From the IMG/VR virus record IMGVR_UViG_3300025267_002170: a DNA stretch of 64,000 bases. One strand, written 5' to 3'. Under the pieces are notes generated by a model. It was not told where the DNA came from. It worked only from the letters and a program-made list of their open reading frames with translations, and made no database searches. The stretch is from a virus (taxonomy: Duplodnaviria > Caudoviricetes). Below are positions 1 to 64,000 of the stretch, piece after piece. The position numbers and the translations under genes are program-made. The first letter of the stretch is position 1, and each line of letters opens with the position of its first letter.

Positions 1-3000
1 GTCAAGACCCAAGTGCTTGACCTCACCTAGGTCCATCTCTGAAAGAGCTTTGTCCGCTTCTGTAAAGGACTTTGTCAGGGCTTCGAGAGCTTTCTTCTCC
101 TCTTTCCGCGCCTTGTTGCCCGCCATAAGCAGCTTAATAAACCCACCGTGCTCTGTGCGTCCTGTATCCACACGTTCTGCAAAAGCCTTTATCGAATTAC
201 TAGCCGTTGTTGCTTTTACCATAAATGCCTGAAGAGCCACCCCTGTAATTACAGTGGTGGTTGCAAGTTTTGTAAATCTATCAACTGATTTTTGAGTTTC
301 TTTATCGAGTTTAAAGAACTGTGTTATGACGCGGGTAATGGCATCAAGAGCTATGGTCATAGCAGCGAGCTTAAACCCTCCACCAAGCTCTCCTGTAGGT
401 CTAGGTCTAGCCGCGCCCCCATCCTGAAAACCAACGACGCCGCCCGTGGCAAACTTTCCAACATCATTCATATGATTGAGCTTGCCATAGCCAACACTTT
501 GAGCCGCTTTCTTGTTAATAACAAACTCGCCGGGGGTAAGAAGTGCCGGAACCGTGTCCGTACCTACACCGCCGCCCTTTGCAAACCTCTGGACCCTGCC
601 TCCCTTTGCCGCTGCTTGGAACCCTGCCGCCTCTGGCAACCCGGATTGTTCCGGGTCTTGTTCCATGCCTTTAAGAGAGGGGTCGTCTCTAAGAAGACCG
701 GAGAATTTTTTGAAGGCGGGAACTACGTGCCCTTTCCATATACTATCGCCAAACTCGTTGTTCTTATCGTAAAGCTGCTTTCCTCCGTACTTGGTAACTT
801 GAATGCCAAACTTTGTGAGAGCGGCTACGAATGTGGCCGCGCCCTCTATTCCCATTAGACCAAGTTCTATGGTTTGGCCAGCAACACCTCCAGCAGCCCA
901 ACCAAGTACGGCTCCGGGCAACAAGAGTCCCAGCCCCCCAAACTCCAAGCCAGCGGCGGCAAGCGCGTTTGTTATATCGCCGTAATTATATGCCTGTCCT
1001 GTAGTTTCATTCTCCCAAGGAAGATATCCTCCTAAAATGGGAACCGTATCTTTTTCGACTCTCATTAACGCACCAGTATAACGGCTTTTTCTGAGCGTTC
1101 CAGCAGCCAAATCGGCGTCTATTTTTTGTGAGTATTTGTCTACTGCTTCCTTGCCTTTTTTTGTTTTGTAAAGCTTCTTTAGCTTTTCTATCTGCCTCTT
1201 GTTAAGCTCTTCGCTGGGAATTATTTCCCTTAAGTCTCTCCAATATGCCTGACTTCGCCGCGTTAACAGTCCCGTCTTCTTTGGCTTTCCACCCTCTTTA
1301 AGCCCCTGAGCTTCTCGGAAATCAGTACCAAATATGGGCTTGGCCTCGTCCCCTCGGGTGCCTGTGCTTTCGGAGGAAACCATGGTTAGCGGGTCATGCA
1401 GCATCGTCAACGCCGCTGGACCAGAGAATTTTTCTGCCCCACCACTAGCTTTTCGTTCCCTAATCTTTTGTAATTTGTCTGCTTGGCCTTCGTCAAGAAG
1501 TTTGATTCCACTAGGAAATATATCTGGATAGTGTTTCGCAAGATTGTCCCATACCATACCCGCCTTAGCGGTAAGAATACTATCGCTATAAAGCCCACCC
1601 GCTCCTCTTACACTTGGCATAAGAGCCAATTGCGCATATGCAGCACTGCCCCAACCCTGACCCTCATATCCCTCCAGCAACTGTTTGGTGCTAGTAATAT
1701 GGAAACCCGGATATTTCTCCCCCTTATTTATATACCCCTCTATGCTCAGTAGTTGTTCGCCAACATCGGGCCAGTCCTCTGGTCTTTTATCCATACCACT
1801 AGGTATTACGCTATTGGCTCTAAAACTAGCGATTAATTTCGTTCTCTGTTTCCCCTTCGCAAGGTCTATATCACTACTAATATACGGCCTCTTATCCGTT
1901 ACTCCCCCAGCAATCTTGCCCCCTTCTTTAAGCTGCTGAAGATGTATCAGCGGAGTATACCGCTTACCAGCCAAGGGCTGGCCAGACGCTCGGTGTGCAG
2001 CGAGTGTTTCGGGTGTCCAAGGTTTGAAATCTTCTGGCGCGAAATTCGCCTCCTCGTCAATTCTTTCAACTCTGAACCTATTCAAGGAGGGAAGCAAAAT
2101 CTCATCTTCATATTCGTCCAGTTCTCTTAAATCGGCGCCCTCAAAGGTTGGCTTTGTATTAATTCTTAAAAGCCCATGTCCAACTTTACCGCGTGAGAAA
2201 AATGATTCTGTCGCGTGCCTATTAGTAGAAGTGGACAAAAATCCCTTAAGAGAAAACTCCCTTCCAATTAGGTTTTCCCAATTAGATTTATCGTGAAGTC
2301 CCCCCGGCTGAAGACCAAGAGCGGCTTCAATTTGTTCTCCTCTGCTAGACATAAATCCAGACCAAAGCGTTGTAGTTTCGGGCCATCTTCCGCCAGCAGC
2401 TATAATTTCGTCTTCTTCTTCCATTGTTATCCCGTCAATATCTCGCGCTCTCAAACTTTTCATAGACCTGTCTATCAAGATTTTTAATTCAGCTGCTTTT
2501 AAGACAGACTCTATGTAGCTTGAAGCGGTATCGCCGCGCTGCTCTCTTGGGTTCGTGCCAATCCAATCAAGATTGCTTCCGAACTCTTGTTCTATAAGAT
2601 TATTAACATTTCTAGAATCGCGGTAATACTGGTCTAAAGCCCTATTAGACCCTCTATAATCGCGCTTATCTAAGTCTTCCCAGATATAATCATCGCTATT
2701 CATAAAGTTACGAGCCGCGTCCGCTATCTTTTTATTCGTAGCAGTGCTCTTTACCATTGCCATTATTTTGTCTGATTGCTCAGGCAATACTTCAAGCATT
2801 TGTCCTTCAATGATTGGCCCAGTTCCGCCTAGCCCCTTCTCGAGTTTTTTCCGCTTTGGTTCCTGCGTTGTTTTAATGCCCTTCAAAGCAGTATTAACGC
2901 CTAGGGATTCCATCAGTTTGTCGGCTTCATCATGATACCACATCCCTGTTCTATAGGAAGATGGTCGGTTACGGACGTTTTCCATAACCCTTTCGAACTC

Positions 3001-6000
3001 GTCGGGGCCGAGGTTAGGTTCCCAGTCGAGGTTCCCGGCGGTCGGGGGGAACTGACCAATTTTCCCACCGGCCATTAGTTTTTGAACCACGCCGCCCATC
3101 GCCTTTTTTCTCATATGAGCCTGAACTGGAACTTTTGCACCAGACGCTAAGGTTCTAGAGTGTGCCCTGACAGGAGTTTCGGCGCGCGGGTCGCCTTCCT
3201 TAAACTGCAATGCGTCTAAATGATTCTTCTCAACATGTTTCCAAGCTGCATCAACTGCCCCCTGAAAAGTGCCGTCCATTGGCAGTTTTTGATTAAACGC
3301 CTTCCCAACAACCGATTTCTTCTCCTCGTCTCCTAAATTTGGCTTGGCATCACTAAAAGCTTCTTTGCTCCCAGTTAAAACATGACCGGGAGTCTGTACC
3401 ATTGGTTTAAGAATTTTTTGATGGTCTGTGCTAAGTTTAAAGTCAAAAAAATCAGAGTCTTTTTGCCCTTCAAACAAGCTCTTCAATGAGTCATAATCTT
3501 TTGCAAGTGCAAGCGTGATTAAATTTTCTAAAGCGGCTCCCATTGCCTCAGAAACTACTGTGTTCATTTGTCCTGTCGTTGTTTCCGTTTTTTGACTTTT
3601 AGTCAATAGCGCTTTTACTCTGTTTCTGTTCGCAAAGTCATCAGCCAACAGATTAAGACCTGTTTTTCCAAATGCTTTTCCTATTCCTCCACCTTCCTTA
3701 ATACCGGCCAGAAACTTGTTTCTAATCTTATCTCTAGTATCTGTTTCGTCTTTTCCTATAGGACTGCCATCGGAATAAAATTGATTCGTTACACTGTCTA
3801 GTAACCTAGAAGTTAATAGTTCTTCTGGCCCCATTAGCCTATCGGCATCGATGCGTGCCCTTAATCCTATATGAGATGCTACCACTCCAGAGTTAGCCGC
3901 GCTGTCTACAGGTAATTTCTTTGTTCCTTGATACCGCTGAAGCTTATCTCCCAGCTTCTCCGAAGAGCCGGGTTTTCGGTCTCGAACTTTTAAGTTTTTG
4001 TTTTTTTGGCTGAATAAATTTTTTATAGCTGGTCCCAATGCCGCCATTCTTCCACCCATCGGGATTTCTTGAAATCCACCACCCTCACTCTGCGACTTAA
4101 TTTGCGTCCTCGTACTTTCTCCCGTTTTAAAACTGAAACCTTCTTCCATACCTTCTGAAGACGTACCGCTGGGAGCCAACATTCCAACCGCATCTCTTAT
4201 TGTTAGGTCTGCACCGGGTACTTTACCTCCCCCGTGCAACCCTTTGAGGTCAGCACCAAATACAGGGTCACGGCCCGAACCGGCCATTCCTCTAAATTTT
4301 CCCTCGCGAACCGCTTTAGTCTGACCTCTAGCTTTATCTTCTCTTATACCCTTCAATCTATCAAGACTATCAGGATTAAGTAGTTCTATTCCGTTGGGGA
4401 ATATGTCGGGATAGTGTTTCGCAAGGTTGTCCCATACCATGCTTGCTTCAGGACTGGTGCTTTCGTCGCTATAAAATCCGGGAAATCCTCTAGCGGACAT
4501 CATCTGGGCCAATATTGCATACCCAGCACTTCCCCAGCCCTGACCCCTATACTGTTGTTTAATGGCGTCAGTCTTCCTAATATGAAACCCCTTATATGGG
4601 TCTTGTGTCTGTACAATCCCTCTTATTTTCAGGAACTCCTCGCCAATCTCAGGCCAATTAGCTGGACGTTCAGTCATGCCCCTAGGCATCACTCCGTTGG
4701 CCCTAAAGAAGGCCGTTATACCCTGCAAGGACGGGACACTCGGCTCGCCCTCCCGCGACCTCTCAGACTCTTCCGCCGCTGAGAGAGCAGCCGTCTTTAC
4801 AAGCTTAGTGCTAATATACGGTCTCTTATCCTTTGGAATAGAGGACATTCCACCAACCCCACCGCCTTCATCAAACCTCTGAACCCTGCCCCCTCGCCTC
4901 ATGTACTTGAATCCGGTATTAATCGCTTTTCCAAGTATACTGCTGCGCGACTTATCGTTATCCGAAGATTTGATATCAACATACTTTGTCTTTTTAAACG
5001 CAGTTAACTGACCATCTTCTATAACCTTGTTCCACTGAAGATTCTTTCTCTGCTCACCCGCAAACTCAAATACAGAACCGCTTCCGCTTCTGGGTTGTCC
5101 AACGATACTTCTAATGATAGCTTCTCCCATTATGCCCGATGTAATGGCTGCCCCTTCTTGCATCCCTTCGGTGATACTTTTCCCGACATCGCCCTCAGCC
5201 CCTTTCTCTGTGGCCATTCTCTTCATGGACTCTCTGGCCTCTTTGTCCACTTTGGCCATGCCCTTTCTTATGTCATCTTTAATATTGAAAACTTTTGCTC
5301 GCCCGCCAACAGAGATAGGTCCGTCTGGATATCTATTTTCGGCATACTCTTTAAAAGCTTTGGCTGACTTACCAGCAGAAGTAGCTACATTAGAAACACC
5401 GCCCTCTATGTATACAGGCTCACCACCCCCCCGTGAACTCTGATTAATAAAGATAACCCCCACATTGTCTTTGGTATCTACGTTTATTAATTGTTTGGCT
5501 TTCTTTTCTGCTGGAGTAGCCGCCTTAAGAGCCTTCTCATACGACCTCTTTCTAAACTGCGCAGTAGGTTCCTTAACAACCTTTTGCGCTCTGTGCAGTC
5601 CTATGCTTGGCTTTAGCTGCGCAACAGTTACGTTATCCCAATCAAAACCTGTTTCGCCACCATCTTCATATCTTCTTCTGCCCATTCCGCCGCCACGACC
5701 CCTTCTGATGGGACCGCCGCGACCACGTTTGTTCATCTTGTGAAGCCTATCGGACCCAATACTCTTTACCGAGCTTTTCTTTATTACGAATTCTCCCGGC
5801 GTCAACATCGCCGGTACGGTATCGGTATTTCCAGTACCGGGAACAACCCCGCCTCTGGCGAATTGTTTAACCATTCCTCCCTTTTGGAATTCTGGAATGC
5901 CCATTCTAAAGCCCTTGGCAAAACCGGCCAAAGCACCGCCGAGCTTAATTGCCCCAAGGGTTGCAATCAGGGGAATAAGAGGAGTTAAAGAATCTACAAC

Positions 6001-7245
6001 CTTTATGAATGCAGACGATAACTTAAGAGCCACGTCAAGCATGGTTCTGAAAGACCTACTGTCTGCAATCTTACGAGTTAACTCACCAAACTCTTCTCTA
6101 ACCTTGGCTATTTGAACAGCCATGGTTCTTTGAGCCTTGGCCGCATCCGAGCTAAGAGAGGTTGTTCCCATCATTGCCTTTCCCAAGGCACGCTCGCTGG
6201 TCGCAAATTGTTGCAGAAGCGGAATAACCTTACCAATTTGTCTGAAGCCACCCAGCTGTTCTGCTATTGAAGCAAAAAGAACGCTGGTCTTTGGCAGTCC
6301 AGAAAGGGCTTTACTTAACCTCTTTACAGCTTCAAATGGACCTACAAAGTTTCCTGATAGGTCTTGTAGCTCAACTCCAAACCTTTTTAGAAACTCAATG
6401 GTTTGAGGTCTTTGAATTCTGGTGAAAATAGTTCTCAAGCCAGTGGCAATGGTTTCGGCGGTTTCTCGTGTGGTTGCTCTAACGCTTGTGAAAAGGGCTA
6501 TGAATTCATTTAACGTTCCACCCGCAGCCGTGAATACTCCACCAGTACGTCTGACGGCCTTGATGATATCTTCTGACTCTACAGCAAAAGACTTAGATAC
6601 CGCGTTGATGGAAGAAAGCTGGCCCTCTAGTGATTCAACGCCTCTTCCAAACTGTCTTAAGATTGCGATGGCCCCTTCTGCGGTGTTGGCAATACTACCA
6701 AACGTAGAAGCTAGTTCAGTCTTGGTTAGCGCCCTCATCGCAGTCGTCACGTCGTCGGCTGACAAGCCAGCCTGAGCCAAGACTCTAGAGACAGTCAAAA
6801 TTTCACCGGCAGCAACGCCAAATTCTTTTGACAAGCTAGTAACTTCAGAAGATAGTTCTTTAAGACCGCCAACACTCTTTCCCGTAATTTGGCTTATCTT
6901 TACCATTTCCTTTTCAAAAGATATAGCTTCTACAACGCCTGTTTTCATAGCTCTAACGAAGGCTATGAATACGCTCGTGGCTAGAGTGAAGCCAGCGAAT
7001 CTTTTAGCGGCAAGGGCTGCGGCCTTACCAAAAGACTGCATTCCAGTTGTGGCAGTTTGGGCCTGTCCAGTGACGCCGCTAAGGCTTTTTGAAACTGCGG
7101 CAATTCTGGTTGACGCGCTTGCAGGAACGGTCACATTTACGGGAACAGATACGCCAGCCAACTGGCTTCTAATCTGGTTAACAACCGTACTTAGGTTTTT
7201 CGGAGCCTGTAGCTGAATTTGCGCAGTTAATACAAAACCTGCCAT
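1..7245 (-). CDS. Tail tape measure protein (3'-truncated, >2415 aa) with embedded ADP-ribosyltransferase, GNAT-like and nuclease-like domains
   Basis: ATG at 7245 (MAGFVLTAQIQLQAP...). Frame stays open to the window edge, so it is absent from the ORF track. TP901-type TMP core (AISFEKEMVKISQIT...LAQAGL...TIATGLRTIFTR), two TDTVPA(M/L)LTPGEFVI motifs, and position after the tail tube and chaperone genes. Confidence 0.9.
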   Translation of the reverse strand, partial: MAGFVLTAQIQLQAPKNLSTVVNQIRSQLAGVSVPVNVTVPASASTRIAAVSKSLSGVTGQAQTATTGMQSFGKAAALAAKRFAGFTLATSVFIAFVRAMKTGVVEAISFEKEMVKISQITGKSVGGLKELSSEVTSLSKEFGVAAGEILTVSRVLAQAGLSADDVTTAMRALTKTELASTFGSIANTAEGAIAILRQFGRGVESLEGQLSSINAVSKSFAVESEDIIKAVRRTGGVFTAAGGTLNEFIALFTSVRATTRETAETIATGLRTIFTRIQRPQTIEFLKRFGVELQDLSGNFVGPFEAVKRLSKALSGLPKTSVLFASIAEQLGGFRQIGKVIPLLQQFATSERALGKAMMGTTSLSSDAAKAQRTMAVQIAKVREEFGELTRKIADSRSFRTMLDVALKLSSAFIKVVDSLTPLIPLIATLGAIKLGGALAGFAKGFRMGIPEFQKGGMVKQFARGGVVPGTGNTDTVPAMLTPGEFVIKKSSVKSIGSDRLHKMNKRGRGGPIRRGRGGGMGRRRYEDGGETGFDWDNVTVAQLKPSIGLHRAQKVVKEPTAQFRKRSYEKALKAATPAEKKAKQLINVDTKDNVGVIFINQSSRGGGEPVYIEGGVSNVATSAGKSAKAFKEYAENRYPDGPISVGGRAKVFNIKDDIRKGMAKVDKEARESMKRMATEKGAEGDVGKSITEGMQEGAAITSGIMGEAIIRSIVGQPRSGSGSVFEFAGEQRKNLQWNKVIEDGQLTAFKKTKYVDIKSSDNDKSRSSILGKAINTGFKYMRRGGRVQRFDEGGGVGGMSSIPKDKRPYISTKLVKTAALSAAEESERSREGEPSVPSLQGITAFFRANGVMPRGMTERPANWPEIGEEFLKIRGIVQTQDPYKGFHIRKTDAIKQQYRGQGWGSAGYAILAQMMSARGFPGFYSDESTSPEASMVWDNLAKHYPDIFPNGIELLNPDSLDRLKGIREDKARGQTKAVREGKFRGMAGSGRDPVFGADLKGLHGGGKVPGADLTIRDAVGMLAPSGTSSEGMEEGFSFKTGESTRTQIKSQSEGGGFQEIPMGGRMAALGPAIKNLFSQKNKNLKVRDRKPGSSEKLGDKLQRYQGTKKLPVDSAANSGVVASHIGLRARIDADRLMGPEELLTSRLLDSVTNQFYSDGSPIGKDETDTRDKIRNKFLAGIKEGGGIGKAFGKTGLNLLADDFANRNRVKALLTKSQKTETTTGQMNTVVSEAMGAALENLITLALAKDYDSLKSLFEGQKDSDFFDFKLSTDHQKILKPMVQTPGHVLTGSKEAFSDAKPNLGDEEKKSVVGKAFNQKLPMDGTFQGAVDAAWKHVEKNHLDALQFKEGDPRAETPVRAHSRTLASGAKVPVQAHMRKKAMGGVVQKLMAGGKIGQFPPTAGNLDWEPNLGPDEFERVMENVRNRPSSYRTGMWYHDEADKLMESLGVNTALKGIKTTQEPKRKKLEKGLGGTGPIIEGQMLEVLPEQSDKIMAMVKSTATNKKIADAARNFMNSDDYIWEDLDKRDYRGSNRALDQYYRDSRNVNNLIEQEFGSNLDWIGTNPREQRGDTASSYIESVLKAAELKILIDRSMKSLRARDIDGITMEEEDEIIAAGGRWPETTTLWSGFMSSRGEQIEAALGLQPGGLHDKSNWENLIGREFSLKGFLSTSTNRHATESFFSRGKVGHGLLRINTKPTFEGADLRELDEYEDEILLPSLNRFRVERIDEEANFAPEDFKPWTPETLAAHRASGQPLAGKRYTPLIHLQQLKEGGKIAGGVTDKRPYISSDIDLAKGKQRTKLIASFRANSVIPSGMDKRPEDWPDVGEQLLSIEGYINKGEKYPGFHITSTKQLLEGYEGQGWGSAAYAQLALMPSVRGAGGLYSDSILTAKAGMVWDNLAKHYPDIFPSGIKLLDEGQADKLQKIRERKASGGAEKFSGPAALTMLHDPLTMVSSESTGTRGDEAKPIFGTDFREAQGLKEGGKPKKTGLLTRRSQAYWRDLREIIPSEELNKRQIEKLKKLYKTKKGKEAVDKYSQKIDADLAAGTLRKSRYTGALMRVEKDTVPILGGYLPWENETTGQAYNYGDITNALAAAGLEFGGLGLLLPGAVLGWAAGGVAGQTIELGLMGIEGAATFVAALTKFGIQVTKYGGKQLYDKNNEFGDSIWKGHVVPAFKKFSGLLRDDPSLKGMEQDPEQSGLPEAAGFQAAAKGGRVQRFAKGGGVGTDTVPALLTPGEFVINKKAAQSVGYGKLNHMNDVGKFATGGVVGFQDGGAARPRPTGELGGGFKLAAMTIALDAITRVITQFFKLDKETQKSVDRFTKLATTTVITGVALQAFMVKATTASNSIKAFAERVDTGRTEHGGFIKLLMAGNKARKEEKKALEALTKSFTEADKALSEMDLGEVKHLGLD

Positions 7246-7260
7246 CACTTACCCCATATA

Positions 7261-7312
7261 AAAAAACGGGTATACCGGTAGTGTAAAAAACACTGACCGG
7301 CAACCCGCTATC
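7261..7312 (-). terminator. Putative intrinsic terminator/attenuator between chaperone and TMP genes
   Basis: Minus strand reads cgggttgccggtcagtg...cactaccggtatacccg followed by T7. Confidence 0.5.
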
Positions 7313-7327
7313 CGTTTTATAATAAAA

Positions 7328-8272
7328 TCACGCTTCTACTTCTTCTGTGTCAGACTCTTCTTCTTCCTTAGCCTTTTTAGTAGCCCTCTTCTTTTTGGCT
7401 TTAGGCTCTTCTTCAGCAGAAGCTTCTTCGTCAGAATCTTCTTCGTCTTCTTCTTCCGTCTCGGCAACAACGGGGTTTCCGTCATCATCCAAGAATGGCT
7501 TAGAATCTACTATATATTCACCTTCTTCATCGACGGCGTTTCCTTCGATATCTACTAGGTTGCCATCTTTATCAACAAAGTTTCCGTTTTCGTTGACTAG
7601 CCTACCCTCTTCATCAATAGGATGCCCATCACTATTGAGTAGTCTGAGGTCAGAGTCGGCAAACTTATAACTGGTTAGAAACTTGTTTTCTGGAAGGTTC
7701 TTTTCATAACTTGGGTCAAGACCATACATCATGTTTGCTAGTTGTCCAGCAGCCTCAATGACGAATGGATTAGCAGCACCGTTTTCGTATTCATCCATGT
7801 CCGAAAAGTAGGTTGAATTCGTGCCTTCTTTAACGATACAAACCGAAGCAAGGTGATTGAACCTTGCGTTGTCGGCCTGTCCTTCTGCCGTATTACCATC
7901 CATAGAACTTCGCTCTGAAATTAGTTCACGAAATTCCATTCTCTTTGTTCTCATTTCCATGGCAACTTCTCTTGCCTCACGGAGCTTAATGCCCCCAGCC
8001 TTGAGCTTTCTCTCGGCTCCAAGGATGTCCTTGTTGATTTGTTCATAACGTTTTTGCTTTTCGTCATCCCAAATCTTTTGACGCCTCATCTCGTCTTCCA
8101 GCTTCTGACGAAGAAGAGCGCCCGACTCTAGGGCATCACGAAATGCTCGGTTATAAGCCAACTGAGCATCTCTTAGATGCTGCGCTGTTGGTCTTACGAC
8201 CTCTACGACTACCTTTTTTTCATTTTCATCAGTTGAATTAATAACAACTCTCTTGTCTTCAGGCATCTTCAT
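7328..8272 (-). CDS. Putative tail assembly chaperone with acidic C-terminus
   Basis: 314-aa ORF directly upstream of the TMP; assigned by position. Confidence 0.45.
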   Translation of the reverse strand: MKMPEDKRVVINSTDENEKKVVVEVVRPTAQHLRDAQLAYNRAFRDALESGALLRQKLEDEMRRQKIWDDEKQKRYEQINKDILGAERKLKAGGIKLREAREVAMEMRTKRMEFRELISERSSMDGNTAEGQADNARFNHLASVCIVKEGTNSTYFSDMDEYENGAANPFVIEAAGQLANMMYGLDPSYEKNLPENKFLTSYKFADSDLRLLNSDGHPIDEEGRLVNENGNFVDKDGNLVDIEGNAVDEEGEYIVDSKPFLDDDGNPVVAETEEEDEEDSDEEASAEEEPKAKKKRATKKAKEEEESDTEEVEA

Positions 8273-8639
8273 CCTCCTTAGTATCTTGAGTAGCTACAGG
8301 TAAAGTTACGTGATATCTATTCCAGTTGATATCGTAGTGTCCAAATTCAGTTTCCATATTTCTTATTTGATGATTGCCACGGTCAAGAATTTCTGACCTC
8401 ACCTTGTCATAAAGTTCTCTTAGATGCTCCTGCTCTGGAGTAAGGTCTTCTTCAGAACCATGGCCCCACATAAAGCCTAGATGGGCTTCGATGGAACTTA
8501 GCGCCCCAATCATAGTTGTTTGAATTTTCTTGCTCGATATTTTATATAATCTTTGTCTAGAGCTTTCCTTAAATCTATCCTCCTTCTCTTGTTTATAGCT
8601 TTTCGATAACTGTACTAACTTCAGATATTCCTCGTCCAT
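8259..8639 (-). CDS. Hypothetical protein (tail module)
   Basis: 126-aa ORF overlapping its neighbour in the operon. Confidence 0.7.
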   Translation of the reverse strand: MDEEYLKLVQLSKSYKQEKEDRFKESSRQRLYKISSKKIQTTMIGALSSIEAHLGFMWGHGSEEDLTPEQEHLRELYDKVRSEILDRGNHQIRNMETEFGHYDINWNRYHVTLPVATQDTKEDEDA

Positions 8640-8656
8640 TGTTTTGTTCCCCTTGG

Positions 8657-9706
8657 TTAACGTCTTGTCTTTGCAGCCTCCATCGCCGCCCTATTTCTTT
8701 GCATCTGTAAGTCCATGGCAACATCTGGCAAGTGTTCTTGCTTTGTTCTTTCCTCGGAAAGTAATGCCTGTTGTCTTGCGGTTTTTATCGCTTTTGCCTG
8801 TGGGTCGTTAAGTTCGTTAATCTTATCTATGTCTTCTTCACTCTTGGCTACAATGTAGACCTCGTCAGAATTTGCAATTTTCTCATTGCTAATTATGTCT
8901 TCTGCCGCCTTTTGTTTCTTATGTAATTCTCTCTCTCTCCTCTGAATAATTAACCAACCATCCAACATGTCGTCATCTAAAATGATTTCATCCGATGGAG
9001 CATCTGGAGATTCTGCAATAGAATCGTACATTGAAGACCAAAGTATTAAGTTTTTTTGTTCGTCTGTATAACAAGTTGCTGGAATATCAAAAAGAACTCC
9101 ACCAGTCTTTTTGCAACATGCCCAAGTAGTTCTCCAAGGGTCTGTTTTTGCCAACTCTCTTATTTCTGTATCAGACAGCGTTTCATCCTGATATCTTGAA
9201 AGCACAGCAGAAATGGCTATATCAGAAAAATCATATTTTTTTTCATTCTTATAAGTGCAGTGTTCTATTATCCAAGACCATCTCGAATAGCTGGCAATTC
9301 CATTGCAAGTTGTTGAATCATATGAATGTTTTGTTGATAAAAGTTTTGATAAAACTGATTTTGTTCTATCGAGAGAAATTCTTATTCGTCCCTGTGACTT
9401 CACATCAAAAGAAGCGTTATATAAATCTACCTTAAAGTTTTCAATCTTTGATAGGATATTTTTAATATCCAAATCGTATTGTTTACTCCAGACACCTTGC
9501 TCTAACATCGCTTCTTCAATTTCCTCATCAATTAATACTCCTCCCAAATAAGCATTATCATATACTTCTTGAAAATGCTCTTGAGATTCATATCTCTCGT
9601 CTAACGTGGGATTTTTTACAACTAAAATTAAGCCATCCTTTATTTTTAGCCTAATGTCTCCCGTGACAATTCTTGATATAAAATATTCCCGTTGATGAAA
9701 CTCCAT
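8657..9706 (-). CDS. Hypothetical protein, possible tail assembly chaperone
   Basis: 349-aa ORF between the tail tube and TMP genes. Confidence 0.5.
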   Translation of the reverse strand: MEFHQREYFISRIVTGDIRLKIKDGLILVVKNPTLDERYESQEHFQEVYDNAYLGGVLIDEEIEEAMLEQGVWSKQYDLDIKNILSKIENFKVDLYNASFDVKSQGRIRISLDRTKSVLSKLLSTKHSYDSTTCNGIASYSRWSWIIEHCTYKNEKKYDFSDIAISAVLSRYQDETLSDTEIRELAKTDPWRTTWACCKKTGGVLFDIPATCYTDEQKNLILWSSMYDSIAESPDAPSDEIILDDDMLDGWLIIQRRERELHKKQKAAEDIISNEKIANSDEVYIVAKSEEDIDKINELNDPQAKAIKTARQQALLSEERTKQEHLPDVAMDLQMQRNRAAMEAAKTRR

Positions 9707-9763
9707 TTAGAGCCTCACTAACGAGAATGGGTTGTTGTTCTGACCATCTGTCCCTCCTAAATC

Positions 9764-9892
9764 CAAAAAAAAAGTCAGGTTGCTACTCGCCAAAAAATCT
9801 ATCCTATCAAACGACAATCGTCGCAGGCTATCGCAACAACTCTGACTTAGGCCGGGGGGCTTGAGCGAACCCAAACCCCCCTTATACCTAAG
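9764..9892 (-). terminator. Structured 3' region and terminator of the tail tube gene
   Basis: Minus strand: ggggggtttggg-ttcg-ctcaagcccccc hairpin, then aagtcag...ctgactt followed by a T-run. Confidence 0.6.
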
Positions 9893-9904
9893 TTAAATCA
9901 AATC

Positions 9905-10897
9905 TTACGGATTGTTGGCGTTAGCGTTAGTAACAACCAAATCGTTAAAGTTTGAGTATGAGTAGGTAATCGTAGCGTTTCCACCACCAGTATCTGCACC
10001 AGCGTAAGATACACTCTGTAGCTTATTCTGAAGACCTAGGTCCAACTTAGTTGAATCACCATGCACTAGTGCGATATAATGATTGGTCAAGTTGCTAGCG
10101 TTTGTACCCAAGTTACCAGAGGCACTTACCATGTCACCAGAAACCGCAATGCATTCGAACTCTGACGAAACTTCTACGGGGAAGGTAACGTATCTGTGAT
10201 AAGGCTCGAAAGCGCCTAGTTCGAGAATTTCTTCACGACCTAGGTCAACACTAACGGTAATGTTCTGGAGGTGACAGGTAGAACTCCAACCACCACTGGC
10301 GTTTGCAGTAACGCCATCGATGTCGAGAGGTAGAACCTGACTCGCCTTGATAAGGTTTTCTCGTCTCTGAACACCTGACGGGGGAGTGTCTGTAGCAAAA
10401 CCAAGAGCGCCAGCCATGTTGCTTCCGCCCCAAACCTTATCGTTACCAACGAGGGTAACAGACTCGGTAGAACTTCCGTCAACAGGAATGGTGTAACTTA
10501 CTGAAGATACATACATGCCTGAGCAGAATACTGTACCTTGAGGAGTAGCACCACCAGCGTTATCGGCAGTATCAGCATAGATGCCCAAGTAGACATCGCA
10601 CCGGTCGTTCTGACCGTAAGAAAGACTGCCAGTACCCTTGGGTGAAGCCATCAAGTAGATTAGGCTATGACCATCGATAACCTTTTCTAGTGTAACTTCT
10701 ACGTCGGGAATGGTTTCGATGTTTTCATAAATGGACAACTGGCCCATTTCGAAGACTTGCTCTAGTTCAAAGTTGGTAGTAATGCCAGCACTTTGAAGAC
10801 CCTTAATTACATGAGCCTCCGTGAGTGTGCTCGCGGGGTCGTTCATCGGAACGATGCAGACGGCCTGAACCGCCCAAAATACTCTATTGTTAGCCAT
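9905..10897 (-). CDS. Major tail (tube) protein
   Basis: 330 aa, beta-rich and G/S/T-rich (GLQSAGITTNFELEQVFEMGQ). Has its own late promoter and an AGGAG RBS, and lies between neck genes and chaperones. Confidence 0.7.
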   Translation of the reverse strand: MANNRVFWAVQAVCIVPMNDPASTLTEAHVIKGLQSAGITTNFELEQVFEMGQLSIYENIETIPDVEVTLEKVIDGHSLIYLMASPKGTGSLSYGQNDRCDVYLGIYADTADNAGGATPQGTVFCSGMYVSSVSYTIPVDGSSTESVTLVGNDKVWGGSNMAGALGFATDTPPSGVQRRENLIKASQVLPLDIDGVTANASGGWSSTCHLQNITVSVDLGREEILELGAFEPYHRYVTFPVEVSSEFECIAVSGDMVSASGNLGTNASNLTNHYIALVHGDSTKLDLGLQNKLQSVSYAGADTGGGNATITYSYSNFNDLVVTNANANNP

Positions 10898-10942
10898 TTT
10901 AGGACTCTCCTTTTAGATTCTCTTTGGGAAGAGGACTATTAT

Positions 10943-10952
10943 ATTATACACC
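10943..10952 (-). promoter_or_regulatory. Late promoter motif GGTGTATAAT
   Basis: Same 10-mer lies upstream of five structural transcription units (10943, 18749, 24798, 27952, 30213). Confidence 0.7.
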
Positions 10953-10958
10953 AAAATA

Positions 10959-11957
10959 CTATATTGATGACAAAATCACTTCTGTTCTCGCCCTGACTAT
11001 TCCAGTATACAGAGAGGAATGAATCATGTTTAAGTCTTGAACAGACATATTGTCAAAATATAGTCGAATATCCCTATATCCACCATCGGCATTTGTCTTA
11101 ACCATGTCTGGATAAGTCAAAGCACCAGAAGCAACCGACTTGTCAGTCAGCATGCCTTTGTGGTCTAATGGGAACCTGCCAGAAGTTGCAACCTTATCAA
11201 TATCATACATCCATATAGTTTTTTCATTTTGCAAAGATACTACATCTACGAGTTTGTCTCTCGTATATTCATCGTCAGCTACTACATGAAACAAAACATC
11301 AGTGTTCACGAATTGGCCACCGCCTAATTGATATCCCCTAAAAGTTCTTCTAGGAACCATCTCTACAGCGATGGCGGGCAACTGAAGTCTAGTTTGTCCT
11401 AGCTGTCCCCAGTTACCGGAACTTGAATAAGTAAAGAAACCATCATCTAACTTTTCTGGGTCTTCATGAAGTTCTCTAAACCAAGGAAAACCATTGGCGT
11501 AGTTCACATCAACCCACTTGTGTGTAAAAGCTGCGGTGACAGTGCTTGTAGCACTTATTGCATTAGTAAAGACTATTCTACCGTTAGAATAATCAATATA
11601 GTGGTCGTAAGTAGAACTATAATCTGAGTGAGAACTATTCAACGCCCTAAATGTGCCATCTACAAAAACGCCAGAAATGGCTATAGGCGCTGGCGATGTT
11701 GAGACACCGCTTTCCCAAACCCAGTTCCTTTTAAATCCTTCCCATATTTGTCCATTTGTAAAGTTTGGGTCGTCTACTAGGCGAAGCTTATGCATGTCGC
11801 CACCGTAAACTCCCGTGGAGGTTATATCTACATTAAGGTATCCACCCTTATCCATCAGCCCCCAATCAAAAAACGCGATTAGGTTTAACTGAATTTTAGC
11901 AGAAAGGGTCGTATCCCCTAAATTATCAAATCCTTTTAGTTGGGTATAATCGGGCAT
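10959..11957 (-). CDS. Putative tail completion/terminator protein
   Basis: 332 aa; LPAIAVE-type motif; directly upstream of the tail tube gene. Confidence 0.5.
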   Translation of the reverse strand: MPDYTQLKGFDNLGDTTLSAKIQLNLIAFFDWGLMDKGGYLNVDITSTGVYGGDMHKLRLVDDPNFTNGQIWEGFKRNWVWESGVSTSPAPIAISGVFVDGTFRALNSSHSDYSSTYDHYIDYSNGRIVFTNAISATSTVTAAFTHKWVDVNYANGFPWFRELHEDPEKLDDGFFTYSSSGNWGQLGQTRLQLPAIAVEMVPRRTFRGYQLGGGQFVNTDVLFHVVADDEYTRDKLVDVVSLQNEKTIWMYDIDKVATSGRFPLDHKGMLTDKSVASGALTYPDMVKTNADGGYRDIRLYFDNMSVQDLNMIHSSLYTGIVRARTEVILSSI

Positions 11958-11961
11958 TTCC

Positions 11962-12615
11962 TTACCTTAAACTTCTCTGTATTGCTTTGGCTATTTCGCC
12001 TGCTCGTCTCGCAAAGGCTCTAGTAATAAAATTATTATCCTCAGTGCCTGAATACGATGGCGGAACTCTGAAAGTTCCTTTTGGAACCATAATCCCCATT
12101 GTGCTTCGGCCCATATCTTTGGCTTCAAAGTGGTAATCCCCTATTAAGATTTTATCTCCTAAAGTGAGCAACCACTGTAGCCAAGGAATAGTATTAGCAT
12201 CACCTTCTCCATAAAACACATATCCTTCAGGAAGAGATAGGAGGTTACTAAAATCGTCTGGTTGAATATATATTTTCATTCCACCTCTTAAACCCATAGA
12301 AGACCTTGCAGAAATCACTATATTTTCAACCTTAACAGAACTAGACACCGCTTTCACAATCGCATAAACAACAGAGTCTTCTTCACCCTTACGAATTCCA
12401 AAAACTGCTTGCAAGTCTCCACCCTGCAAAGACTGTATTTCTGGAGACGCAAAAAGCAATTTTTCAGTGAGCTTTTGCATTTCTGTAAAAATTCTTGGCT
12501 TAGCTTTATTGAATATGACGTTAACCTCTTTGGCCACGGCCTTCATTATCCGTCGTTTTATAACAACATCTGTTTCTAATATTTTGATTGAAATTGTCAT
12601 TATGACCTCTTCCAA
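11962..12615 (-). CDS. Putative neck protein (HK97 gp10-like position)
   Basis: C-terminal GT..NNFITRAF; synteny. True start is probably 12600. Confidence 0.45.
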   Translation of the reverse strand: MEEVIMTISIKILETDVVIKRRIMKAVAKEVNVIFNKAKPRIFTEMQKLTEKLLFASPEIQSLQGGDLQAVFGIRKGEEDSVVYAIVKAVSSSVKVENIVISARSSMGLRGGMKIYIQPDDFSNLLSLPEGYVFYGEGDANTIPWLQWLLTLGDKILIGDYHFEAKDMGRSTMGIMVPKGTFRVPPSYSGTEDNNFITRAFARRAGEIAKAIQRSLR

Positions 12616-13094
12616 AACATTGCAAAGTATCTGTTCTGTTTAAAACCGAAGGGGTAGTACTCGCCCTCTTTCTCAAAATCTAGAGGACCATGCCCTTTGA
12701 TTTGGTCGTGCACAATTAGCTTAGTGGCTTTTGCCACCTTCGCATAGTCTGACAGATATCCTATGACCTGAATAGTATTTTCTGGAACCTTGGTTTGAAA
12801 GCCAAAGTTAACCCACTCCTTTGGGTTCCAGTATACTCTTAAAGTTATTGACTCAATAACTTCAGTAAGCTTATACTGAGCGTCTCCAAGAGGCATACTT
12901 GTGGAATAGGACTGCGGACCACCAGACCTGTATATACTAGACCCCCTTCTGGGTAATCCGGCAGAAGGTCTTCCGGTTATGGTTTCTCTCTTTGGCGGAT
13001 ATACCAACGTACAAGTGACGCCAAAATTATCAATCATGGCGTCTGCAAATTCATTATATTTAGTGAAAACACTATTGGGTATATTAATTGCCAT
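12600..13094 (-). CDS. Putative head closure protein
   Basis: 164 aa with FGVTCTLVYP; synteny. Confidence 0.45.
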   Translation of the reverse strand: MAINIPNSVFTKYNEFADAMIDNFGVTCTLVYPPKRETITGRPSAGLPRRGSSIYRSGGPQSYSTSMPLGDAQYKLTEVIESITLRVYWNPKEWVNFGFQTKVPENTIQVIGYLSDYAKVAKATKLIVHDQIKGHGPLDFEKEGEYYPFGFKQNRYFAMFWKRS

Positions 13095-13118
13095 GCCAAA
13101 CCCCTATGCCAACATATG

Positions 13119-13325
13119 TTATAGTATGCCGGAATCGTCAAACCGCTGGTCAATAATTGCGTTTAGGAACGCCATTCCACTAGCATTATTTATAGCTGGA
13201 ACTATAGTATGATTGGTATCAAAAGCCGTTGAATCACTATGTCCCAATCCCTTCGGGGCTAACACAACAACAGAGCCATTATTTTCTGTTGTATATGAAC
13301 CCTTAACATTTCGCATTATAGCCAT
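13119..13325 (-). CDS. Small hypothetical virion protein
   Basis: 68-aa ORF within the operon, GGAG RBS. Confidence 0.55.
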   Translation of the reverse strand: MAIMRNVKGSYTTENNGSVVVLAPKGLGHSDSTAFDTNHTIVPAINNASGMAFLNAIIDQRFDDSGIL

Positions 13326-13328
13326 TGA

Positions 13329-13853
13329 TTAATCTCCGAAATAACTTTGTCTTGTTGATGTTCCATGTCTACCTATTGATTCGCTGCCGGGAGAGTATGG
13401 AGAAAAGATTGCCTGACCAGCCCTGCTTCCCCCCGCCTTGTATTGCATGACAGCATGGTCAAACTTCTCGCACAAAACACCGTATAAATTATTAAGACCA
13501 GCAGTAACCCCTCTCATATCTATACTAGATGGGCCATCTCTTAGCACAAGCGAGTTGAGGGCGTTAGTTCTGACCTCGCTGCCTATAATTACACAAGATG
13601 TCTTTAAGCAAACAAGATTTATAAAAGCGTTATCTTTTTCCCCAGAGGTTGGGTCTGGAGTAAGGGAAAGACCATCTACGTCTACAACGTAGGTATTGTT
13701 TGGGGGGTCGTCGAAATCAATTTCGTTTAATAGAAGTTGGGCGCTTACTAGTACAGTACCTTCCAATCTTTCGTCACTAAAAGACTGATTGGAATCATCT
13801 AGGTCATTTATTAAATGTCTAACTATCAATACCATTTCATTTTGCCAACTCAT
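13329..13853 (-). CDS. Putative head-tail adaptor
   Basis: VRHLINDLD...FSDERL N-terminus typical of adaptors; synteny. Confidence 0.55.
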   Translation of the reverse strand: MSWQNEMVLIVRHLINDLDDSNQSFSDERLEGTVLVSAQLLLNEIDFDDPPNNTYVVDVDGLSLTPDPTSGEKDNAFINLVCLKTSCVIIGSEVRTNALNSLVLRDGPSSIDMRGVTAGLNNLYGVLCEKFDHAVMQYKAGGSRAGQAIFSPYSPGSESIGRHGTSTRQSYFGD

Positions 13854-13863
13854 AATTATTCTC

Positions 13864-14175
13864 CTAGGAAAGGTTTCTATAAACCTTAAAGGATGTTATG
13901 TCTGTACTAAAAGTATTTCCACCTATTATGACTTTGCCCTGCATTTTCCAAACTCCGTCATCACTCAAATCGCCATCTACAGAAACATATTGCATTTTCC
14001 CATCGGTTCCATCGGTAACAAATGACGTGCTCTTTGTTAGGATTGTTCCTCCGGGCTTCTTAAAATGAAGCTGCTTCGTGCTGGCTGTGGATATGTCTAC
14101 GACAGTAGTGCCGTCTTGAACGGTAACCGTGAACTGCGTGCCAATATCACCCTTGTGAATTTCGTTAGCAGCCAT
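13864..14175 (-). CDS. BppU N-terminal-like small structural protein
   Basis: GD...FTVTV.DG...DIS.A...FKKP.G...DG.MQY...GDL...G.W pattern. Confidence 0.55.
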   Translation of the reverse strand: MAANEIHKGDIGTQFTVTVQDGTTVVDISTASTKQLHFKKPGGTILTKSTSFVTDGTDGKMQYVSVDGDLSDDGVWKMQGKVIIGGNTFSTDITSFKVYRNLS

Positions 14176-14176
14176 T

Positions 14177-17100
14177 CTATCTCTCCAGTGTGAACTCTAC
14201 TTCTCTATCTACATACAGTTGCTTTGCTCTTTCCCTGTCAACATTAAGGGTTACCGCAAGCTGCTGGTCTATGTAGGACGTGAAATCAGGAGTTCTGCTA
14301 ATATAATTAGTGTTCTCAAATGCCTGTTGTATATAAAGCGTAAACAGTACTATATCATTAGATTTTAGATTTAACAGCGCGGCAATGCTTGCAGAAGAAG
14401 ACAGGCTTCCAGTATGAAGCAATACCATGGCTCCATGTGGAGACAATACGCCTTCTGAAGTTATTGCCAACTTTCCTGAAAGTGTCTTTAGTACATTGTT
14501 ACCGGCAAGCGTACCAGAACCCTGTAATGAGACCGGTCCTCTAATAGATAATACACCATTTCCAGCCATATTTGCTGTTGAACCATGCGCAGTCTTCGCC
14601 TCTACAAATTTACCTATGCTAGCTGCTAATGCAGAATCTGCATAGAATAGATTGCTTAGTACTGCCTGTCCTCGCATCGTAGACTTTGTCGGTATATCTA
14701 AGGCGCCGCTCGCACTGAACGATGCTGGTCCGGTTGATAAAACTATCCCTGATTTGCTATGGCCGCTGGACTCTGCTGCAACTGTTGAAGAACAAGAGAT
14801 ACTTACTTCTGCGAGATGGAGTATGCTTCCTGTAGCTCTTAAGTTTGCTAGAGTAGGCTCTCTTCTGATATTTCTTGGTGTATAAATATCGTATGGGTTT
14901 ATATATAACTCTCTTATGTCCCTATCAGGTAATGCTCTGTTATAGACCTTTACATCAAATATTCTTCCGTTAAAAGTATATGAACCTTTTTCTGAAGCAA
15001 TATACGAAGAGCCAGTTCCTATTCCCAGCGTTTCAGTTGACACTCCTGATGTTTTCTTTTCTCCGTTGACATAAAGACCATATGAACTTTTTCCGTAAGA
15101 AACTGCTATATGCGTCCATTCATCACTATTGATTATATCAGCAGTAGCAGAAAGCTTCTTCCACGTTCCATTTAGAACCATCCAAGATTCTAATCTTCCT
15201 CCATTCAAAAGCAATTGGTAGGATTGGTCTGGACCGTGAAATATTACCTGAGTTCCGCCGGTTGTTTTTGGTTTAATCCAAGCTGATAGGGTTACTTCAT
15301 CTGTATCAAAACAAGAATCATATGGTACTTCTAACCACTCTCCACCATCAAAATCTATGCACCTTCCCTTATCCCCATCTGTCACCCAGTCATCTGTAAG
15401 ACTTACGGAAGAGAACTCTGCATTATTTCTGTTGGGTCCAACGTCTCTAACTATGCTTCCAGCGCCTTCATAGAATAGCCACGCTGAAACCAAGTCCTGA
15501 GAAAGCCTATGTCCAATATCTATTCTTGGTAGTTCTGGTCTAGATTTAGGTCTAATAAATGGATATGCGCTTCCAGCCCCTATGCTTACCACATGATGCT
15601 GTACTACAGTTCCGGCAGCCGACATGCTGGATATAGAATCAATAACTACGGGCGTAGTAACGTGGTATATTCTTTTTGGAGCCGTGTAAGGACCAAACGG
15701 GTTATTCTTTAACTCGTTTACCTCAGACGAAATAAGCTCTCTGTTGAATAATATGGCATTAGTAATTGTAGCGTCTAAGTATTCTCCATCATAACTTCCC
15801 GGCCTACCCAACCCTCTAAAATATAACGTTCCTGATTTAACCGGCTGATTACTATCCTTTACTCCATTTACATAGAGGCGTATTACGTTATCAACATCTC
15901 TTGTTAAGACAACATGCTGCCATGAGCCATACTGTACCCTTGTAGCTAGGTCTGTAAAAGCACCGTCTCCTTCTAGGTAGTAGTACGGCGAGTGCTTCTT
16001 AATGTAAAAGGAGTGGTTGTTGTCTGTTAGACCGGCTATCGCTTGCCAGTCATAATTCATTTTATTCGGCTTAATCCATATGGAGAAACTAAACGCGCCG
16101 GAAAGCTCTATGTCTTCTGAGCTTAAATACTCATTAGTCCCATCTAGAGTTAGAGCGATACCCTTTTCTGTAACCTCCCAGTCTGTGGAGGCATCCATAT
16201 TGTTAAACGAAAGGTGGCGCCCTATCCCAGATGTGTCTCTAACTGTAGAACTGTACCGTTCATAGAAAGGCCAAGCAGCTATTATGCTGTCTGAAAAGGC
16301 GTGACCTCTGGCCACAATTGGTAGGGCGGGCTTTGTCTCAAGCTTTGGCTTGGACTGGAATATAATTCTGTTTAACCCCTTCGTGGTCGCGTATCCGTCT
16401 ACGCTGAAGGACGAAGAGCCTGTTAAAGAGCACGCCCCTAATCCGCTCTTCCTTAAAATAGCGGATAAAGACGCCGGTCCTGTTGATAAAGATATTCCTG
16501 AAATCTTTAGCTGGCCGTTGGCAGAAAGTGAAGCAGAGGCGCTTATTACAGAGGCACCTATTTTTGGGGTTTTTCCTTCTCCAGCGAGTGTTGCTTGACC
16601 CGAAAGACTACAAGCAATGCGAACAATTATTAACCCTTTGACACCTAGAGTAGCTGGTCCTGTAGTAAGAGAAATTCCAGCAACGTCTTCGGCTCCCTTG
16701 GTAGATAAGGAACCGCTTGCAGACATGGCGCTCGCTGCAACAATGCTTATAACCTCGTCGGCAGCAAGGGTTGCAGAACCTGAAATTGTAGACGTTCCAA
16801 CAGAAACCCTTCTTGCGGTAGAAGCCAAGGACGCCTGTCCAGACACGGCGCTTTTTGCGTAAACGTCTAGTCTTCCTGTTACGCCAAGAGTAGCTGGTCC
16901 TGTAGCAAGAGAAATTCCAGCTACGTCTTCGGCTCCCTTTGTAGACAAAGTGCCGCTTACAGATATGGTGGTCGCTGCGACAATACTTATAACTTCGTCA
17001 GCAGCTAGGGTTGCAGAGCCTGAAATCGCAGAGGCTCCAACAGAAACCTTTCTTGCGACAGAAGACAAAGACGCCTGTGCAGACACAGAGCTTTTTGCTG

Positions 17101-17404
17101 GAACGCTTAGTCTTCCCGTTGCGCTAAGAGTGGCCGGTCCAGATACGGCACCTTTTGCTGAAACGCTCAGCCTTGCTGTTACGCTAAGAGTAGCTGGCCC
17201 AGTGGTTAGAGAAGCACCGGAAACATCTTCCTTCCCTGCTGTTGATAATGAGGCTTGGGCAGAAAAAGAGGCTGCGGCCAAGGATGTTTTAGCTGCTTTA
17301 GCACTAAGCGCACCGCTAGCGCTAACAGAAACAGACCCTAAATGGGCCTGTCCTGCGCTGGGTGTTGATAGAGGAGTTTCACTTAGTGAACTGAACCCTA
17401 ACAT
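14177..17404 (-). CDS. Fibre/adhesin with Ser/Ala-rich repeat stalk and two LamG (ConA-like) domains
   Basis: Two LamG motif sets (FSIWIKP...WQHVVLT...LYVNG and LSAWIKP...WTHIAVS...LYVNG...YNRAL); ~20/80-aa repeats. Confidence 0.8.
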   Translation of the reverse strand: MLGFSSLSETPLSTPSAGQAHLGSVSVSASGALSAKAAKTSLAAASFSAQASLSTAGKEDVSGASLTTGPATLSVTARLSVSAKGAVSGPATLSATGRLSVPAKSSVSAQASLSSVARKVSVGASAISGSATLAADEVISIVAATTISVSGTLSTKGAEDVAGISLATGPATLGVTGRLDVYAKSAVSGQASLASTARRVSVGTSTISGSATLAADEVISIVAASAMSASGSLSTKGAEDVAGISLTTGPATLGVKGLIIVRIACSLSGQATLAGEGKTPKIGASVISASASLSANGQLKISGISLSTGPASLSAILRKSGLGACSLTGSSSFSVDGYATTKGLNRIIFQSKPKLETKPALPIVARGHAFSDSIIAAWPFYERYSSTVRDTSGIGRHLSFNNMDASTDWEVTEKGIALTLDGTNEYLSSEDIELSGAFSFSIWIKPNKMNYDWQAIAGLTDNNHSFYIKKHSPYYYLEGDGAFTDLATRVQYGSWQHVVLTRDVDNVIRLYVNGVKDSNQPVKSGTLYFRGLGRPGSYDGEYLDATITNAILFNRELISSEVNELKNNPFGPYTAPKRIYHVTTPVVIDSISSMSAAGTVVQHHVVSIGAGSAYPFIRPKSRPELPRIDIGHRLSQDLVSAWLFYEGAGSIVRDVGPNRNNAEFSSVSLTDDWVTDGDKGRCIDFDGGEWLEVPYDSCFDTDEVTLSAWIKPKTTGGTQVIFHGPDQSYQLLLNGGRLESWMVLNGTWKKLSATADIINSDEWTHIAVSYGKSSYGLYVNGEKKTSGVSTETLGIGTGSSYIASEKGSYTFNGRIFDVKVYNRALPDRDIRELYINPYDIYTPRNIRREPTLANLRATGSILHLAEVSISCSSTVAAESSGHSKSGIVLSTGPASFSASGALDIPTKSTMRGQAVLSNLFYADSALAASIGKFVEAKTAHGSTANMAGNGVLSIRGPVSLQGSGTLAGNNVLKTLSGKLAITSEGVLSPHGAMVLLHTGSLSSSASIAALLNLKSNDIVLFTLYIQQAFENTNYISRTPDFTSYIDQQLAVTLNVDRERAKQLYVDREVEFTLER

Positions 17405-17407
17405 ATA

Positions 17408-17815
17408 TTACGATGCCTTGGTTTCGTATACTTCTGCACTTATGGTAATTGCATTCGAAGAAGAGTTATTTACAGCATATACCTTAAACCCTTTAGCACT
17501 AACTGGAATTTCTACAGTCTTTCTAGCTGGGTCTTCCGAATTGGTATCCAAAGTCGTAACATGCATTGCGTGACCAACAGTATCATACTCGTCGGTGGCG
17601 GCGCCGTCCGGGTCTCCTGTTGTATACAATATATAGAAATCTACTGTATCTCCAGTAGAAGGAGTGCTACCGTTATCACACTTTGTGGTAATCATTGCTG
17701 AGACAGAAGTGGAATCAAACGTGTGCGCATCGCTTGTAGCATTGCTGCTAGCAGAAACGCTTACAGAGCTTGCCCCGCTCCATTCGACCTGTCTATTAAC
17801 TTTGGTAACAGCCAT
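17408..17815 (-). CDS. Hypothetical structural protein
   Basis: 135 aa, S/T-rich, within the operon. Confidence 0.65.
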   Translation of the reverse strand: MAVTKVNRQVEWSGASSVSVSASSNATSDAHTFDSTSVSAMITTKCDNGSTPSTGDTVDFYILYTTGDPDGAATDEYDTVGHAMHVTTLDTNSEDPARKTVEIPVSAKGFKVYAVNNSSSNAITISAEVYETKAS

Positions 17816-18273
17816 TATGGCCTCGCTTTCTGAATCTCATCTTGCTGAAACCTAAAGCCTAACCCCAACTCCTCGGCCCTGCTTGCTTGCTTGCTTGCTA
17901 AAGAAACAAGGTCATCCTTATCTGAAGAATCTATTACTCCTTCAGAAACCAACAAGTCAAGCATTGCCTCCCTATCGTGGAGGTTGAGGTCTAGGTCAGT
18001 CCCGTCTCTCTCTACCATGGTTCTAGCAGCCCAAGCAACCGAACGAAGTTCGTCGGACTTAGTTTCATCTTCTGCTATTCTGGTAATTTTTACAAATCTT
18101 CCATTCATTCCAGCCCACGCTAGAAGGTCATCCGAAAGGATGGATGTAAGAACGCTGCGATTGACCTCTAAGAGAGATTGTATTACCTCTAAGTCACTCA
18201 TAGAGGAATACCCTCTCCCAAGCGGGTCATTGAGCAGTTCATCTTTAAGAACTGTCATATTCATTGTGACCAA
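17815..18273 (-). CDS. Hypothetical protein
   Basis: 152 aa, translationally coupled to its neighbour. Confidence 0.65.
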   Translation of the reverse strand: MVTMNMTVLKDELLNDPLGRGYSSMSDLEVIQSLLEVNRSVLTSILSDDLLAWAGMNGRFVKITRIAEDETKSDELRSVAWAARTMVERDGTDLDLNLHDREAMLDLLVSEGVIDSSDKDDLVSLASKQASRAEELGLGFRFQQDEIQKARP

Positions 18274-18276
18274 CCT

Positions 18277-18702
18277 TTAGGCTAGGGTTATATCGATATC
18301 ACCGGCATTAAACTTAAAAGTATCGCCGCTGAGAACAATTCTTGGCGTTGTGAGAGAGCCGTGGAAAAGAATGTTTCCGGCAGCTAGAGCGTCTACAATA
18401 GCCACTCCAGAAACATATCCCCAATCCGCACTGGCTGCGGTAAACTCGATGGCCGCTGTGTTCTCGGTATCTCCAGCGGTTGTTGGAGCATCCCACTTAC
18501 TGTCGCCATTACTGCTGGGAACGCATCCAGAAGCTCTGGCATAACCAGCGCCAGATATTTCGTTTAGCGTACCACCAGTTGTAGCGTCTGTGGGTACACC
18601 ACTTGTCAAAGCGATGTAAATACCTGCCGGTTGTGAAAACGCTGTTCCTCTAAAAATGTGGTTAATTAGAGCGGCCTCTAAATAATCGGACATTGCTGAC
18701 AT
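18277..18702 (-). CDS. Phage fibre-associated structural protein
   Basis: MSAMSDYLEAALINHIFRG...YIAL...E.SG.GYAR...N...I.F..A...WG...GNIL, a common phage family. Confidence 0.65.
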   Translation of the reverse strand: MSAMSDYLEAALINHIFRGTAFSQPAGIYIALTSGVPTDATTGGTLNEISGAGYARASGCVPSSNGDSKWDAPTTAGDTENTAAIEFTAASADWGYVSGVAIVDALAAGNILFHGSLTTPRIVLSGDTFKFNAGDIDITLA

Positions 18703-18748
18703 TTTGTATCTCCTTTAGTTTTTTTAAACATAAAATCCATTATACTAA

Positions 18749-18758
18749 ATTATACACC
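18749..18758 (-). promoter_or_regulatory. Late promoter motif GGTGTATAAT
   Basis: Upstream of the 18702 start. Confidence 0.7.
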
Positions 18759-20912
18759 TCAAGTTATTGTTGTGATGGTGTTTTCCATAACTTCTCTGTG
18801 TTTTCTATTCCTGTAAGGTATTTGCAGATAGTCAAAAAGCTTAATCTGATACTCAAAAGAGTTCAGATTCTTGACATCTATCTCAAACATCCTGTCTTTG
18901 TATTTTTCTATTTTGGCTATATACTCATCGTAGTAACGAGATATCCCTTCTCGCTTGCTGTCGACTTCATACTGTGGAAAGCAGGGAGTCCATATCTTGT
19001 CTGCTATATTGGAGCCTTTGGTCCAGTTGTCGTAATCCTTTGGGCCAAATTCAGAGGATGTTTTGGCGAGATAGGACTTAACTACTTCTTCCTTGTCTCT
19101 ATATATGTGGACTATTTTTAAGTTGGGGTACTCTTCTAGGAAGAAGTCCAAGTAATTCAGATAGTAGAAAGCCACGTCTCCAAAAAGGGAATGGACAGAT
19201 TCTCGTTTTTTCATGTTCTTTATTCTTAATGACGCTTGGTCCTCATCAAAAACCCAAGGCAGGGGAGTATTGTGCTTGTGTTGTTTATGTTCCCAGTTTG
19301 CCTCGTGGAATACTTCACAGTTGTCACAACCCCCTATAAGCTTAGCTAATGAAGCTGTTCCACATCTCCCCGTGCCTATTCCTAAAAACATGGGAGACTG
19401 CCAAGATTGCTTATCTCGTCCTCCCCTAATTGTCCTATGTGCCCAGTCTCTATGCGAAAAAACAACATCCTTAATTCCATGCTTATCTTTTGACATCTTA
19501 AAAAAGTGCTTGCTTCTTAATCTATGTTCCTGATAGTGGTCTTCTTCCCTGCTGTTATTTTTGTGGTGAGCCTTTACATCTGGCGTAAAAGCAACCCTGC
19601 GTTCATACCCGGATGGCATGTTCTTTAATCTCAGAAAAAAGTCGAAATGCTCAGCGAGCTTTAAGTTGTTATCCCACCGGATATCTTTGAAGAGTTTTGT
19701 CCTAGCGAGAAAGAAGTTTATAACATAATCTACGTATTTATAATTAATCCCGTGCTTGGTTTTTTTTAGATTATCTGGACTTGGGTACTTAAAAAGGGTG
19801 TCTCCAACTATTTCCAAGTCTATGTCACACTGAGCTATCAAATTTTCCTGACCCGGAATTTTATGGGTGGCTGGTAATTTGTTATTGTCCTCATCCCACA
19901 ACAAGCCTCCAACTATATCTATGTGTCGGTCTTCGTATAAAACGGACAGAAAATTTTCTATCTTTGTTGTCTCGGTAAAAATAACATCATCATCTATAAT
20001 AAAAACATACTCAGTTTTTACATGTTCAATCGCCATATTGCGACACGCGGACAAACCGGCGTCTTTTTTAATCCTGAAAACTTTTACATGGCTATTAAAC
20101 AACTTTGGGGTATTATATTCAACAATACCGTTGTCAACTACTATGATTGGCACGCTAGGATAATATTGTACTATTGACTGTATTAATTTATCAAGGCAGT
20201 CTGGCCTGTCAAATGTGCTAATGGCAATGGTTGTGTCTAGCATGGCTACTTTTAACACGCAGTCTCTCGAAGGAGCTAAAGGTTTGGGTGTTGATTCTAC
20301 ATTGGGTTGAGCTTTTGATATAAACCCAGAAGTCGTTTTTGTTTCTACGTGAAATTTATTTATTGTCGGTTTCCAGCTTTCTTTTTGTAACGGGATTTTA
20401 TCCACACACATTCTATCCAAAAGCTTTAACATGTTTTCTTTGTCTATCTCGTATCCTATATTGAGAAATCTTTTTAGTCTGTTTGGTCTATTATAAGCTC
20501 GGGAGGTGGTTGTATCATTACCTATGTACTGTAAGCGTTTTGCAATACAATCCTTAATGAAATCTGGATGATAATACATGTTGCCGTGACAATCAATGGC
20601 GCCAGCCGCTATGGTATAGTCAGACCAGATTACACAATCTGTCGGACTAGAGCCTTCCTCTTCACAAAAAACATCTACCTGAAGGCCATCGATTTTAAAG
20701 GTGTTTAAAATATCTCTATTAACAACATGTGTCGCACCGCTACTCAATAAATGTTTACCTATACTTTCTTGGTCTTGACGGTTTGAAACAAAAACATCTA
20801 TGTCTTTGGTCTTACTGTTATCAAACAGGCTTCTTACTAATCCACCCCTAATCCAACAGTAAATATCCTTTGGGAAAAAATCAAAGTAGCTTTTTAGTTC
20901 TGGTGTATCCAC
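18759..20912 (-). CDS. Tri-domain protein: CCA/poly(A) polymerase-type nucleotidyltransferase + GT2 glycosyltransferase + sulfotransferase-like domain
   Basis: GGLVRSL...KDIDVF and DYTIAA; STFDRP...IIVVDNG...RN...FIIDDD; GTGRCGTASL...HE...IVHIYRD. Confidence 0.75.
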   Translation of the reverse strand: MDTPELKSYFDFFPKDIYCWIRGGLVRSLFDNSKTKDIDVFVSNRQDQESIGKHLLSSGATHVVNRDILNTFKIDGLQVDVFCEEEGSSPTDCVIWSDYTIAAGAIDCHGNMYYHPDFIKDCIAKRLQYIGNDTTTSRAYNRPNRLKRFLNIGYEIDKENMLKLLDRMCVDKIPLQKESWKPTINKFHVETKTTSGFISKAQPNVESTPKPLAPSRDCVLKVAMLDTTIAISTFDRPDCLDKLIQSIVQYYPSVPIIVVDNGIVEYNTPKLFNSHVKVFRIKKDAGLSACRNMAIEHVKTEYVFIIDDDVIFTETTKIENFLSVLYEDRHIDIVGGLLWDEDNNKLPATHKIPGQENLIAQCDIDLEIVGDTLFKYPSPDNLKKTKHGINYKYVDYVINFFLARTKLFKDIRWDNNLKLAEHFDFFLRLKNMPSGYERRVAFTPDVKAHHKNNSREEDHYQEHRLRSKHFFKMSKDKHGIKDVVFSHRDWAHRTIRGGRDKQSWQSPMFLGIGTGRCGTASLAKLIGGCDNCEVFHEANWEHKQHKHNTPLPWVFDEDQASLRIKNMKKRESVHSLFGDVAFYYLNYLDFFLEEYPNLKIVHIYRDKEEVVKSYLAKTSSEFGPKDYDNWTKGSNIADKIWTPCFPQYEVDSKREGISRYYDEYIAKIEKYKDRMFEIDVKNLNSFEYQIKLFDYLQIPYRNRKHREVMENTITTIT

Positions 20913-21466
20913 GAGTTTCCTCTTACAGATATTGAATCACCAAAATAATCGTCTACCGCCTGAATGACTTCTGGAAATTTATCAAAGTAATCATGCCCAG
21001 CTAATACGCCCCCACTCTTTACTTTAGGTAACCAACTTTGAATATCCAGTGTAACCATGTCATATGTATGTCTTGCGTCAATAAAAACAAAATCTACGCT
21101 CTTGTCTTCGTATAAAAGTGCTGCATCGGCAGACCACTCTTTAATAGGATTTATATAATCTCTAACTGGAAATGTGTTTAAGAGGAAATTGTTATAAATC
21201 GCACCTCCTTTAATCTTCTTGCTGTCATCATCTTCGTCGGCTTTTTCTATACTCGACCAACACCACTTCCATTTGTCTACGCAATCAAACTGTATTTTCT
21301 TTTTTGAATTAGCAATCTCTACTGCCATATAAGCAGCGCTTTGTCCTTGATATGTTCCCACCTCTACAAAATGAGACCCGTCACTAGCTGCCTCAACTTG
21401 CTCCTTATATATGTCTTCAAAATCACACCAACCGTGAATTAATTTATAAAAATGCCTAATCTTCAA
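20894..21466 (-). CDS. Class I SAM-dependent methyltransferase (Methyltransf_24-like)
   Basis: VEVGTYQGQS, DFVFIDARHTY, GGVLAGHDY. Confidence 0.85.
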   Translation of the reverse strand: MKIRHFYKLIHGWCDFEDIYKEQVEAASDGSHFVEVGTYQGQSAAYMAVEIANSKKKIQFDCVDKWKWCWSSIEKADEDDDSKKIKGGAIYNNFLLNTFPVRDYINPIKEWSADAALLYEDKSVDFVFIDARHTYDMVTLDIQSWLPKVKSGGVLAGHDYFDKFPEVIQAVDDYFGDSISVRGNSWIHQN

Positions 21467-21962
21467 TAGCCATTGCCCCTCTTATTGTGACCTCGGGGTC
21501 TGTAGCAGAGAATACCTCTGTATTAATGCTGATAGATTCTATTTCTTCTGCCGTATCGCAAGAATCAATCGCGTCTTCCGCAAGAAGGGCTGCTGACACT
21601 ACAGTCTTAATCCAAGTCAACAATTGGTCTATATATGCAGTCCTGTTCGTTAACCCATTATTTCTAGCTTCTTCAGCGAGGGCTATAAAAAGCTCCCTTC
21701 TATAAGAAGGATAGAATTGTTCTACATACTCGTTGGCTAGACGTGACATCTTTTCACTTCTACTGTCCCTTAGAGGTTGTAGCAAATACAAGTCCAAGTT
21801 ATCCATATAGGTGGATAAGCCGTTGTTCAGTTCTTCCTGTGTCACGTCATTAACATGTAATTTACCACCTTTATAGTAGTAGTTATACTTGTCAAGACTT
21901 CCTCCAGAAAGTTCTACTATTTTTCTCATATTGTGTTCTGGTAATACTGTAACGCTTCCCAT
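21456..21962 (-). CDS. Putative fibre assembly chaperone
   Basis: Follows the fibre gene; C-terminal AIDSCDTAEEI resembles DUF4376/Tfa-type ends. Confidence 0.45.
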   Translation of the reverse strand: MGSVTVLPEHNMRKIVELSGGSLDKYNYYYKGGKLHVNDVTQEELNNGLSTYMDNLDLYLLQPLRDSRSEKMSRLANEYVEQFYPSYRRELFIALAEEARNNGLTNRTAYIDQLLTWIKTVVSAALLAEDAIDSCDTAEEIESISINTEVFSATDPEVTIRGAMAIED

Positions 21963-24760
21963 TATAATATCTCCGATATGGCAAAAGTAGCATATCTATA
22001 AGGATGCACATGAAGTGGAATACTTCCGGTATCTTGATACGTCCATAACTCGATATAGTCGTTTGGCGCTAGATTCATTACTGTATTGAGTTGGACAGTG
22101 ACGTACATACTACTTGAATGCGCAACCATAGTCTTGACCTGTTTAACTATTGTCCCGTTTTTATATATGAGTAAATCGCAGCGGTCACCAGTAGCAATTC
22201 CGTTGTCATACCAAAGATGCCCACATACATTATATAAACCGGACCTCGCTATGTCAAATCGTTCAGTGCTCAGGTCTGCTAGACCGGCTGGTATTTCTTT
22301 CTCAATGGTGTCCCATGTAACCTCAGTTAAAGTCGCATTAGAAATGGTTTGCCCTTGGTCACTGGAGGCCAAGACCGTTCGCTGTTGCATAATGCCCGCA
22401 TGTGCTTGTTTCCTTTCCGCTGTAATCCACCATTGTTCATCACCTGCTGTAGCATCTCCGGGGCCACAAACGAAAGTCACTGAATCATGTTGTACATACA
22501 ACACGTATTTCAAATCATATTCATCAATATCATCGGGACCGTACCCACCAGTAGTATTAGGAACAATATTAACAACCCCAGTACCACTATCTATTTTCTT
22601 GACAGTATACTCTTGGCCGATGTTGGCGGCGGCTGCTGAAGGTAGGGTAATCGTTCTATCGCTATTCGTGGTGTCAACCAATATAATGTGGTCGTCAGCA
22701 GCAATCGTGTAATTAGTATCAACTTTGGTTGCCACTTCTCTAATGATACCTTTGGTTGCTAATGTGCCATCTGAGTCAATTGATACTGCTTCGGTAGCGT
22801 TCGTTTTGATAGTGAGGCTGTTGTCAGAATGGTCATAAGAAATCAGTCCTATATTATTGTCAGCAGTATCTCCAAAGAATATGCTAGCTTTACCAGAGGT
22901 TCCCGTTAGCATTCTAAGCTGGGCGTCGTTGTCGGCATCATGAAAAGATGCGTCAACCTCTATAGAAGCGTCTCCATCATCGGTTCTTCTGAATGTAGCA
23001 AGACTACGACCCGGACGGTTAACAACTAACTCGCATCCACTGGCTACAATTTTGTTGCTTTCATGCGTTAGGGTTGCGTCACCATTGTTGAAGTTAACTA
23101 CTCCTCCATTCGCTAGGAATAAGTCTGACCACATCTTACTACCGGTTCCCAACGCTATGCCATCACTTGTGGTGGGAGAAAACTCATTTGCCGCCAGTGT
23201 AATTTCATCAGCGTTTCCAACCCTGAATGTTACGGCGTCGTCTGTGGTGAAATCTATTAAGTTATGAGCATCTCTACCTATCTTAAGGTCTGTAGCAAAA
23301 GTATCTCCAGAGACGCCACCACTTGAGGTAGACCAATAGGTGTTCTTACTATCGGTTGTTAATACCTGACCATCAGTTCCGTTACCAGAAGGCAACATAA
23401 ACGTATAATCGCCAAAAGCTATCTGCGAATTAATGATTACACCAGAAGCAGAATCTCTTTGAACCTTTACCCCGGATGCTGTTGCAAGTCCTGTGGTTGT
23501 AAACCCGGCTGCCGTAACTGTGCCTGTTGTTGTATCGTTAGCATCGTTCTTGAGGAAGGCATCATCTACAGCTATCACAGAGTTTGCAGCAGTTAAGTTT
23601 GTTCCAGCAAAGAGGGCTGCTATATCACCCAAGTTTTCCTTTTTGCCTGAATTACTATCATTCACATCTACAAACACAAGATAGTCATTATCCGCCACTA
23701 CCCCACTCGCAAGACCGTTTAGGTCTAAAGTAACGGTAGCGGAACCAGAAGTTGCCCCTCCGCTAATTCCTGAGCCAGCAACAACAGCAGTGATGTCCCC
23801 AGTATTTGTTGTATAGCTGTAGCCTTCAATCTTTTCTTTAATTGCTCCAGCAGACATAATGACTGTATCACTATCAGTAAAGGCATTAGTGATATTGATA
23901 CTGTCAATTGCAGTAGTACCTCCCGCTGAAGTATCCATTGTCCATGTGCCAGAAGTAGTAAACCCACCGGCAGTAATCCCGCCGGTTGTTGTATCGCTCG
24001 CGTCGTTCTTAAGAAAGGCGTCATCTACGGATATCACAGAATTGGCAGCGGTCAGGTTTGTTCCTGCGAACAACGCTGCTATATCACCCAAGCTTTCCTT
24101 TTTGCCAGAGTTGCTATCGTTCACGTCTACAAATAACAAATAGTCATTATCAGCTATTACCCCACTCGCCAGACCATTTAAATCAAGGGTTACAGTAGCG
24201 GAACTAGAGGTCGCCCCTCCGCTTATGCCCGACCCAGCCACTACGGCTGTTATATCTCCGGTATTGGTTGTATAGCCATAATCCTCAATCTTGTCTTGTA
24301 TGGAGGCAGAGGTCATTAAGCTTGTGTCATTGTCGGCAAAAGATTCAGACGCAGCTTGAAGTGTGGTAATTGTTACGCTGTCTAGCAACAATCCCGACGC
24401 GCCAACTTGTATTCCGCTAGCCAGAACTATGCCGCTTTCATCCTTAAATACCGCCTTGTCTGAGGGGTATGTAGCAAAAACCGTGTGTGTTCCACTGGTC
24501 AGAGTTAAAGCGTTATTGCTATTTGTGCTTTTAAGAACCGTTGTTCTGGCCAACGTGTCTGGGGAGGCATCTGTTACAGTTCCGATGCCAACTTCCCAAG
24601 CACTGCCATCAGCGTCTTCAATAGCATAGTAGCAGGTGTTTCCACCGCCAATACCCGCTACAAATGTCTGAAAACCAGTAGAAGCACCGGCCAAATTAAT
24701 TGTGCCCGTACCTGTACTGGTAGTTGTTTCTTTTACTCGGTCTGCTATAGCTAGAGCCAT
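21962..24760 (-). CDS. Fibre protein with internal duplication and C1q/TNF-like C-terminus
   Basis: ADRVKETTTSTGTG N-terminus; duplicated ~150-aa block; C-terminal F...SGLY.V...MNL..NDYIEL. Confidence 0.75.
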   Translation of the reverse strand: MALAIADRVKETTTSTGTGTINLAGASTGFQTFVAGIGGGNTCYYAIEDADGSAWEVGIGTVTDASPDTLARTTVLKSTNSNNALTLTSGTHTVFATYPSDKAVFKDESGIVLASGIQVGASGLLLDSVTITTLQAASESFADNDTSLMTSASIQDKIEDYGYTTNTGDITAVVAGSGISGGATSSSATVTLDLNGLASGVIADNDYLLFVDVNDSNSGKKESLGDIAALFAGTNLTAANSVISVDDAFLKNDASDTTTGGITAGGFTTSGTWTMDTSAGGTTAIDSINITNAFTDSDTVIMSAGAIKEKIEGYSYTTNTGDITAVVAGSGISGGATSGSATVTLDLNGLASGVVADNDYLVFVDVNDSNSGKKENLGDIAALFAGTNLTAANSVIAVDDAFLKNDANDTTTGTVTAAGFTTTGLATASGVKVQRDSASGVIINSQIAFGDYTFMLPSGNGTDGQVLTTDSKNTYWSTSSGGVSGDTFATDLKIGRDAHNLIDFTTDDAVTFRVGNADEITLAANEFSPTTSDGIALGTGSKMWSDLFLANGGVVNFNNGDATLTHESNKIVASGCELVVNRPGRSLATFRRTDDGDASIEVDASFHDADNDAQLRMLTGTSGKASIFFGDTADNNIGLISYDHSDNSLTIKTNATEAVSIDSDGTLATKGIIREVATKVDTNYTIAADDHIILVDTTNSDRTITLPSAAAANIGQEYTVKKIDSGTGVVNIVPNTTGGYGPDDIDEYDLKYVLYVQHDSVTFVCGPGDATAGDEQWWITAERKQAHAGIMQQRTVLASSDQGQTISNATLTEVTWDTIEKEIPAGLADLSTERFDIARSGLYNVCGHLWYDNGIATGDRCDLLIYKNGTIVKQVKTMVAHSSSMYVTVQLNTVMNLAPNDYIELWTYQDTGSIPLHVHPYRYATFAISEIL

Positions 24761-24797
24761 ACCTTTATCCCGTCTGTATAGAGACTGTTTCTAAAGT

Positions 24798-24807
24798 ATT
24801 ATACACC
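24798..24807 (-). promoter_or_regulatory. Late promoter motif GGTGTATAAT
   Basis: Directly after the capsid terminator, upstream of the fibre gene. Confidence 0.7.
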
Positions 24808-24814
24808 AATATCT

Positions 24815-24853
24815 AAAAAAAACCGCCCTGCCGGAAATGCATCCGACAGGGCG
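24815..24853 (-). terminator. Intrinsic terminator after the major capsid gene
   Basis: cgccctgtcgg-atgcattt-ccggcagggcg followed by T8 on the minus strand. Confidence 0.8.
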
Positions 24854-24878
24854 ATTGGGTGGTAACAGCTTCGGTAGC

Positions 24879-25886
24879 TTAGAAGGATGCGGCGAGAACT
24901 CTACGGTTATCGAGAACCGCAAAGCCTAGCTCGGCCCATCCGTACATACCGGCCTTCTGATGACGATGAAGAGTATCGTCCTCAAAGACCTGAACCTGTT
25001 GCTTCATGGGCATCAGGAAGCTATCGTTGCTTTGCAGGTCGAGTCCGATGACGAGTTCGACATCGCTAGAGGGACCGAGTGAACCAGAGAGGTCGTTATC
25101 GAAGAACTCTTGGTACTCTTGACCCTGACCAAGCTCGTCTAGGTCGTGGAGGTTGACACCGAAGATTCGGGTGATGCCACCCTCACCAGCGGTATAGATT
25201 TCGCGGCGTGTGACCTCATCAACTTGGTCCACACCCCAGTTGCGAATATCTTCCAGACCTTCTGGGCTTAGGTAGATATCAGTTAGTCTACCTCTATTAA
25301 TGGAGGCTGTGTTGCCACCACCGTTACGACGCATGACGGTCTTCATGAGAGAGACAAGTCTCTTCGTGAACTGACCGGCTGCGGCGTCACTGTCATAGAC
25401 CAAAATGTTTCGGTCTACAGCAGCGGAAAGAATGGTATGCCAACCGTCATCGTTAATCTTCTTAACGAAACCGGCCTCTAGAACCTGAGCGGCGCGTGCA
25501 ACAACATCCCAGCGAGCGTCACGAGCGTAGCGGAGCAAGTAGTCGATTGAGGACGAAATGCTATAGGTCGGAACCATAACATAATCGCCTTCGACTTGAC
25601 GCTCGGGAATACGACCGTGGCCGGGGTTGGTGTATGCGACATGCTCGTCTTCCTCACCGGGAGCGAGTAGGTCTAGGGGGAACTCGGTGGTTGTGCCGGG
25701 TTCCATGGTAAGAGCTTGGAAAATGTTGCTTACAACATCGCCAACGAGCACACCCTGCCGAAGAGGCTCTTCTAATGCCTTTGCGATTTCTCGCTGCGCG
25801 GAAAGAGCTTCAACCTTATCGGGACTACCAGAACGCTTAATCAGCGAGATAAAAGCATCGTCTGGTCTCGTAAGTTTATTACTCAT
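24879..25886 (-). CDS. Major capsid protein (HK97-fold, inferred)
   Basis: 335 aa downstream of portal, protease and decoration genes; ends GMYGWAELGFAVLD; followed by a strong terminator. Confidence 0.8.
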   Translation of the reverse strand: MSNKLTRPDDAFISLIKRSGSPDKVEALSAQREIAKALEEPLRQGVLVGDVVSNIFQALTMEPGTTTEFPLDLLAPGEEDEHVAYTNPGHGRIPERQVEGDYVMVPTYSISSSIDYLLRYARDARWDVVARAAQVLEAGFVKKINDDGWHTILSAAVDRNILVYDSDAAAGQFTKRLVSLMKTVMRRNGGGNTASINRGRLTDIYLSPEGLEDIRNWGVDQVDEVTRREIYTAGEGGITRIFGVNLHDLDELGQGQEYQEFFDNDLSGSLGPSSDVELVIGLDLQSNDSFLMPMKQQVQVFEDDTLHRHQKAGMYGWAELGFAVLDNRRVLAASF

Positions 25887-25908
25887 ATCGAGATTCTCCT
25901 ATCTGAGA

Positions 25909-26412
25909 TTAAACGTTTGGATGGTTGCTGTTGGGCAGGCTAATAAATACCTTGGCGTACCCATCCTCGTCCACGCTGGAGAGGAAACGACCAACAACGC
26001 CGGAAGCTGACGCGCTTCCGCCACCGGGGCCATAGAACGGGTCGCCATTACTAAGGTAGCCACTGTTGCCAACAAAAGCTGTCTGTCCCGCGACAATCGT
26101 GTCGGCGGGGTCGATGGCGTTTGTAACAACCCATCCGTGTTGTAGAAGGGTAACTTTGCCACCCTTCTGAACTTCGTCCTTGTGCCAGTTAATATGCTGA
26201 CGAGTCTGGTCAATATTGACCATATCGTTAAGCAAAAGACCCATGGGCGCTTTACCCGAAGGGCTTGCACAAGTAACAAGAGCCGCACTCTGGTCCATTG
26301 CTGAACCAGAACCGCCCGTACTTAGAACAGCTACAAAACCTCTCTCTTTTACTTCGTTCATGAAGAAAGAGATATCGGTCATTAGCTCGTGTCTGTCACT
26401 CTTAAGAGCCAT
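25909..26412 (-). CDS. Putative capsid decoration/cement protein
   Basis: Gly-rich 167 aa between scaffold and capsid genes. Confidence 0.6.
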   Translation of the reverse strand: MALKSDRHELMTDISFFMNEVKERGFVAVLSTGGSGSAMDQSAALVTCASPSGKAPMGLLLNDMVNIDQTRQHINWHKDEVQKGGKVTLLQHGWVVTNAIDPADTIVAGQTAFVGNSGYLSNGDPFYGPGGGSASASGVVGRFLSSVDEDGYAKVFISLPNSNHPNV

Positions 26413-26437
26413 GATATTTTAACTCCTGTATACGAGG

Positions 26438-27934
26438 TTAGTCTTCTAGATTTGCTGTTGACTTCAAAACGTTTGAACGAAGCCAATCGCTAGCAGAAGT
26501 ACGAGCATCGGCAACTTCATCAGTCTCACCAGCATCAGTTAGTGATGCTTCTGCGACTTCTTCAGCTTCCTCAAGAACGTCTTCATCAGCGGAGGCCTCT
26601 GCCTCATCTGTCTCTTCGTCTTCTTCGGCTTCGGCTTCATCGGCCTGAGCCTCTTCTTCCGCAACTTCTTCTTCTACCTTTGGAGTAGATGCAACTAGCT
26701 TGACAATCTCTTCAAACATTTCATCGGTTGCATCAGCAAACGATTCAAGCTTGGCTTCGGCGTCTTCAGTATCAAGACCAGCCTCAGTAAGAGCAGCCAA
26801 ACGAGCGGCCTTATGGGCCTCAGCGTTTGCGGTATCTATTTCGGCCTGTAGCTTCGCAAGAGTTTCTTCTCGCTCGGCCAAAGCCTCAGTAGATTCCTTC
26901 TTCTCTACTTCTAGTATTACTACAGTCTCTTCTAGTTTAGCAATAGTCTCGGTCTTTTCAGCAACATCAGCGGTTAGAACGTCAACTTCGTCCTTAAGGG
27001 ACTTAGTATCAAGCTCATTAAGCTGCTGAGTTAGACTGTCTTCACGAGACTTAGCTTCTACTAGCTCTGACTTTAGCTCGTCGATTTGCTTCTGGAGCAA
27101 AGTGATGTTTTCATCAGCCATGCTAGATTTCTCCTTTTCGGAATCTATATTAAAAGTTTCGATTTCGCTAGCCTGAGAATTCTGAAATGGTTTGTTACCC
27201 GTAAAAATAACACTTCTTGGGTTTGCAGGTTTTGACACCAACCCCTTTCCAGAAAAAGCTATGTTTCTCAGTAAACGCCCTAATTTGTGTCCTTCATACT
27301 CTCCTGTCCCTCCATAAATTCTAAGATGCTTTGTTAAGAATGATGATTCTTCTTTCCTAGCAATAATCTTATGCTTACCTTCTGGCGTGACTATAGCATA
27401 ATCAAAATTATTAAAGATTGCCTCCATCGAGACAAACCATTCTCCTGCCTCAATTTCCTGAATTAAACTGGACATCCATTCCTGCTTTTCAGCGGATGAC
27501 CAACTATTGTACATTACTGCGCTTGTGATAATATCAAACTTTTCTGGCAATTCTTCTGAGTCGTCAGGAATTGTATTTCCTTCTGCATCAAGAACCCAGT
27601 TGCCAGTTATATGTCCAATAATATCATCTTCACTATGCATAAAATTGAACTGCTTGTCTTCGGGGGTGTTGCGAGCAGTCCAAGTTTCTTTTGTATCAAA
27701 TACATCGTCGTTTTTATTCCAGCCAGTGGACACCAATACTGAATTTATATAGTATAGGTCGAACTGTTCAACCGACTTCTTAGCGTCTATGGCATCAGTA
27801 GTAAATAGCTTAGCAATCTGTTTCTCGTGTGTTGTTGGAACATGCGTAGAAACAGGGACGGTATAAGCTATGGTGTTGTTGGAGATTTGTTCTCCAAGGC
27901 CAGCCTGTGCTTCTGACGAATATATTTTTATCAT
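26438..27934 (-). CDS. Prohead protease-scaffold fusion
   Basis: NKNDDVF...H...IIG...VSME...F.G.GLV..PA protease-like N-terminus, then an acidic coiled coil (possible internal start MADEN). Confidence 0.75.
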   Translation of the reverse strand: MIKIYSSEAQAGLGEQISNNTIAYTVPVSTHVPTTHEKQIAKLFTTDAIDAKKSVEQFDLYYINSVLVSTGWNKNDDVFDTKETWTARNTPEDKQFNFMHSEDDIIGHITGNWVLDAEGNTIPDDSEELPEKFDIITSAVMYNSWSSAEKQEWMSSLIQEIEAGEWFVSMEAIFNNFDYAIVTPEGKHKIIARKEESSFLTKHLRIYGGTGEYEGHKLGRLLRNIAFSGKGLVSKPANPRSVIFTGNKPFQNSQASEIETFNIDSEKEKSSMADENITLLQKQIDELKSELVEAKSREDSLTQQLNELDTKSLKDEVDVLTADVAEKTETIAKLEETVVILEVEKKESTEALAEREETLAKLQAEIDTANAEAHKAARLAALTEAGLDTEDAEAKLESFADATDEMFEEIVKLVASTPKVEEEVAEEEAQADEAEAEEDEETDEAEASADEDVLEEAEEVAEASLTDAGETDEVADARTSASDWLRSNVLKSTANLED

Positions 27935-27951
27935 AATGGTTACCTCAAATA

Positions 27952-27961
27952 ATTATACACC
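27952..27961 (-). promoter_or_regulatory. Late promoter motif GGTGTATAAT
   Basis: Upstream of the protease gene. Confidence 0.7.
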
Positions 27962-27984
27962 AGAAAAGCAAGATAATCAAAAAA

Positions 27985-30165
27985 TTAGCTGTCACTACAG
28001 GCAAGAACAACAGACATTATTCTGATATTTCTAGCGTCATCTATTGATAATCCTGAATCCTGCCCCTCCATTAATGAGTCGAAGGACTCGGATACAGATT
28101 TCTGCAACGGCAGGTTTCTTCTCAAAACGCTTTCTATAACTTCTATAGTAACTTCATTATGCGGGTCCAAGTTAGAAAGAACACCGAATTTAATATACTC
28201 CAAGTTCTCTAGCTGGCTCTTTGTTAGACTTCGTAAGTTGCTCTTATTATAGTGAGCAAGTATGGCGGGATTAACTATTTCCGAGATTTTTTTCTGCGAT
28301 TCATTGACCCATAGGAACAGGCTTGCAAACTCTGAATCCGCCTTAACGCTGGGAAGAACCCTCTTTTGCTTTCTCTTTTCAGTGTCTCTGGAAAACTTTG
28401 GCCTGCCGTCTTCTGGCCTACCCGTGGGAGAACTCTCCTTGTCATTGTTGGGGCCGGGAGACTGCTGCTCCGGTTCCTGTGGGATTTCTTCCTGCTTTGG
28501 CCTATCTGACGGAACAGTAAGTGGATGAGGGCCAACATCGTCTGCCGGGCGAAGTCCAACATCTCCGGGGGTCAAACCATCCTTGCTAAGAGCAATCTTT
28601 TCCAAGTCTTGTCTATGCTGTGGATTGTGATATGGGCTTGCCTTTGGTGGTTGCAGTTCCATTTGCCTGTTCTTGGCCTCTCTCTTAATTCTAATCTTCT
28701 CGATTTCTGGAATTTCTCCAAACCTTTCGACAATGGTTTCAGCGCTGATGACATCCCTATCAAGAAGCTGTATGAGCAGATTCTTTTCTGCCGCCTCATC
28801 GGACAACGCCATCTGGTCAAAACGAATTTTGGCAGGAAGCCTAAATCCCATGGCCTTTTGAACTATTTCGATTTCCTTTTTCCAGAACGAAAGCAAAATA
28901 CCTCTGCCATACTCAAGTCTCTCTATTAGAGTTTTCAGAGAAACAAAGTTATTGGTAAAGCTTCCGCCCGAACTTCCAGATGAGCCGGTAAGTGTAGGTG
29001 GAATACCAAGACCAGCGTAGATACTGGATAAAACTGGTCCATACTTTTCTGAACCCAAGAATCTAAATACCTGACTGTTTGATTCTTGGAAGTTTAGCTC
29101 TGGACCCCAAACCAAGTCCATTGTTCCGCCGCCAACATTACTAGCTAAAATATTGCGAAGTTTATTAATGGCTGCCTTGGTGGGGAGAATCTTGTTTTCA
29201 ATATCGCCAAGCTTCCAAAGCCTGATGTTAGAAATTGCACCATCAAGAGCAGACATGTCAGCGAGCTTCATCTTCTCAAGCATGACTATGTCATCTAGAA
29301 TAGCATAAATCATAGGATTAGCCCACATCATCCAATCGTCCTTCTTGTAGAAGAAGGCGCGGACCTTGTCTTGGTCTAGAGGGATAAGTCGCTCCCCCTT
29401 ATTCACCTTCGTGAGAAGGTCGGATGGAAGATTGGCAACTAAGTCTTTGTCTGGGTTGTTATCAAAAGCACGCTTGATAAGATTTGAAGTTCCCTTGGAA
29501 ATCTTAAGAGCATATTTAGGTTTTCCAGCGAATACGGCTAGTTCATCCCCAACTACTTCAATAGAAAGCGGGTTTAGAAAATCGTATATCCAAGGAATAT
29601 CCCTTTTAGCAACCCTATCTGTCATGATATCAACATCACCTGCGGCTGCTCTCTTAAAAGTCTCTTCCAGCTTTTTGTTTATCTTTGCGGTTCTTCGTTT
29701 TACTACAACGTTTCCACAACGATATAGCATATTGAGAAATCTCTCAGACCTTTCTTGACCACCAACCTTGTCAAACCAGCGCTTATAGAACCTCTCTATA
29801 CGCGCATTTGGGTGAACGATGGTGATTCCCTGAGAAGCAAAATCGCCCATCAGGTCGATGATGTTTTTGATAATTCCCACCGTATTGTAAGCAGACATAC
29901 ACATACTCATGATGTCTTTTTGCTTCTTTGGCAGGGCTTCGTGTCGTCTGAATCTATAATAGTCATCTTTAACAAAATCACTTCTTACAGACCTATTCGT
30001 TTCAATATCTAGAAACGAACGATGGGAAGACGTAGCCCTCATCACCCCGTCGTAGGACTCTACGGTATCAGACATACCGTCAAAAGCCTTTGCCCTTTCT
30101 GCGTCGTCTCTCCAAGTAATATATGCTGGGTCTGGTTTCTTATCTGGAACAGGACTATCGGCCAT
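27985..30165 (-). CDS. Portal protein
   Basis: Follows the terminase; GLGIPPTL and RDVISAETI motifs. Start placed at MADSP because of a GGAG RBS. Confidence 0.8.
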   Translation of the reverse strand: MADSPVPDKKPDPAYITWRDDAERAKAFDGMSDTVESYDGVMRATSSHRSFLDIETNRSVRSDFVKDDYYRFRRHEALPKKQKDIMSMCMSAYNTVGIIKNIIDLMGDFASQGITIVHPNARIERFYKRWFDKVGGQERSERFLNMLYRCGNVVVKRRTAKINKKLEETFKRAAAGDVDIMTDRVAKRDIPWIYDFLNPLSIEVVGDELAVFAGKPKYALKISKGTSNLIKRAFDNNPDKDLVANLPSDLLTKVNKGERLIPLDQDKVRAFFYKKDDWMMWANPMIYAILDDIVMLEKMKLADMSALDGAISNIRLWKLGDIENKILPTKAAINKLRNILASNVGGGTMDLVWGPELNFQESNSQVFRFLGSEKYGPVLSSIYAGLGIPPTLTGSSGSSGGSFTNNFVSLKTLIERLEYGRGILLSFWKKEIEIVQKAMGFRLPAKIRFDQMALSDEAAEKNLLIQLLDRDVISAETIVERFGEIPEIEKIRIKREAKNRQMELQPPKASPYHNPQHRQDLEKIALSKDGLTPGDVGLRPADDVGPHPLTVPSDRPKQEEIPQEPEQQSPGPNNDKESSPTGRPEDGRPKFSRDTEKRKQKRVLPSVKADSEFASLFLWVNESQKKISEIVNPAILAHYNKSNLRSLTKSQLENLEYIKFGVLSNLDPHNEVTIEVIESVLRRNLPLQKSVSESFDSLMEGQDSGLSIDDARNIRIMSVVLACSDS

Positions 30166-30212
30166 TTGAATTGATGCTCCGGGTAATTGAATTAACAATC
30201 GGATTATAATTT

Positions 30213-30222
30213 ATTATACACC
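30213..30222 (-). promoter_or_regulatory. Late promoter motif GGTGTATAAT
   Basis: Between terminase and portal genes. Confidence 0.7.
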
Positions 30223-30224
30223 AA

Positions 30225-32198
30225 TTAGTCATAAATCCCTTTCATTCCTTCTGAAAACCAGCTTGGAGCTATATAGTCTGGACCCTTTACGTCTTTATTC
30301 TTTCCGCCAACAAATCCGCCAAAGGATTCATAATCCGGCGAATGCGGAGTTCTTTGTATAGTACGAGCCGCAATGTTGGCCATTATCAACGCACTGTATC
30401 GGTCCTTCCTTAGCTTGCTCTTTTTTCCAGCGGCAACGATTACTTGTGGTGTATCCCACTTATCCCTACCGGCAGGAGTCTGCGTCATCTCAATAATTGA
30501 AAGTTCATTCTTAAGCTCTTCAATTTCCATAACACAGTCTTCCAACGTATCAAACACCCTCTTCTTGAATTTGTCATCTGCAAGAGACAGTCCAATGGTT
30601 ACAGAATCAAAGGCAGGAAATAACAATACCCTATCCTCCAAGTCCTTCCTCAATCCATGATTCGCTTCAGAAAGCCAGTCAGATTTTGCAAATTGACACA
30701 TCTCCAATATGTGCAACCCCGGATTTCCATCAGTATCTTTTTCCTTTTTGTCGTCTATTGCCTCCCAAATGGGAAGCTCCCCCTCCTGAATCTTGTCGTT
30801 GTCATGAAGAGCCTCCATCACCGCTATTCCGCCTCCCTGAGCATCCATAGCGATTCTTTCACACGGAAACGTTTTCATCAAGTCTCGTATCTTTCTAGCG
30901 CAATACGAGTAAAAATCCGTCTCCTTAACAAGTCCCGCCTTGACTTTTTCTTTGTGTTCACTCCTAGTGGTAGTCCAGCAATGAACGACCCGTCTATGGT
31001 CTTCGTGCATCTCTATAACAACAATACTAAAGTTATCAACTTCAGATGCCGGGTCTATTCCGTAGATGTATCTTAGATTGGGGTTTCCTCTTAGAAAAGG
31101 TTCAAAAAACGCTTCTCCACTTGGAAAATTAATCGGCTCCTTTTTACTCACAACGCAAGATTCAATTAATGAGCGCTTAAAGAAACCCTTGCTGTCAGTA
31201 CTAAAGCAAGCCCCATATTCCATCTGATATATACCAGAATGTACTGTCGCCTTTGAGCGCGCCACCTGAGCAGAATCCATGAACCCCTCTGGAAGAAGTT
31301 CTACAGGAACCCTTATTATACTGTAATCACGCCAATCGAAGTCTTTTGGAATATCGTCATCACCAAATATTTCCCCAAGCTTTCTACGGTTCCCCCCACT
31401 TGATATTATTGATTTCCATCTTTTCCAATACTCTGCATAGTGATTAAAATCATAATAAGCAGTCCCCGAAAGAATAATCTGGTTCGATTCCGGGTCTCGG
31501 TTGTAAAGCTCTTCATCTGTCATTTCACCAAGCTCTATAGCCTTTTTCTTTGACGCGGTTAGTTTTACGTTCTCTATCGGAGAAGAGCTAACGGCAGCAA
31601 AACCAGCAACAACGTTTTCAAAGATTTCTCTAGGTATAGATGCAAATTCATCAGAAATAATATCGTTTGCACGTTGACCACGAATCTTAGAGCCATCACC
31701 AAGAGGGAGGCATGTGATAGTGCTGTCACCTATATGCATAACACATCTGTCAACATCTCGTCTGGGGCCGCTGTTTGATGGAACCATATCTCTTAAGATA
31801 GGAGCATTGCTCCATATAGTATCCATATATTCAAACAAGACCTTTGACTGCCTAAACGCTGCGCCCACGATAACGATTTTTCGACGCGGCATAAAAAATG
31901 CTCGCATCATGGCGTATAGCGATAAAACAAATGATTTTCCTAGACCACGAGAGCCAACCAACATCGGAAACCGACGCCCCCATAACTCTTTAAGAATTAG
32001 GGCTTGCATCGGAAGTACCTCTATGTTGAACACTTCCTTGGCGGCAAAGCTAAAATATTCTGGCTGCATAAACAGCCAAGCTAAACGTAACTCAAACTCA
32101 TCCGGGTCTCCCGACCTGATGTAGTTTAATGGCTTGAACAAGCTGTCTTCATCGACATCTACATCCAGCCAAGCGTCTTTTATAACTCTGTCATTCAT
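30225..32198 (-). CDS. terL: Terminase large subunit
   Basis: Walker A GSRGLGKS, IRG.RA, Walker B IISDE, nuclease motifs YGIDPA and KDRYSA. Confidence 0.92.
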   Translation of the reverse strand: MNDRVIKDAWLDVDVDEDSLFKPLNYIRSGDPDEFELRLAWLFMQPEYFSFAAKEVFNIEVLPMQALILKELWGRRFPMLVGSRGLGKSFVLSLYAMMRAFFMPRRKIVIVGAAFRQSKVLFEYMDTIWSNAPILRDMVPSNSGPRRDVDRCVMHIGDSTITCLPLGDGSKIRGQRANDIISDEFASIPREIFENVVAGFAAVSSSPIENVKLTASKKKAIELGEMTDEELYNRDPESNQIILSGTAYYDFNHYAEYWKRWKSIISSGGNRRKLGEIFGDDDIPKDFDWRDYSIIRVPVELLPEGFMDSAQVARSKATVHSGIYQMEYGACFSTDSKGFFKRSLIESCVVSKKEPINFPSGEAFFEPFLRGNPNLRYIYGIDPASEVDNFSIVVIEMHEDHRRVVHCWTTTRSEHKEKVKAGLVKETDFYSYCARKIRDLMKTFPCERIAMDAQGGGIAVMEALHDNDKIQEGELPIWEAIDDKKEKDTDGNPGLHILEMCQFAKSDWLSEANHGLRKDLEDRVLLFPAFDSVTIGLSLADDKFKKRVFDTLEDCVMEIEELKNELSIIEMTQTPAGRDKWDTPQVIVAAGKKSKLRKDRYSALIMANIAARTIQRTPHSPDYESFGGFVGGKNKDVKGPDYIAPSWFSEGMKGIYD

Positions 32199-32676
32199 CT
32201 GCTTCTCTGCCTATCGTCTCAGTAATCTCTTTGAATATCTCTATCGCCTTATTTTCTGCGGATTCCCTTTCTCCACAAAAGACCACCTCTATGTCGTAGT
32301 CTTCCTGATATCTAGAGAGAAGCTTTGCCATGAACTTACCATTCATACGTAAATACTTCCATCTGTAAGGTGGTATGCTTGAATTCTTTGGGAACTGCAT
32401 GAGGTTCTCTAGACTGAACTCGCACAGGATATATGCCCAACGAAATTCAGCCATGCGTTCTAGCTCTGCTTCAAATCGTTTTCTGTGCTTCCCAAGATTC
32501 ATGGAAAGCTCCCCTGTATTGGCCTTTCTTTCGATGCATAGAATCTCTTCAAGCCCTTCCAGTGTGTAGTCCCCGGTCTTAAGACCCCGCGACTCTATCG
32601 CGCAGCTACTATAAAAATCGAAATCCCACCCTTCCTTTTCTCTGGTATCTCGTATAATAGAAAATTTATCTACCAT
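32191..32676 (-). CDS. ERCC4/XPF-family nuclease
   Basis: IRDTRE, LKTGDY, IERK. Confidence 0.85.
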   Translation of the reverse strand: MVDKFSIIRDTREKEGWDFDFYSSCAIESRGLKTGDYTLEGLEEILCIERKANTGELSMNLGKHRKRFEAELERMAEFRWAYILCEFSLENLMQFPKNSSIPPYRWKYLRMNGKFMAKLLSRYQEDYDIEVVFCGERESAENKAIEIFKEITETIGREADE

Positions 32677-32941
32677 TATGAATTATTTCGTAGAAAAGTC
32701 TTTCATAGTGCTCCTCTTTTCCTGTAACTTCCTTGTGACACTCCCAGCATAAACATATACCATTACTAACTTCATATCGTAATGATGAAGCGCTAGACCA
32801 CTTGCGTATATGATGAACCTGTATCCTCTTTCTTTTTTTACATCCGGGCATCTGGCACTTGCCTTTATCCCTAGCGTAAACTTTCCTTCTCCAATTAGCA
32901 TATACTTCCGTATCGGCTTCCGGCCTAAATCTATTAGGCAT
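32666..32941 (-). CDS. HNH endonuclease
   Basis: RDKGKCQ..C...VHHI...NGICLC..CH. Confidence 0.88.
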   Translation of the reverse strand: MPNRFRPEADTEVYANWRRKVYARDKGKCQMPGCKKRKRIQVHHIRKWSSASSLRYEVSNGICLCWECHKEVTGKEEHYERLFYEIIHNGR

Positions 32942-33189
32942 TATTTCTTAATCCTCACGCTCTTGACAGAAACTGTTTTTGCTACCTTCTTTGCCAACTG
33001 CTTAATTCTAGTTGTATTTCTCTCGTGGAGTATCTCATTACATACTTTTCTAGTCCCCTTGGCGCAAGCGTCGTCGGGGCTTTTTGCTTCTACGTAAACT
33101 GTCGTGGTTTTGTAATTATGAGATTTAATACCCAACTGGGTCATCTCATCCATTACTTTTACCATGTTTATGACTACCCGGTATAGCAT
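32941..33189 (-). CDS. Hypothetical protein
   Basis: 82 aa, coupled to its neighbours. Confidence 0.6.
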   Translation of the reverse strand: MLYRVVINMVKVMDEMTQLGIKSHNYKTTTVYVEAKSPDDACAKGTRKVCNEILHERNTTRIKQLAKKVAKTVSVKSVRIKK

Positions 33190-33547
33190 TGGGAGAACCG
33201 TTCTTTTTTTCTAGATACTGCTGCCACACAGTTTTCTCTCCCGGTTTTCTCTTTGGAAGTTCCAATCCCTCTCTTATAAGACTGTCACATTCTGGACATG
33301 CCGGTTGAGGAGTTTTGTGTGGCTTGGCATAATGGAAAACACGAATCATAGTATCCATAAGGACGTATGCCTTTGCTTCCTCCCTTGCCTTCATCCCGTA
33401 GATTTCATCCATTTCTTCTTTGATATATTCGATATCTTTTTTCATACTAGCCGTTAAATAATTTTGTTGTTCGGCTATGTATACTATACCTAGAACATTA
33501 GCACAAACGAGCGCTATAACACAGATATCCACCATCTTGCTTCTCAT
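33146..33547 (-). CDS. Hypothetical membrane-anchored protein
   Basis: N-terminal hydrophobic helix; AGGAG RBS. Confidence 0.6.
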   Translation of the reverse strand: MRSKMVDICVIALVCANVLGIVYIAEQQNYLTASMKKDIEYIKEEMDEIYGMKAREEAKAYVLMDTMIRVFHYAKPHKTPQPACPECDSLIREGLELPKRKPGEKTVWQQYLEKKNGSPNAIPGSHKHGKSNG

Positions 33548-33556
33548 GTCTTCTCC

Positions 33557-34489
33557 TTATATCTTTAGTAAGTTTTCCTTCTTGTCGTAAATATATCTAG
33601 CGGTTGCAACATCCTCTATTGCCAACCCCGTAGCATCAAACAAAGTCTGATTTCCTTCTGTAGGAAGTTTTCCAGAAACTATATCAGCCAGCTGGAACCA
33701 GTCCTGTTTCTTTTCATAGTAGGGAGTATACTGAATTTCACCAGAATGAGAACATTGTTCCCAGTTGTCATAAACAACAAGGTCCACATTTTCCAAAACG
33801 CAAGGAGAAAGCTCGCGCTTTCCCTCGGCATCTGCACCGACAGCGTTTATATGTACCTTATCTTTAAGCCACTCGTGCTTTAGAAATCCAGTTCTTGAAG
33901 GCGTCAGAGTAGTAATTACGTCTGCATCTTTAATACAGTCAACCAAATCTGTATAGGGAACAACATCTACGCCATCCATAATAAGTGAAACTGCTACCTG
34001 CTTACATCTGTCCTCATCCAAGTCGAAAAGCCTTACTTGTTCTATGTCAAGCACGTGACATACGGCTTCCACTTGAGAGCGTGTCTGATTACCGCATCCA
34101 ACGAATGCTGCAATTTTTGAGTCCTGTCTTGCCATATATTTTGTAGCAACTCCAGTAACCGCCGCTGTTCGTATTGCAGTAATAGATTCACCATCCATAA
34201 TTGCCAGAAGCTCTCCGGTATCAACCTGATTGATTAAAACCTTGGCAAATATATTACACTTCCTTTTCTTCTTTGTACCATCTAAGTGAACGCCGCACCA
34301 TTTAATTCCCGCAGTATTCTCTACAATGGCTGGCATAGACCTAAAGTCTCCATCCGGTATTTCCATGTATACCTTTGGAGGCATTTTGGTTTTTTGTATA
34401 TTGGCAAATAGTTTTTCAATTACCCCAATACACTCTGTAACGCTAATCAAATCAATAACATCTTGGTTGGATAGAAAATATGTGTTCAT
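33557..34489 (-). CDS. Ornithine cyclodeaminase / mu-crystallin / archaeal-type alanine dehydrogenase family
   Basis: GDFRSMPA, TAIRTAA, GCGNQ, HINAVGAD..GKREL, FDATGLAIEDVA. Confidence 0.88.
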   Translation of the reverse strand: MNTYFLSNQDVIDLISVTECIGVIEKLFANIQKTKMPPKVYMEIPDGDFRSMPAIVENTAGIKWCGVHLDGTKKKRKCNIFAKVLINQVDTGELLAIMDGESITAIRTAAVTGVATKYMARQDSKIAAFVGCGNQTRSQVEAVCHVLDIEQVRLFDLDEDRCKQVAVSLIMDGVDVVPYTDLVDCIKDADVITTLTPSRTGFLKHEWLKDKVHINAVGADAEGKRELSPCVLENVDLVVYDNWEQCSHSGEIQYTPYYEKKQDWFQLADIVSGKLPTEGNQTLFDATGLAIEDVATARYIYDKKENLLKI

Positions 34490-35520
34490 TCTAGTCTCGC
34501 TATATCGTAATTAACCATGGTTTTTACCAAGTCCTCAAACGATATTTTATGATTCCATCCCAGTTTTTCCCGAGCTTTACTTGGTTCTCCTCTAAGATAT
34601 GGAACTTCTGAAGGTCTCATGAAACGTGGGTCTTGAACAACAAATGGTGTAAAGTCATCAATACCAATTTCTTTAAATGCAGCAATAAGGAAATCTCTTA
34701 CTGTATAGGTTTCTCCAGTAGCAACAACATAATCATCCGGCTCGTCTTGTTGCAACATGAGCCACATAGCCTCTACATAATCCCTTGCGTGTCCCCAATC
34801 CCGCTTGGCGTCAAGATTGCCCAAACCAAGAATTGGAGCATCCTTGTTAGAACCGCCATTTTTGAAATGATGGTCTAGTTCTGCGATATACTTCGTAATC
34901 TTCTTTGTAACGAATCTTGCTCCGCGTCGTTCGCTTTCGTGATTAAACAGGATTCCACAGCATCCAAATATGCCATACGCCTTTCTATACAAACCAGTAA
35001 GATGATGCGCTCCAAGCTTTGCCACGGCATATGGAGACTGTGGATTGAATCTGGTTTCCTCGTTCTGATAGGGGTTTGAATACGTGCGATAAAACCCTTC
35101 CGAATCGTACCCCCCATCATCAAGGGAGTCTCCAAACATCTCGCTTGAGCTTGCCTGATAAAACTTTGTATTCGGACTATGCTCTCTCAGTACTTCAAGA
35201 ATGTTTAAACATCCCTTGCACGTAACTTCGATTGACAATAGTGGTTGATTAAATGAAGTGCCAACATGGCTCATTGCTGCCAAATTGTACACCTCATCCG
35301 GCGAGGCCTCTTCGACAATTCGAAGAACACTACTATAGTCAGTAATATCGCCCTCTACTATCTCAAAATCCTCGTGGTCTAGCAGATGTCTAATTCTGCT
35401 GGTATTACCTGTACTTACTCTTCTAGTTACTCCAACTACCTTATAGTTCTTCTCCAATAGTAGCTCCAGTAAGTAGCTTCCGTCTTGTCCGGTTACGCCA
35501 AAAAGAACCGCCTTCTTCAT
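34486..35520 (-). CDS. gmd: GDP-mannose 4,6-dehydratase
   Basis: GVTGQDGSYL, YNLAAMSHV, YQASSSEMFG, PQSPYAVAK, LFNHESERRG, RDWGHA. Confidence 0.95.
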   Translation of the reverse strand: MKKAVLFGVTGQDGSYLLELLLEKNYKVVGVTRRVSTGNTSRIRHLLDHEDFEIVEGDITDYSSVLRIVEEASPDEVYNLAAMSHVGTSFNQPLLSIEVTCKGCLNILEVLREHSPNTKFYQASSSEMFGDSLDDGGYDSEGFYRTYSNPYQNEETRFNPQSPYAVAKLGAHHLTGLYRKAYGIFGCCGILFNHESERRGARFVTKKITKYIAELDHHFKNGGSNKDAPILGLGNLDAKRDWGHARDYVEAMWLMLQQDEPDDYVVATGETYTVRDFLIAAFKEIGIDDFTPFVVQDPRFMRPSEVPYLRGEPSKAREKLGWNHKISFEDLVKTMVNYDIARLE

Positions 35521-35523
35521 CCT

Positions 35524-36132
35524 CTACTCTCCTTTGCTTGGTAATTTACTTGGCGGTAGTGGTTGAAATGATATTCCACCATTTCTGCTCAAGCTTCCGC
35601 CTCCTTCTCCATCGCCGCCTTCTCCATCACCGTCTCCTTCTCCACCTTCACCCTGACCGTCTCCTTGACCGTCTCCATCCTCTCCCTGTCCCTGTAATCC
35701 CTCGTTGGTCCCCATAACAGCCTGACCACCCATAATCATTCCTAGAGCCTTCTGGCCGTCTTCGTGGAGTTTCTTTGAATATTCTAGACGATAAGCCCTA
35801 GGCTTGTACATGTTTTCATTAGCAAAAGAGATAAAAAAGGAGCCATCATCCTTTTCCTTTGGGTTCATATCAGTGACCCAAACGTACACGTCTCCCTTGT
35901 CTCCGGTTTTTTTATTCGGTTCTTTTATAACAACCCAGTGAACCCTGAACTCTTTTGGAGGCTGTTGATTAGAAGGCCAGCCGAAAAGATTCTCTAAGGA
36001 GAAGTTAACAGATAAGCATAGATACAAAGTTAAAAGTATGGTAGCCGCTTTCAGTCCCCATAGACCCTTAGACCCAATAACAAACCAGAGTATCAAACTA
36101 GTTAAAAGAATAAAAGCTAAAGTAATCGACAT
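35524..36132 (-). CDS. Membrane protein with two TM helices and a Gly/Glu-rich tail
   Basis: Hydrophobic N-terminus; coupled to the upstream gene. Confidence 0.65.
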   Translation of the reverse strand: MSITLAFILLTSLILWFVIGSKGLWGLKAATILLTLYLCLSVNFSLENLFGWPSNQQPPKEFRVHWVVIKEPNKKTGDKGDVYVWVTDMNPKEKDDGSFFISFANENMYKPRAYRLEYSKKLHEDGQKALGMIMGGQAVMGTNEGLQGQGEDGDGQGDGQGEGGEGDGDGEGGDGEGGGSLSRNGGISFQPLPPSKLPSKGE

Positions 36133-36734
36133 TAGAGCGTTCCCGTACTTTCAGGAAGAAGGGTCTTTGGTAATTCGTTCACGTCTATCACCTCTCCAGC
36201 CCTATCGAGCGTAAACCTAAACGCGGTCTTTTCGTCTCCGGTTATTGTTAGCGTTCTTTCTTTGAGAGTTATCATTCTGTATGGATTAAGCTTTTCTAGC
36301 TGGATTGTTACGGGCGTGCTTTCGGAGGCTGCTCTTTCCATGTACATGTGAACGTTAACTACATATTCTCCGGGCACTATTCCTCGCAGGGTTACAATCT
36401 CCTTATTTTCATTAGACTCGACTGAACCAAACGGGGTTTGAATAATGTCATTTCGTTGGCCTAGGTCATCTCGGTCTAAATGCATCAATCCATCTTCTCT
36501 TCTCATGAAGGCGACAAGATGGCCTACAGGGTCTTCGACATATACGTCAACGTCATTGTCCATCCCCTCTGGCCAAGTAATCGTTATTAGAAATTCTGCT
36601 TTCGACTCGACGTTGTTCTGCTCCTGAGAAGGACTAATCAGAACGAAAGCCAATACGAACAGAGCCGCAAAACACAGAAGCGTATTGAACAACAGGTCCA
36701 GAAAAGCCAAGTTGGTATGATAATTACGCTTCAT
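36132..36734 (-). CDS. Single-TM protein, ExbD/MotB-like partner
   Basis: NLAFLDLLFNTLLCF TM carrying a conserved-type Asp; soluble domain with DVDVYVEDP.G and PGEYVVNVH. Confidence 0.55.
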   Translation of the reverse strand: MKRNYHTNLAFLDLLFNTLLCFAALFVLAFVLISPSQEQNNVESKAEFLITITWPEGMDNDVDVYVEDPVGHLVAFMRREDGLMHLDRDDLGQRNDIIQTPFGSVESNENKEIVTLRGIVPGEYVVNVHMYMERAASESTPVTIQLEKLNPYRMITLKERTLTITGDEKTAFRFTLDRAGEVIDVNELPKTLLPESTGTL

Positions 36735-37245
36735 CTCTGACCCTGTCTAGCGCCTGACTCAAGTTGAAGTATTGAATCTTTAATAGCGAGCTACAGATTA
36801 GGCCCACAAGAGTGCTATACAGGGCCGTAGACATTCCCAGCCCCAGCTTTTTGATAAGGTCTTGTATTGTCTGTATGTCCCCGATGTCGACGCTGGTAAA
36901 GCCCGAGAGCATCATGATAAAACCAGTCACCGTGCCAATCATTCCGATGGTTAAACACAGGTCGCTGGTGAACCAGCCAACCTCGATAAGATGTTCTATT
37001 TTTTCTACAAGATGGTTTTCGGTCCTTCCATCATCAAGAAACTTACTCAGTCGAAAAGTCTTGTATCCGCACCATGTGGACATGCTCACAAACAGCGCTA
37101 CTAGTACGAAACTGAGCTTTGTTACATCCTTGTCCCATAGAACGTGGAAAAACTTCGACATGGTTAATGCTACGAACGTCATGGACATTAATACCGCAAA
37201 GAGCCACCATTTAAGGAAAAGGGTATGCTGGTAGTGCTTAGTCAT
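36724..37245 (-). CDS. MotA/TolQ/ExbB proton-channel family protein
   Basis: IGMIGTVTGFI and GMSTALYSTLVGL. Confidence 0.75.
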   Translation of the reverse strand: MTKHYQHTLFLKWWLFAVLMSMTFVALTMSKFFHVLWDKDVTKLSFVLVALFVSMSTWCGYKTFRLSKFLDDGRTENHLVEKIEHLIEVGWFTSDLCLTIGMIGTVTGFIMMLSGFTSVDIGDIQTIQDLIKKLGLGMSTALYSTLVGLICSSLLKIQYFNLSQALDRVRDEA

Positions 37246-38026
37246 CTGAAAATGTCTCCGGTGTAAGCAATGGCTGGTCTATTACTCCATCATCATATTT
37301 ATGGTATCCTGCGAGGCGCGTGTACTCTTTCTCTACGGCGAGCCTCATCTTCTCCATGTTTATTGAGAGTTCTTCTCTGAAGGCGGGGTTTTGCATAACA
37401 CTCTTTATCCAACCTGTGAATGTTTGCTTTGAGTCCTCTAATCGTTTAATACGCTGCTCTCTAGTTGCCTTTAGGTCTTTAAGCATGCCGCTCTTCTTGC
37501 CCTGTAAATCCTTATAGTCTTTACTGAGGGCTTCTATGGCGGCGCGGTATAATGCTACCTGCCTTTCTAGGTTTATCAGGTACTCGCGGTCTTGGTCACC
37601 AATAAACTTCTCTTTTTCCGTAGATATGAGGGTCTCTGTTTCATCAATGCTATTCATAGTATTTTGCTGCTCTCTAAGAGCGCGATTCATTAGAATTTCG
37701 AGCTTGATGGCATCGACGATTTGGAGTTCCTCTGTTGGAAGAACGTCATCGCGGAACTGGCCGACGATGCGCTTCCAGTGGTAGACGAACATCTTCTGCT
37801 CGTCTGTTTTGAACTGCGACTTGATTTCTTCCCAGAACGGGCGAGTCTTTAAGTCGTAGGTGGCTTCTTCTTCTTTTTCTCTGCCCATATCGAGTTTTTT
37901 ATCTATGTGCTTGGCAATGCTGGTGGGGTCTCTATCCAAGTGGGCGGCTATATCGTTAACGGTTTTGTTGATATGGTGCTGTTTAATATAAAGCTGCTCA
38001 GACTTGGAGAGTCTACCCTTCTTCAT
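37238..38026 (-). CDS. HTH plus coiled-coil protein, candidate terminase small subunit
   Basis: Start MKKGRLSKSE; DIAAHLDRD HTH; ends in KATREQR-type helices; lies upstream in the terL operon. Confidence 0.4.
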   Translation of the reverse strand: MKKGRLSKSEQLYIKQHHINKTVNDIAAHLDRDPTSIAKHIDKKLDMGREKEEEATYDLKTRPFWEEIKSQFKTDEQKMFVYHWKRIVGQFRDDVLPTEELQIVDAIKLEILMNRALREQQNTMNSIDETETLISTEKEKFIGDQDREYLINLERQVALYRAAIEALSKDYKDLQGKKSGMLKDLKATREQRIKRLEDSKQTFTGWIKSVMQNPAFREELSINMEKMRLAVEKEYTRLAGYHKYDDGVIDQPLLTPETFSDD

Positions 38027-38543
38027 CGCTGGACTCCTTGAGAATCTTCTGAATCTCATTGTAAATCTGCTGGCGGCGGGGCTTGGGGACGTACACGCCG
38101 TGTAGAATCTTGAGATAATCTTCCCTGAAAGAAACATCTAGGAATTTATCTATAAGATTTACGATTTCTTTTTGTTCTACTATCTCTATGAAATCATTTT
38201 CAACGCGCATGTTGCTCTCCAACTCGTCTTTTACGCTAGATAAGTCAATGGGGTCCATGATATTTTTTTTGGCTTCATGTTTTTCATTATCGAGCCTGTA
38301 AAAATGGTCTCGTTTAAAGTTCTTCAGCCGGTTGTTTACGTGAACTGCTAGGAAGTTTTCCAGCGGGCGGTTGCTATCGTAGCGGTCAAGCGCATCCATC
38401 GCTATTATGAATGCTTCCTGTTTCATATCTTCGGCTTCGTAGTAACCAAAACGAAACTTCGCGGCTTGACGTTCAACAACCTTGTTGATTATCTGAAGAA
38501 CTTCTTTCTCCGTCATTCCGTTCGGAATCTTCATCATCATCAT
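38013..38543 (-). CDS. Phage sigma70-family factor (candidate late sigma)
   Basis: Region 2-like EAEDMKQEAFIIAMDALDRYD..RPLENFL...NRLKN. Confidence 0.7.
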   Translation of the reverse strand: MMMMKIPNGMTEKEVLQIINKVVERQAAKFRFGYYEAEDMKQEAFIIAMDALDRYDSNRPLENFLAVHVNNRLKNFKRDHFYRLDNEKHEAKKNIMDPIDLSSVKDELESNMRVENDFIEIVEQKEIVNLIDKFLDVSFREDYLKILHGVYVPKPRRQQIYNEIQKILKESSDEEG

Positions 38544-38667
38544 CCAGTATGGCCTTTGCTTTTTCTGGGGAAGGGTCTGGCTGATTAAGTTCAGCCTCTA
38601 CCTGCTTCTGCAAGCTCTCCGATGCTTTTGTTTCAAGTTTGCTATCGACTTTGCTAGATTTAACCAA
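38473..38667 (-). CDS. Small hypothetical protein
   Basis: 64 aa, first gene of the leftward operon. Confidence 0.4.
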   Translation of the reverse strand: MVKSSKVDSKLETKASESLQKQVEAELNQPDPSPEKAKAILDDDDEDSERNDGERSSSDNQQGC

Positions 38668-39236
38668 GGTTCTTGCCTTTTTAAAGAAATGTGACTATAT
38701 TATACTATACCCGCAAACGGAGAAAAGCATGCGATTAACGGTGGCTGAAAAGAAGTTTATTCGAGCGACATGGGAACTGTATAATGATACGTATATTGCC
38801 GTGGCCTTGAACAAGGTGCGGCAGGAGCGAGGAGAGAGGAATCTATCAGAGCGAACTATCGCATCTTTTAGACTAAGAGAGGGGCTGCGGAGGAACATGC
38901 GGCGCGAAGGAGGCTAGTTTAGCTGATACTATCAAAAATATTTTTGTCAATTGCGTTTGAACCCCCCCGACTTTCTACCTATTTTACGCAAGTAATGCAC
39001 ATTGACAAAAAACTACCCTATAGTCTAGTCATAGTCTGTTTCCGAGTCGTAGTCCTAAGTCTAGTGTCACCAAGAGGTTATATCCTAGTACTACTGCCGC
39101 GACGTAACTCCTTTGATACCAACGACTTACGTCTATTTCGACAAAATTCTGGAATTCGTGGCCGTTGGGCTGTCATCTGCCGATACTAGTCAGTAGAATG
39201 GGGCAGTCAAGCAACAAGGTAGTAGAGGAACGACAC

Positions 39237-39296
39237 ATGGAGACGCTTTTCTTGGTGGCGCTGGTGGCAATCATTTACGAGGGACTCTTGTCATAG
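39237..39296 (+). CDS. 19-aa hydrophobic micropeptide METLFLVALVAIIYEGLLS
   Basis: GAGG RBS, downstream of a cassette promoter (TAGAAT). Confidence 0.55.
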   Translation: METLFLVALVAIIYEGLLS

Positions 39297-39339
39297 GCGC
39301 CGATTGACCGGGACACAACAGACACGCAAGGGGCACGCA

Positions 39340-39438
39340 ATGCAGACCATTATCATCACCACCATGCTGGCCATGATTCTCGTTCCGATTATCACGCTGG
39401 GCGTAATGGACGCCATTAGGCATCCGTGGGGCAAGTGA
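39340..39438 (+). CDS. 32-aa membrane peptide, paralog of the 45635 ORF N-terminus
   Basis: MQTIIITTMLAMILVPIITLGVMDAIRHPWGK; AAGGGG RBS. Confidence 0.65.
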   Translation: MQTIIITTMLAMILVPIITLGVMDAIRHPWGK

Positions 39439-39636
39439 AGAGACGCGCGACGTAACTCCTTATCTGACAAGGGGTTAGGGCGCGGCCGTACTGCGCGAAC
39501 GTAACCCCTTTGATATCAACGACTTACGTCGATTCCAACAAAATTCCAGAATAGGTAGCCATCGGGCTATGCAAGCGTCGATACTAGTCGGTATACTGTA
39601 GCAGTCAAGCAGTCGTACTTACTAGGGAGACGAGAC

Positions 39637-39696
39637 ATGGACATCGTTACCATCGGGCTGGCAGCCGCTCTACTCTACCTCGCTCTCAGCCACTAG
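39637..39696 (+). CDS. 19-aa hydrophobic micropeptide MDIVTIGLAAALLYLALSH
   Basis: AGGGAG RBS; only ORF in its cassette; paralogs at 40672, 41702, 44992. Confidence 0.65.
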   Translation: MDIVTIGLAAALLYLALSH

Positions 39697-40093
39697 GGGG
39701 CTACGCGACGTAACTCCTTATCTGACAAGGGGTTAGGGCGCGGCAGTACTGCTGCGACGTAACCTCTTACATAGCAACGACTTACATCGATTGAACGTAA
39801 CTCCTTATGTGGCAAGGGTTTACGTTCGTCATGTTATTCGGTGTAGTCTCATCCCAACTTGCCTGCTGAGCGTCTAAGATAGTCTACAGTCAGCGTCAGC
39901 CGGGGGCCGAGACAAGCTGTTATCTGATAAGGGGTTACGACTACGCACTACCGCGCGAACGTAACTCCTTTGATACCAACGACTTACGTCGATTCCGACA
40001 AAATTCCAGAATAGGTGGCTTGTGGGCTTGTGCCCTGTCGATAAGTCACTATAGTAGAGGACATACAACACGCAACACACACAAGGGTAGCAC

Positions 40094-40309
40094 ATGACAC
40101 GCACACGCCAACTGACTCACACCGAAACAATCGTCGACACCAACAGCAAGGGACAGCAGTTGTGCCGTCCGAAGTACGGCTTCCGGTGGACAATCCAAGA
40201 CAGCGTTGTCGCGATTGGACGCAAGCAAGAGGGTTGGACAACCTGCATCTACATCGACTGCGAACGTCGCGTCCGGGCAATGTGGGATGCCCACTACGCT
40301 GGCAAGTAG
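40094..40309 (+). CDS. Hypothetical cassette protein (copy at 41124-41339, paralog at 45343)
   Basis: AAGGG RBS; TNSKGQ.LCRPKYG..WTI conserved in the paralog. Confidence 0.75.
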   Translation: MTRTRQLTHTETIVDTNSKGQQLCRPKYGFRWTIQDSVVAIGRKQEGWTTCIYIDCERRVRAMWDAHYAGK

Positions 40310-40507
40310 GATTGACGGCGGCGGCGACCTAACTCCTTATCTGACAAGGGGTTACGTCGCGGCCGTACTGCGCGAACGTAACCCCTTACGTACCAACGAC
40401 TTACGTCGATTCCGACAAAATTCCAGAATGGGTGGCCCTTGGGCTTGTGCCCTGTCGATAGTCTTAGTATAGTCAGGGTCATACACAACACTACTGGAAG
40501 GGTAAGC

Positions 40508-40672
40508 ATGGACGACACGGGAGTCAAGGTAGTAGGGCCAAGCAGGGACACCGACTGGCATCATCAGGTGTGGCAGTTCGGTTGGGATGGCTGGGAGTTG
40601 GTTGGGTCGTTCCTGCCAATGGGTTCGGCGGTGGCCTATGCTGAGAAGCTGGTCGATGAGGGGGCACACTGA
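40508..40672 (+). CDS. 54-aa cassette protein MDDTGVKVVGP (copy at 41538-41702, paralog at 44828)
   Basis: AAGGG RBS; diverged paralog of identical length. Confidence 0.8.
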   Translation: MDDTGVKVVGPSRDTDWHHQVWQFGWDGWELVGSFLPMGSAVAYAEKLVDEGAH

Positions 40673-40731
40673 TGGACGTACTCACTTGCGTAACGGCGGC
40701 GGCGTTGCTATGGGTCGCTCTCTCTCACTGA
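40672..40731 (+). CDS. 19-aa hydrophobic micropeptide MDVLTCVTAAALLWVALSH (copy at 41702-41761)
   Basis: TGATG coupling to the upstream ORF; paralog family. Confidence 0.65.
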   Translation: MDVLTCVTAAALLWVALSH

Positions 40732-42151
40732 GAATCGACCTAACTCCTTATCTGACAAGGGGTTACGGCAGCGCAGTACTGCTGCGACGTAACCTCTTTG
40801 ATACCAATGACTTACATCAATTGAACGTAACTCCTTACGTAGCAAGGGTTTACGTTCGTCCTATTATCCGGCGTAGTCTCATCCTAACTTACCTGCTGGC
40901 CGTCTAAGATAGTCTACAGTCAGCGTCAGCCGGGGGCCGAGACAAGCTGTTATCTGATAAGGGGTTACGACTACGCACTACCGCGCGAACGTAACTCCTT
41001 TGATACCAACGACTTACGTCGATTCCGACAAAATTCCAGAATAGGTGGCTTGTGGGCTTGTGCCCTGTCGATAAGTCACTATAGTAGAGGACATACAACA
41101 CGCAACACACACAAGGGTAGCACATGACACGCACACGCCAACTGACTCACACCGAAACAATCGTCGACACCAACAGCAAGGGACAGCAGTTGTGCCGTCC
41201 GAAGTACGGCTTCCGGTGGACAATCCAAGACAGCGTTGTCGCGATTGGACGCAAGCAAGAGGGTTGGACAACCTGCATCTACATCGACTGCGAACGTCGC
41301 GTCCGGGCAATGTGGGATGCCCACTACGCTGGCAAGTAGGATTGACGGCGGCGGCGACCTAACTCCTTATCTGACAAGGGGTTACGTCGCGGCCGTACTG
41401 CGCGAACGTAACCCCTTACGTACCAACGACTTACGTCGATTCCGACAAAATTCCAGAATGGGTGGCCCTTGGGCTTGTGCCCTGTCGATAGTCTTAGTAT
41501 AGTCAGGGTCATACACAACACTACTGGAAGGGTAAGCATGGACGACACGGGAGTCAAGGTAGTAGGGCCAAGCAGGGACACCGACTGGCATCATCAGGTG
41601 TGGCAGTTCGGTTGGGATGGCTGGGAGTTGGTTGGGTCGTTCCTGCCAATGGGTTCGGCGGTGGCCTATGCTGAGAAGCTGGTCGATGAGGGGGCACACT
41701 GATGGACGTACTCACTTGCGTAACGGCGGCGGCGTTGCTATGGGTCGCTCTCTCTCACTGAGAATCGACCTAACTCCTTATCTGACAAGGGGTTACGGCA
41801 GCGCAGTACTGCTGCGACGTAACCTCTTTGATACCAATGACTTACATCAATTGAACGTAACTCCTTACGTAGCAAGGGTTTACGTTCGTCCTGTTATCCG
41901 GCGTAGTCTCATCCCAACTTACCTGCTGGCCGTCTAAGATAGTCTACAGTCAGCGTCAGCCGGGGGCCGAGACAAACTGTTATCTGACAAGGGGTTAGGG
42001 CGGCGCAGTACGGCCGCGACGTAACGTCTTACGTAGCAACGACTTACAACTACTTTGGAAAAGTTTCTGGAATTACTAACGACTGGGGTTGTGCTTTGCC
42101 GATATAGCACTATAATGGGGGAGTACAACACAAGGACAAGGGGCTACTACA

Positions 42152-42244
42152 ATGTGGGCTATCTACCTGATGATGGGCGTGCTGGGCTTCTGCTGGCTGA
42201 CGCTTCTGCTGGACATCTTCGTACCCGGTTGGGACCGTGACTAA
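42152..42244 (+). CDS. 30-aa membrane peptide (paralog at 45067-45150)
   Basis: MWAIYLMMGVLGFCWLTLLLDIFVPGWDRD; shared LLLDIFxPGWD. Confidence 0.7.
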   Translation: MWAIYLMMGVLGFCWLTLLLDIFVPGWDRD

Positions 42245-42442
42245 CGAAACGCGCTAACTCCTTACGTGACAAGGGGTTACGTCGCGGCCGTACTGCGCGA
42301 ACGTAACCCCTTTGATACCAACGACTTATGACTAATTAGATAAAATGCCAGAATGGGTAGCATATAGGTGGGGGTTGTGGTTGACTTGTGTCGATAAGGT
42401 ATATAGAATGGGGGCATACAACACATGGCAAAGGGCAACACT

Positions 42443-42754
42443 ATGACCAACAACAATCACCGCAGCCCGCACAACTGTGCCTGTGCCAAACTGTCCTGTG
42501 CATCATTCGTGGCGGGCAACCAATGCTTCCGCTGCCAACAGGTTGACAACCGGAAGGCCGGTATCCGGTTCAATGCTGAGATGGATGAGTGGAAGGCGTG
42601 GTTCGCTTGCAACCGCAAGCGGGTGAAAGTTCACGAGGCTGGTCCGAACTACCGCCCGTCCGCTTCGACGGATGCGGTTGTCTGGCCGGGCGGTGGTTCG
42701 GTTGACTATGACCCCGGCGGATGGTATACTCACGAGCACGAACGGACTAGCTAA
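42443..42754 (+). CDS. Cys-rich hypothetical cassette protein
   Basis: AAGGGC RBS, CxC...CxxC; promoter TTGACT at 42381. Confidence 0.65.
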   Translation: MTNNNHRSPHNCACAKLSCASFVAGNQCFRCQQVDNRKAGIRFNAEMDEWKAWFACNRKRVKVHEAGPNYRPSASTDAVVWPGGGSVDYDPGGWYTHEHERTS

Positions 42755-43074
42755 TCAAGCCAGCTAGAGAGACAGCACAATGACAATCGCACGCTTCACC
42801 AACTACATCCGATACAGCACCACTTGCCCCGATGGTATCACCACTGCACGATGGCAGGGTATGCTGACATGGGCACGCACTAACGGATACCTCTAATCGA
42901 CGTAACTCCTTACGTGACAAGGGGTTAGGGCGCGGCAGTACCGCGCGAACGTAACTCCTTTGATACCAACGACTTACATCGATTCCTATAAAATTCCAGA
43001 TACTTATGGCGACTGGGCTTGTGGAATGTCGATAAGGTATATATAATGGGGTTATGAGAAACAAGGAGAGCAAC

Positions 43075-43329
43075 ATGAAAGTATCAGAAATCGAATTGAC
43101 CGGCGGTGAAATCAGGGTAGCAACGAGGACTGACGCCTATCGGGTTTTTGTCGGCAATCGTCACAATGACCAAGCATGGCATCGTGATAACTACATTGCC
43201 GAATACGGCGACGTAGAAGTGGAATACGATTCCGAGTACAACGTGTGGCGTGTTCCGGCTTTCGCTGAAGAACGGGCCGCTTACTCCGCATCAAAGGCAA
43301 TAGATTGTGCCAATTGGGGTTGCGAGTAG
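43075..43329 (+). CDS. Hypothetical cassette protein
   Basis: AAGGAG RBS; promoter with TATAAT upstream. Confidence 0.75.
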   Translation: MKVSEIELTGGEIRVATRTDAYRVFVGNRHNDQAWHRDNYIAEYGDVEVEYDSEYNVWRVPAFAEERAAYSASKAIDCANWGCE

Positions 43330-43530
43330 GACGGATACCTCTAATCGACGTAACTCCTTATCTGACAAGGGGTTAGGGCGCGGCGCGACTGCGCGAACGT
43401 AACCCCTTACGTACCAACGACTTACGTCAATTCCTATAAAATTCTAGATGCTTGTGGAGATAGGGCTTGACGTGTGCCGATAATTTACTATAGTGGGGGG
43501 TATACAACACCTAACACGGAAGGGCGACAC

Positions 43531-43722
43531 ATGCGATTCGACGACACGCGCGACAACACCACTGCAATCGAGGCCACCATCATCGAGGCCGATGCCCGCG
43601 AGGATGACGACGGCGACGACATCGAGGAAGATGACGGCCAACCGTCCGAATACGTCGAGTGGCAGGATTTCATGGGTGGCGACGATTGGGACCACGGGCA
43701 ATTCGACGACTGCGGATGGTAG
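43531..43722 (+). CDS. Highly acidic 63-aa protein
   Basis: 24 D/E versus 3 R; own promoter, RBS and terminator. Confidence 0.7.
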   Translation: MRFDDTRDNTTAIEATIIEADAREDDDGDDIEEDDGQPSEYVEWQDFMGGDDWDHGQFDDCGW

Positions 43723-43963
43723 GCCCTTCCCGGCGTGCGGGCGAACGCTCCCCAAGTTCCGGGGTCGGCCCGCCGCCGGTTTCTTTCTTTCGACCTAACT
43801 CTTTACGTAGCAAGGGGTTAGGGCGGCGCCGTACTGCCGCGACGTAACCCCTTACGTACCAATGACTTACATCAATCTCAGAAAACCTCAAGATTAGGGT
43901 TGACTATTACCGATACCACTAGTACAATCAGGCATCGCATCACAAACACGGAAGGGCAATTAG

Positions 43964-44056
43964 ATGCACGAAATGTGGTTGACTGACTTGGTGGTTTCAA
44001 TGTTCGTCGGGCTGGTCATTAGCGGCTGGGTGTACGACAAGCTCTACGAGAATTAA
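43964..44056 (+). CDS. 30-aa membrane peptide
   Basis: MHEMWLTDLVVSMFVGLVISGWVYDKLYEN; stop codon abuts the repeat at 44057. Confidence 0.6.
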   Translation: MHEMWLTDLVVSMFVGLVISGWVYDKLYEN

Positions 44057-44325
44057 CGTAAACCCTTACGTAGCAAGACGTTACGTCGCGGCAGTACCGC
44101 GCGAACGTAACCCCTTACGTAGCAACGACTTACGTCGACTATAAGATGGGGGTGGCATGGGTGTATCACGTAGTCTAGCCCGCTAGGCGTCTAAGATAGT
44201 CTACAGTCAGCGTCAGCCGTGGGCCGGGTAAATGTGGAAATAACTTGAAGATGTGGGTTGACATGTGTCGATATATCACTATAATAGGGGCATACAACAC
44301 GGGACACAAGTAGAAGGGGCAGACA

Positions 44326-44598
44326 ATGTTGAGCAGAAAAGTGTACGAGGCACAGGCAGCAATCATCAAGAAGCACGTCGCTACGGCGGGACGGGACTTC
44401 TGCTACGAGTTGGCAATTGACCTTGCCGACTACTTCGCAAGCGACAACCCGCGATTCGACCGGGGGCGGTTCTTCAAGGCGTGCGGAATTGACGGTTACC
44501 ACCTGCGACCGTTGCCGGTGGAGTACGTTGACGCGGATTGGAATTCTGAAATGGGGCGTGGCCCGGAACCGATTGGGGCAGACCTCGAACAGCCGTGA
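44326..44598 (+). CDS. Hypothetical phage protein (DNPRFDR.RF..ACG family)
   Basis: TTGACA-16-TATAAT promoter at 44258-44285; AAGGGG RBS. Confidence 0.8.
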   Translation: MLSRKVYEAQAAIIKKHVATAGRDFCYELAIDLADYFASDNPRFDRGRFFKACGIDGYHLRPLPVEYVDADWNSEMGRGPEPIGADLEQP

Positions 44599-44827
44599 CA
44601 TTTCCTTTTGTGCGGCGGCGGGTGTAAGCACCCCGACCACTGGGGACGACCCGCCGCCTTACCTAACTCCTTACGTGACAAGGGGTTAGGGCGGCGCAGT
44701 CCGGCGCGAACGTAACTCCTTTAATACCAACGACTTATGACTATTCTGAGAAAATGTCAAGATAGTAGTTGACTTATGACGATATAGGGGGTATAACAGT
44801 AATATACAACAACGGAAGGGCAAGAGC

Positions 44828-44992
44828 ATGGATGATACGGGCGTCAAGGTAGTAGGGCCGAGTAAGGACACCGACTGGGAACACCAAGTGTGGCAGTTCG
44901 GTAGCGAGGGGTGGGAGTTGGTCGGCTCCTATATGCCGATGGGTTCGGCAATTGCTCAAGCTGAGAAGTTGATTGACGAGGGGGCACACTAG
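44828..44992 (+). CDS. Paralog of the 40508 protein
   Basis: MDDTGVKVVGPSKDTDWEHQVWQFG...; followed by 19-aa peptide 44992-45051 and 27-aa peptide 45067-45150. Confidence 0.8.
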   Translation: MDDTGVKVVGPSKDTDWEHQVWQFGSEGWELVGSYMPMGSAIAQAEKLIDEGAH

Positions 44993-45342
44993 TGGATGCA
45001 TTGGTTTGCATTACGGCGGCGACGTTGCTTTACATTGCCATATCTCACTGACAGGGGAATCGCACAATGACTTTCATCTACATCGTCCTCGGGCTTGTCT
45101 GGTCGCTGCTGCTGCTGGACATCTTCCTTCCCGGCTGGGACGGCAAGTAACCGACGTAACTCCTTAACTGACAAGGGGTTAGGGCGGCGCGGTACGGCGC
45201 GAACGTAACCCCTTACGTAGCAACGACTTACAACTACTTTGGGGAAAATTCTGGAATTACTGGCGATTGGGGTATACTTTGGACGATAAGGTATGTATAA
45301 TGGGAGACATACAACACACAACACACACAAGGGCAAAACACA

Positions 45343-45570
45343 ATGACCATCACTATCACACCCAAGGCTGACCGCAACCGAGAACTGAACCACGCCGAGA
45401 TTATCGTCGAAACCAACAGCAAGGGGCAATGCCTGTGCCGACCGAAGTACGGTTGCAACTGGACAATCGTGACACCAACACGCAACCAACCCGGCATGAA
45501 CTGCGTTCACTGGATTGGTGAGGAGTTGTCAATCAAGGCACAGTGGAACGCAAACTACGCCGACAAGTAG
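45343..45570 (+). CDS. Paralog of the 40094 protein
   Basis: Shared motif; AAGGGC RBS. Confidence 0.75.
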   Translation: MTITITPKADRNRELNHAEIIVETNSKGQCLCRPKYGCNWTIVTPTRNQPGMNCVHWIGEELSIKAQWNANYADK

Positions 45571-45634
45571 GGTTGACGGCGGTTGGTGTATCAGGTAGAA
45601 TACACACTCACAACACACACAAGGGCACAACACA

Positions 45635-45886
45635 ATGACAACCACCACCATCATCATCGCCGCCATGCTCACCGCCATCATCCTGCCGATTATCATCCTC
45701 GGCATTCAAGATGCCCGGCGACACTCGTGGCGACCAAAGAACAGACACAAGCGGTTCGGCGTTGACAGTGATTACATGAAAGCGGTGAAGGGCGGAAGCA
45801 AGACACTGGCAGAGTATCACCGCAAGAGACTTGCGGAAGGGCAAGAGCGTTTGAAGTGGCGGGTGACGGTTGTTGACAACGACTAA
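45635..45886 (+). CDS. Membrane-anchored hypothetical protein
   Basis: N-terminal TM homologous to the 39340 peptide. Confidence 0.7.
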   Translation: MTTTTIIIAAMLTAIILPIIILGIQDARRHSWRPKNRHKRFGVDSDYMKAVKGGSKTLAEYHRKRLAEGQERLKWRVTVVDND

Positions 45887-45930
45887 CGTATCTGTTAGAA
45901 TACGCACTCACAATAACAGGAAGGGCACAG

Positions 45931-46206
45931 ATGGAATACCGATTCGAGAACACTGAGAGCTACCGGCTGGTCGTGAGACTTCGCAAGGCACTGAGCGAGG
46001 TGATGGAAGTTCCCAACGAGTGGCTGCCGGAATCGTATCACACGGCGAAGGGCAGCCGAACGCTCGCAAGCGTGGAGCGTGAATTCGACAAGCGGCAAAC
46101 GGAGAAAGCCGCAAGCGACCACGAACAGCGGAAGGCAAGCAAGGCAGAATTGATTGAAGCGTATCGCTCACGGGTGGAGCGGGGCGAGGAGTTGTTCGCA
46201 GCATGA
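45931..46206 (+). CDS. Hypothetical protein
   Basis: AAGGGC RBS; followed by coupled 48-aa hydrophobic ORF 46203-46349. Confidence 0.75.
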   Translation: MEYRFENTESYRLVVRLRKALSEVMEVPNEWLPESYHTAKGSRTLASVEREFDKRQTEKAASDHEQRKASKAELIEAYRSRVERGEELFAA

Positions 46207-46503
46207 GAAACGAATTCCAGAAGCGTCTACGGGTTGCCAGAATGTTTGACTGGGCGTTTATTGCTCTATGGATTGTGTGGATATGCTTGGCGGCGGCGGG
46301 GTCTATTGCGGTTCTTATTGGTTGGGTTATGGGGACGGTTTTTGGGTAAACGACGTAAGTGCTTATCTGACAAGGGGTTAGGGCGGCGCGGTACGGCGCG
46401 AGCGTAACCCCTTATATAGCAACGACTTACGACAATTCCTATAAAATTATGGAATAGGTGGCGACTGGGCTTGTGGAATGTCGATAGTCTACTATAATGG
46501 GGG

Positions 46504-47118
46504 ACATACAAAACAACGCCGCTCCCTATCGGTGAAGTGAAAGCCTAACCGCCATCGACTGGGTATAAACGCGGCACAACACTGGGAGTAGGGCCGGGAA
46601 ACTGGCAGCCGCTCCACCTTACAAGCTCTTTTACAATTGAAACAAGTGAAGCCCTTGTAGCTCGGTGGCATGAGCATGGCGGGTTTTCCCTGATAGCGAC
46701 TGTACAATCGCTGGGGGAATTCTGACAGCCTTAGTATCGTGGCGGGCCTGTGTTTGTACGAATACAGGTGGGTGTGTACACACCTCATTCACCCCGTAAA
46801 CGTTCTAGTAGCGTTTGGTTCGAATCCCACCTTGGGCAGCACTTTTATGTAGCCGGTGTATACCGGTGAACAACGAGGCGTCAGAGCGGCTCAGCCGTAA
46901 ATCTAGCCACGCCTACAAACCCGAGAAGGGTGGAGATAAATAGGGCTAGTACCTTACATGGAACGGGATTTAAACTTAGGGATATCCGACAGTCCCAACC
47001 CCTTGCGAGGATTAACCCGGCAGCGAGCAGACGTGCTTGTACGGGGGGAGACTGGTTGGTCTCGAATCGCAAGTGACTGTTCCGGGGTGACCAACCCCCG
47101 GCGTTTCATTTCTCTTTA
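46504..47118 (+). ncRNA. Candidate large structured ncRNA(s) with tRNA-like segment
   Basis: Promoter (TATAAT 46493), no credible ORF, boxA-like GCTCTTTTACAA, many hairpins, D-arm and T-loop-like motifs, terminal hairpin. Confidence 0.55.
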
Positions 47119-47472
47119 CCTAAGTTGTTTCATATCAACGACTTAGGGCCGCGCCCTAGGGCCGCGACGTAACCTATTGTCAGATAACGACTTAGAGAAA
47201 TGCTAAAGAATTTGTTGACATCTGTCGATACTAGTATATAATGGGGGAGTTCTTTGATTGAACAGTCGGGGAACACGGGGCGGCGGCGAGTGTTGGCGCA
47301 CATTGACCCGCCGCCCCTCTTTTGTATCAGGTAGTCTAGCCCGCTGGAAGTCTAGGATAGTCTGTAGTCAGCAAAAGTCAGCGGTCAAGCGATTTTCCTC
47401 AAGTATAGGTTTGACTTTGGACGATAATAGTATATAATGGGGAACATACAAGACAGGGCCAAGGGCAACACG

Positions 47473-47709
47473 ATGCAGAAGAAACCAAAGAACGGCGACC
47501 TGTTTGACAGGGGCGCGCAACACAACTTCGAGTTGGTCCCATTGACAGCCCACCGGAACCACCAATACATCACTATCCACCTCGGGGATGAAAAACTGCT
47601 GGGGGATTTGCCGGTGGCGATTGACTACGCCAACCTGACCGGCGGTGGTGTTGGGTTCAATGCCAAAATTAACAAGCGAGTCAAAATCTGGAAAGTGATA
47701 GGGACATAA
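47473..47709 (+). CDS. Hypothetical protein
   Basis: TTGACT-16-TATAAT at 47411-47438; AAGGGC RBS. Confidence 0.7.
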   Translation: MQKKPKNGDLFDRGAQHNFELVPLTAHRNHQYITIHLGDEKLLGDLPVAIDYANLTGGGVGFNAKINKRVKIWKVIGT

Positions 47710-47834
47710 AAGGAGTGGTAAAATGCCACCTGAATGGTTGACACCGGGGACATTTCTGATAGGATTGATATTGCTGGCAGGGGTATGCTGGCTGGCTGAT
47801 AAACTTGGGTGGTGGAAATAGAAGGGGCAGAAGA

Positions 47835-48284
47835 ATGACCGACAGGGATATGCGTATCTGTGACAACAAGGGGTTCCAACTGGACTTGCCTAACGGCGTG
47901 ACGGTTTCCGTCCAGTTTGGTCCGGGCAACTACTGCGACAGCGACGTGTCGAATGCCGCCTTCGACGCCCCGAAAAAGGCGATTGACGGCGACGACCATT
48001 GGGGTTCCAACACCGCCGAGTGTGCTGCCTACATTACTGGTAGTAACCTGTCGTGGGTTGCCGTGCCGGGATTCACCGGACCTATCGGTGAGGATGACAG
48101 CGACACGTTCTACGATGACGTTTGTGGACACCTCAATGTTTCGCAGGTGCTTGACTTCATCAATGTGGCCTCGCAACTGGACGCTACCAAAAACCCAAAC
48201 AGCCTCGGCAACAAGATGATGAACCATCTGTCCAAGCAAGACCCGTTTTCTGACGAGTTTACCTCTAACTACAGGAACAACTAG
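47835..48284 (+). CDS. Hypothetical phage protein
   Basis: NKGFQL...NG.TVSVQFGPGNYC motif; AAGGGG RBS. Confidence 0.75.
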   Translation: MTDRDMRICDNKGFQLDLPNGVTVSVQFGPGNYCDSDVSNAAFDAPKKAIDGDDHWGSNTAECAAYITGSNLSWVAVPGFTGPIGEDDSDTFYDDVCGHLNVSQVLDFINVASQLDATKNPNSLGNKMMNHLSKQDPFSDEFTSNYRNN

Positions 48285-48444
48285 ATGAAGATTCTGCGTA
48301 AAGGCGACAAGTTCAAGAAGGTTGCCGATTCCACTCACGCCGACAATCAGGCTTTGAAGACTCTGCTGGGCGAGGGGTGGAACTACTGTGACCGCTCAAC
48401 GTGGAAACGGGAATGTCGTGACAAGGGAAAGAAGGTGGAAACCG

Positions 48445-48732
48445 ATGGCAAGGCGTAGAATCATTAAACGCAAAGGCGTGGACAAGTTCTCTGGAAGAAA
48501 GATAAAGCCAAAAAACGTCATTGCTGTGGGGTTTGAGATTGTCCACAAAATTACCGATAAGAGGTGGTTGACAATTTCAAACGTAAGACCACAAAACCTG
48601 CTCGACCTTATCTCCCAATATAACCGGGGACGGCATGGTTGGGGACAGGTGCGAGTTAAAGTAAAAGCGTACAAGGAAGGCTGTAAAGTAAAACGGAGCA
48701 AAACAGGTGAGGTACACGGCATTGTTAAATGA
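48445..48732 (+). CDS. Basic hypothetical protein
   Basis: Follows 57-aa ORF 48285-48458 in the same unit. Confidence 0.6.
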   Translation: MARRRIIKRKGVDKFSGRKIKPKNVIAVGFEIVHKITDKRWLTISNVRPQNLLDLISQYNRGRHGWGQVRVKVKAYKEGCKVKRSKTGEVHGIVK

Positions 48733-48965
48733 TAGAGTAGCGTTGTGGAGTTGGCTTGTGTTTGCTTTCCTTTGTATTGTGTTGACCTAAGTTGTTCTAT
48801 GACAAGGGGTTATGGCAACGCCCTAGCGCGCCGACGTAACTCCTTACTATATAACGACTTACGACTATTTTGCTAAAATCTACGAAATAGGTGCAGCGTG
48901 GGATTGACCTATGACGATATACCCTTATAATGGGGGATAACAAGGGCAAACGAAGGGGATAGACA

Positions 48966-49175
48966 ATGGCTATCAGAACTCATCACGGCGAGTTGGTTTG
49001 GAATCAGGACGGGGTCGAGATTGTTTGGGTTCCCCGGTACAGTGTGTACGAAGTGTGGGCGCCAATTGCGGATGGCCCGGATGATTTCCTGATGGACATG
49101 ATTGCCGACTGTGCGGATGAGGCGGATGCAATTTTCTACGCAGAACTGTTTATTGGTGAAGGGGCAATTGACTGA
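48966..49175 (+). CDS. Acidic hypothetical protein
   Basis: Promoter TTGACC-16-TATAAT; AAGGGG RBS. Confidence 0.7.
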   Translation: MAIRTHHGELVWNQDGVEIVWVPRYSVYEVWAPIADGPDDFLMDMIADCADEADAIFYAELFIGEGAID

Positions 49176-49438
49176 TGAAATTGACTGACAATACCTTGCG
49201 AGCAACCTGTCGTATCTGTGGAGATACACACGTCCTGAAAGTGAACGACGACGACGTGTTTCGTTGGCAAACCGGGACACTGATTCAGGATGCTATGCCG
49301 TACCTGTCTACGGATGAGCGGGAAATTCTCATCAGCGGAACGTGCGGGAAATGTTTTGACAAGATGTTCGGGGAAGACCCCGTAGGCGATGCGGAGACGG
49401 ATTACAACATCGAATTCGTGGAAGGGGAAAAAGAATAA
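49175..49438 (+). CDS. Zn-finger-like hypothetical protein
   Basis: CRIC...IQDAMPYLS.DEREILISGTCGKC. Confidence 0.75.
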   Translation: MKLTDNTLRATCRICGDTHVLKVNDDDVFRWQTGTLIQDAMPYLSTDEREILISGTCGKCFDKMFGEDPVGDAETDYNIEFVEGEKE

Positions 49439-49629
49439 TGCAAAACCTACATAGAGCTATCGTGAGCATGCCAAGCGACAGGAACGCGAGACCTATTGAC
49501 AACTTCGAGCATCTGACGATTTCATACGGGCGTCATTCGTGGGCGGTAAAAGTGCCGAAGGGCGAATTCGCACAGGCTCATCTTGAGGTGACCCGGAAGG
49601 CCGAACACGATGGGATGGAAGACGACTAA
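49438..49629 (+). CDS. Hypothetical protein
   Basis: Coupled to upstream ORF; stop codon lies inside the repeat at 49625. Confidence 0.6.
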   Translation: MQNLHRAIVSMPSDRNARPIDNFEHLTISYGRHSWAVKVPKGEFAQAHLEVTRKAEHDGMEDD

Positions 49630-49798
49630 CTCCTTATGCGACAAGGGGTTAGGGCGGCGCCCTACTGCGGCGACGTAACCTCTTGCCACACAACGACTTA
49701 CGACAATCTGATGAAAACAGTAGAGGGCGGGGTTGACAATGACGATATATACTATAGAATGGGGGAGTTGAAACAAACCACTTTTGAAAGAGGGCGAC

Positions 49799-49966
49799 AT
49801 GGAAAAGCACGAGTTGAAGTTCGAGCAGGAGAAGGAAACCAAGAACACCGTCCGGTTTCAGGAAGTAGTCGAGGACGGTAGTCAGGCTGTGATTGGACCT
49901 CTGTATGTCCAGAAGCACGCCCTCGGCAGCACTCCCCCGAAAACCATCACGGTGAGCATCGGTTGA
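49799..49966 (+). CDS. Small hypothetical protein
   Basis: KETKNTVRFQE...LYVQK; promoter TTGACA-16-TAGAAT. Confidence 0.7.
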   Translation: MEKHELKFEQEKETKNTVRFQEVVEDGSQAVIGPLYVQKHALGSTPPKTITVSIG

Positions 49967-50027
49967 AAAATCCGAAAAAAAATCCAGTGAAACCTTGACC
50001 CCCGGCGATTCGGGAGTATAATGAGGA

Positions 50028-50580
50028 CATGAGAGACAAGGAACAAGAAATTGTAACTCGTCTCTCAAAGAGAAGGGTGGACGGCTCTAAGTGGTCGTTC
50101 CCACAAAGAGTATCCTTCTCGCAAAAGACGGTTGTCCAGTTAAAGCCTTCTTCGCACAACCAGAGATAACTTCGGTTATCAATGAACGTGACAGGATTGG
50201 TAAGACAGTTTAGGATTTACGGGGTAAGGCTTACCCCGCGACCGTTTTTCACTTTCTTTGACAACACGAAACAAACACTGACAGGGTAGCTCCCTGTTGG
50301 TAGGACGGTGGCCGAACACCAAAGCTAGGCAGAGGTGGTAAGGCACACATCTAACAGAGTATGTCCAAATGGATGAGGCTGTTAGAAGTGGTACAAAGTA
50401 GGGAAGCCCTTCACAGGGTGGACATATCTGTCCCCGAAAAGTTGTGGGTAATACATAAGTCCCACCCGTCCATATACAAAGCAAGTGGGTTTGGAGTTGC
50501 CCTTTCCTCAACCTCTTGCCTCAAAACCTCACTAAGTAGTATGATGCTAACGCATGGAAGCACTTAGTGGGGTTTTTTCG
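50028..50580 (+). ncRNA. Candidate structured ncRNA(s)
   Basis: Promoter 49995-50022, cUUCGg hairpin, several perfect stems, boxA-like TTCTTTGACAA, terminator. Confidence 0.55.
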
Positions 50581-50919
50581 TTGGACATAACTCCTTGTTT
50601 AGCAAGGGGTTATGACCGCGCGGTAGTGCGGCGACGTAACCTCTTGCCACACAACGACTTACGTAAAATGCCAAATGTAGCTAATGCTGCACTAGACATT
50701 TTGCCGATATAGAGTATAATGATAGGCATGACTTTGAAGGGGCGGCGAGCTTTGAGAGACGTTCTACCCCGCTCGCTCTCGGCTCGTCGCCCCTGTGTCT
50801 CACCTGTTCCAGTCGGCTGAAGGTCTGGGATGGTCTGTAGTCAGCGAAAACGTTAAAGTTAGGGGTTGACAAGGGCCGATAATACCTTATAATGGGGTAG
50901 ATTGAAAAGGGAAATTGAT

Positions 50920-52106
50920 ATGCTGCCGACTGTTGAAGAAAAGACCATCATCGCCACGCTTGGAAGGGCACAGGCTCGTCATAAGATTGATGAGTACACC
51001 CACGCGATGATGACGAAGATGCACAAGGAAAACCGGCCCCTGCTGGAAGCGTTGTGTCTCATTCTTAACGAGTTCAAGTTGGACGAGCGTTCCACCTGTC
51101 ATGCCATGACCATGATGAGCCTGATGTACGACTGCCTGAATACACAGGGTGAGACTAACGAATTGCACGAGATGTTCGGAGAAGAGGGCGAGACCGATGA
51201 CGCTTAACGAATTGTGGCAAACTGCCGTGGAACACTTCCCGGCATGTCATATCACAGAAGATATTGAGGGGGAAATCGTGATTAGTACGGGCTTGATGTG
51301 GGAAGCCCCGCCGGGGTATGCCGGAGTCGGACCACAGAATGTTCCGCTTCACGCAAGGGGAAATGTTGAACTTAGGGAAATGAACGAAGGGGATTTACCA
51401 GATGTTGAGAACTGAAGACGTTGCACGGGTTGCTAGTGACATGGGGCTGGTGCTTGACAAGAGAGTGACCATTCAGGACGGCATTACCTATCGGTATACG
51501 CTGTATGACAATAACGAGTTTGTAGAGGACTTTTTCGAGACGTTGGCACAGGCGTGGAGTTACATCTACTATTACGATGAGGAACGGGAATATGAGAATC
51601 TCAGGCCCAACATTGAATCAGCTTAGACCACTTTTGACTAAGGCGTTGCAAACTGGTGCGGAAGTTTCCTTTATGTACCACGACAAGCGACGTAGCGGCC
51701 CACTGAAGGATTTTGGTTGGGGTCCGCAAGGCCCGTTTATCACAATTCAGGATTCCAAGTATGTGAATTGTCCCGAGGGAGATATTCCCCATACCGAAAT
51801 CAAGAGCTTCTCACTTGTCAAGATGAGCGAGTTGCGAGTTGAGCAGTTTGTGGGGACTGAATAATGGATAATGTACGTATCCAGAACAAAGACATATATA
51901 TACAGGGCGGTACTAAGGGAACCAACAAGGATGCGAGGGGTTCTGCTGACGATGTTCTATCAAAAGAAAGAGCGCCCAATGTAGAACTTTACGCGGAAAG
52001 ATGGGAGCAGGGACTAAATATTTGGACGGGTGAACCAATGACAGACATAGCGTTGACAGATTGGAAAAACCAACAGAAGCGACAGCGACGTAAACGCTTG
52101 TCCTGA
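50920..52106 (+). CDS. Operon of five small hypothetical proteins (50920-51207, 51197-51415, 51402-51626, ~51592-51864, 51864-52106)
   Basis: Overlapping start/stop codons after TTGACA-16-TATAAT at 50866. The fourth ORF has an SH3/WYL-like pattern (VSFMY...R...IKSFSL.KM). Confidence 0.65.
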
Positions 52107-52268
52107 CAGAGGTTAGGGCGGCGGCCTACTGCGGCGACGTAACCTCTTGTTATATAAGGAGTTATGGCTACTTGGTCATAATTCCTTTTTTTGTGAAGTA
52201 CGTCGGTTGACATTGCCGATATATACAGTAGAATGGGAAGCGTAACACAGAAAAGAAGGGGTAACAGA

Positions 52269-53051
52269 ATGTTGAAGTGGTCGAAAGCAAACGCGAAAAC
52301 GGAACGGCTCAACGAGAGTTGCTGGGCAATCGCCAAGTATCTTGACGACGGGCGGAAGGTTTACAGCCTCGACCTGCTGTCGGGCTATTCGTGCCCGTTT
52401 GCGGAAGCGTGTCTCTCGAAAGCGGTTGTCGGTGACGACGGCAAGCGGACAATTAAAGACGGTCCCAAGAATGAGTTCCGTTGTTTCTCCGCATCGCAAG
52501 AGGTGCAGTACACCAACGTATACAATCTCCGCAAACACAATTACGACACCCTGAAGGAAAACCAAGACGACTGGCCGTTGATGTATCTGGAATTGTGGAA
52601 GTCGATGCCCGAGAATGCCGGGATTGTTCGGATTCACGTCGCCGGGGATTTCTTCAACGAAAACTATCTCAAGGCGTGGATTCACCTCGCGAATAATCGA
52701 CCGGACGTTCTGTTCTACGCCTACACCAAAAGCCTGAAATATTGGGATGCTCTGAGAAGTGAGATTCCCGAGAATCTGGTGCTGACGGCGTCATATGGTG
52801 GGCGGGATGACTGGATGATTGAGCATTTTGATTTCCGGTTCGCTCAAGTGGTGTTCTCCGAAGCGGAAGCGGTGGACCTCGGATTGTTCATCGACCACGA
52901 CGATTCCCATGCGGCGAATCCGACGTGGCGGGACGAGAGTTTCGCACTGTTGATTCACGGGACACAACCAAAGGGAACGGAAGCGGCGACGGCGTTGAAG
53001 GCTCTCAAGGGCAAGGGGAGTTATTCTAGAAAGCAAGGGGCGACGGTATGA
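52269..53051 (+). CDS. Gp88-like phage protein (Cys motif, radical-SAM-like)
   Basis: SCPFA..C...C, VRIHVAGDF, FYAYTKS, P.NLVL..S. Confidence 0.7.
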   Translation: MLKWSKANAKTERLNESCWAIAKYLDDGRKVYSLDLLSGYSCPFAEACLSKAVVGDDGKRTIKDGPKNEFRCFSASQEVQYTNVYNLRKHNYDTLKENQDDWPLMYLELWKSMPENAGIVRIHVAGDFFNENYLKAWIHLANNRPDVLFYAYTKSLKYWDALRSEIPENLVLTASYGGRDDWMIEHFDFRFAQVVFSEAEAVDLGLFIDHDDSHAANPTWRDESFALLIHGTQPKGTEAATALKALKGKGSYSRKQGATV

Positions 53052-53467
53052 CCTGTATCAACTATGATAAGCGGCTCTATGTCTACTGGAATCTCCACAA
53101 ACAAACGTGGAGTGTGAGACAGAGCGGCAAGGTGTTGTGCCACACCGACTATATCCACCTGAAGGATTGTCGGTTTCTGGTAGGCAAGGCTGGACAGGCA
53201 CGGGTGCGGCGTGAGGGCAAGAAGAACGTCCACGCTGGCGTATCGGGCTACCTTGCAATGAATGCAGAGGTTCCCACCTTCAAAGCCGACCGCGATTGTT
53301 TTGTGATGTATAACCCGTACAAGCATAATACGTTCATTCAACGTACTGGCGTGTGTGATGACCAGTATCCTATCCCGGTGACGGAATCGGAATGGGCTAA
53401 GATGTATGTTCTGGAAGGTAAGCCCACGGTGCGAGCCATAAACCACAATATAACGCAACCCGTGTAA
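53048..53467 (+). CDS. Conserved phage hypothetical protein
   Basis: VYWNLHK..WSVR..G.V...RV..E.KKNVHA.V.G...YNPYK. Confidence 0.75.
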   Translation: MTCINYDKRLYVYWNLHKQTWSVRQSGKVLCHTDYIHLKDCRFLVGKAGQARVRREGKKNVHAGVSGYLAMNAEVPTFKADRDCFVMYNPYKHNTFIQRTGVCDDQYPIPVTESEWAKMYVLEGKPTVRAINHNITQPV

Positions 53468-53768
53468 TAGCAAGGACTTAGGGCCGCGCCCTAGGGCGGC
53501 GACGTAACCTCTTGTCATATAACGAGTTACGTCGATTAGGGTAAATTAGGCCCAGGTTTCACCTTATCCAGCCGGGTCGGTGGACATGGTGGTAGTCAGC
53601 ATAGTCAGCATAGTCAGGTAGTCGGGCGAATCTGGAATTCTCAAAAAACCTTGCAGAAATGACCTTGACCCTGCCGATAACACTTGTATAATGGGAGCAT
53701 AAGCAGTTGAGGAATAAGCGGGCGAGTGACCCGCAAACATTTTGGCCCCTAACGGGAGAGTTGAGACC

Positions 53769-54125
53769 ATGGCAGATGCGAAGAAGAGTGGCGAGAAGCG
53801 TGTTCGGGTTGCGGACGAGAACTTTGTGGTTGAGTGGGTGCGAGTTGCCGCCCTCATGGACAACGATGGGAAGCGAATCGGAACGCATCAGATGATTGCC
53901 GAATCGCTTGGCCTGCAAGAGACCAGCGTCATCCAGCGGCAGTACGCTGTCAACCGCAAGCTGACCAGCGGCGGGTTTGAGAAGTTGCCGAAGTTGCCGA
54001 CCGAAGGACGGCAGAGCGTCAACATCGCGGAACTCGCCAAGCTCGCTGGACTGAAAGCACTGGCAAAGGCCGACGAGGCCGACGCCAAGGCCGAGGCCGA
54101 CGCCGAGGCCGAAGCCCAGTCGTAG
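53769..54125 (+). CDS. Putative HTH DNA-binding protein
   Basis: HQMIAESLGLQETSVIQR; own promoter and terminator. Confidence 0.55.
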   Translation: MADAKKSGEKRVRVADENFVVEWVRVAALMDNDGKRIGTHQMIAESLGLQETSVIQRQYAVNRKLTSGGFEKLPKLPTEGRQSVNIAELAKLAGLKALAKADEADAKAEADAEAEAQS

Positions 54126-54146
54126 CGAGCGAAACGCTCCTACTGT

Positions 54147-54194
54147 CGGGGCGGTAGCAGGTTTCTCACGGCCTGTTACCGCCCCGATTTTTTT
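54147..54194 (+). terminator. Intrinsic terminator
   Basis: tcggggcggtagcagg...cctgttaccgccccga followed by T7. Confidence 0.8.
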
Positions 54195-54398
54195 GTCTTC
54201 CAAGCGATTGACGTAAGTCCTTGCGTGGCAAGGGGTTGCGTCCGCGCGGTAGGGCGCCGTCCTAACCCCTTATCTGACAACGGTTTACGTCTATTCTGAT
54301 AAACTTGGCGTTTCCTGTGAAGTGGGCGGTTGACTTTGGACGATATATAGAGTACACTGGGTGAGTTGACACACTTCTTTTTTTGAAAGGGTCAGAAC

Positions 54399-55622
54399 AT
54401 GACCGACTACACGACGCTGCGACCGACCGACGACACCAAGGACGAGGGGGCATTCGTGCAGACGCTGCAAGGGCAGACCGGCGCGGGATTCCAGAAAAAT
54501 ACGCACGTCCACAAAGACTGGTGGGCACAGACGGAATCGTTCGAGGATGGACTCGAAGCGTTGGAGCAGGGCATTGCAGAACGCGAGGACGTTATGGTTC
54601 CCCGTTCGCAGATTACTCCCGCCGTCAATCTGGCTGGTGAGTTCGTCATGCAGTTGGCAGACGGGCGTGAGTTCAAGCCAACGCAACACGCCGTGAACCA
54701 GTTTGGGGTGGCTACTTTCACAAGTACGTTCTTCCTCAACTCGCTGATGACCAACCCCGAGAAGAACAACGGGCAGGAGCGATTCCAGCGGGACGAACAG
54801 GATGCCGACACGCTGGTCGCCGTTTGCGAGAATGCGTTGCGGCGGGTGGATGCGGACAAGAATTTCCGTCTCCGCACTTATCAGGACGGAACGCTCCGTG
54901 CCTTCCTCACTGAGAAGTACGCTCCGATTGACAACCGCTGGTATCTTGAGCAGTTGAGCAACATCCTTCCGGGCGGTCGGCTTTCCCACTGGCGTGGTGA
55001 TGCTGACACCATTTTTGGCAACGTGCTTCTGCCTGATACGATTATCGACTACGGGCAGGATGACGACACCGATTACGGCGGGATGCTTTCAATCGGCAAT
55101 TGCGAAATCGGAACGCGGCGTGTCTCTCAGATGCCCAGCATCTTTCGGGCTATCTGCCTCAACGGTTGCATCTGGGGACAGACCAAAGGGAAATCTATCT
55201 CCAAGGTTCACCGTGGCACGATTGACCTTGACGGGCTGGCTTCCGATATCAGGAAGAATATCGAAGCTCAATTGCCGCTGCTGCCGGATGGCATCGAACG
55301 GTTCCTCGGCATCAAGGTTCATACCTGCGATGAGGTTTCCATGAAGAATCTCATCGGCGCGGTTTGCACCGACAGGAAGCTCCGCAAAAAGGAATCGACT
55401 GAGGTTCTGACTCAGTGGGTTCAGCATGAGCGGACTGACCGTAACCTGTTTGGAATCGTGAACGCGGTTACCCGCGCGGGTCAAACTCTGGACAACACCA
55501 GTTGGGTCAAGTTCGACGAGATTGGTGGCGACCTGATTGGAATGACCGAGAACCGTTGGGACGCTCTCAAGAAGCGTGCCGATACTTACACTGAGAAGGA
55601 AATCGAAGCGGTTTTCGTCTAA
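54399..55622 (+). CDS. DUF932-like phage protein
   Basis: RAFLTEKY..IDN, ISxGNCEIG-like motif, FRAICLNG...H.G, LFGIVNAVT. Confidence 0.65.
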   Translation: MTDYTTLRPTDDTKDEGAFVQTLQGQTGAGFQKNTHVHKDWWAQTESFEDGLEALEQGIAEREDVMVPRSQITPAVNLAGEFVMQLADGREFKPTQHAVNQFGVATFTSTFFLNSLMTNPEKNNGQERFQRDEQDADTLVAVCENALRRVDADKNFRLRTYQDGTLRAFLTEKYAPIDNRWYLEQLSNILPGGRLSHWRGDADTIFGNVLLPDTIIDYGQDDDTDYGGMLSIGNCEIGTRRVSQMPSIFRAICLNGCIWGQTKGKSISKVHRGTIDLDGLASDIRKNIEAQLPLLPDGIERFLGIKVHTCDEVSMKNLIGAVCTDRKLRKKESTEVLTQWVQHERTDRNLFGIVNAVTRAGQTLDNTSWVKFDEIGGDLIGMTENRWDALKKRADTYTEKEIEAVFV

Positions 55623-55716
55623 ACGTGGACGGCACAGCATCGGAGGCTTTCGCCTTAGTATTGTGTGCGTGCTTTGTCATTAGTGGCTTAGTCGTACTTC
55701 TCAAAGACTGACCCCA

Positions 55717-55748
55717 ACCCCCCCGCAACGTGCGGGGGTTTTTCTTTT
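55717..55748 (+). terminator. Intrinsic terminator
   Basis: acccccccgca-acg-tgcgggggt followed by a T-run. Confidence 0.75.
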
Positions 55749-56099
55749 GGTATGTATAAGAGTTGACGTAAGTCCTTATCTGACAAGAGGTTACGTCCGC
55801 GCGCTACCGCGCCGACCTAACCCCTTTGACACCAACGACTTACGTCGATTCGCCGGAAAGCAAGCATCTTCCAGTAGCGAACTGTACTAACGCCCTATAC
55901 TAACGTAGTCTGGTCAGATTCGAGGCCGAGCAAGTAGTGTCTTTGCTAAGCAAACCAGATACGGTTAATTTAAGGTAGTCAGCACTTTCGCGTATCCGAG
56001 TGTATATTAGTGCATAGTCGGGGTATTTCCTAAGCCATCCAGATTGGTCTAATGTTGGGTAGTCAGCACTTTTACGGTAGTCAGTTATACTAACCTAAG

Positions 56100-56309
56100 T
56101 CACAGGACTTCTGGGGTCAGTATAGGACTGCATGGAGACCCGGCTACCTCCAGAGACAAGGCCCAGTTGACCTCTTTGCCACAAGCCTCAGTAAACCTCT
56201 TAGCGCGCTTATCAGCCTCTATATCAACGTCAGAAGTAGTAGTCGCACAGTATCGCCCGCCATTACGAACATCGCCCTCACTGTCTACGAGGATAATTTG
56301 GTAAAGCAT
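56100..56309 (-). CDS. Hypothetical protein oriented opposite to its neighbours
   Basis: AAGGGA RBS; minus-strand TTGACC...TATAAT at ~56377-56403. Confidence 0.55.
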   Translation of the reverse strand: MLYQIILVDSEGDVRNGGRYCATTTSDVDIEADKRAKRFTEACGKEVNWALSLEVAGSPCSPILTPEVL

Positions 56310-56506
56310 TATGTCCCTTCTTATTTAACCAGATTGTTCCAATGTAAGTCAGTCAGCAACTTTGGCCCGTGTATCATTATAGTCGGGACTATCCCCCGGT
56401 CAAGGGAATCTGGAAAATCTTGGGAAAAAGCGGAAACGGGGTATAGACTTATATGCCAATTGCCGATACAATAGGGTAGACAACGACTTAAAATAAAGGG
56501 GATGAA

Positions 56507-56776
56507 ATGCACCAGCCAGTAGATGATAGACTAATAGAAAAGATTCAGGTCAAGATACTAAACAGATTGGGAAAGCCGCCGGGCCTTATGTCTGTACATT
56601 GTGTCAACGTGTTTGATAACAACTGGAGAATTAACGTCTGGACTAAGGGGATGACTGACGCTGGTGTACCAACACATGAAATTACTCACAGTTTCTTCTG
56701 TGAAATGACCAAGGGGGGTACACTCAGGTGCAACCCGAAGATAGAAAAAATATACTATAGCAAAACAAAGGCGTAG
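56507..56776 (+). CDS. Hypothetical protein
   Basis: NVFDNNWRINVW...SFF; AAGGGG RBS. Confidence 0.7.
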   Translation: MHQPVDDRLIEKIQVKILNRLGKPPGLMSVHCVNVFDNNWRINVWTKGMTDAGVPTHEITHSFFCEMTKGGTLRCNPKIEKIYYSKTKA

Positions 56777-57012
56777 CCTGTAGGGACTATTGGGTACAAT
56801 TCCCACTAATCACTGCTGTTTTACAGGGTTTTTGGGCACATAGTCACTTGTTGTGGAGGGAAGTGGTTGACTAAAAAAACAGTGTCAGTCATTACTTCCC
56901 CTCTATGGGTTATTCATTGTATTCTTTATGTATGTTCTATAGGGATTATAAGGGGGTTTTTTGGTAGGAATAACAATCAACACAAGTTCTACAGTTAACT
57001 GGAGGTCTTATC

Positions 57013-60000
57013 ATGCCTCACAAGCAAACGGGAGAAAATAAACAAAAACAAAGGAAACCAGAGAAAATGGAACTAAAAGAAAGCGAAGTTATACAATGGT
57101 TAGAGGATTTAGACTACGAGATGATTAGATGGATGACGGAGGGTACAAGCCCTAATAATACACCAAGGTCAGACTGTGGATAAGGGACAAGGATGCCAGT
57201 CGAAAAAACACCAGATAACCCTCATGGTTGGGGTTACATTGAAAAAAGAATTGTAGAACCTCACTATCAATTGAGTCCTAGAATTCAGATAGTAATTGGG
57301 GATGAGATTAAGGTCAGCAAGGGTCCATATTGGATGAGTAAAGATGGGGTGAAGGTTAGTCTAGATAAGATGAAAGGCAAGTGGCAGGTTGAGGGTATAT
57401 TTGAAAACTTCTGTGGAGAAACTGAACTAGACATAATACAGATTTGGCCGGGAGGTTTGTCCGGTTCAACTACTACTATTGCAGTTACGGGTGATGAACA
57501 TCCTAGCCCAGTTGTTGAAACCATAACAAGACGACCATACAAAATTAGATTAGCAACATCAAGAATAAAAAGAAGGAGAAAGGTAAGTATTGAAACCACT
57601 CATATTGAACCTGTAAGAGCGCAGGAGGAGAAAGAAAAGAAGCCTGTTGCTAAGAAGGCCAGTTTGTCAGACCTTGCAAAAATCATTGAGGAATCGAAAA
57701 ATGACTAAGACTAAAGTTGACAGTTACGTTAAAGTTGAGAAGCACTACAAGGAAGATAAGCCTTACTACCTTATCAAGCTGTTTGCTAAGAACCCAGACG
57801 AGGGACGTTTGGGTACACACAAGCACTTCCCCCTTCGTTATGAAACAGGAGACAAGATGGTTGCCGATACTTATGCCCATAAGGTTGGCAAGTGTCTGGA
57901 GATTCCAGTGGTACATTAAATGAGCGTAGATTATTATCGTATGGACCCAGCTTTTGATGGAAACAACTACCCCGAATCTGGTACTATTGGCTATGATGGC
58001 AGAGGCTGGTACTATTTTTATGGTGGTCAGTTGTGGGGTCCATTCAATAGCGAAGAAGAGGCTATTGCTAGAAAAAACGAAACCTCGTCAGACTAATTTC
58101 AAGTATGTTTACTCGCAGGCAGAAAATGTCTAGGCTAACGTACCCTTGTGTTTCTACTTAGTCTGGCGGGGTTTTTCTACATTGAAGGAGTTAATTATGG
58201 TTCACAAGACAAAAGTTGCACTTAGAGGTCTTAAGTCACAGGTTGTAACAACGGGGTACGGTATGCGAGAGATGAAGTCTAAGATTACTAACAGTCAAGG
58301 TAATTATGTGGGTTCTTTTACAACCAGTGGGGTTGGTCTTGAAGAGCATAGAAGAAGGCTAAAGGCTATTGCGAAAACTACGGTAAAGTCAATTAAGGGT
58401 GGCCACGAGAAGTAAAATGTCCTATATCGAAGTAACATGTATGGAATGCGCCTGTCAATATGTTCAGCAAACAGACCCTTTGGGCAACTACTACCCTATC
58501 AACGTATATATGTGTGGATATTGTAGCTCAAGAAACCTTCACAAAAGGGAACTAAGTGATGAACAGGCGAAAGAACTTATTGACGTACCATTACGAGAAG
58601 GCTATTAATTGCCTGTATGGGAAGAATAAGTTTATAGTGGTAAAAGGTAATCCAATTGAAGGATATAGGTTTGTGGGACCATTTAGCCACTTCGACGATG
58701 CTCTTAAGAGAAAAGGAGATGGCTATGTCGCTGAACTTTCTAAGGAAGATAATGATGAGTGAACCATTGTTTGATGATTGGGATGACTTTATGGATGCTG
58801 TTGATAAATTAGAGGACAAAGACATCGTTGAAAGATTTACTAACGAAGACGGAGAAATCAGTCTTAGGCTCACAGAGTCAGGTAAACAAATGGCTGAAAT
58901 GTTGGATATTAAAGAGTTAGCCAAAGAGGATATGGGTGTTGAGAAGTATCGTAAGTCTGAGAATGCAAGAGCTATACGTTACAAAAACAGGCTTGGTTAG
59001 AGGAGTTGATTATGCCTTTATCAAATGAAGAATTTAGAAGGAAGGGTTGGCGCGCCTGTCCTAAGTGCGGTTGTGAAGGAGACGTATCTTGGGTTCCATA
59101 TAACGATGACCCTAGAGATGTATTTCTTAGAGATGAAGAGTATGGCCACTGTGTAGATACATGTAAGGATTGTGGCGCAGAGTGGTTATGCCAATATGCT
59201 GTCACAGGCTATATTCTTATGCCAGAAGACTGGAAATAACTATGAGTGATAAAGGGTTTGGGCCAGTATTGACACGAAAACGCTATAAACAAATCTACGG
59301 AACTCTTAGTCTGCCACAAATCAATGCCATCTGTATCGCCTACGGAGAAGGTGGCGATAAGACTAAGAAAGAATTGAGCGATGCTTTTCCTTGGCTAGCG
59401 GTAACTTATTTTCTTATTGAAAAGGATTGAAGATGAGTAAGTATTACGAGATTCCATGCAGTTGGGAAGTTTATGGGACTCTTGAGGTTGAGGCTAATAG
59501 TCTGGAAGAGGCTATTGAACTGGCAGAAAGAGATGACTCTCCTATGCCTGATGATTCTGATTATGTTGATGGTAGCTTTCAGATTGATAGAGATATTGCA
59601 GAGGAGTTGAATAAAGATGAGTGAGTTAGACTACAAAACAGCACAGTGCGAAGTATGCGAAGAAGAAATGCACGAGGGCAGGACAATAGTTCTTAGTGTC
59701 CCCGGTGTACCTTGGTCTTCTAGGTTTTGTCATAGATGTAGAAAAACTGGTGCTATTCCATATCACCTACTGGTAGCTAATACTCAATGTATTGGTGGTT
59801 ATGACCAGTCTGCTGATTGGTGGAGAGTTATTATTGATGCTACCCTAAACCATTTGGGTATTACAATGAAACAGTTTTTGAAAGAAGTTGAAGATGACGA
59901 ATCCAAATAGGATAATGACTTTGATTAAAAAGCACCCTAATGTCCCCGGTAATGATGGTTGGTATCTCCAAATCCACCCAGATTTGATTAAAAAGCTAGG

Positions 60001-61050
60001 TTGGAATAAGCCTACAACTCTGGTGGTCATGGAAGTTAAGGATAATAAGCTGTTTGTGGAGAAGGTTCAAGATGGGCAATAAAGATGAGTCCAGAGTCTA
60101 TTATAGACAAGGCACAGAAGTTTATGTAGAAGGTAAAAGTCAACCGAAGTTTGTTTGTAGTTGCGATAACATTGAGATGGCTGATTATATTGTTAAGCGT
60201 TTAATGGGAGATTGAAGATGAGTGACACTCCAATGTGTACATGGTGTGCAAGTACGGAACATACTTTGGTTGACTGTCCAATAGCACCTAAACCGGGGGT
60301 AGATTTTGTTTTTGATGATGCTGCACATGCTGAAGGGTTGGAGTTGGTAGATAGATTTAGGAAGATGGAAAAGGGGATTAAAGATGAGTGACCACTCACC
60401 GAACACACCTCGCCTAACAAGTGAACAAGTTGATGCTATTACTTACGCCTATATGGATGTATGTGCAACCGACAAAGTTATCAATGATGACAGTTGGGAC
60501 CATAGAGCAATCGCAGAAGTAGGCGAAGCTGTTGTTCAAACTAAGGCTGACCTAGAGAAAGCGTTTCCATTTTTGATTGAGGGAGTTGAAGATGAGTGAT
60601 AGTGTTTATGGAACAAAGGTTATGTTAGGGTCTATTGACAAACTAATCTGTGATGCTCTGCAAGAAATTGCACCTGATGAAAGTACCACAGTAGAAGCAT
60701 ACGAAAAAGCTATCACACCTACAAGGAAGGCTGTTGTAGCTCTTAAGGATGCTCTAGCTTTTGTTAAGCAGATTAAAGAAAAGTATGCCCATGTTGAATG
60801 CCCACAGATAGGGTTCTCGGATGAGGACTATAACGAAATGCTTGGCTCTGATGATAACCGTCCATAGAGGAAAATAGATATGAGTGTTAAAGAACCTATT
60901 TACGGTCAGACTGTGTGTGAAGAATGTGCTAAGTGGACACAAGTTGCTTATAAATGCTATGTTCCTGCGCCACATACAGACTACCTAGCATTTGTACCAG
61001 CAACTAACGTAGTCTATAAGTGTTACGAGTGTACGTTTGGAGATAGTTAG
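57013..61050 (+). CDS. Dense cluster of roughly 20 small hypothetical ORFs, several with CxxC motifs
   Basis: Co-oriented ORFs with overlapping start/stop codons (e.g. 57193-57708, 57701-57919, 58197-58415, 59006-59239, 59617-59910, 60384-60599, 60592-60867). Confidence 0.65.
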
Positions 61051-62037
61051 ATGATGCTTCACAAGGGAAATGCCCTCTATAATGTTTCATCATGGTCAGA
61101 CGATAGAGAAAATGTGTACCATGTACGCTTGAATCACCAAAAGAGACCATATAACATTCTCGATGCTCAAACAATGTCTGAGCTTGACTATATCTTAGAA
61201 AACTTTATTATAAACACAAAGTATAGTTATGGATATCCAGAAACGAAGGGGTATAGAGGTGTAATATTTAGCAGCGGTAAGTCAACATTTATCTCTGGGG
61301 CAGACGTTAAAGAAATTGCCGGGGCATATGAAGCACCAGAAGAACTAATTGACTACACGCTAAAGAGGGGGCAAAGTCTCTTTAACAGGATTGAAGACCT
61401 TAAGATTCCAACAGTAGCAATAATTAATGGTCTTACTATGGGTGGAGGTCTGGAACTTGCCCTCGCCTGTACCTCAAGAATTATGGTAGGGCAAGAAGCG
61501 TTTGTTGGTGAAGAGTATTCTCCAATTCCCAAACCTAAACTTGCCCTTCCAGAAGTAAAACTAGGAGTGGTTCCTTCTTGGGGAGGGACAACTCGCCTTC
61601 CTAGAATTATATCACCAATAAAAGCTATGGATATTATTTGTTCTGGTAGAAACGTGTATCCAGAGGAAGCACTAAAAATAGGTCTAGTAGATAAAATAAT
61701 ATCCAGACGATTAGCATATGAAGAGGCATATAATATAATAGACAGCATTGACCACGAAATGGTTAGAGAAAGTAAATTTCTGCCAGCAGAAATCTCTAAA
61801 TGGAAAATGTGTGCTGTTGGTAAGGTAATGAAGTTTTTGGTTGGCAGAAAACAAAAGAAGATGTTTGGTAGTCGAGACAAATACCCATCACCGTACAGGG
61901 CGATTGAATTACTTAAAAAGTCTTTGAGTCTAACCAGAGGTGGCTCATTAGACCTCGAAAGAGAGGCTTTTATAGAACTGGTTAAGACAGAAGAAAGCCG
62001 GGAGTTGGTGGGAAGGTTTTTAAGCGGAGAGAGATAG
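61051..62037 (+). CDS. Enoyl-CoA hydratase/isomerase (FadB/FadJ N-terminal-like)
   Basis: FISGADVKE, PTVAIING..MGGGLELALAC, LPEVKLG..P.WGGT.RLPR. Confidence 0.9.
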   Translation: MMLHKGNALYNVSSWSDDRENVYHVRLNHQKRPYNILDAQTMSELDYILENFIINTKYSYGYPETKGYRGVIFSSGKSTFISGADVKEIAGAYEAPEELIDYTLKRGQSLFNRIEDLKIPTVAIINGLTMGGGLELALACTSRIMVGQEAFVGEEYSPIPKPKLALPEVKLGVVPSWGGTTRLPRIISPIKAMDIICSGRNVYPEEALKIGLVDKIISRRLAYEEAYNIIDSIDHEMVRESKFLPAEISKWKMCAVGKVMKFLVGRKQKKMFGSRDKYPSPYRAIELLKKSLSLTRGGSLDLEREAFIELVKTEESRELVGRFLSGER

Positions 62038-62074
62038 TGCTAATACCGAAAGTTAAAAAAGAAACTGATGAGCT

Positions 62075-62425
62075 ATGAGTAGTCAGGCAACAAGAGAGTG
62101 CTGGTATAAATACATCAGACTAACTGAAGAAGAAAAGCAAGGCTTTAGGGATAAGTTAAACTTGATAGAGAAGAAAGAGTGGGACCATATTGAATACGCC
62201 ACAACAGAAGACAGAGAAGAAGGTTGGTACTTTTGGGATGAGGTTATGTATAACTCCTACGGACCATATAAAACAGAAGAAGAAGCAAGAAAAGAGATTA
62301 AAAAATACTGTGCAGAAGAATTAGGTATAGATATTCCTTCAAGCGACGGGGTTGCTGAAAAACCTAAGTTTACATTGGACGACTTAAAAGAATTGTCCAA
62401 GGAGATTCAGCAAAGTAGCGAATGA
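62075..62425 (+). CDS. Hypothetical protein
   Basis: GWYFWDE...GPY.TEEEA. Confidence 0.65.
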   Translation: MSSQATRECWYKYIRLTEEEKQGFRDKLNLIEKKEWDHIEYATTEDREEGWYFWDEVMYNSYGPYKTEEEARKEIKKYCAEELGIDIPSSDGVAEKPKFTLDDLKELSKEIQQSSE

Positions 62426-63219
62426 GCATAATAAAGCCGATAGTTAAAAAACTATCACACAAATACATAGCAGGAGATTACTTTTCAGACGCCGAAGAAA
62501 TAGTAGAAAAGTTAAACTTTAAAGGCGTTTGGGGAATCTATAATCTTCTTGGAGAATCCTCTTCCAGTAGTGAAAGTCTACAAGGCTATATGGATTTGGT
62601 AAACCAATCGGGTTCGATGTTATCATCGATATCTATAAAACTATCCAATATAGACTGTAATAAAGATTTTCTGATACAGATTGCCGAAAGGGCAGACCAC
62701 TATTGTCAGCAATTAAGCGTAGACATGGAGGGGATGAGTAAGATTGACGAGACTATTCAAATAGTAAGAGAAGTAAACGAAAGTTATCCAGTTGGATGTG
62801 TTCTTCAAGCTAATATGAACAGTAGTCTGGAGTATTCTAAAACACTGGAAAATATGCACGTCAGAGTTTGTAAAGGTGCTTACTATGGCGACATACAAAG
62901 AGATAAGAAGATTAGACGTAATTTTAACAGAATAGCTAGTAGGCTCTTGAGAAATGGTTGCAGGGTTGCTTTAGCTACTCACGACCTAAGACTTGCAAAA
63001 CAGTGGTTGGGAGATGATGTAGAGTATCAATTTCTTTATGGTATAAAGCACGTTATTCCTTTCATCGAAAAAGTTAAGGAAGAACACAAAATCTCAGTGT
63101 ATATACCGTTCGGTAAAAATTGGTACGAATATTCCTTAAGGAGAATTGATGAAAATCCATTCTTAATGTTTACAGTTGCAAAAGACGTGATAAGAGAATG
63201 GTTGAAACAAAAGAAATAG
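62422..63219 (+). CDS. Monofunctional proline dehydrogenase
   Basis: YIAG, LLGE, SIKLS, VDME, VLQA, RVCKGAY, ATHD, EYQFLYG, VYIPFG..WY.Y..RR..E. Confidence 0.9.
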   Translation: MSIIKPIVKKLSHKYIAGDYFSDAEEIVEKLNFKGVWGIYNLLGESSSSSESLQGYMDLVNQSGSMLSSISIKLSNIDCNKDFLIQIAERADHYCQQLSVDMEGMSKIDETIQIVREVNESYPVGCVLQANMNSSLEYSKTLENMHVRVCKGAYYGDIQRDKKIRRNFNRIASRLLRNGCRVALATHDLRLAKQWLGDDVEYQFLYGIKHVIPFIEKVKEEHKISVYIPFGKNWYEYSLRRIDENPFLMFTVAKDVIREWLKQKK

Positions 63220-63409
63220 CAATAATACATTTAATGTATAGAAGAAACTTGGATGGAATTATATCATTCTACACTGTTCCTGTAGATATAAGAAGAAATT
63301 GGATAACAAAGTCTCTGGTATACTTTATGGCAGAGACCGTAAAGGAACTTAACAGCCTAGTAGGTTGGGAGTTTGTATGCTACTATTATAATGAATATAG
63401 GGATAAGAC

Positions 63410-64000
63410 ATGAGAAGCAAAATAAGATTAGATGAAATTAGTCAAGAGTCAGTAGATAGCGTAAAAGAATCTTTCAATAGGCTTCCTAAGACTAATCATT
63501 TGGATGGGCAATACAGGCTAAGAAGATACTCAAGAGTAAAGATAAACGAAACTTATGAGTTTTCTTATTTCAAACTTCCTCAACAGGAATTCAACCAGTC
63601 TAAAGATTACAATAAACATCAAGGGGGAATGTCTAGGACATTTGAAGACATAGAAGACGATGTAGTAAGAAGCGTGGGAATGTTAGAAATGTGCGATAAA
63701 TTTCTGGAGTCTGGAGGGTTTTCTGCCGATAATGAAATTGAGGTCCACCAGATGAGAATTATAACTTCAGGAGAAGTAACTCGAACTCAAGTTAGTCCAG
63801 AGGGAATACATCAGGATGGGTATGATTTTATCGCAATAGTGGGAATAGACAGATACAACATATCCGGGGGAAATGCTCTAGTATACAAAACTTATGGAGG
63901 AAAGCAGATATTTGATTGTCCTCTGCAACCAAAAGAAATGCTTATGATTAACGATAGACAGTTATGGCATAATGCAGGGACTATTGCGAAACTTGACCAA
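63410..64000 (+). CDS. 2OG-Fe(II) dioxygenase (BsmA / 2OG-Fe_Oxy_2-like), 3'-truncated
   Basis: My translation: YRLRRYS, F.QS..YN...GG..R.F, VHQMRI, PEGIHQDG, ND..LWH. Confidence 0.8.
   Translation, partial: MRSKIRLDEISQESVDSVKESFNRLPKTNHLDGQYRLRRYSRVKINETYEFSYFKLPQQEFNQSKDYNKHQGGMSRTFEDIEDDVVRSVGMLEMCDKFLESGGFSADNEIEVHQMRIITSGEVTRTQVSPEGIHQDGYDFIAIVGIDRYNISGGNALVYKTYGGKQIFDCPLQPKEMLMINDRQLWHNAGTIAKLDQ

Follow-up and report, generated by a model that had tools for sequence, protein, structure and literature searches.

A 78-bp element built of two dyad-symmetric sites recurs 26 times in the 64-kb stretch of phage DNA analysed here (hereafter the window), and we put at about an even chance that the element and its repeats are a DNA-level, protein-binding control module whose repetition allows gene cassettes to be swapped by ordinary recombination. 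In a composite early-promoter module, each element would be the upstream half; the module runs from a gene stop or terminator through dyad A, the GC-rich linker, dyad B and an A/T-rich UP-like stretch to a sigma-70-type promoter (TTGAC..CGATA..TATAAT).

Anatomy of the element

All 26 copies are co-oriented and alignable in register without any gap, each consisting of an 11-7-11 site A, a 20-bp GC-rich linker and an 11-7-11 site B, with a constant 49 bp from the start of site A to the start of site B (26/26). The fixed geometry and shared orientation reported in an earlier note on this DNA are confirmed, and its 20-bp linker length holds in every copy. A weight-matrix scan of the whole window (threshold at least 12 bits) found 55 sites on the + strand, namely two per element and three lone third sites (26 × 2 + 3), the latter at the positions given earlier (39796, 40826 and 41856); all lie within 39054–55844, and no + strand site reached the threshold elsewhere in the 64 kb. 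The elements are far beyond chance expectation, a degenerate pattern having 35 matches against 0.00 in 100 shuffles. The features are as follows:

39054..39131, + strand, element 1 (alignment, matrix scan); degenerate site A, AT-richer linker; orthologues in strains B and C
39451..39528, + strand, element 2 (alignment, matrix scan)
39706..42065, + strand, 1030-bp unit in about 2.3 tandem copies, three elements each
39709..39786, + strand, element 3 (alignment, matrix scan); followed by lone site C
39796..39824, + strand, lone third site C (matrix scan); starts 38 bp after site B
39911..39988, + strand, element 4 (alignment, matrix scan); left arm of site A degenerate
39989..40070, + strand, example promoter module after site B
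40328..40405, + strand, element 5 (alignment, matrix scan)
40739..40816, + strand, element 6 (alignment, matrix scan)
40826..40854, + strand, lone third site C, second copy (matrix scan)
40941..41018, + strand, element 7 (alignment, matrix scan)
41358..41435, + strand, element 8 (alignment, matrix scan)
41769..41846, + strand, element 9 (alignment, matrix scan)
41856..41884, + strand, lone third site C, third copy (matrix scan)
41971..42048, + strand, element 10 (alignment, matrix scan)
42253..42330, + strand, element 11; promoter one helical turn further off, 50 nt
42901..42978, + strand, element 12; recombined with element 13 in population variant L108
43349..43426, + strand, element 13 (alignment, matrix scan); recombination partner of element 12 in L108
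43794..43871, + strand, element 14; terminator-like hairpin 43761–43783 just upstream, promoter 28 nt past site B
44057..44134, + strand, element 15 (alignment, matrix scan)
44662..44739, + strand, element 16 (alignment, matrix scan)
45155..45232, + strand, element 17 (alignment, matrix scan)
46354..46431, + strand, element 18 (alignment, matrix scan)
47119..47196, + strand, element 19; terminator-like hairpin 47082–47101 upstream, promoter 18 nt past site B
48786..48863, + strand, element 20 (alignment, matrix scan)
49625..49702, + strand, element 21; invariant TAA of the left arm of site A is the stop codon of gene 49438–49629
50586..50663, + strand, element 22 (alignment, matrix scan)
52089..52166, + strand, element 23 (alignment, matrix scan)
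53454..53531, + strand, element 24 (alignment, matrix scan)
54212..54289, + strand, element 25; canonical terminator 54145–54188 and T-run directly upstream
55767..55844, + strand, element 26; canonical terminator 55720–55738 and T-run directly upstream
56507..56776, + strand, 89-aa gene, candidate trans factor by co-occurrence only

The arm consensus proposed earlier, CGTAA-N4-TT, is borne out, with TAA and TT unchanged in every one of the four arms across 56 elements from three strains. At the N4 positions partner arms differ without compensation, three of the four N4 pairs of site B being unpaired in 46–51 of 53 sequences. Both arms of site A in element 19 are of a GTYG flavour. The whole 78-mer is a pseudo-palindrome; its centre, previously given as TA, has this dinucleotide in 24 of the 26 window copies, but strain B has GC there and strain C either CC or GG; it is uniform within each strain and differs between strains. 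Dyad symmetry of the linker centre is kept through CG-to-GC changes, and linker palindromy is retained even where the sequence has been replaced: strain B linkers are alternating CG and homogenized, and those of strain C are flipped, their asymmetric GC box occurring in both orientations.

Conservation in related phages

The element is not private to the window phage. The same dyads (TAA-N4-TT-N7-AA-N4-TTA) were recovered on scanning relatives, in an uncultured phage clade with complete genomes of 161–167 kb, where they form doublets 53 bp apart, about one to an operon, in front of a promoter of the same type (same place in 34 of 48 loci). Within the complete genomes of relatives, sites are restricted to one region of ~16–20 kb. 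The relatives' linker measures 24 bp in 46 of 49 doublets, and in distant relatives it is neither palindromic nor alternating, with the GC box in the opposite orientation in 15 of 49. The arm AACGACTTA is conserved across these distant relatives; between strains, orthologous elements are 94–98% identical in the arms and 37% in the linker. Relatives devoid of the sites have C5-6/N5-7/G5-6 dyads at the same position. The source phage is marine and of the large siphovirus type. The idea that matching motifs might point to a host found no support, the pattern being absent from the genomes of 185,579 bacterial and archaeal species.

Position and phasing relative to promoters

As the earlier note had observed, most copies are followed by a promoter; it is of sigma-70 type, with the −35 hexamer usually starting 39–40 nt after site B. 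Upstream, the stop codon lies 0–19 nt before site A in most cassettes (by-eye check of gene calls). The space from the upstream gene to the promoter that follows is taken up by the element, and its proposed role as the boundary of promoter-carrying mini-cassettes is supported. The example module 39989..40070, whose promoter family comes after most elements, comprises an A-rich UP-like stretch (ATTCCGACAAAATTCCAGAAT), −35, CGATA in the spacer, −10 and GGGG. At the site C of 39796..39824, the right arm overlaps a −35-like TTTACG/TTACGT, and an extended −10 follows (TGTAGTCT), together read from the sequence as a putative promoter.

Between dyad B and the promoter the spacing varies by increments of about 10.5 bp, with classes of 44, 54–55, 64–66 and 76 bp in the window, a further one of 24 bp in a related strain, and 43 and 53–54 bp in the relatives; a rough, non-rigorous estimate of this phasing arising by chance is ~0.002 to 0.02, with few classes and partly paralogous promoter families. 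Immediately upstream of four elements (14, 19, 25 and 26) is a separate terminator-like hairpin, which in two cases has a canonical GC stem and a clean T-run. These hairpins amend the original description, and because of them the element is not itself the terminator.

We favour protein binding because of the ~10.5-bp phasing, the uncompensated arms, the linker found both ways round, the discordant RNA folds and the separate terminators. Dyads A and B are putative sites for a dimeric DNA-binding protein, phage- or host-encoded, probably as two dimers bridged over the linker, which would act, always from one helical face, on RNA polymerase at these early promoters. The regulatory or nucleoprotein role envisaged earlier fits both the phasing and the half-site conservation across the clade. 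Activation or enhancement appears somewhat more likely than repression at these promoters, because the sites, located at roughly −67 to −140, are clear of the core promoter; the extra site C, overlapping a −35, may repress that single promoter.

Several observations count against protein binding. The C/G dyads of the site-less relatives would be more simply explained by a hairpin or cruciform requirement than by a protein evolving along with its sites, and the A-to-B spacing (49 versus 53 bp) does not keep helical phase between lineages. The sole candidate suggested by co-occurrence, the 89-aa family (56507..56776), accompanies the sites across relatives with exceptions; a fold search with it gave no match and it has no recognizable DNA-binding fold. 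Of the proposed fit of the arms to the IHF consensus, the exact matches at 39514 and 47133 stand, but these are only two of the 55 sites and the consensus recurs at two unrelated places in the window; we regard the match as incidental. A search of the relatives found no HU/IHF gene.

RNA-level and structural explanations

The element might instead act in RNA, a read-through transcript folding into a long central hairpin or three hairpins that separate the cassette mRNAs, as an RNase III-type processing site, a 3′-end stabilizer or a weak terminator; its models would be the stem-loop half of PeSL (promoter-early stem-loop) modules or the T7 early RNase III sites. Most elements are probably transcribed, because they lie 0–19 nt past a stop codon with no other terminator, and, for copies from the window and from strain B, folding is stronger than in shuffles (z-scores −2.1 to −4.9). 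G-U pairs exceed A-C in site A on the sense strand, the linker-centre symmetry survives its base changes, and simple C/G hairpins take the same position in relatives that lack the sites. We nevertheless judge an RNA role unlikely. The predicted fold depends on lineage (z-scores from −4.9 to +0.8), the strain C copies being unfolded (z = +0.8); none of the stems is followed by a U-tract; three mismatches are conserved in site B, whose A-C excess is opposite in sign to the bias of site A; and a GC box that flips orientation is hard to square with a strand-specific RNA role. Separate terminators precede four copies, an RNA role gives no reason for the helical phasing to the promoter, and an Rfam search returned no family matching the element.

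DNA structure as such could also be the conserved property: the GC-rich palindrome and dyads could extrude as a cruciform, or as Z-DNA in the (CG)n version, or else bind a nucleoid protein or gyrase like the E. coli BIME/REP/RIP elements, and so buffer supercoiling from about 26 strong co-oriented promoters. The pseudo-palindromy of the entire 78-mer, the persistence of linker palindromy through sequence replacement, the alternating CG linkers of strain B, a GC box that works in either orientation and the unrelated-sequence dyads in other relatives agree with this, as does the likeness to BIME/RIP elements, which are two inverted palindromes flanking a linker. Yet invariant TAA/TT and the arm conserved in distant relatives point to sequence-specific recognition, the linkers of those relatives have neither palindromy nor alternation, the arms are short for spontaneous extrusion, and the relatives are without an HU/IHF gene; we regard a purely structural role as improbable.

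Cassette rearrangement and recombination

Cassette order is not fixed: closely related strains differ in it and in cassette content, and the predicted reshuffling is evident in the junctions. At least six lie inside an element, between core A and core B, joining flank and site A of one window element to site B and promoter of another; the gene upstream keeps site A and the promoter downstream keeps site B, and in inheritance outer arms and cores go with their flanks, not with the element centre. Other junctions fall outside elements, in promoter/5′UTR homology or 6-bp microhomology. The 1030-bp unit (39706..42065) is missing from strain B, and population contigs are polymorphic for it. In population variant L108, elements 12 and 13 have recombined despite different cores (ACGTGAC versus ATCTGAC), deleting cassette 12; the crossover of this fresh deletion is not central but left of linker position 8.

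In the favoured protein-binding module, the near-identical centre (inner arms and linker) would double as a homology patch across 26 same-orientation repeats, at which homologous recombination, gene conversion and slippage may duplicate, delete and reorder cassettes, the shuffled unit being B, promoter, genes, A. The phage encodes a RecA homologue, which would be available for such recombination. The wholesale, strain-specific replacement of linkers in all copies is not obviously explained by ordinary recombination.

The earlier note had proposed an integron-like or nucleoprotein-scaffold system; the first of these, driven by a recombinase, is not supported. A dedicated integron-like or shufflon-like system, in which a host enzyme or one of an unrecognized family cuts and rejoins at the element, actively excising and reinserting the B–promoter–genes–A units, would accommodate the variable cassette order, the junctions between the cores, the strain-uniform, strain-specific central dinucleotide, and the homogenized or flipped linkers; the 11-7-11 geometry also resembles tyrosine-recombinase sites. 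It is very unlikely in light of the remaining evidence. Five site-carrying relatives (two complete, three partial) yielded neither a recombinase of the tyrosine or serine type nor a Y1 transposase (no match to PF00589, PF00239 or PF01797), none of these families occurs among the Pfam matches over ~97 kb of the phage's own lineage right of the array, and none was found among the scanned window ORFs, in agreement with the earlier statement that the window has none. Furthermore, the cores of elements 12 and 13 are unlike, the L108 crossover is off centre, some junctions lie outside elements, each cassette comes with a promoter of its own, the point of exchange is not of attC type, relatives have promoter-phased sites singly per operon, and the RecA homologue offers a simpler route. 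That the element is a selfish non-autonomous repeat (REPIN- or MITE-like) spread through early-region intergenic gaps is scarcely credible: the inverted-palindrome doublet and within-strain homogeneous centre do recall REPIN populations, which are doublets of inverted palindromes homogeneous within a strain, but no Y1/RAYT transposase was found, copies keep one orientation in one 17-kb region, are never gapped and hold a fixed position relative to promoters, outer arms and cores travel with the flanks, and none of the 185,579 species' genomes searched for hosts has the pattern.

Comparison with known systems

E. coli BIME/REP/RIP elements and REPINs, for which binding of nucleoid proteins or gyrase and stabilization of mRNA have been proposed, share with the present element intergenic inverted-palindrome doublets, a defined linker and concerted evolution of copies; here, unlike those, the copies are promoter-phased, in one orientation and in one phage region, with no RAYT found and no occurrence in the prokaryotic genomes surveyed. 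Integron attC arrays likewise have co-oriented small cassettes between imperfect four-box palindromes, and some arms here (CCTAAC/GTTAGG) resemble RYYYAAC/GTTRRRY. However, no IntI was found, cassettes have their own promoters, the element is a rigid 78 bp where attC length varies, relatives of the window phage have the sites singly per operon, and the junction is central, half of the element going with each neighbour, rather than of the attC type G|TT; we reject integron identity.

Upstream regulator sites are also known from the Fis sites and UP element of rrnB P1 and from CRP class I promoters. The p4 sites of phi29 are their counterpart at phage promoters (PMC1904284, PMC3100819). The present module shares with these inverted half-sites that are set far apart, with A/T contacts, upstream of early promoters, as well as multiple sites in each promoter region, a dependence on helical face and an UP-like A/T stretch between sites and −35; the motif here is unrelated, its binding protein is only putative, and the same double site stands at 26 consecutive promoters and also marks recombination patches.

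Closest are the PeSLs of T4-type phages, small repeated intergenic modules of a strong sigma-70-like early promoter and a palindrome, clustered in a hyperplastic region rich in small ORFans, to which indels and replacements between close relatives map, ascribed to homologous recombination (PMC2839356, PMC4122927). Repeated promoter-palindrome modules, an ORFan-rich region and rearrangements at the modules are common to both. The present phage, in contrast, is an unrelated large siphovirus-type phage without sequence relationship; its element has two 11-7-11 dyads with invariant TAA/TT and a GC box instead of a simple terminator stem-loop, a constant spacing, a helically phased promoter, a separate terminator at four copies, and a linker that evolves in concert and flips. 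We accordingly classify it as a PeSL-like regulatory cassette, not an integron, whose double-dyad anatomy is new among such cassettes; if this reading is true, the repeated module makes early-region gene cassettes swappable between strains by ordinary recombination.

Architecture and setting of the element array

Repeat finding with manual registration recovered 26 co-oriented copies of a 78-bp element that align without gaps, each comprising a first site, A (11-bp arm, 7-bp core, 11-bp arm), a 20-bp linker and a second site, B, of the same layout, with the starts of A and B 49 bp apart in 26/26 copies. A weight-matrix scan of the 64-kb window found 55 sites, 52 of them in elements and three standing alone (sites C, at 39796, 40826 and 41856), and none outside 39054-55844; a degenerate pattern gave 35 matches, as against 0 in 100 shuffles. 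The array described in the earlier note is thus confirmed, and its proposed arm consensus, CGTAA-N4-TT, is borne out: all four arms have unvarying TAA and TT in the 56 elements compared from three strains. The TA that it had placed at the linker center applies to 24 of the 26 copies of the window but is a strain-specific feature rather than a general rule, and we reject the fit of the arms to the IHF consensus as incidental, it being exact at two sites only, with HU/IHF not found in five relatives.

The cassettes between the elements contain small genes, many predicted by gene calling to encode 19-110 aa, with the stop codon 0-19 nt before site A in most of those checked by eye; in element 21 the invariant TAA of an arm doubles as the stop codon. 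Many cassettes code for hydrophobic micro-proteins of 19-32 aa, each gene preceded by a Shine-Dalgarno motif and several of the products being paralogous (e.g., MDIVTIGLAAALLYLALSH and MDVLTCVTAAALLWVALSH):

39237-39296, micro-protein gene
39340-39438, micro-protein gene
39637-39696, micro-protein gene
40672-40731, micro-protein gene
41702-41761, micro-protein gene
42152-42244, micro-protein gene
43964-44056, micro-protein gene
45067-45150, micro-protein gene

Downstream of site B lies a conserved A-rich stretch, followed by a TTGAC-like -35, CGATA in the spacer, a TATAAT-like -10 and GGGG. Such a sigma-70-type promoter follows nearly every element (promoter-like sites: 39, against 15.9 expected), and early promoters with CGATA in the spacer and GGGG past the -10 are seen throughout 39100-56480 (e.g., 44258-44285, 47215-47242 and 50866-50893). 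The region additionally harbors a second repeat system, based on TAGTC, with five TAAGATAGTCTACAGTCAGCG blocks (39858-39909, 40888-40939, 41918-41969, 44175-44226 and 47336-47387), three of them directly after a lone site C; element 24 is followed by three tandem TAGTCAGCA units (~53540-53580), and three 50-nt repeats (55939-56362) precede a gene for an 89-aa protein at 56507-56776 (+). In relatives, '...caatacagtcagcga' occurs in the ~170-nt leader of the homologue of that gene. This system could be a conserved leader, a small RNA or a second protein site.

The window belongs to a large tailed phage. Its left part is a minus-strand late module encoding terminase, portal, major head protein and a tape measure protein of more than 2400 aa, and transcription switches to the plus strand from ~38.6 kb. 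The tape measure gene (1-7248, -) runs off the window, its product (>2416 aa) bearing an ADP-ribosyltransferase exoenzyme domain (PF03496, residues 1658-1733). Auxiliary genes (33557-37245, -), with the packaging module on one side and the array on the other, encode an ornithine cyclodeaminase, a GDP-mannose 4,6-dehydratase and a MotA/ExbB-like protein. Small sigma-70-like proteins number at least four in this phage (38013-38543, -; and on further contigs L093:10001-10594, L095:13429-13917 and L098:13309-13782), and the gene for one of them directly adjoins the left edge of the array. The G+C content of the array region is 47-55%, as against mostly 36-45% around it, and in the left arm 47-50% is attained over two 2-kb stretches. 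Short-read assemblies break within the array (39-56 kb), public contigs with array proteins are mostly 2-5 kb long, and long contigs stop at the array edge; the early-gene content of such phages is therefore under-sampled.

A probable DNA-level module upstream of early promoters

By their sequence, the elements are not intrinsic terminators: the terminator scan calls none of them, no U-tract follows their stems, and terminator-like sites show no overall enrichment; instead, four hairpins with a T-rich tail lie directly upstream of elements 14, 19, 25 and 26, those before 25 and 26 having canonical GC stems and a clean T-run. These separate upstream terminators imply that the element is a distinct entity placed between a terminator and the next promoter.

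As an RNA, the element gives ~75% paired cells under both a three-hairpin and a long-hairpin model. Variation in the half-sites is uncompensated between arms while the half-site sequence itself is conserved, site B fails to pair at its N4 positions in 46-51 of 53 sequences, and the G-U excess of site A is mirrored by an A-C excess in site B. Moreover, minimum-energy folds vary among lineages, the copies of strain C (a close relative) fold no better than shuffles, and the Rfam 15 covariance models gave no match to the elements, the sole hit being a sub-threshold manA motif elsewhere. That full-length match (RF01745) lies at 50279-50475 (+) and scores 25.2 bits (E = 0.0055), the gathering score being 55.2. 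On the uncompensated arms, the lineage-inconsistent folds and the Rfam result, we reject a single conserved RNA fold.

Distances from dyad B to the promoter are quantised: those of the window fall at 44, 54-55, 64-66 and 76 bp, those of relatives at 43 and 53-54 bp, and a single case from a related strain at 24 bp. The classes, few of which are independent, step by ~10.5 bp and place the B center near -67, -78, -89 and -99. The sites are clear of the core promoter, with the exception of site C, whose right arm runs into a -35 in relatives, as it probably does in the window. This phasing, together with copies lying behind terminators and a GC box used in either orientation by distant relatives (see below), favors a DNA-level protein site that depends on the face of the helix. 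Our best reading, to which we give an even chance, is that the element is a conserved protein-binding module upstream of early promoters, which secondarily drives the shuffling of cassettes.

Conservation in distant relatives

Nucleotide searches with the array against 50,697 phage records and tblastn searches of the same records with a 407-aa protein encoded next to element 26 returned no match. The window-type element pattern was likewise absent from IMG/VR and the genomes of 185,579 prokaryote species, which indicates that neither a cultured relative nor a host copy exists. The sigma-like neighbor gene as an IMG/VR probe gave zero confirmed relatives, and the best terminase identity was just 24%, to Bacillus and Microcystis phages. 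Using the 407-aa protein as a probe, we retrieved 48 IMG/VR loci (45-57% identity, contigs up to 167 kb), of which 34 contain TAA-N4-TT-N7-AA-N4-TTA in 3-12 copies each. These sites typically form doublets 53 bp apart, about one per operon, with a 24-bp linker in 46 of 49 doublets, and in two complete genomes with terminal repeats they are limited to one 16-20 kb region. The doublet is followed by a UP-like aaaatattttttcaaga and then by TTGACA..CCGATA..TAGAAT, and the promoter-proximal arm, AACGACTTA, is common to these relatives and the window. Within the linker is an asymmetric GC box, ggggcgggccgcg; the promoter strand carries its G-rich form in 30 doublets and its reverse complement, which is C-rich, in 15. 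Relatives without these sites retain the promoter type, and some of them have, at the corresponding place, a similar GC box framed by C5-6/N5-7/G5-6 dyads. The CGATA/GGGG promoter signature is likewise kept in distant relatives, including those without dyads. The window also encodes side-by-side homologues of mycobacteriophage gp88 (PF17338) and L5 gp82 (PF25735) at 52269-53467 (+); among the IMG/VR relatives these occur mostly in dyad-less loci (6-8 of 12, against 1-2 of 34).

If the element is indeed a protein-binding promoter module, a single conserved combination of double dyad and GC box would control early promoters throughout a clade of phages, roughly 150-167 kb in size, that are abundant in marine and other environments and uncultured. 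It would also offer a handle on early regulation in a phage group without cultured members, in the form of a 78-bp probe, a phasing rule and one candidate protein.

Cassette shuffling between strains

Scanning metagenome contigs for the pattern gave nine stretches, seven of which are this array in other strains; the remaining two (L007 and L008) have zero elements. Strain B (L001-L003, L005, L006 and L009) is ~88-96% and strain C (L004) ~77-89% identical to the window array. With cassettes numbered by their window elements, their order in strain B is c1 c2 c3 c5 c4 X c13 c14 c15 c12 c16, without cassette 11 and without a 1030-bp tandem repeat, while strain C shows rearrangements other than those of strain B. 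At the junction elements, the left flank and site A are 100% identical to one window element and the site B core and promoter match another, with at least six cassette junctions falling in the element center between core A and core B. Thus, the junctions split A, which stays with the upstream flank, from B, which stays with the promoter, and the shuffled unit is B, promoter, genes and A. Contigs of the window strain hold fresh variants: in L108, cassette 12 was lost via an exchange between elements 12 and 13, with the crossover somewhere from core A to linker position 8; the two parental elements have different cores. Two further junctions lie outside the 78-mers, one in ~25 bp of promoter/5'UTR homology and the other at a 6-bp microhomology. 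Judged by their sequences, the joints appear to behave as homology-driven events. Of the integron-like reshuffling that the earlier note had inferred, the shuffling is supported, with cassette order differing and junctions in the elements, but the integron-like mechanism is not.

Concerted replacement of the linker

The linker behaves differently in each strain. In strain B, one linker, gcgcgcgcggccgcgcgcga, and one left arm of B recur in nearly all of ~20 elements; the window strain has varied linkers centered on GTAC or CTAG; and in strain C gcgcgcgcgcccgcgctcga occurs alongside its exact reverse complement, with the inner arms (those adjoining the linker) flipped along. Window elements and their strain B orthologues share 97-98% identity in the outer arms, 89-94% in the inner arms, 86-91% in the cores and only 37% in the linker, and the dyad symmetry of the linker center survives CG-to-GC changes. 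What we can explain least is this concerted replacement, which affects tracts of ~20-40 bp with the cores as their limits. We infer short-patch gene conversion between copies, including copies in antiparallel alignment, which the palindrome permits. The strain-specific, homogenized and invertible linker offers a neat, naturally occurring example of concerted evolution acting on tracts of 20-30 bp.

Alternatively, the element center (inner arms and GC-rich linker) might be an actively processed site, cut or copied by an unrecognized nuclease or recombinase or by hairpin-templated repair. This would jointly explain a homogenized linker beside individual cores 11 bp away, its flip/flop orientation and the clustering of at least six junctions there; nevertheless, we regard it as a long shot. 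If true, the array would be a dedicated exchange device for self-promoted early-gene cassettes, a phage counterpart of the integron with a new enzyme.

Recombinases and a candidate factor

Searches for Phage_integrase, Resolvase, Y1_Tnp and HU/IHF gave no match in five relatives (G001-G005, two complete), with control genomes positive; for instance, PF00589 was found in 14 of 14 control genomes and in none of the five, and PF01797 (RAYT, Y1 transposase) was likewise absent from the five. Neither the larger ORFs of the window nor the Pfam matches over ~97 kb rightwards of the array, followed through ENA contigs bearing identical proteins, include an integrase, resolvase or transposase. The matches on this walk through the phage's own lineage include RecA, PDDEXK_1, two SSB genes, DnaB, primase and a split Pol III alpha, alongside three further sigma-like genes and a large glycan gene block. 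The RecA homologue (364 aa, L096:16731-17825) lies ~45-50 kb right of the window, and the PDDEXK_1 nuclease gene is just upstream of the Pol III alpha gene, itself broken into two parts that flank an RNase T-like exonuclease. A host enzyme, or one from an unknown family, might still act on the elements.

Among all early proteins of the window, the 89-aa product of 56507-56776 is the sole tracker of the sites: profile searches found its family in 29 of 34 loci with at least three sites and in 2 of 14 with 0-1, an association that has exceptions and is phylogenetically confounded. The family is present in G001-G003 and missing from G004. In relatives, its gene comes after the promoter bearing site C, a layout typical of an autoregulated regulator. 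The protein matches no Pfam family and, in the Atlas, unnamed viral clusters only; its predicted model (pLDDT 77) comprises one helix and a three- to four-stranded sheet, with no PDB fold match at E <= 0.001 and no recognized DNA-binding fold. We hence treat it as a lead, not a finding. Phylogenetic profiling of the complete genomes G001-3 versus G004 returned 254 candidates, a set that is undiscriminating because G004 is too distant. An HTH-looking 118-aa protein (53769-54125) was dropped, as its homologue is absent from site-bearing relatives.

Comparison with known systems

Judged by their defining traits, the array does not qualify as an integron, a member of the REPIN/BIME family or a set of intrinsic terminators. 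Unlike integrons, no IntI-type tyrosine recombinase was found beside it; its cassettes are self-promoted rather than promoterless under a common Pc; and crossover takes place between core A and core B, not at G|TT of the R' box. Further, site B moves with the downstream promoter, whereas attC moves with the upstream ORF. The comparison with attC itself, a variable-length imperfect palindrome with R''/L''...L'/R' boxes, goes both ways: the element is a four-box palindrome, but only some of its arms fit RYYYAAC/GTTRRRY, and its length is constant at 78 bp. REP, BIME and REPIN sequences are dispersed in extragenic space, in contrast to elements limited to 39054-55844 (a ~16-20 kb region in complete relatives), and no cognate RAYT was found in G001-G005.

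In its site logic, the element resembles Fis/UP and CRP class I arrangements. The p4 sites of phage phi29 follow a similar logic (PMC1904284, PMC3100819).

The closest parallel is in function, with the PeSL cassettes of T4-type phages, in which repeated units of promoter and palindrome in a hyperplastic ORFan region support modular shuffling via homologous recombination (PMC2839356, PMC4122927). Here too, the repeated intergenic unit combines a strong sigma-70-like early promoter with a palindrome, and the units are where indel or replacement breakpoints between close relatives fall, some of them in the promoter part. Another trait of PeSL-type cassettes is the formation of mini-circles through exchange of adjacent units. 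It differs in that the palindrome does not, by its sequence, form an effective-terminator stem-loop (it has no U-tract, and four copies have a separate terminator), in its occurrence in another phage group, and in its anatomy of double dyad and GC box, rigid geometry, promoter phasing and linker behavior. By this analogy, we consider the array to be functionally PeSL-like, which would extend the PeSL idea beyond T4-type myoviruses and, on the basis of nucleotide-level junctions and population variants, present repeated regulatory cassettes as an engine of modular gene shuffling.
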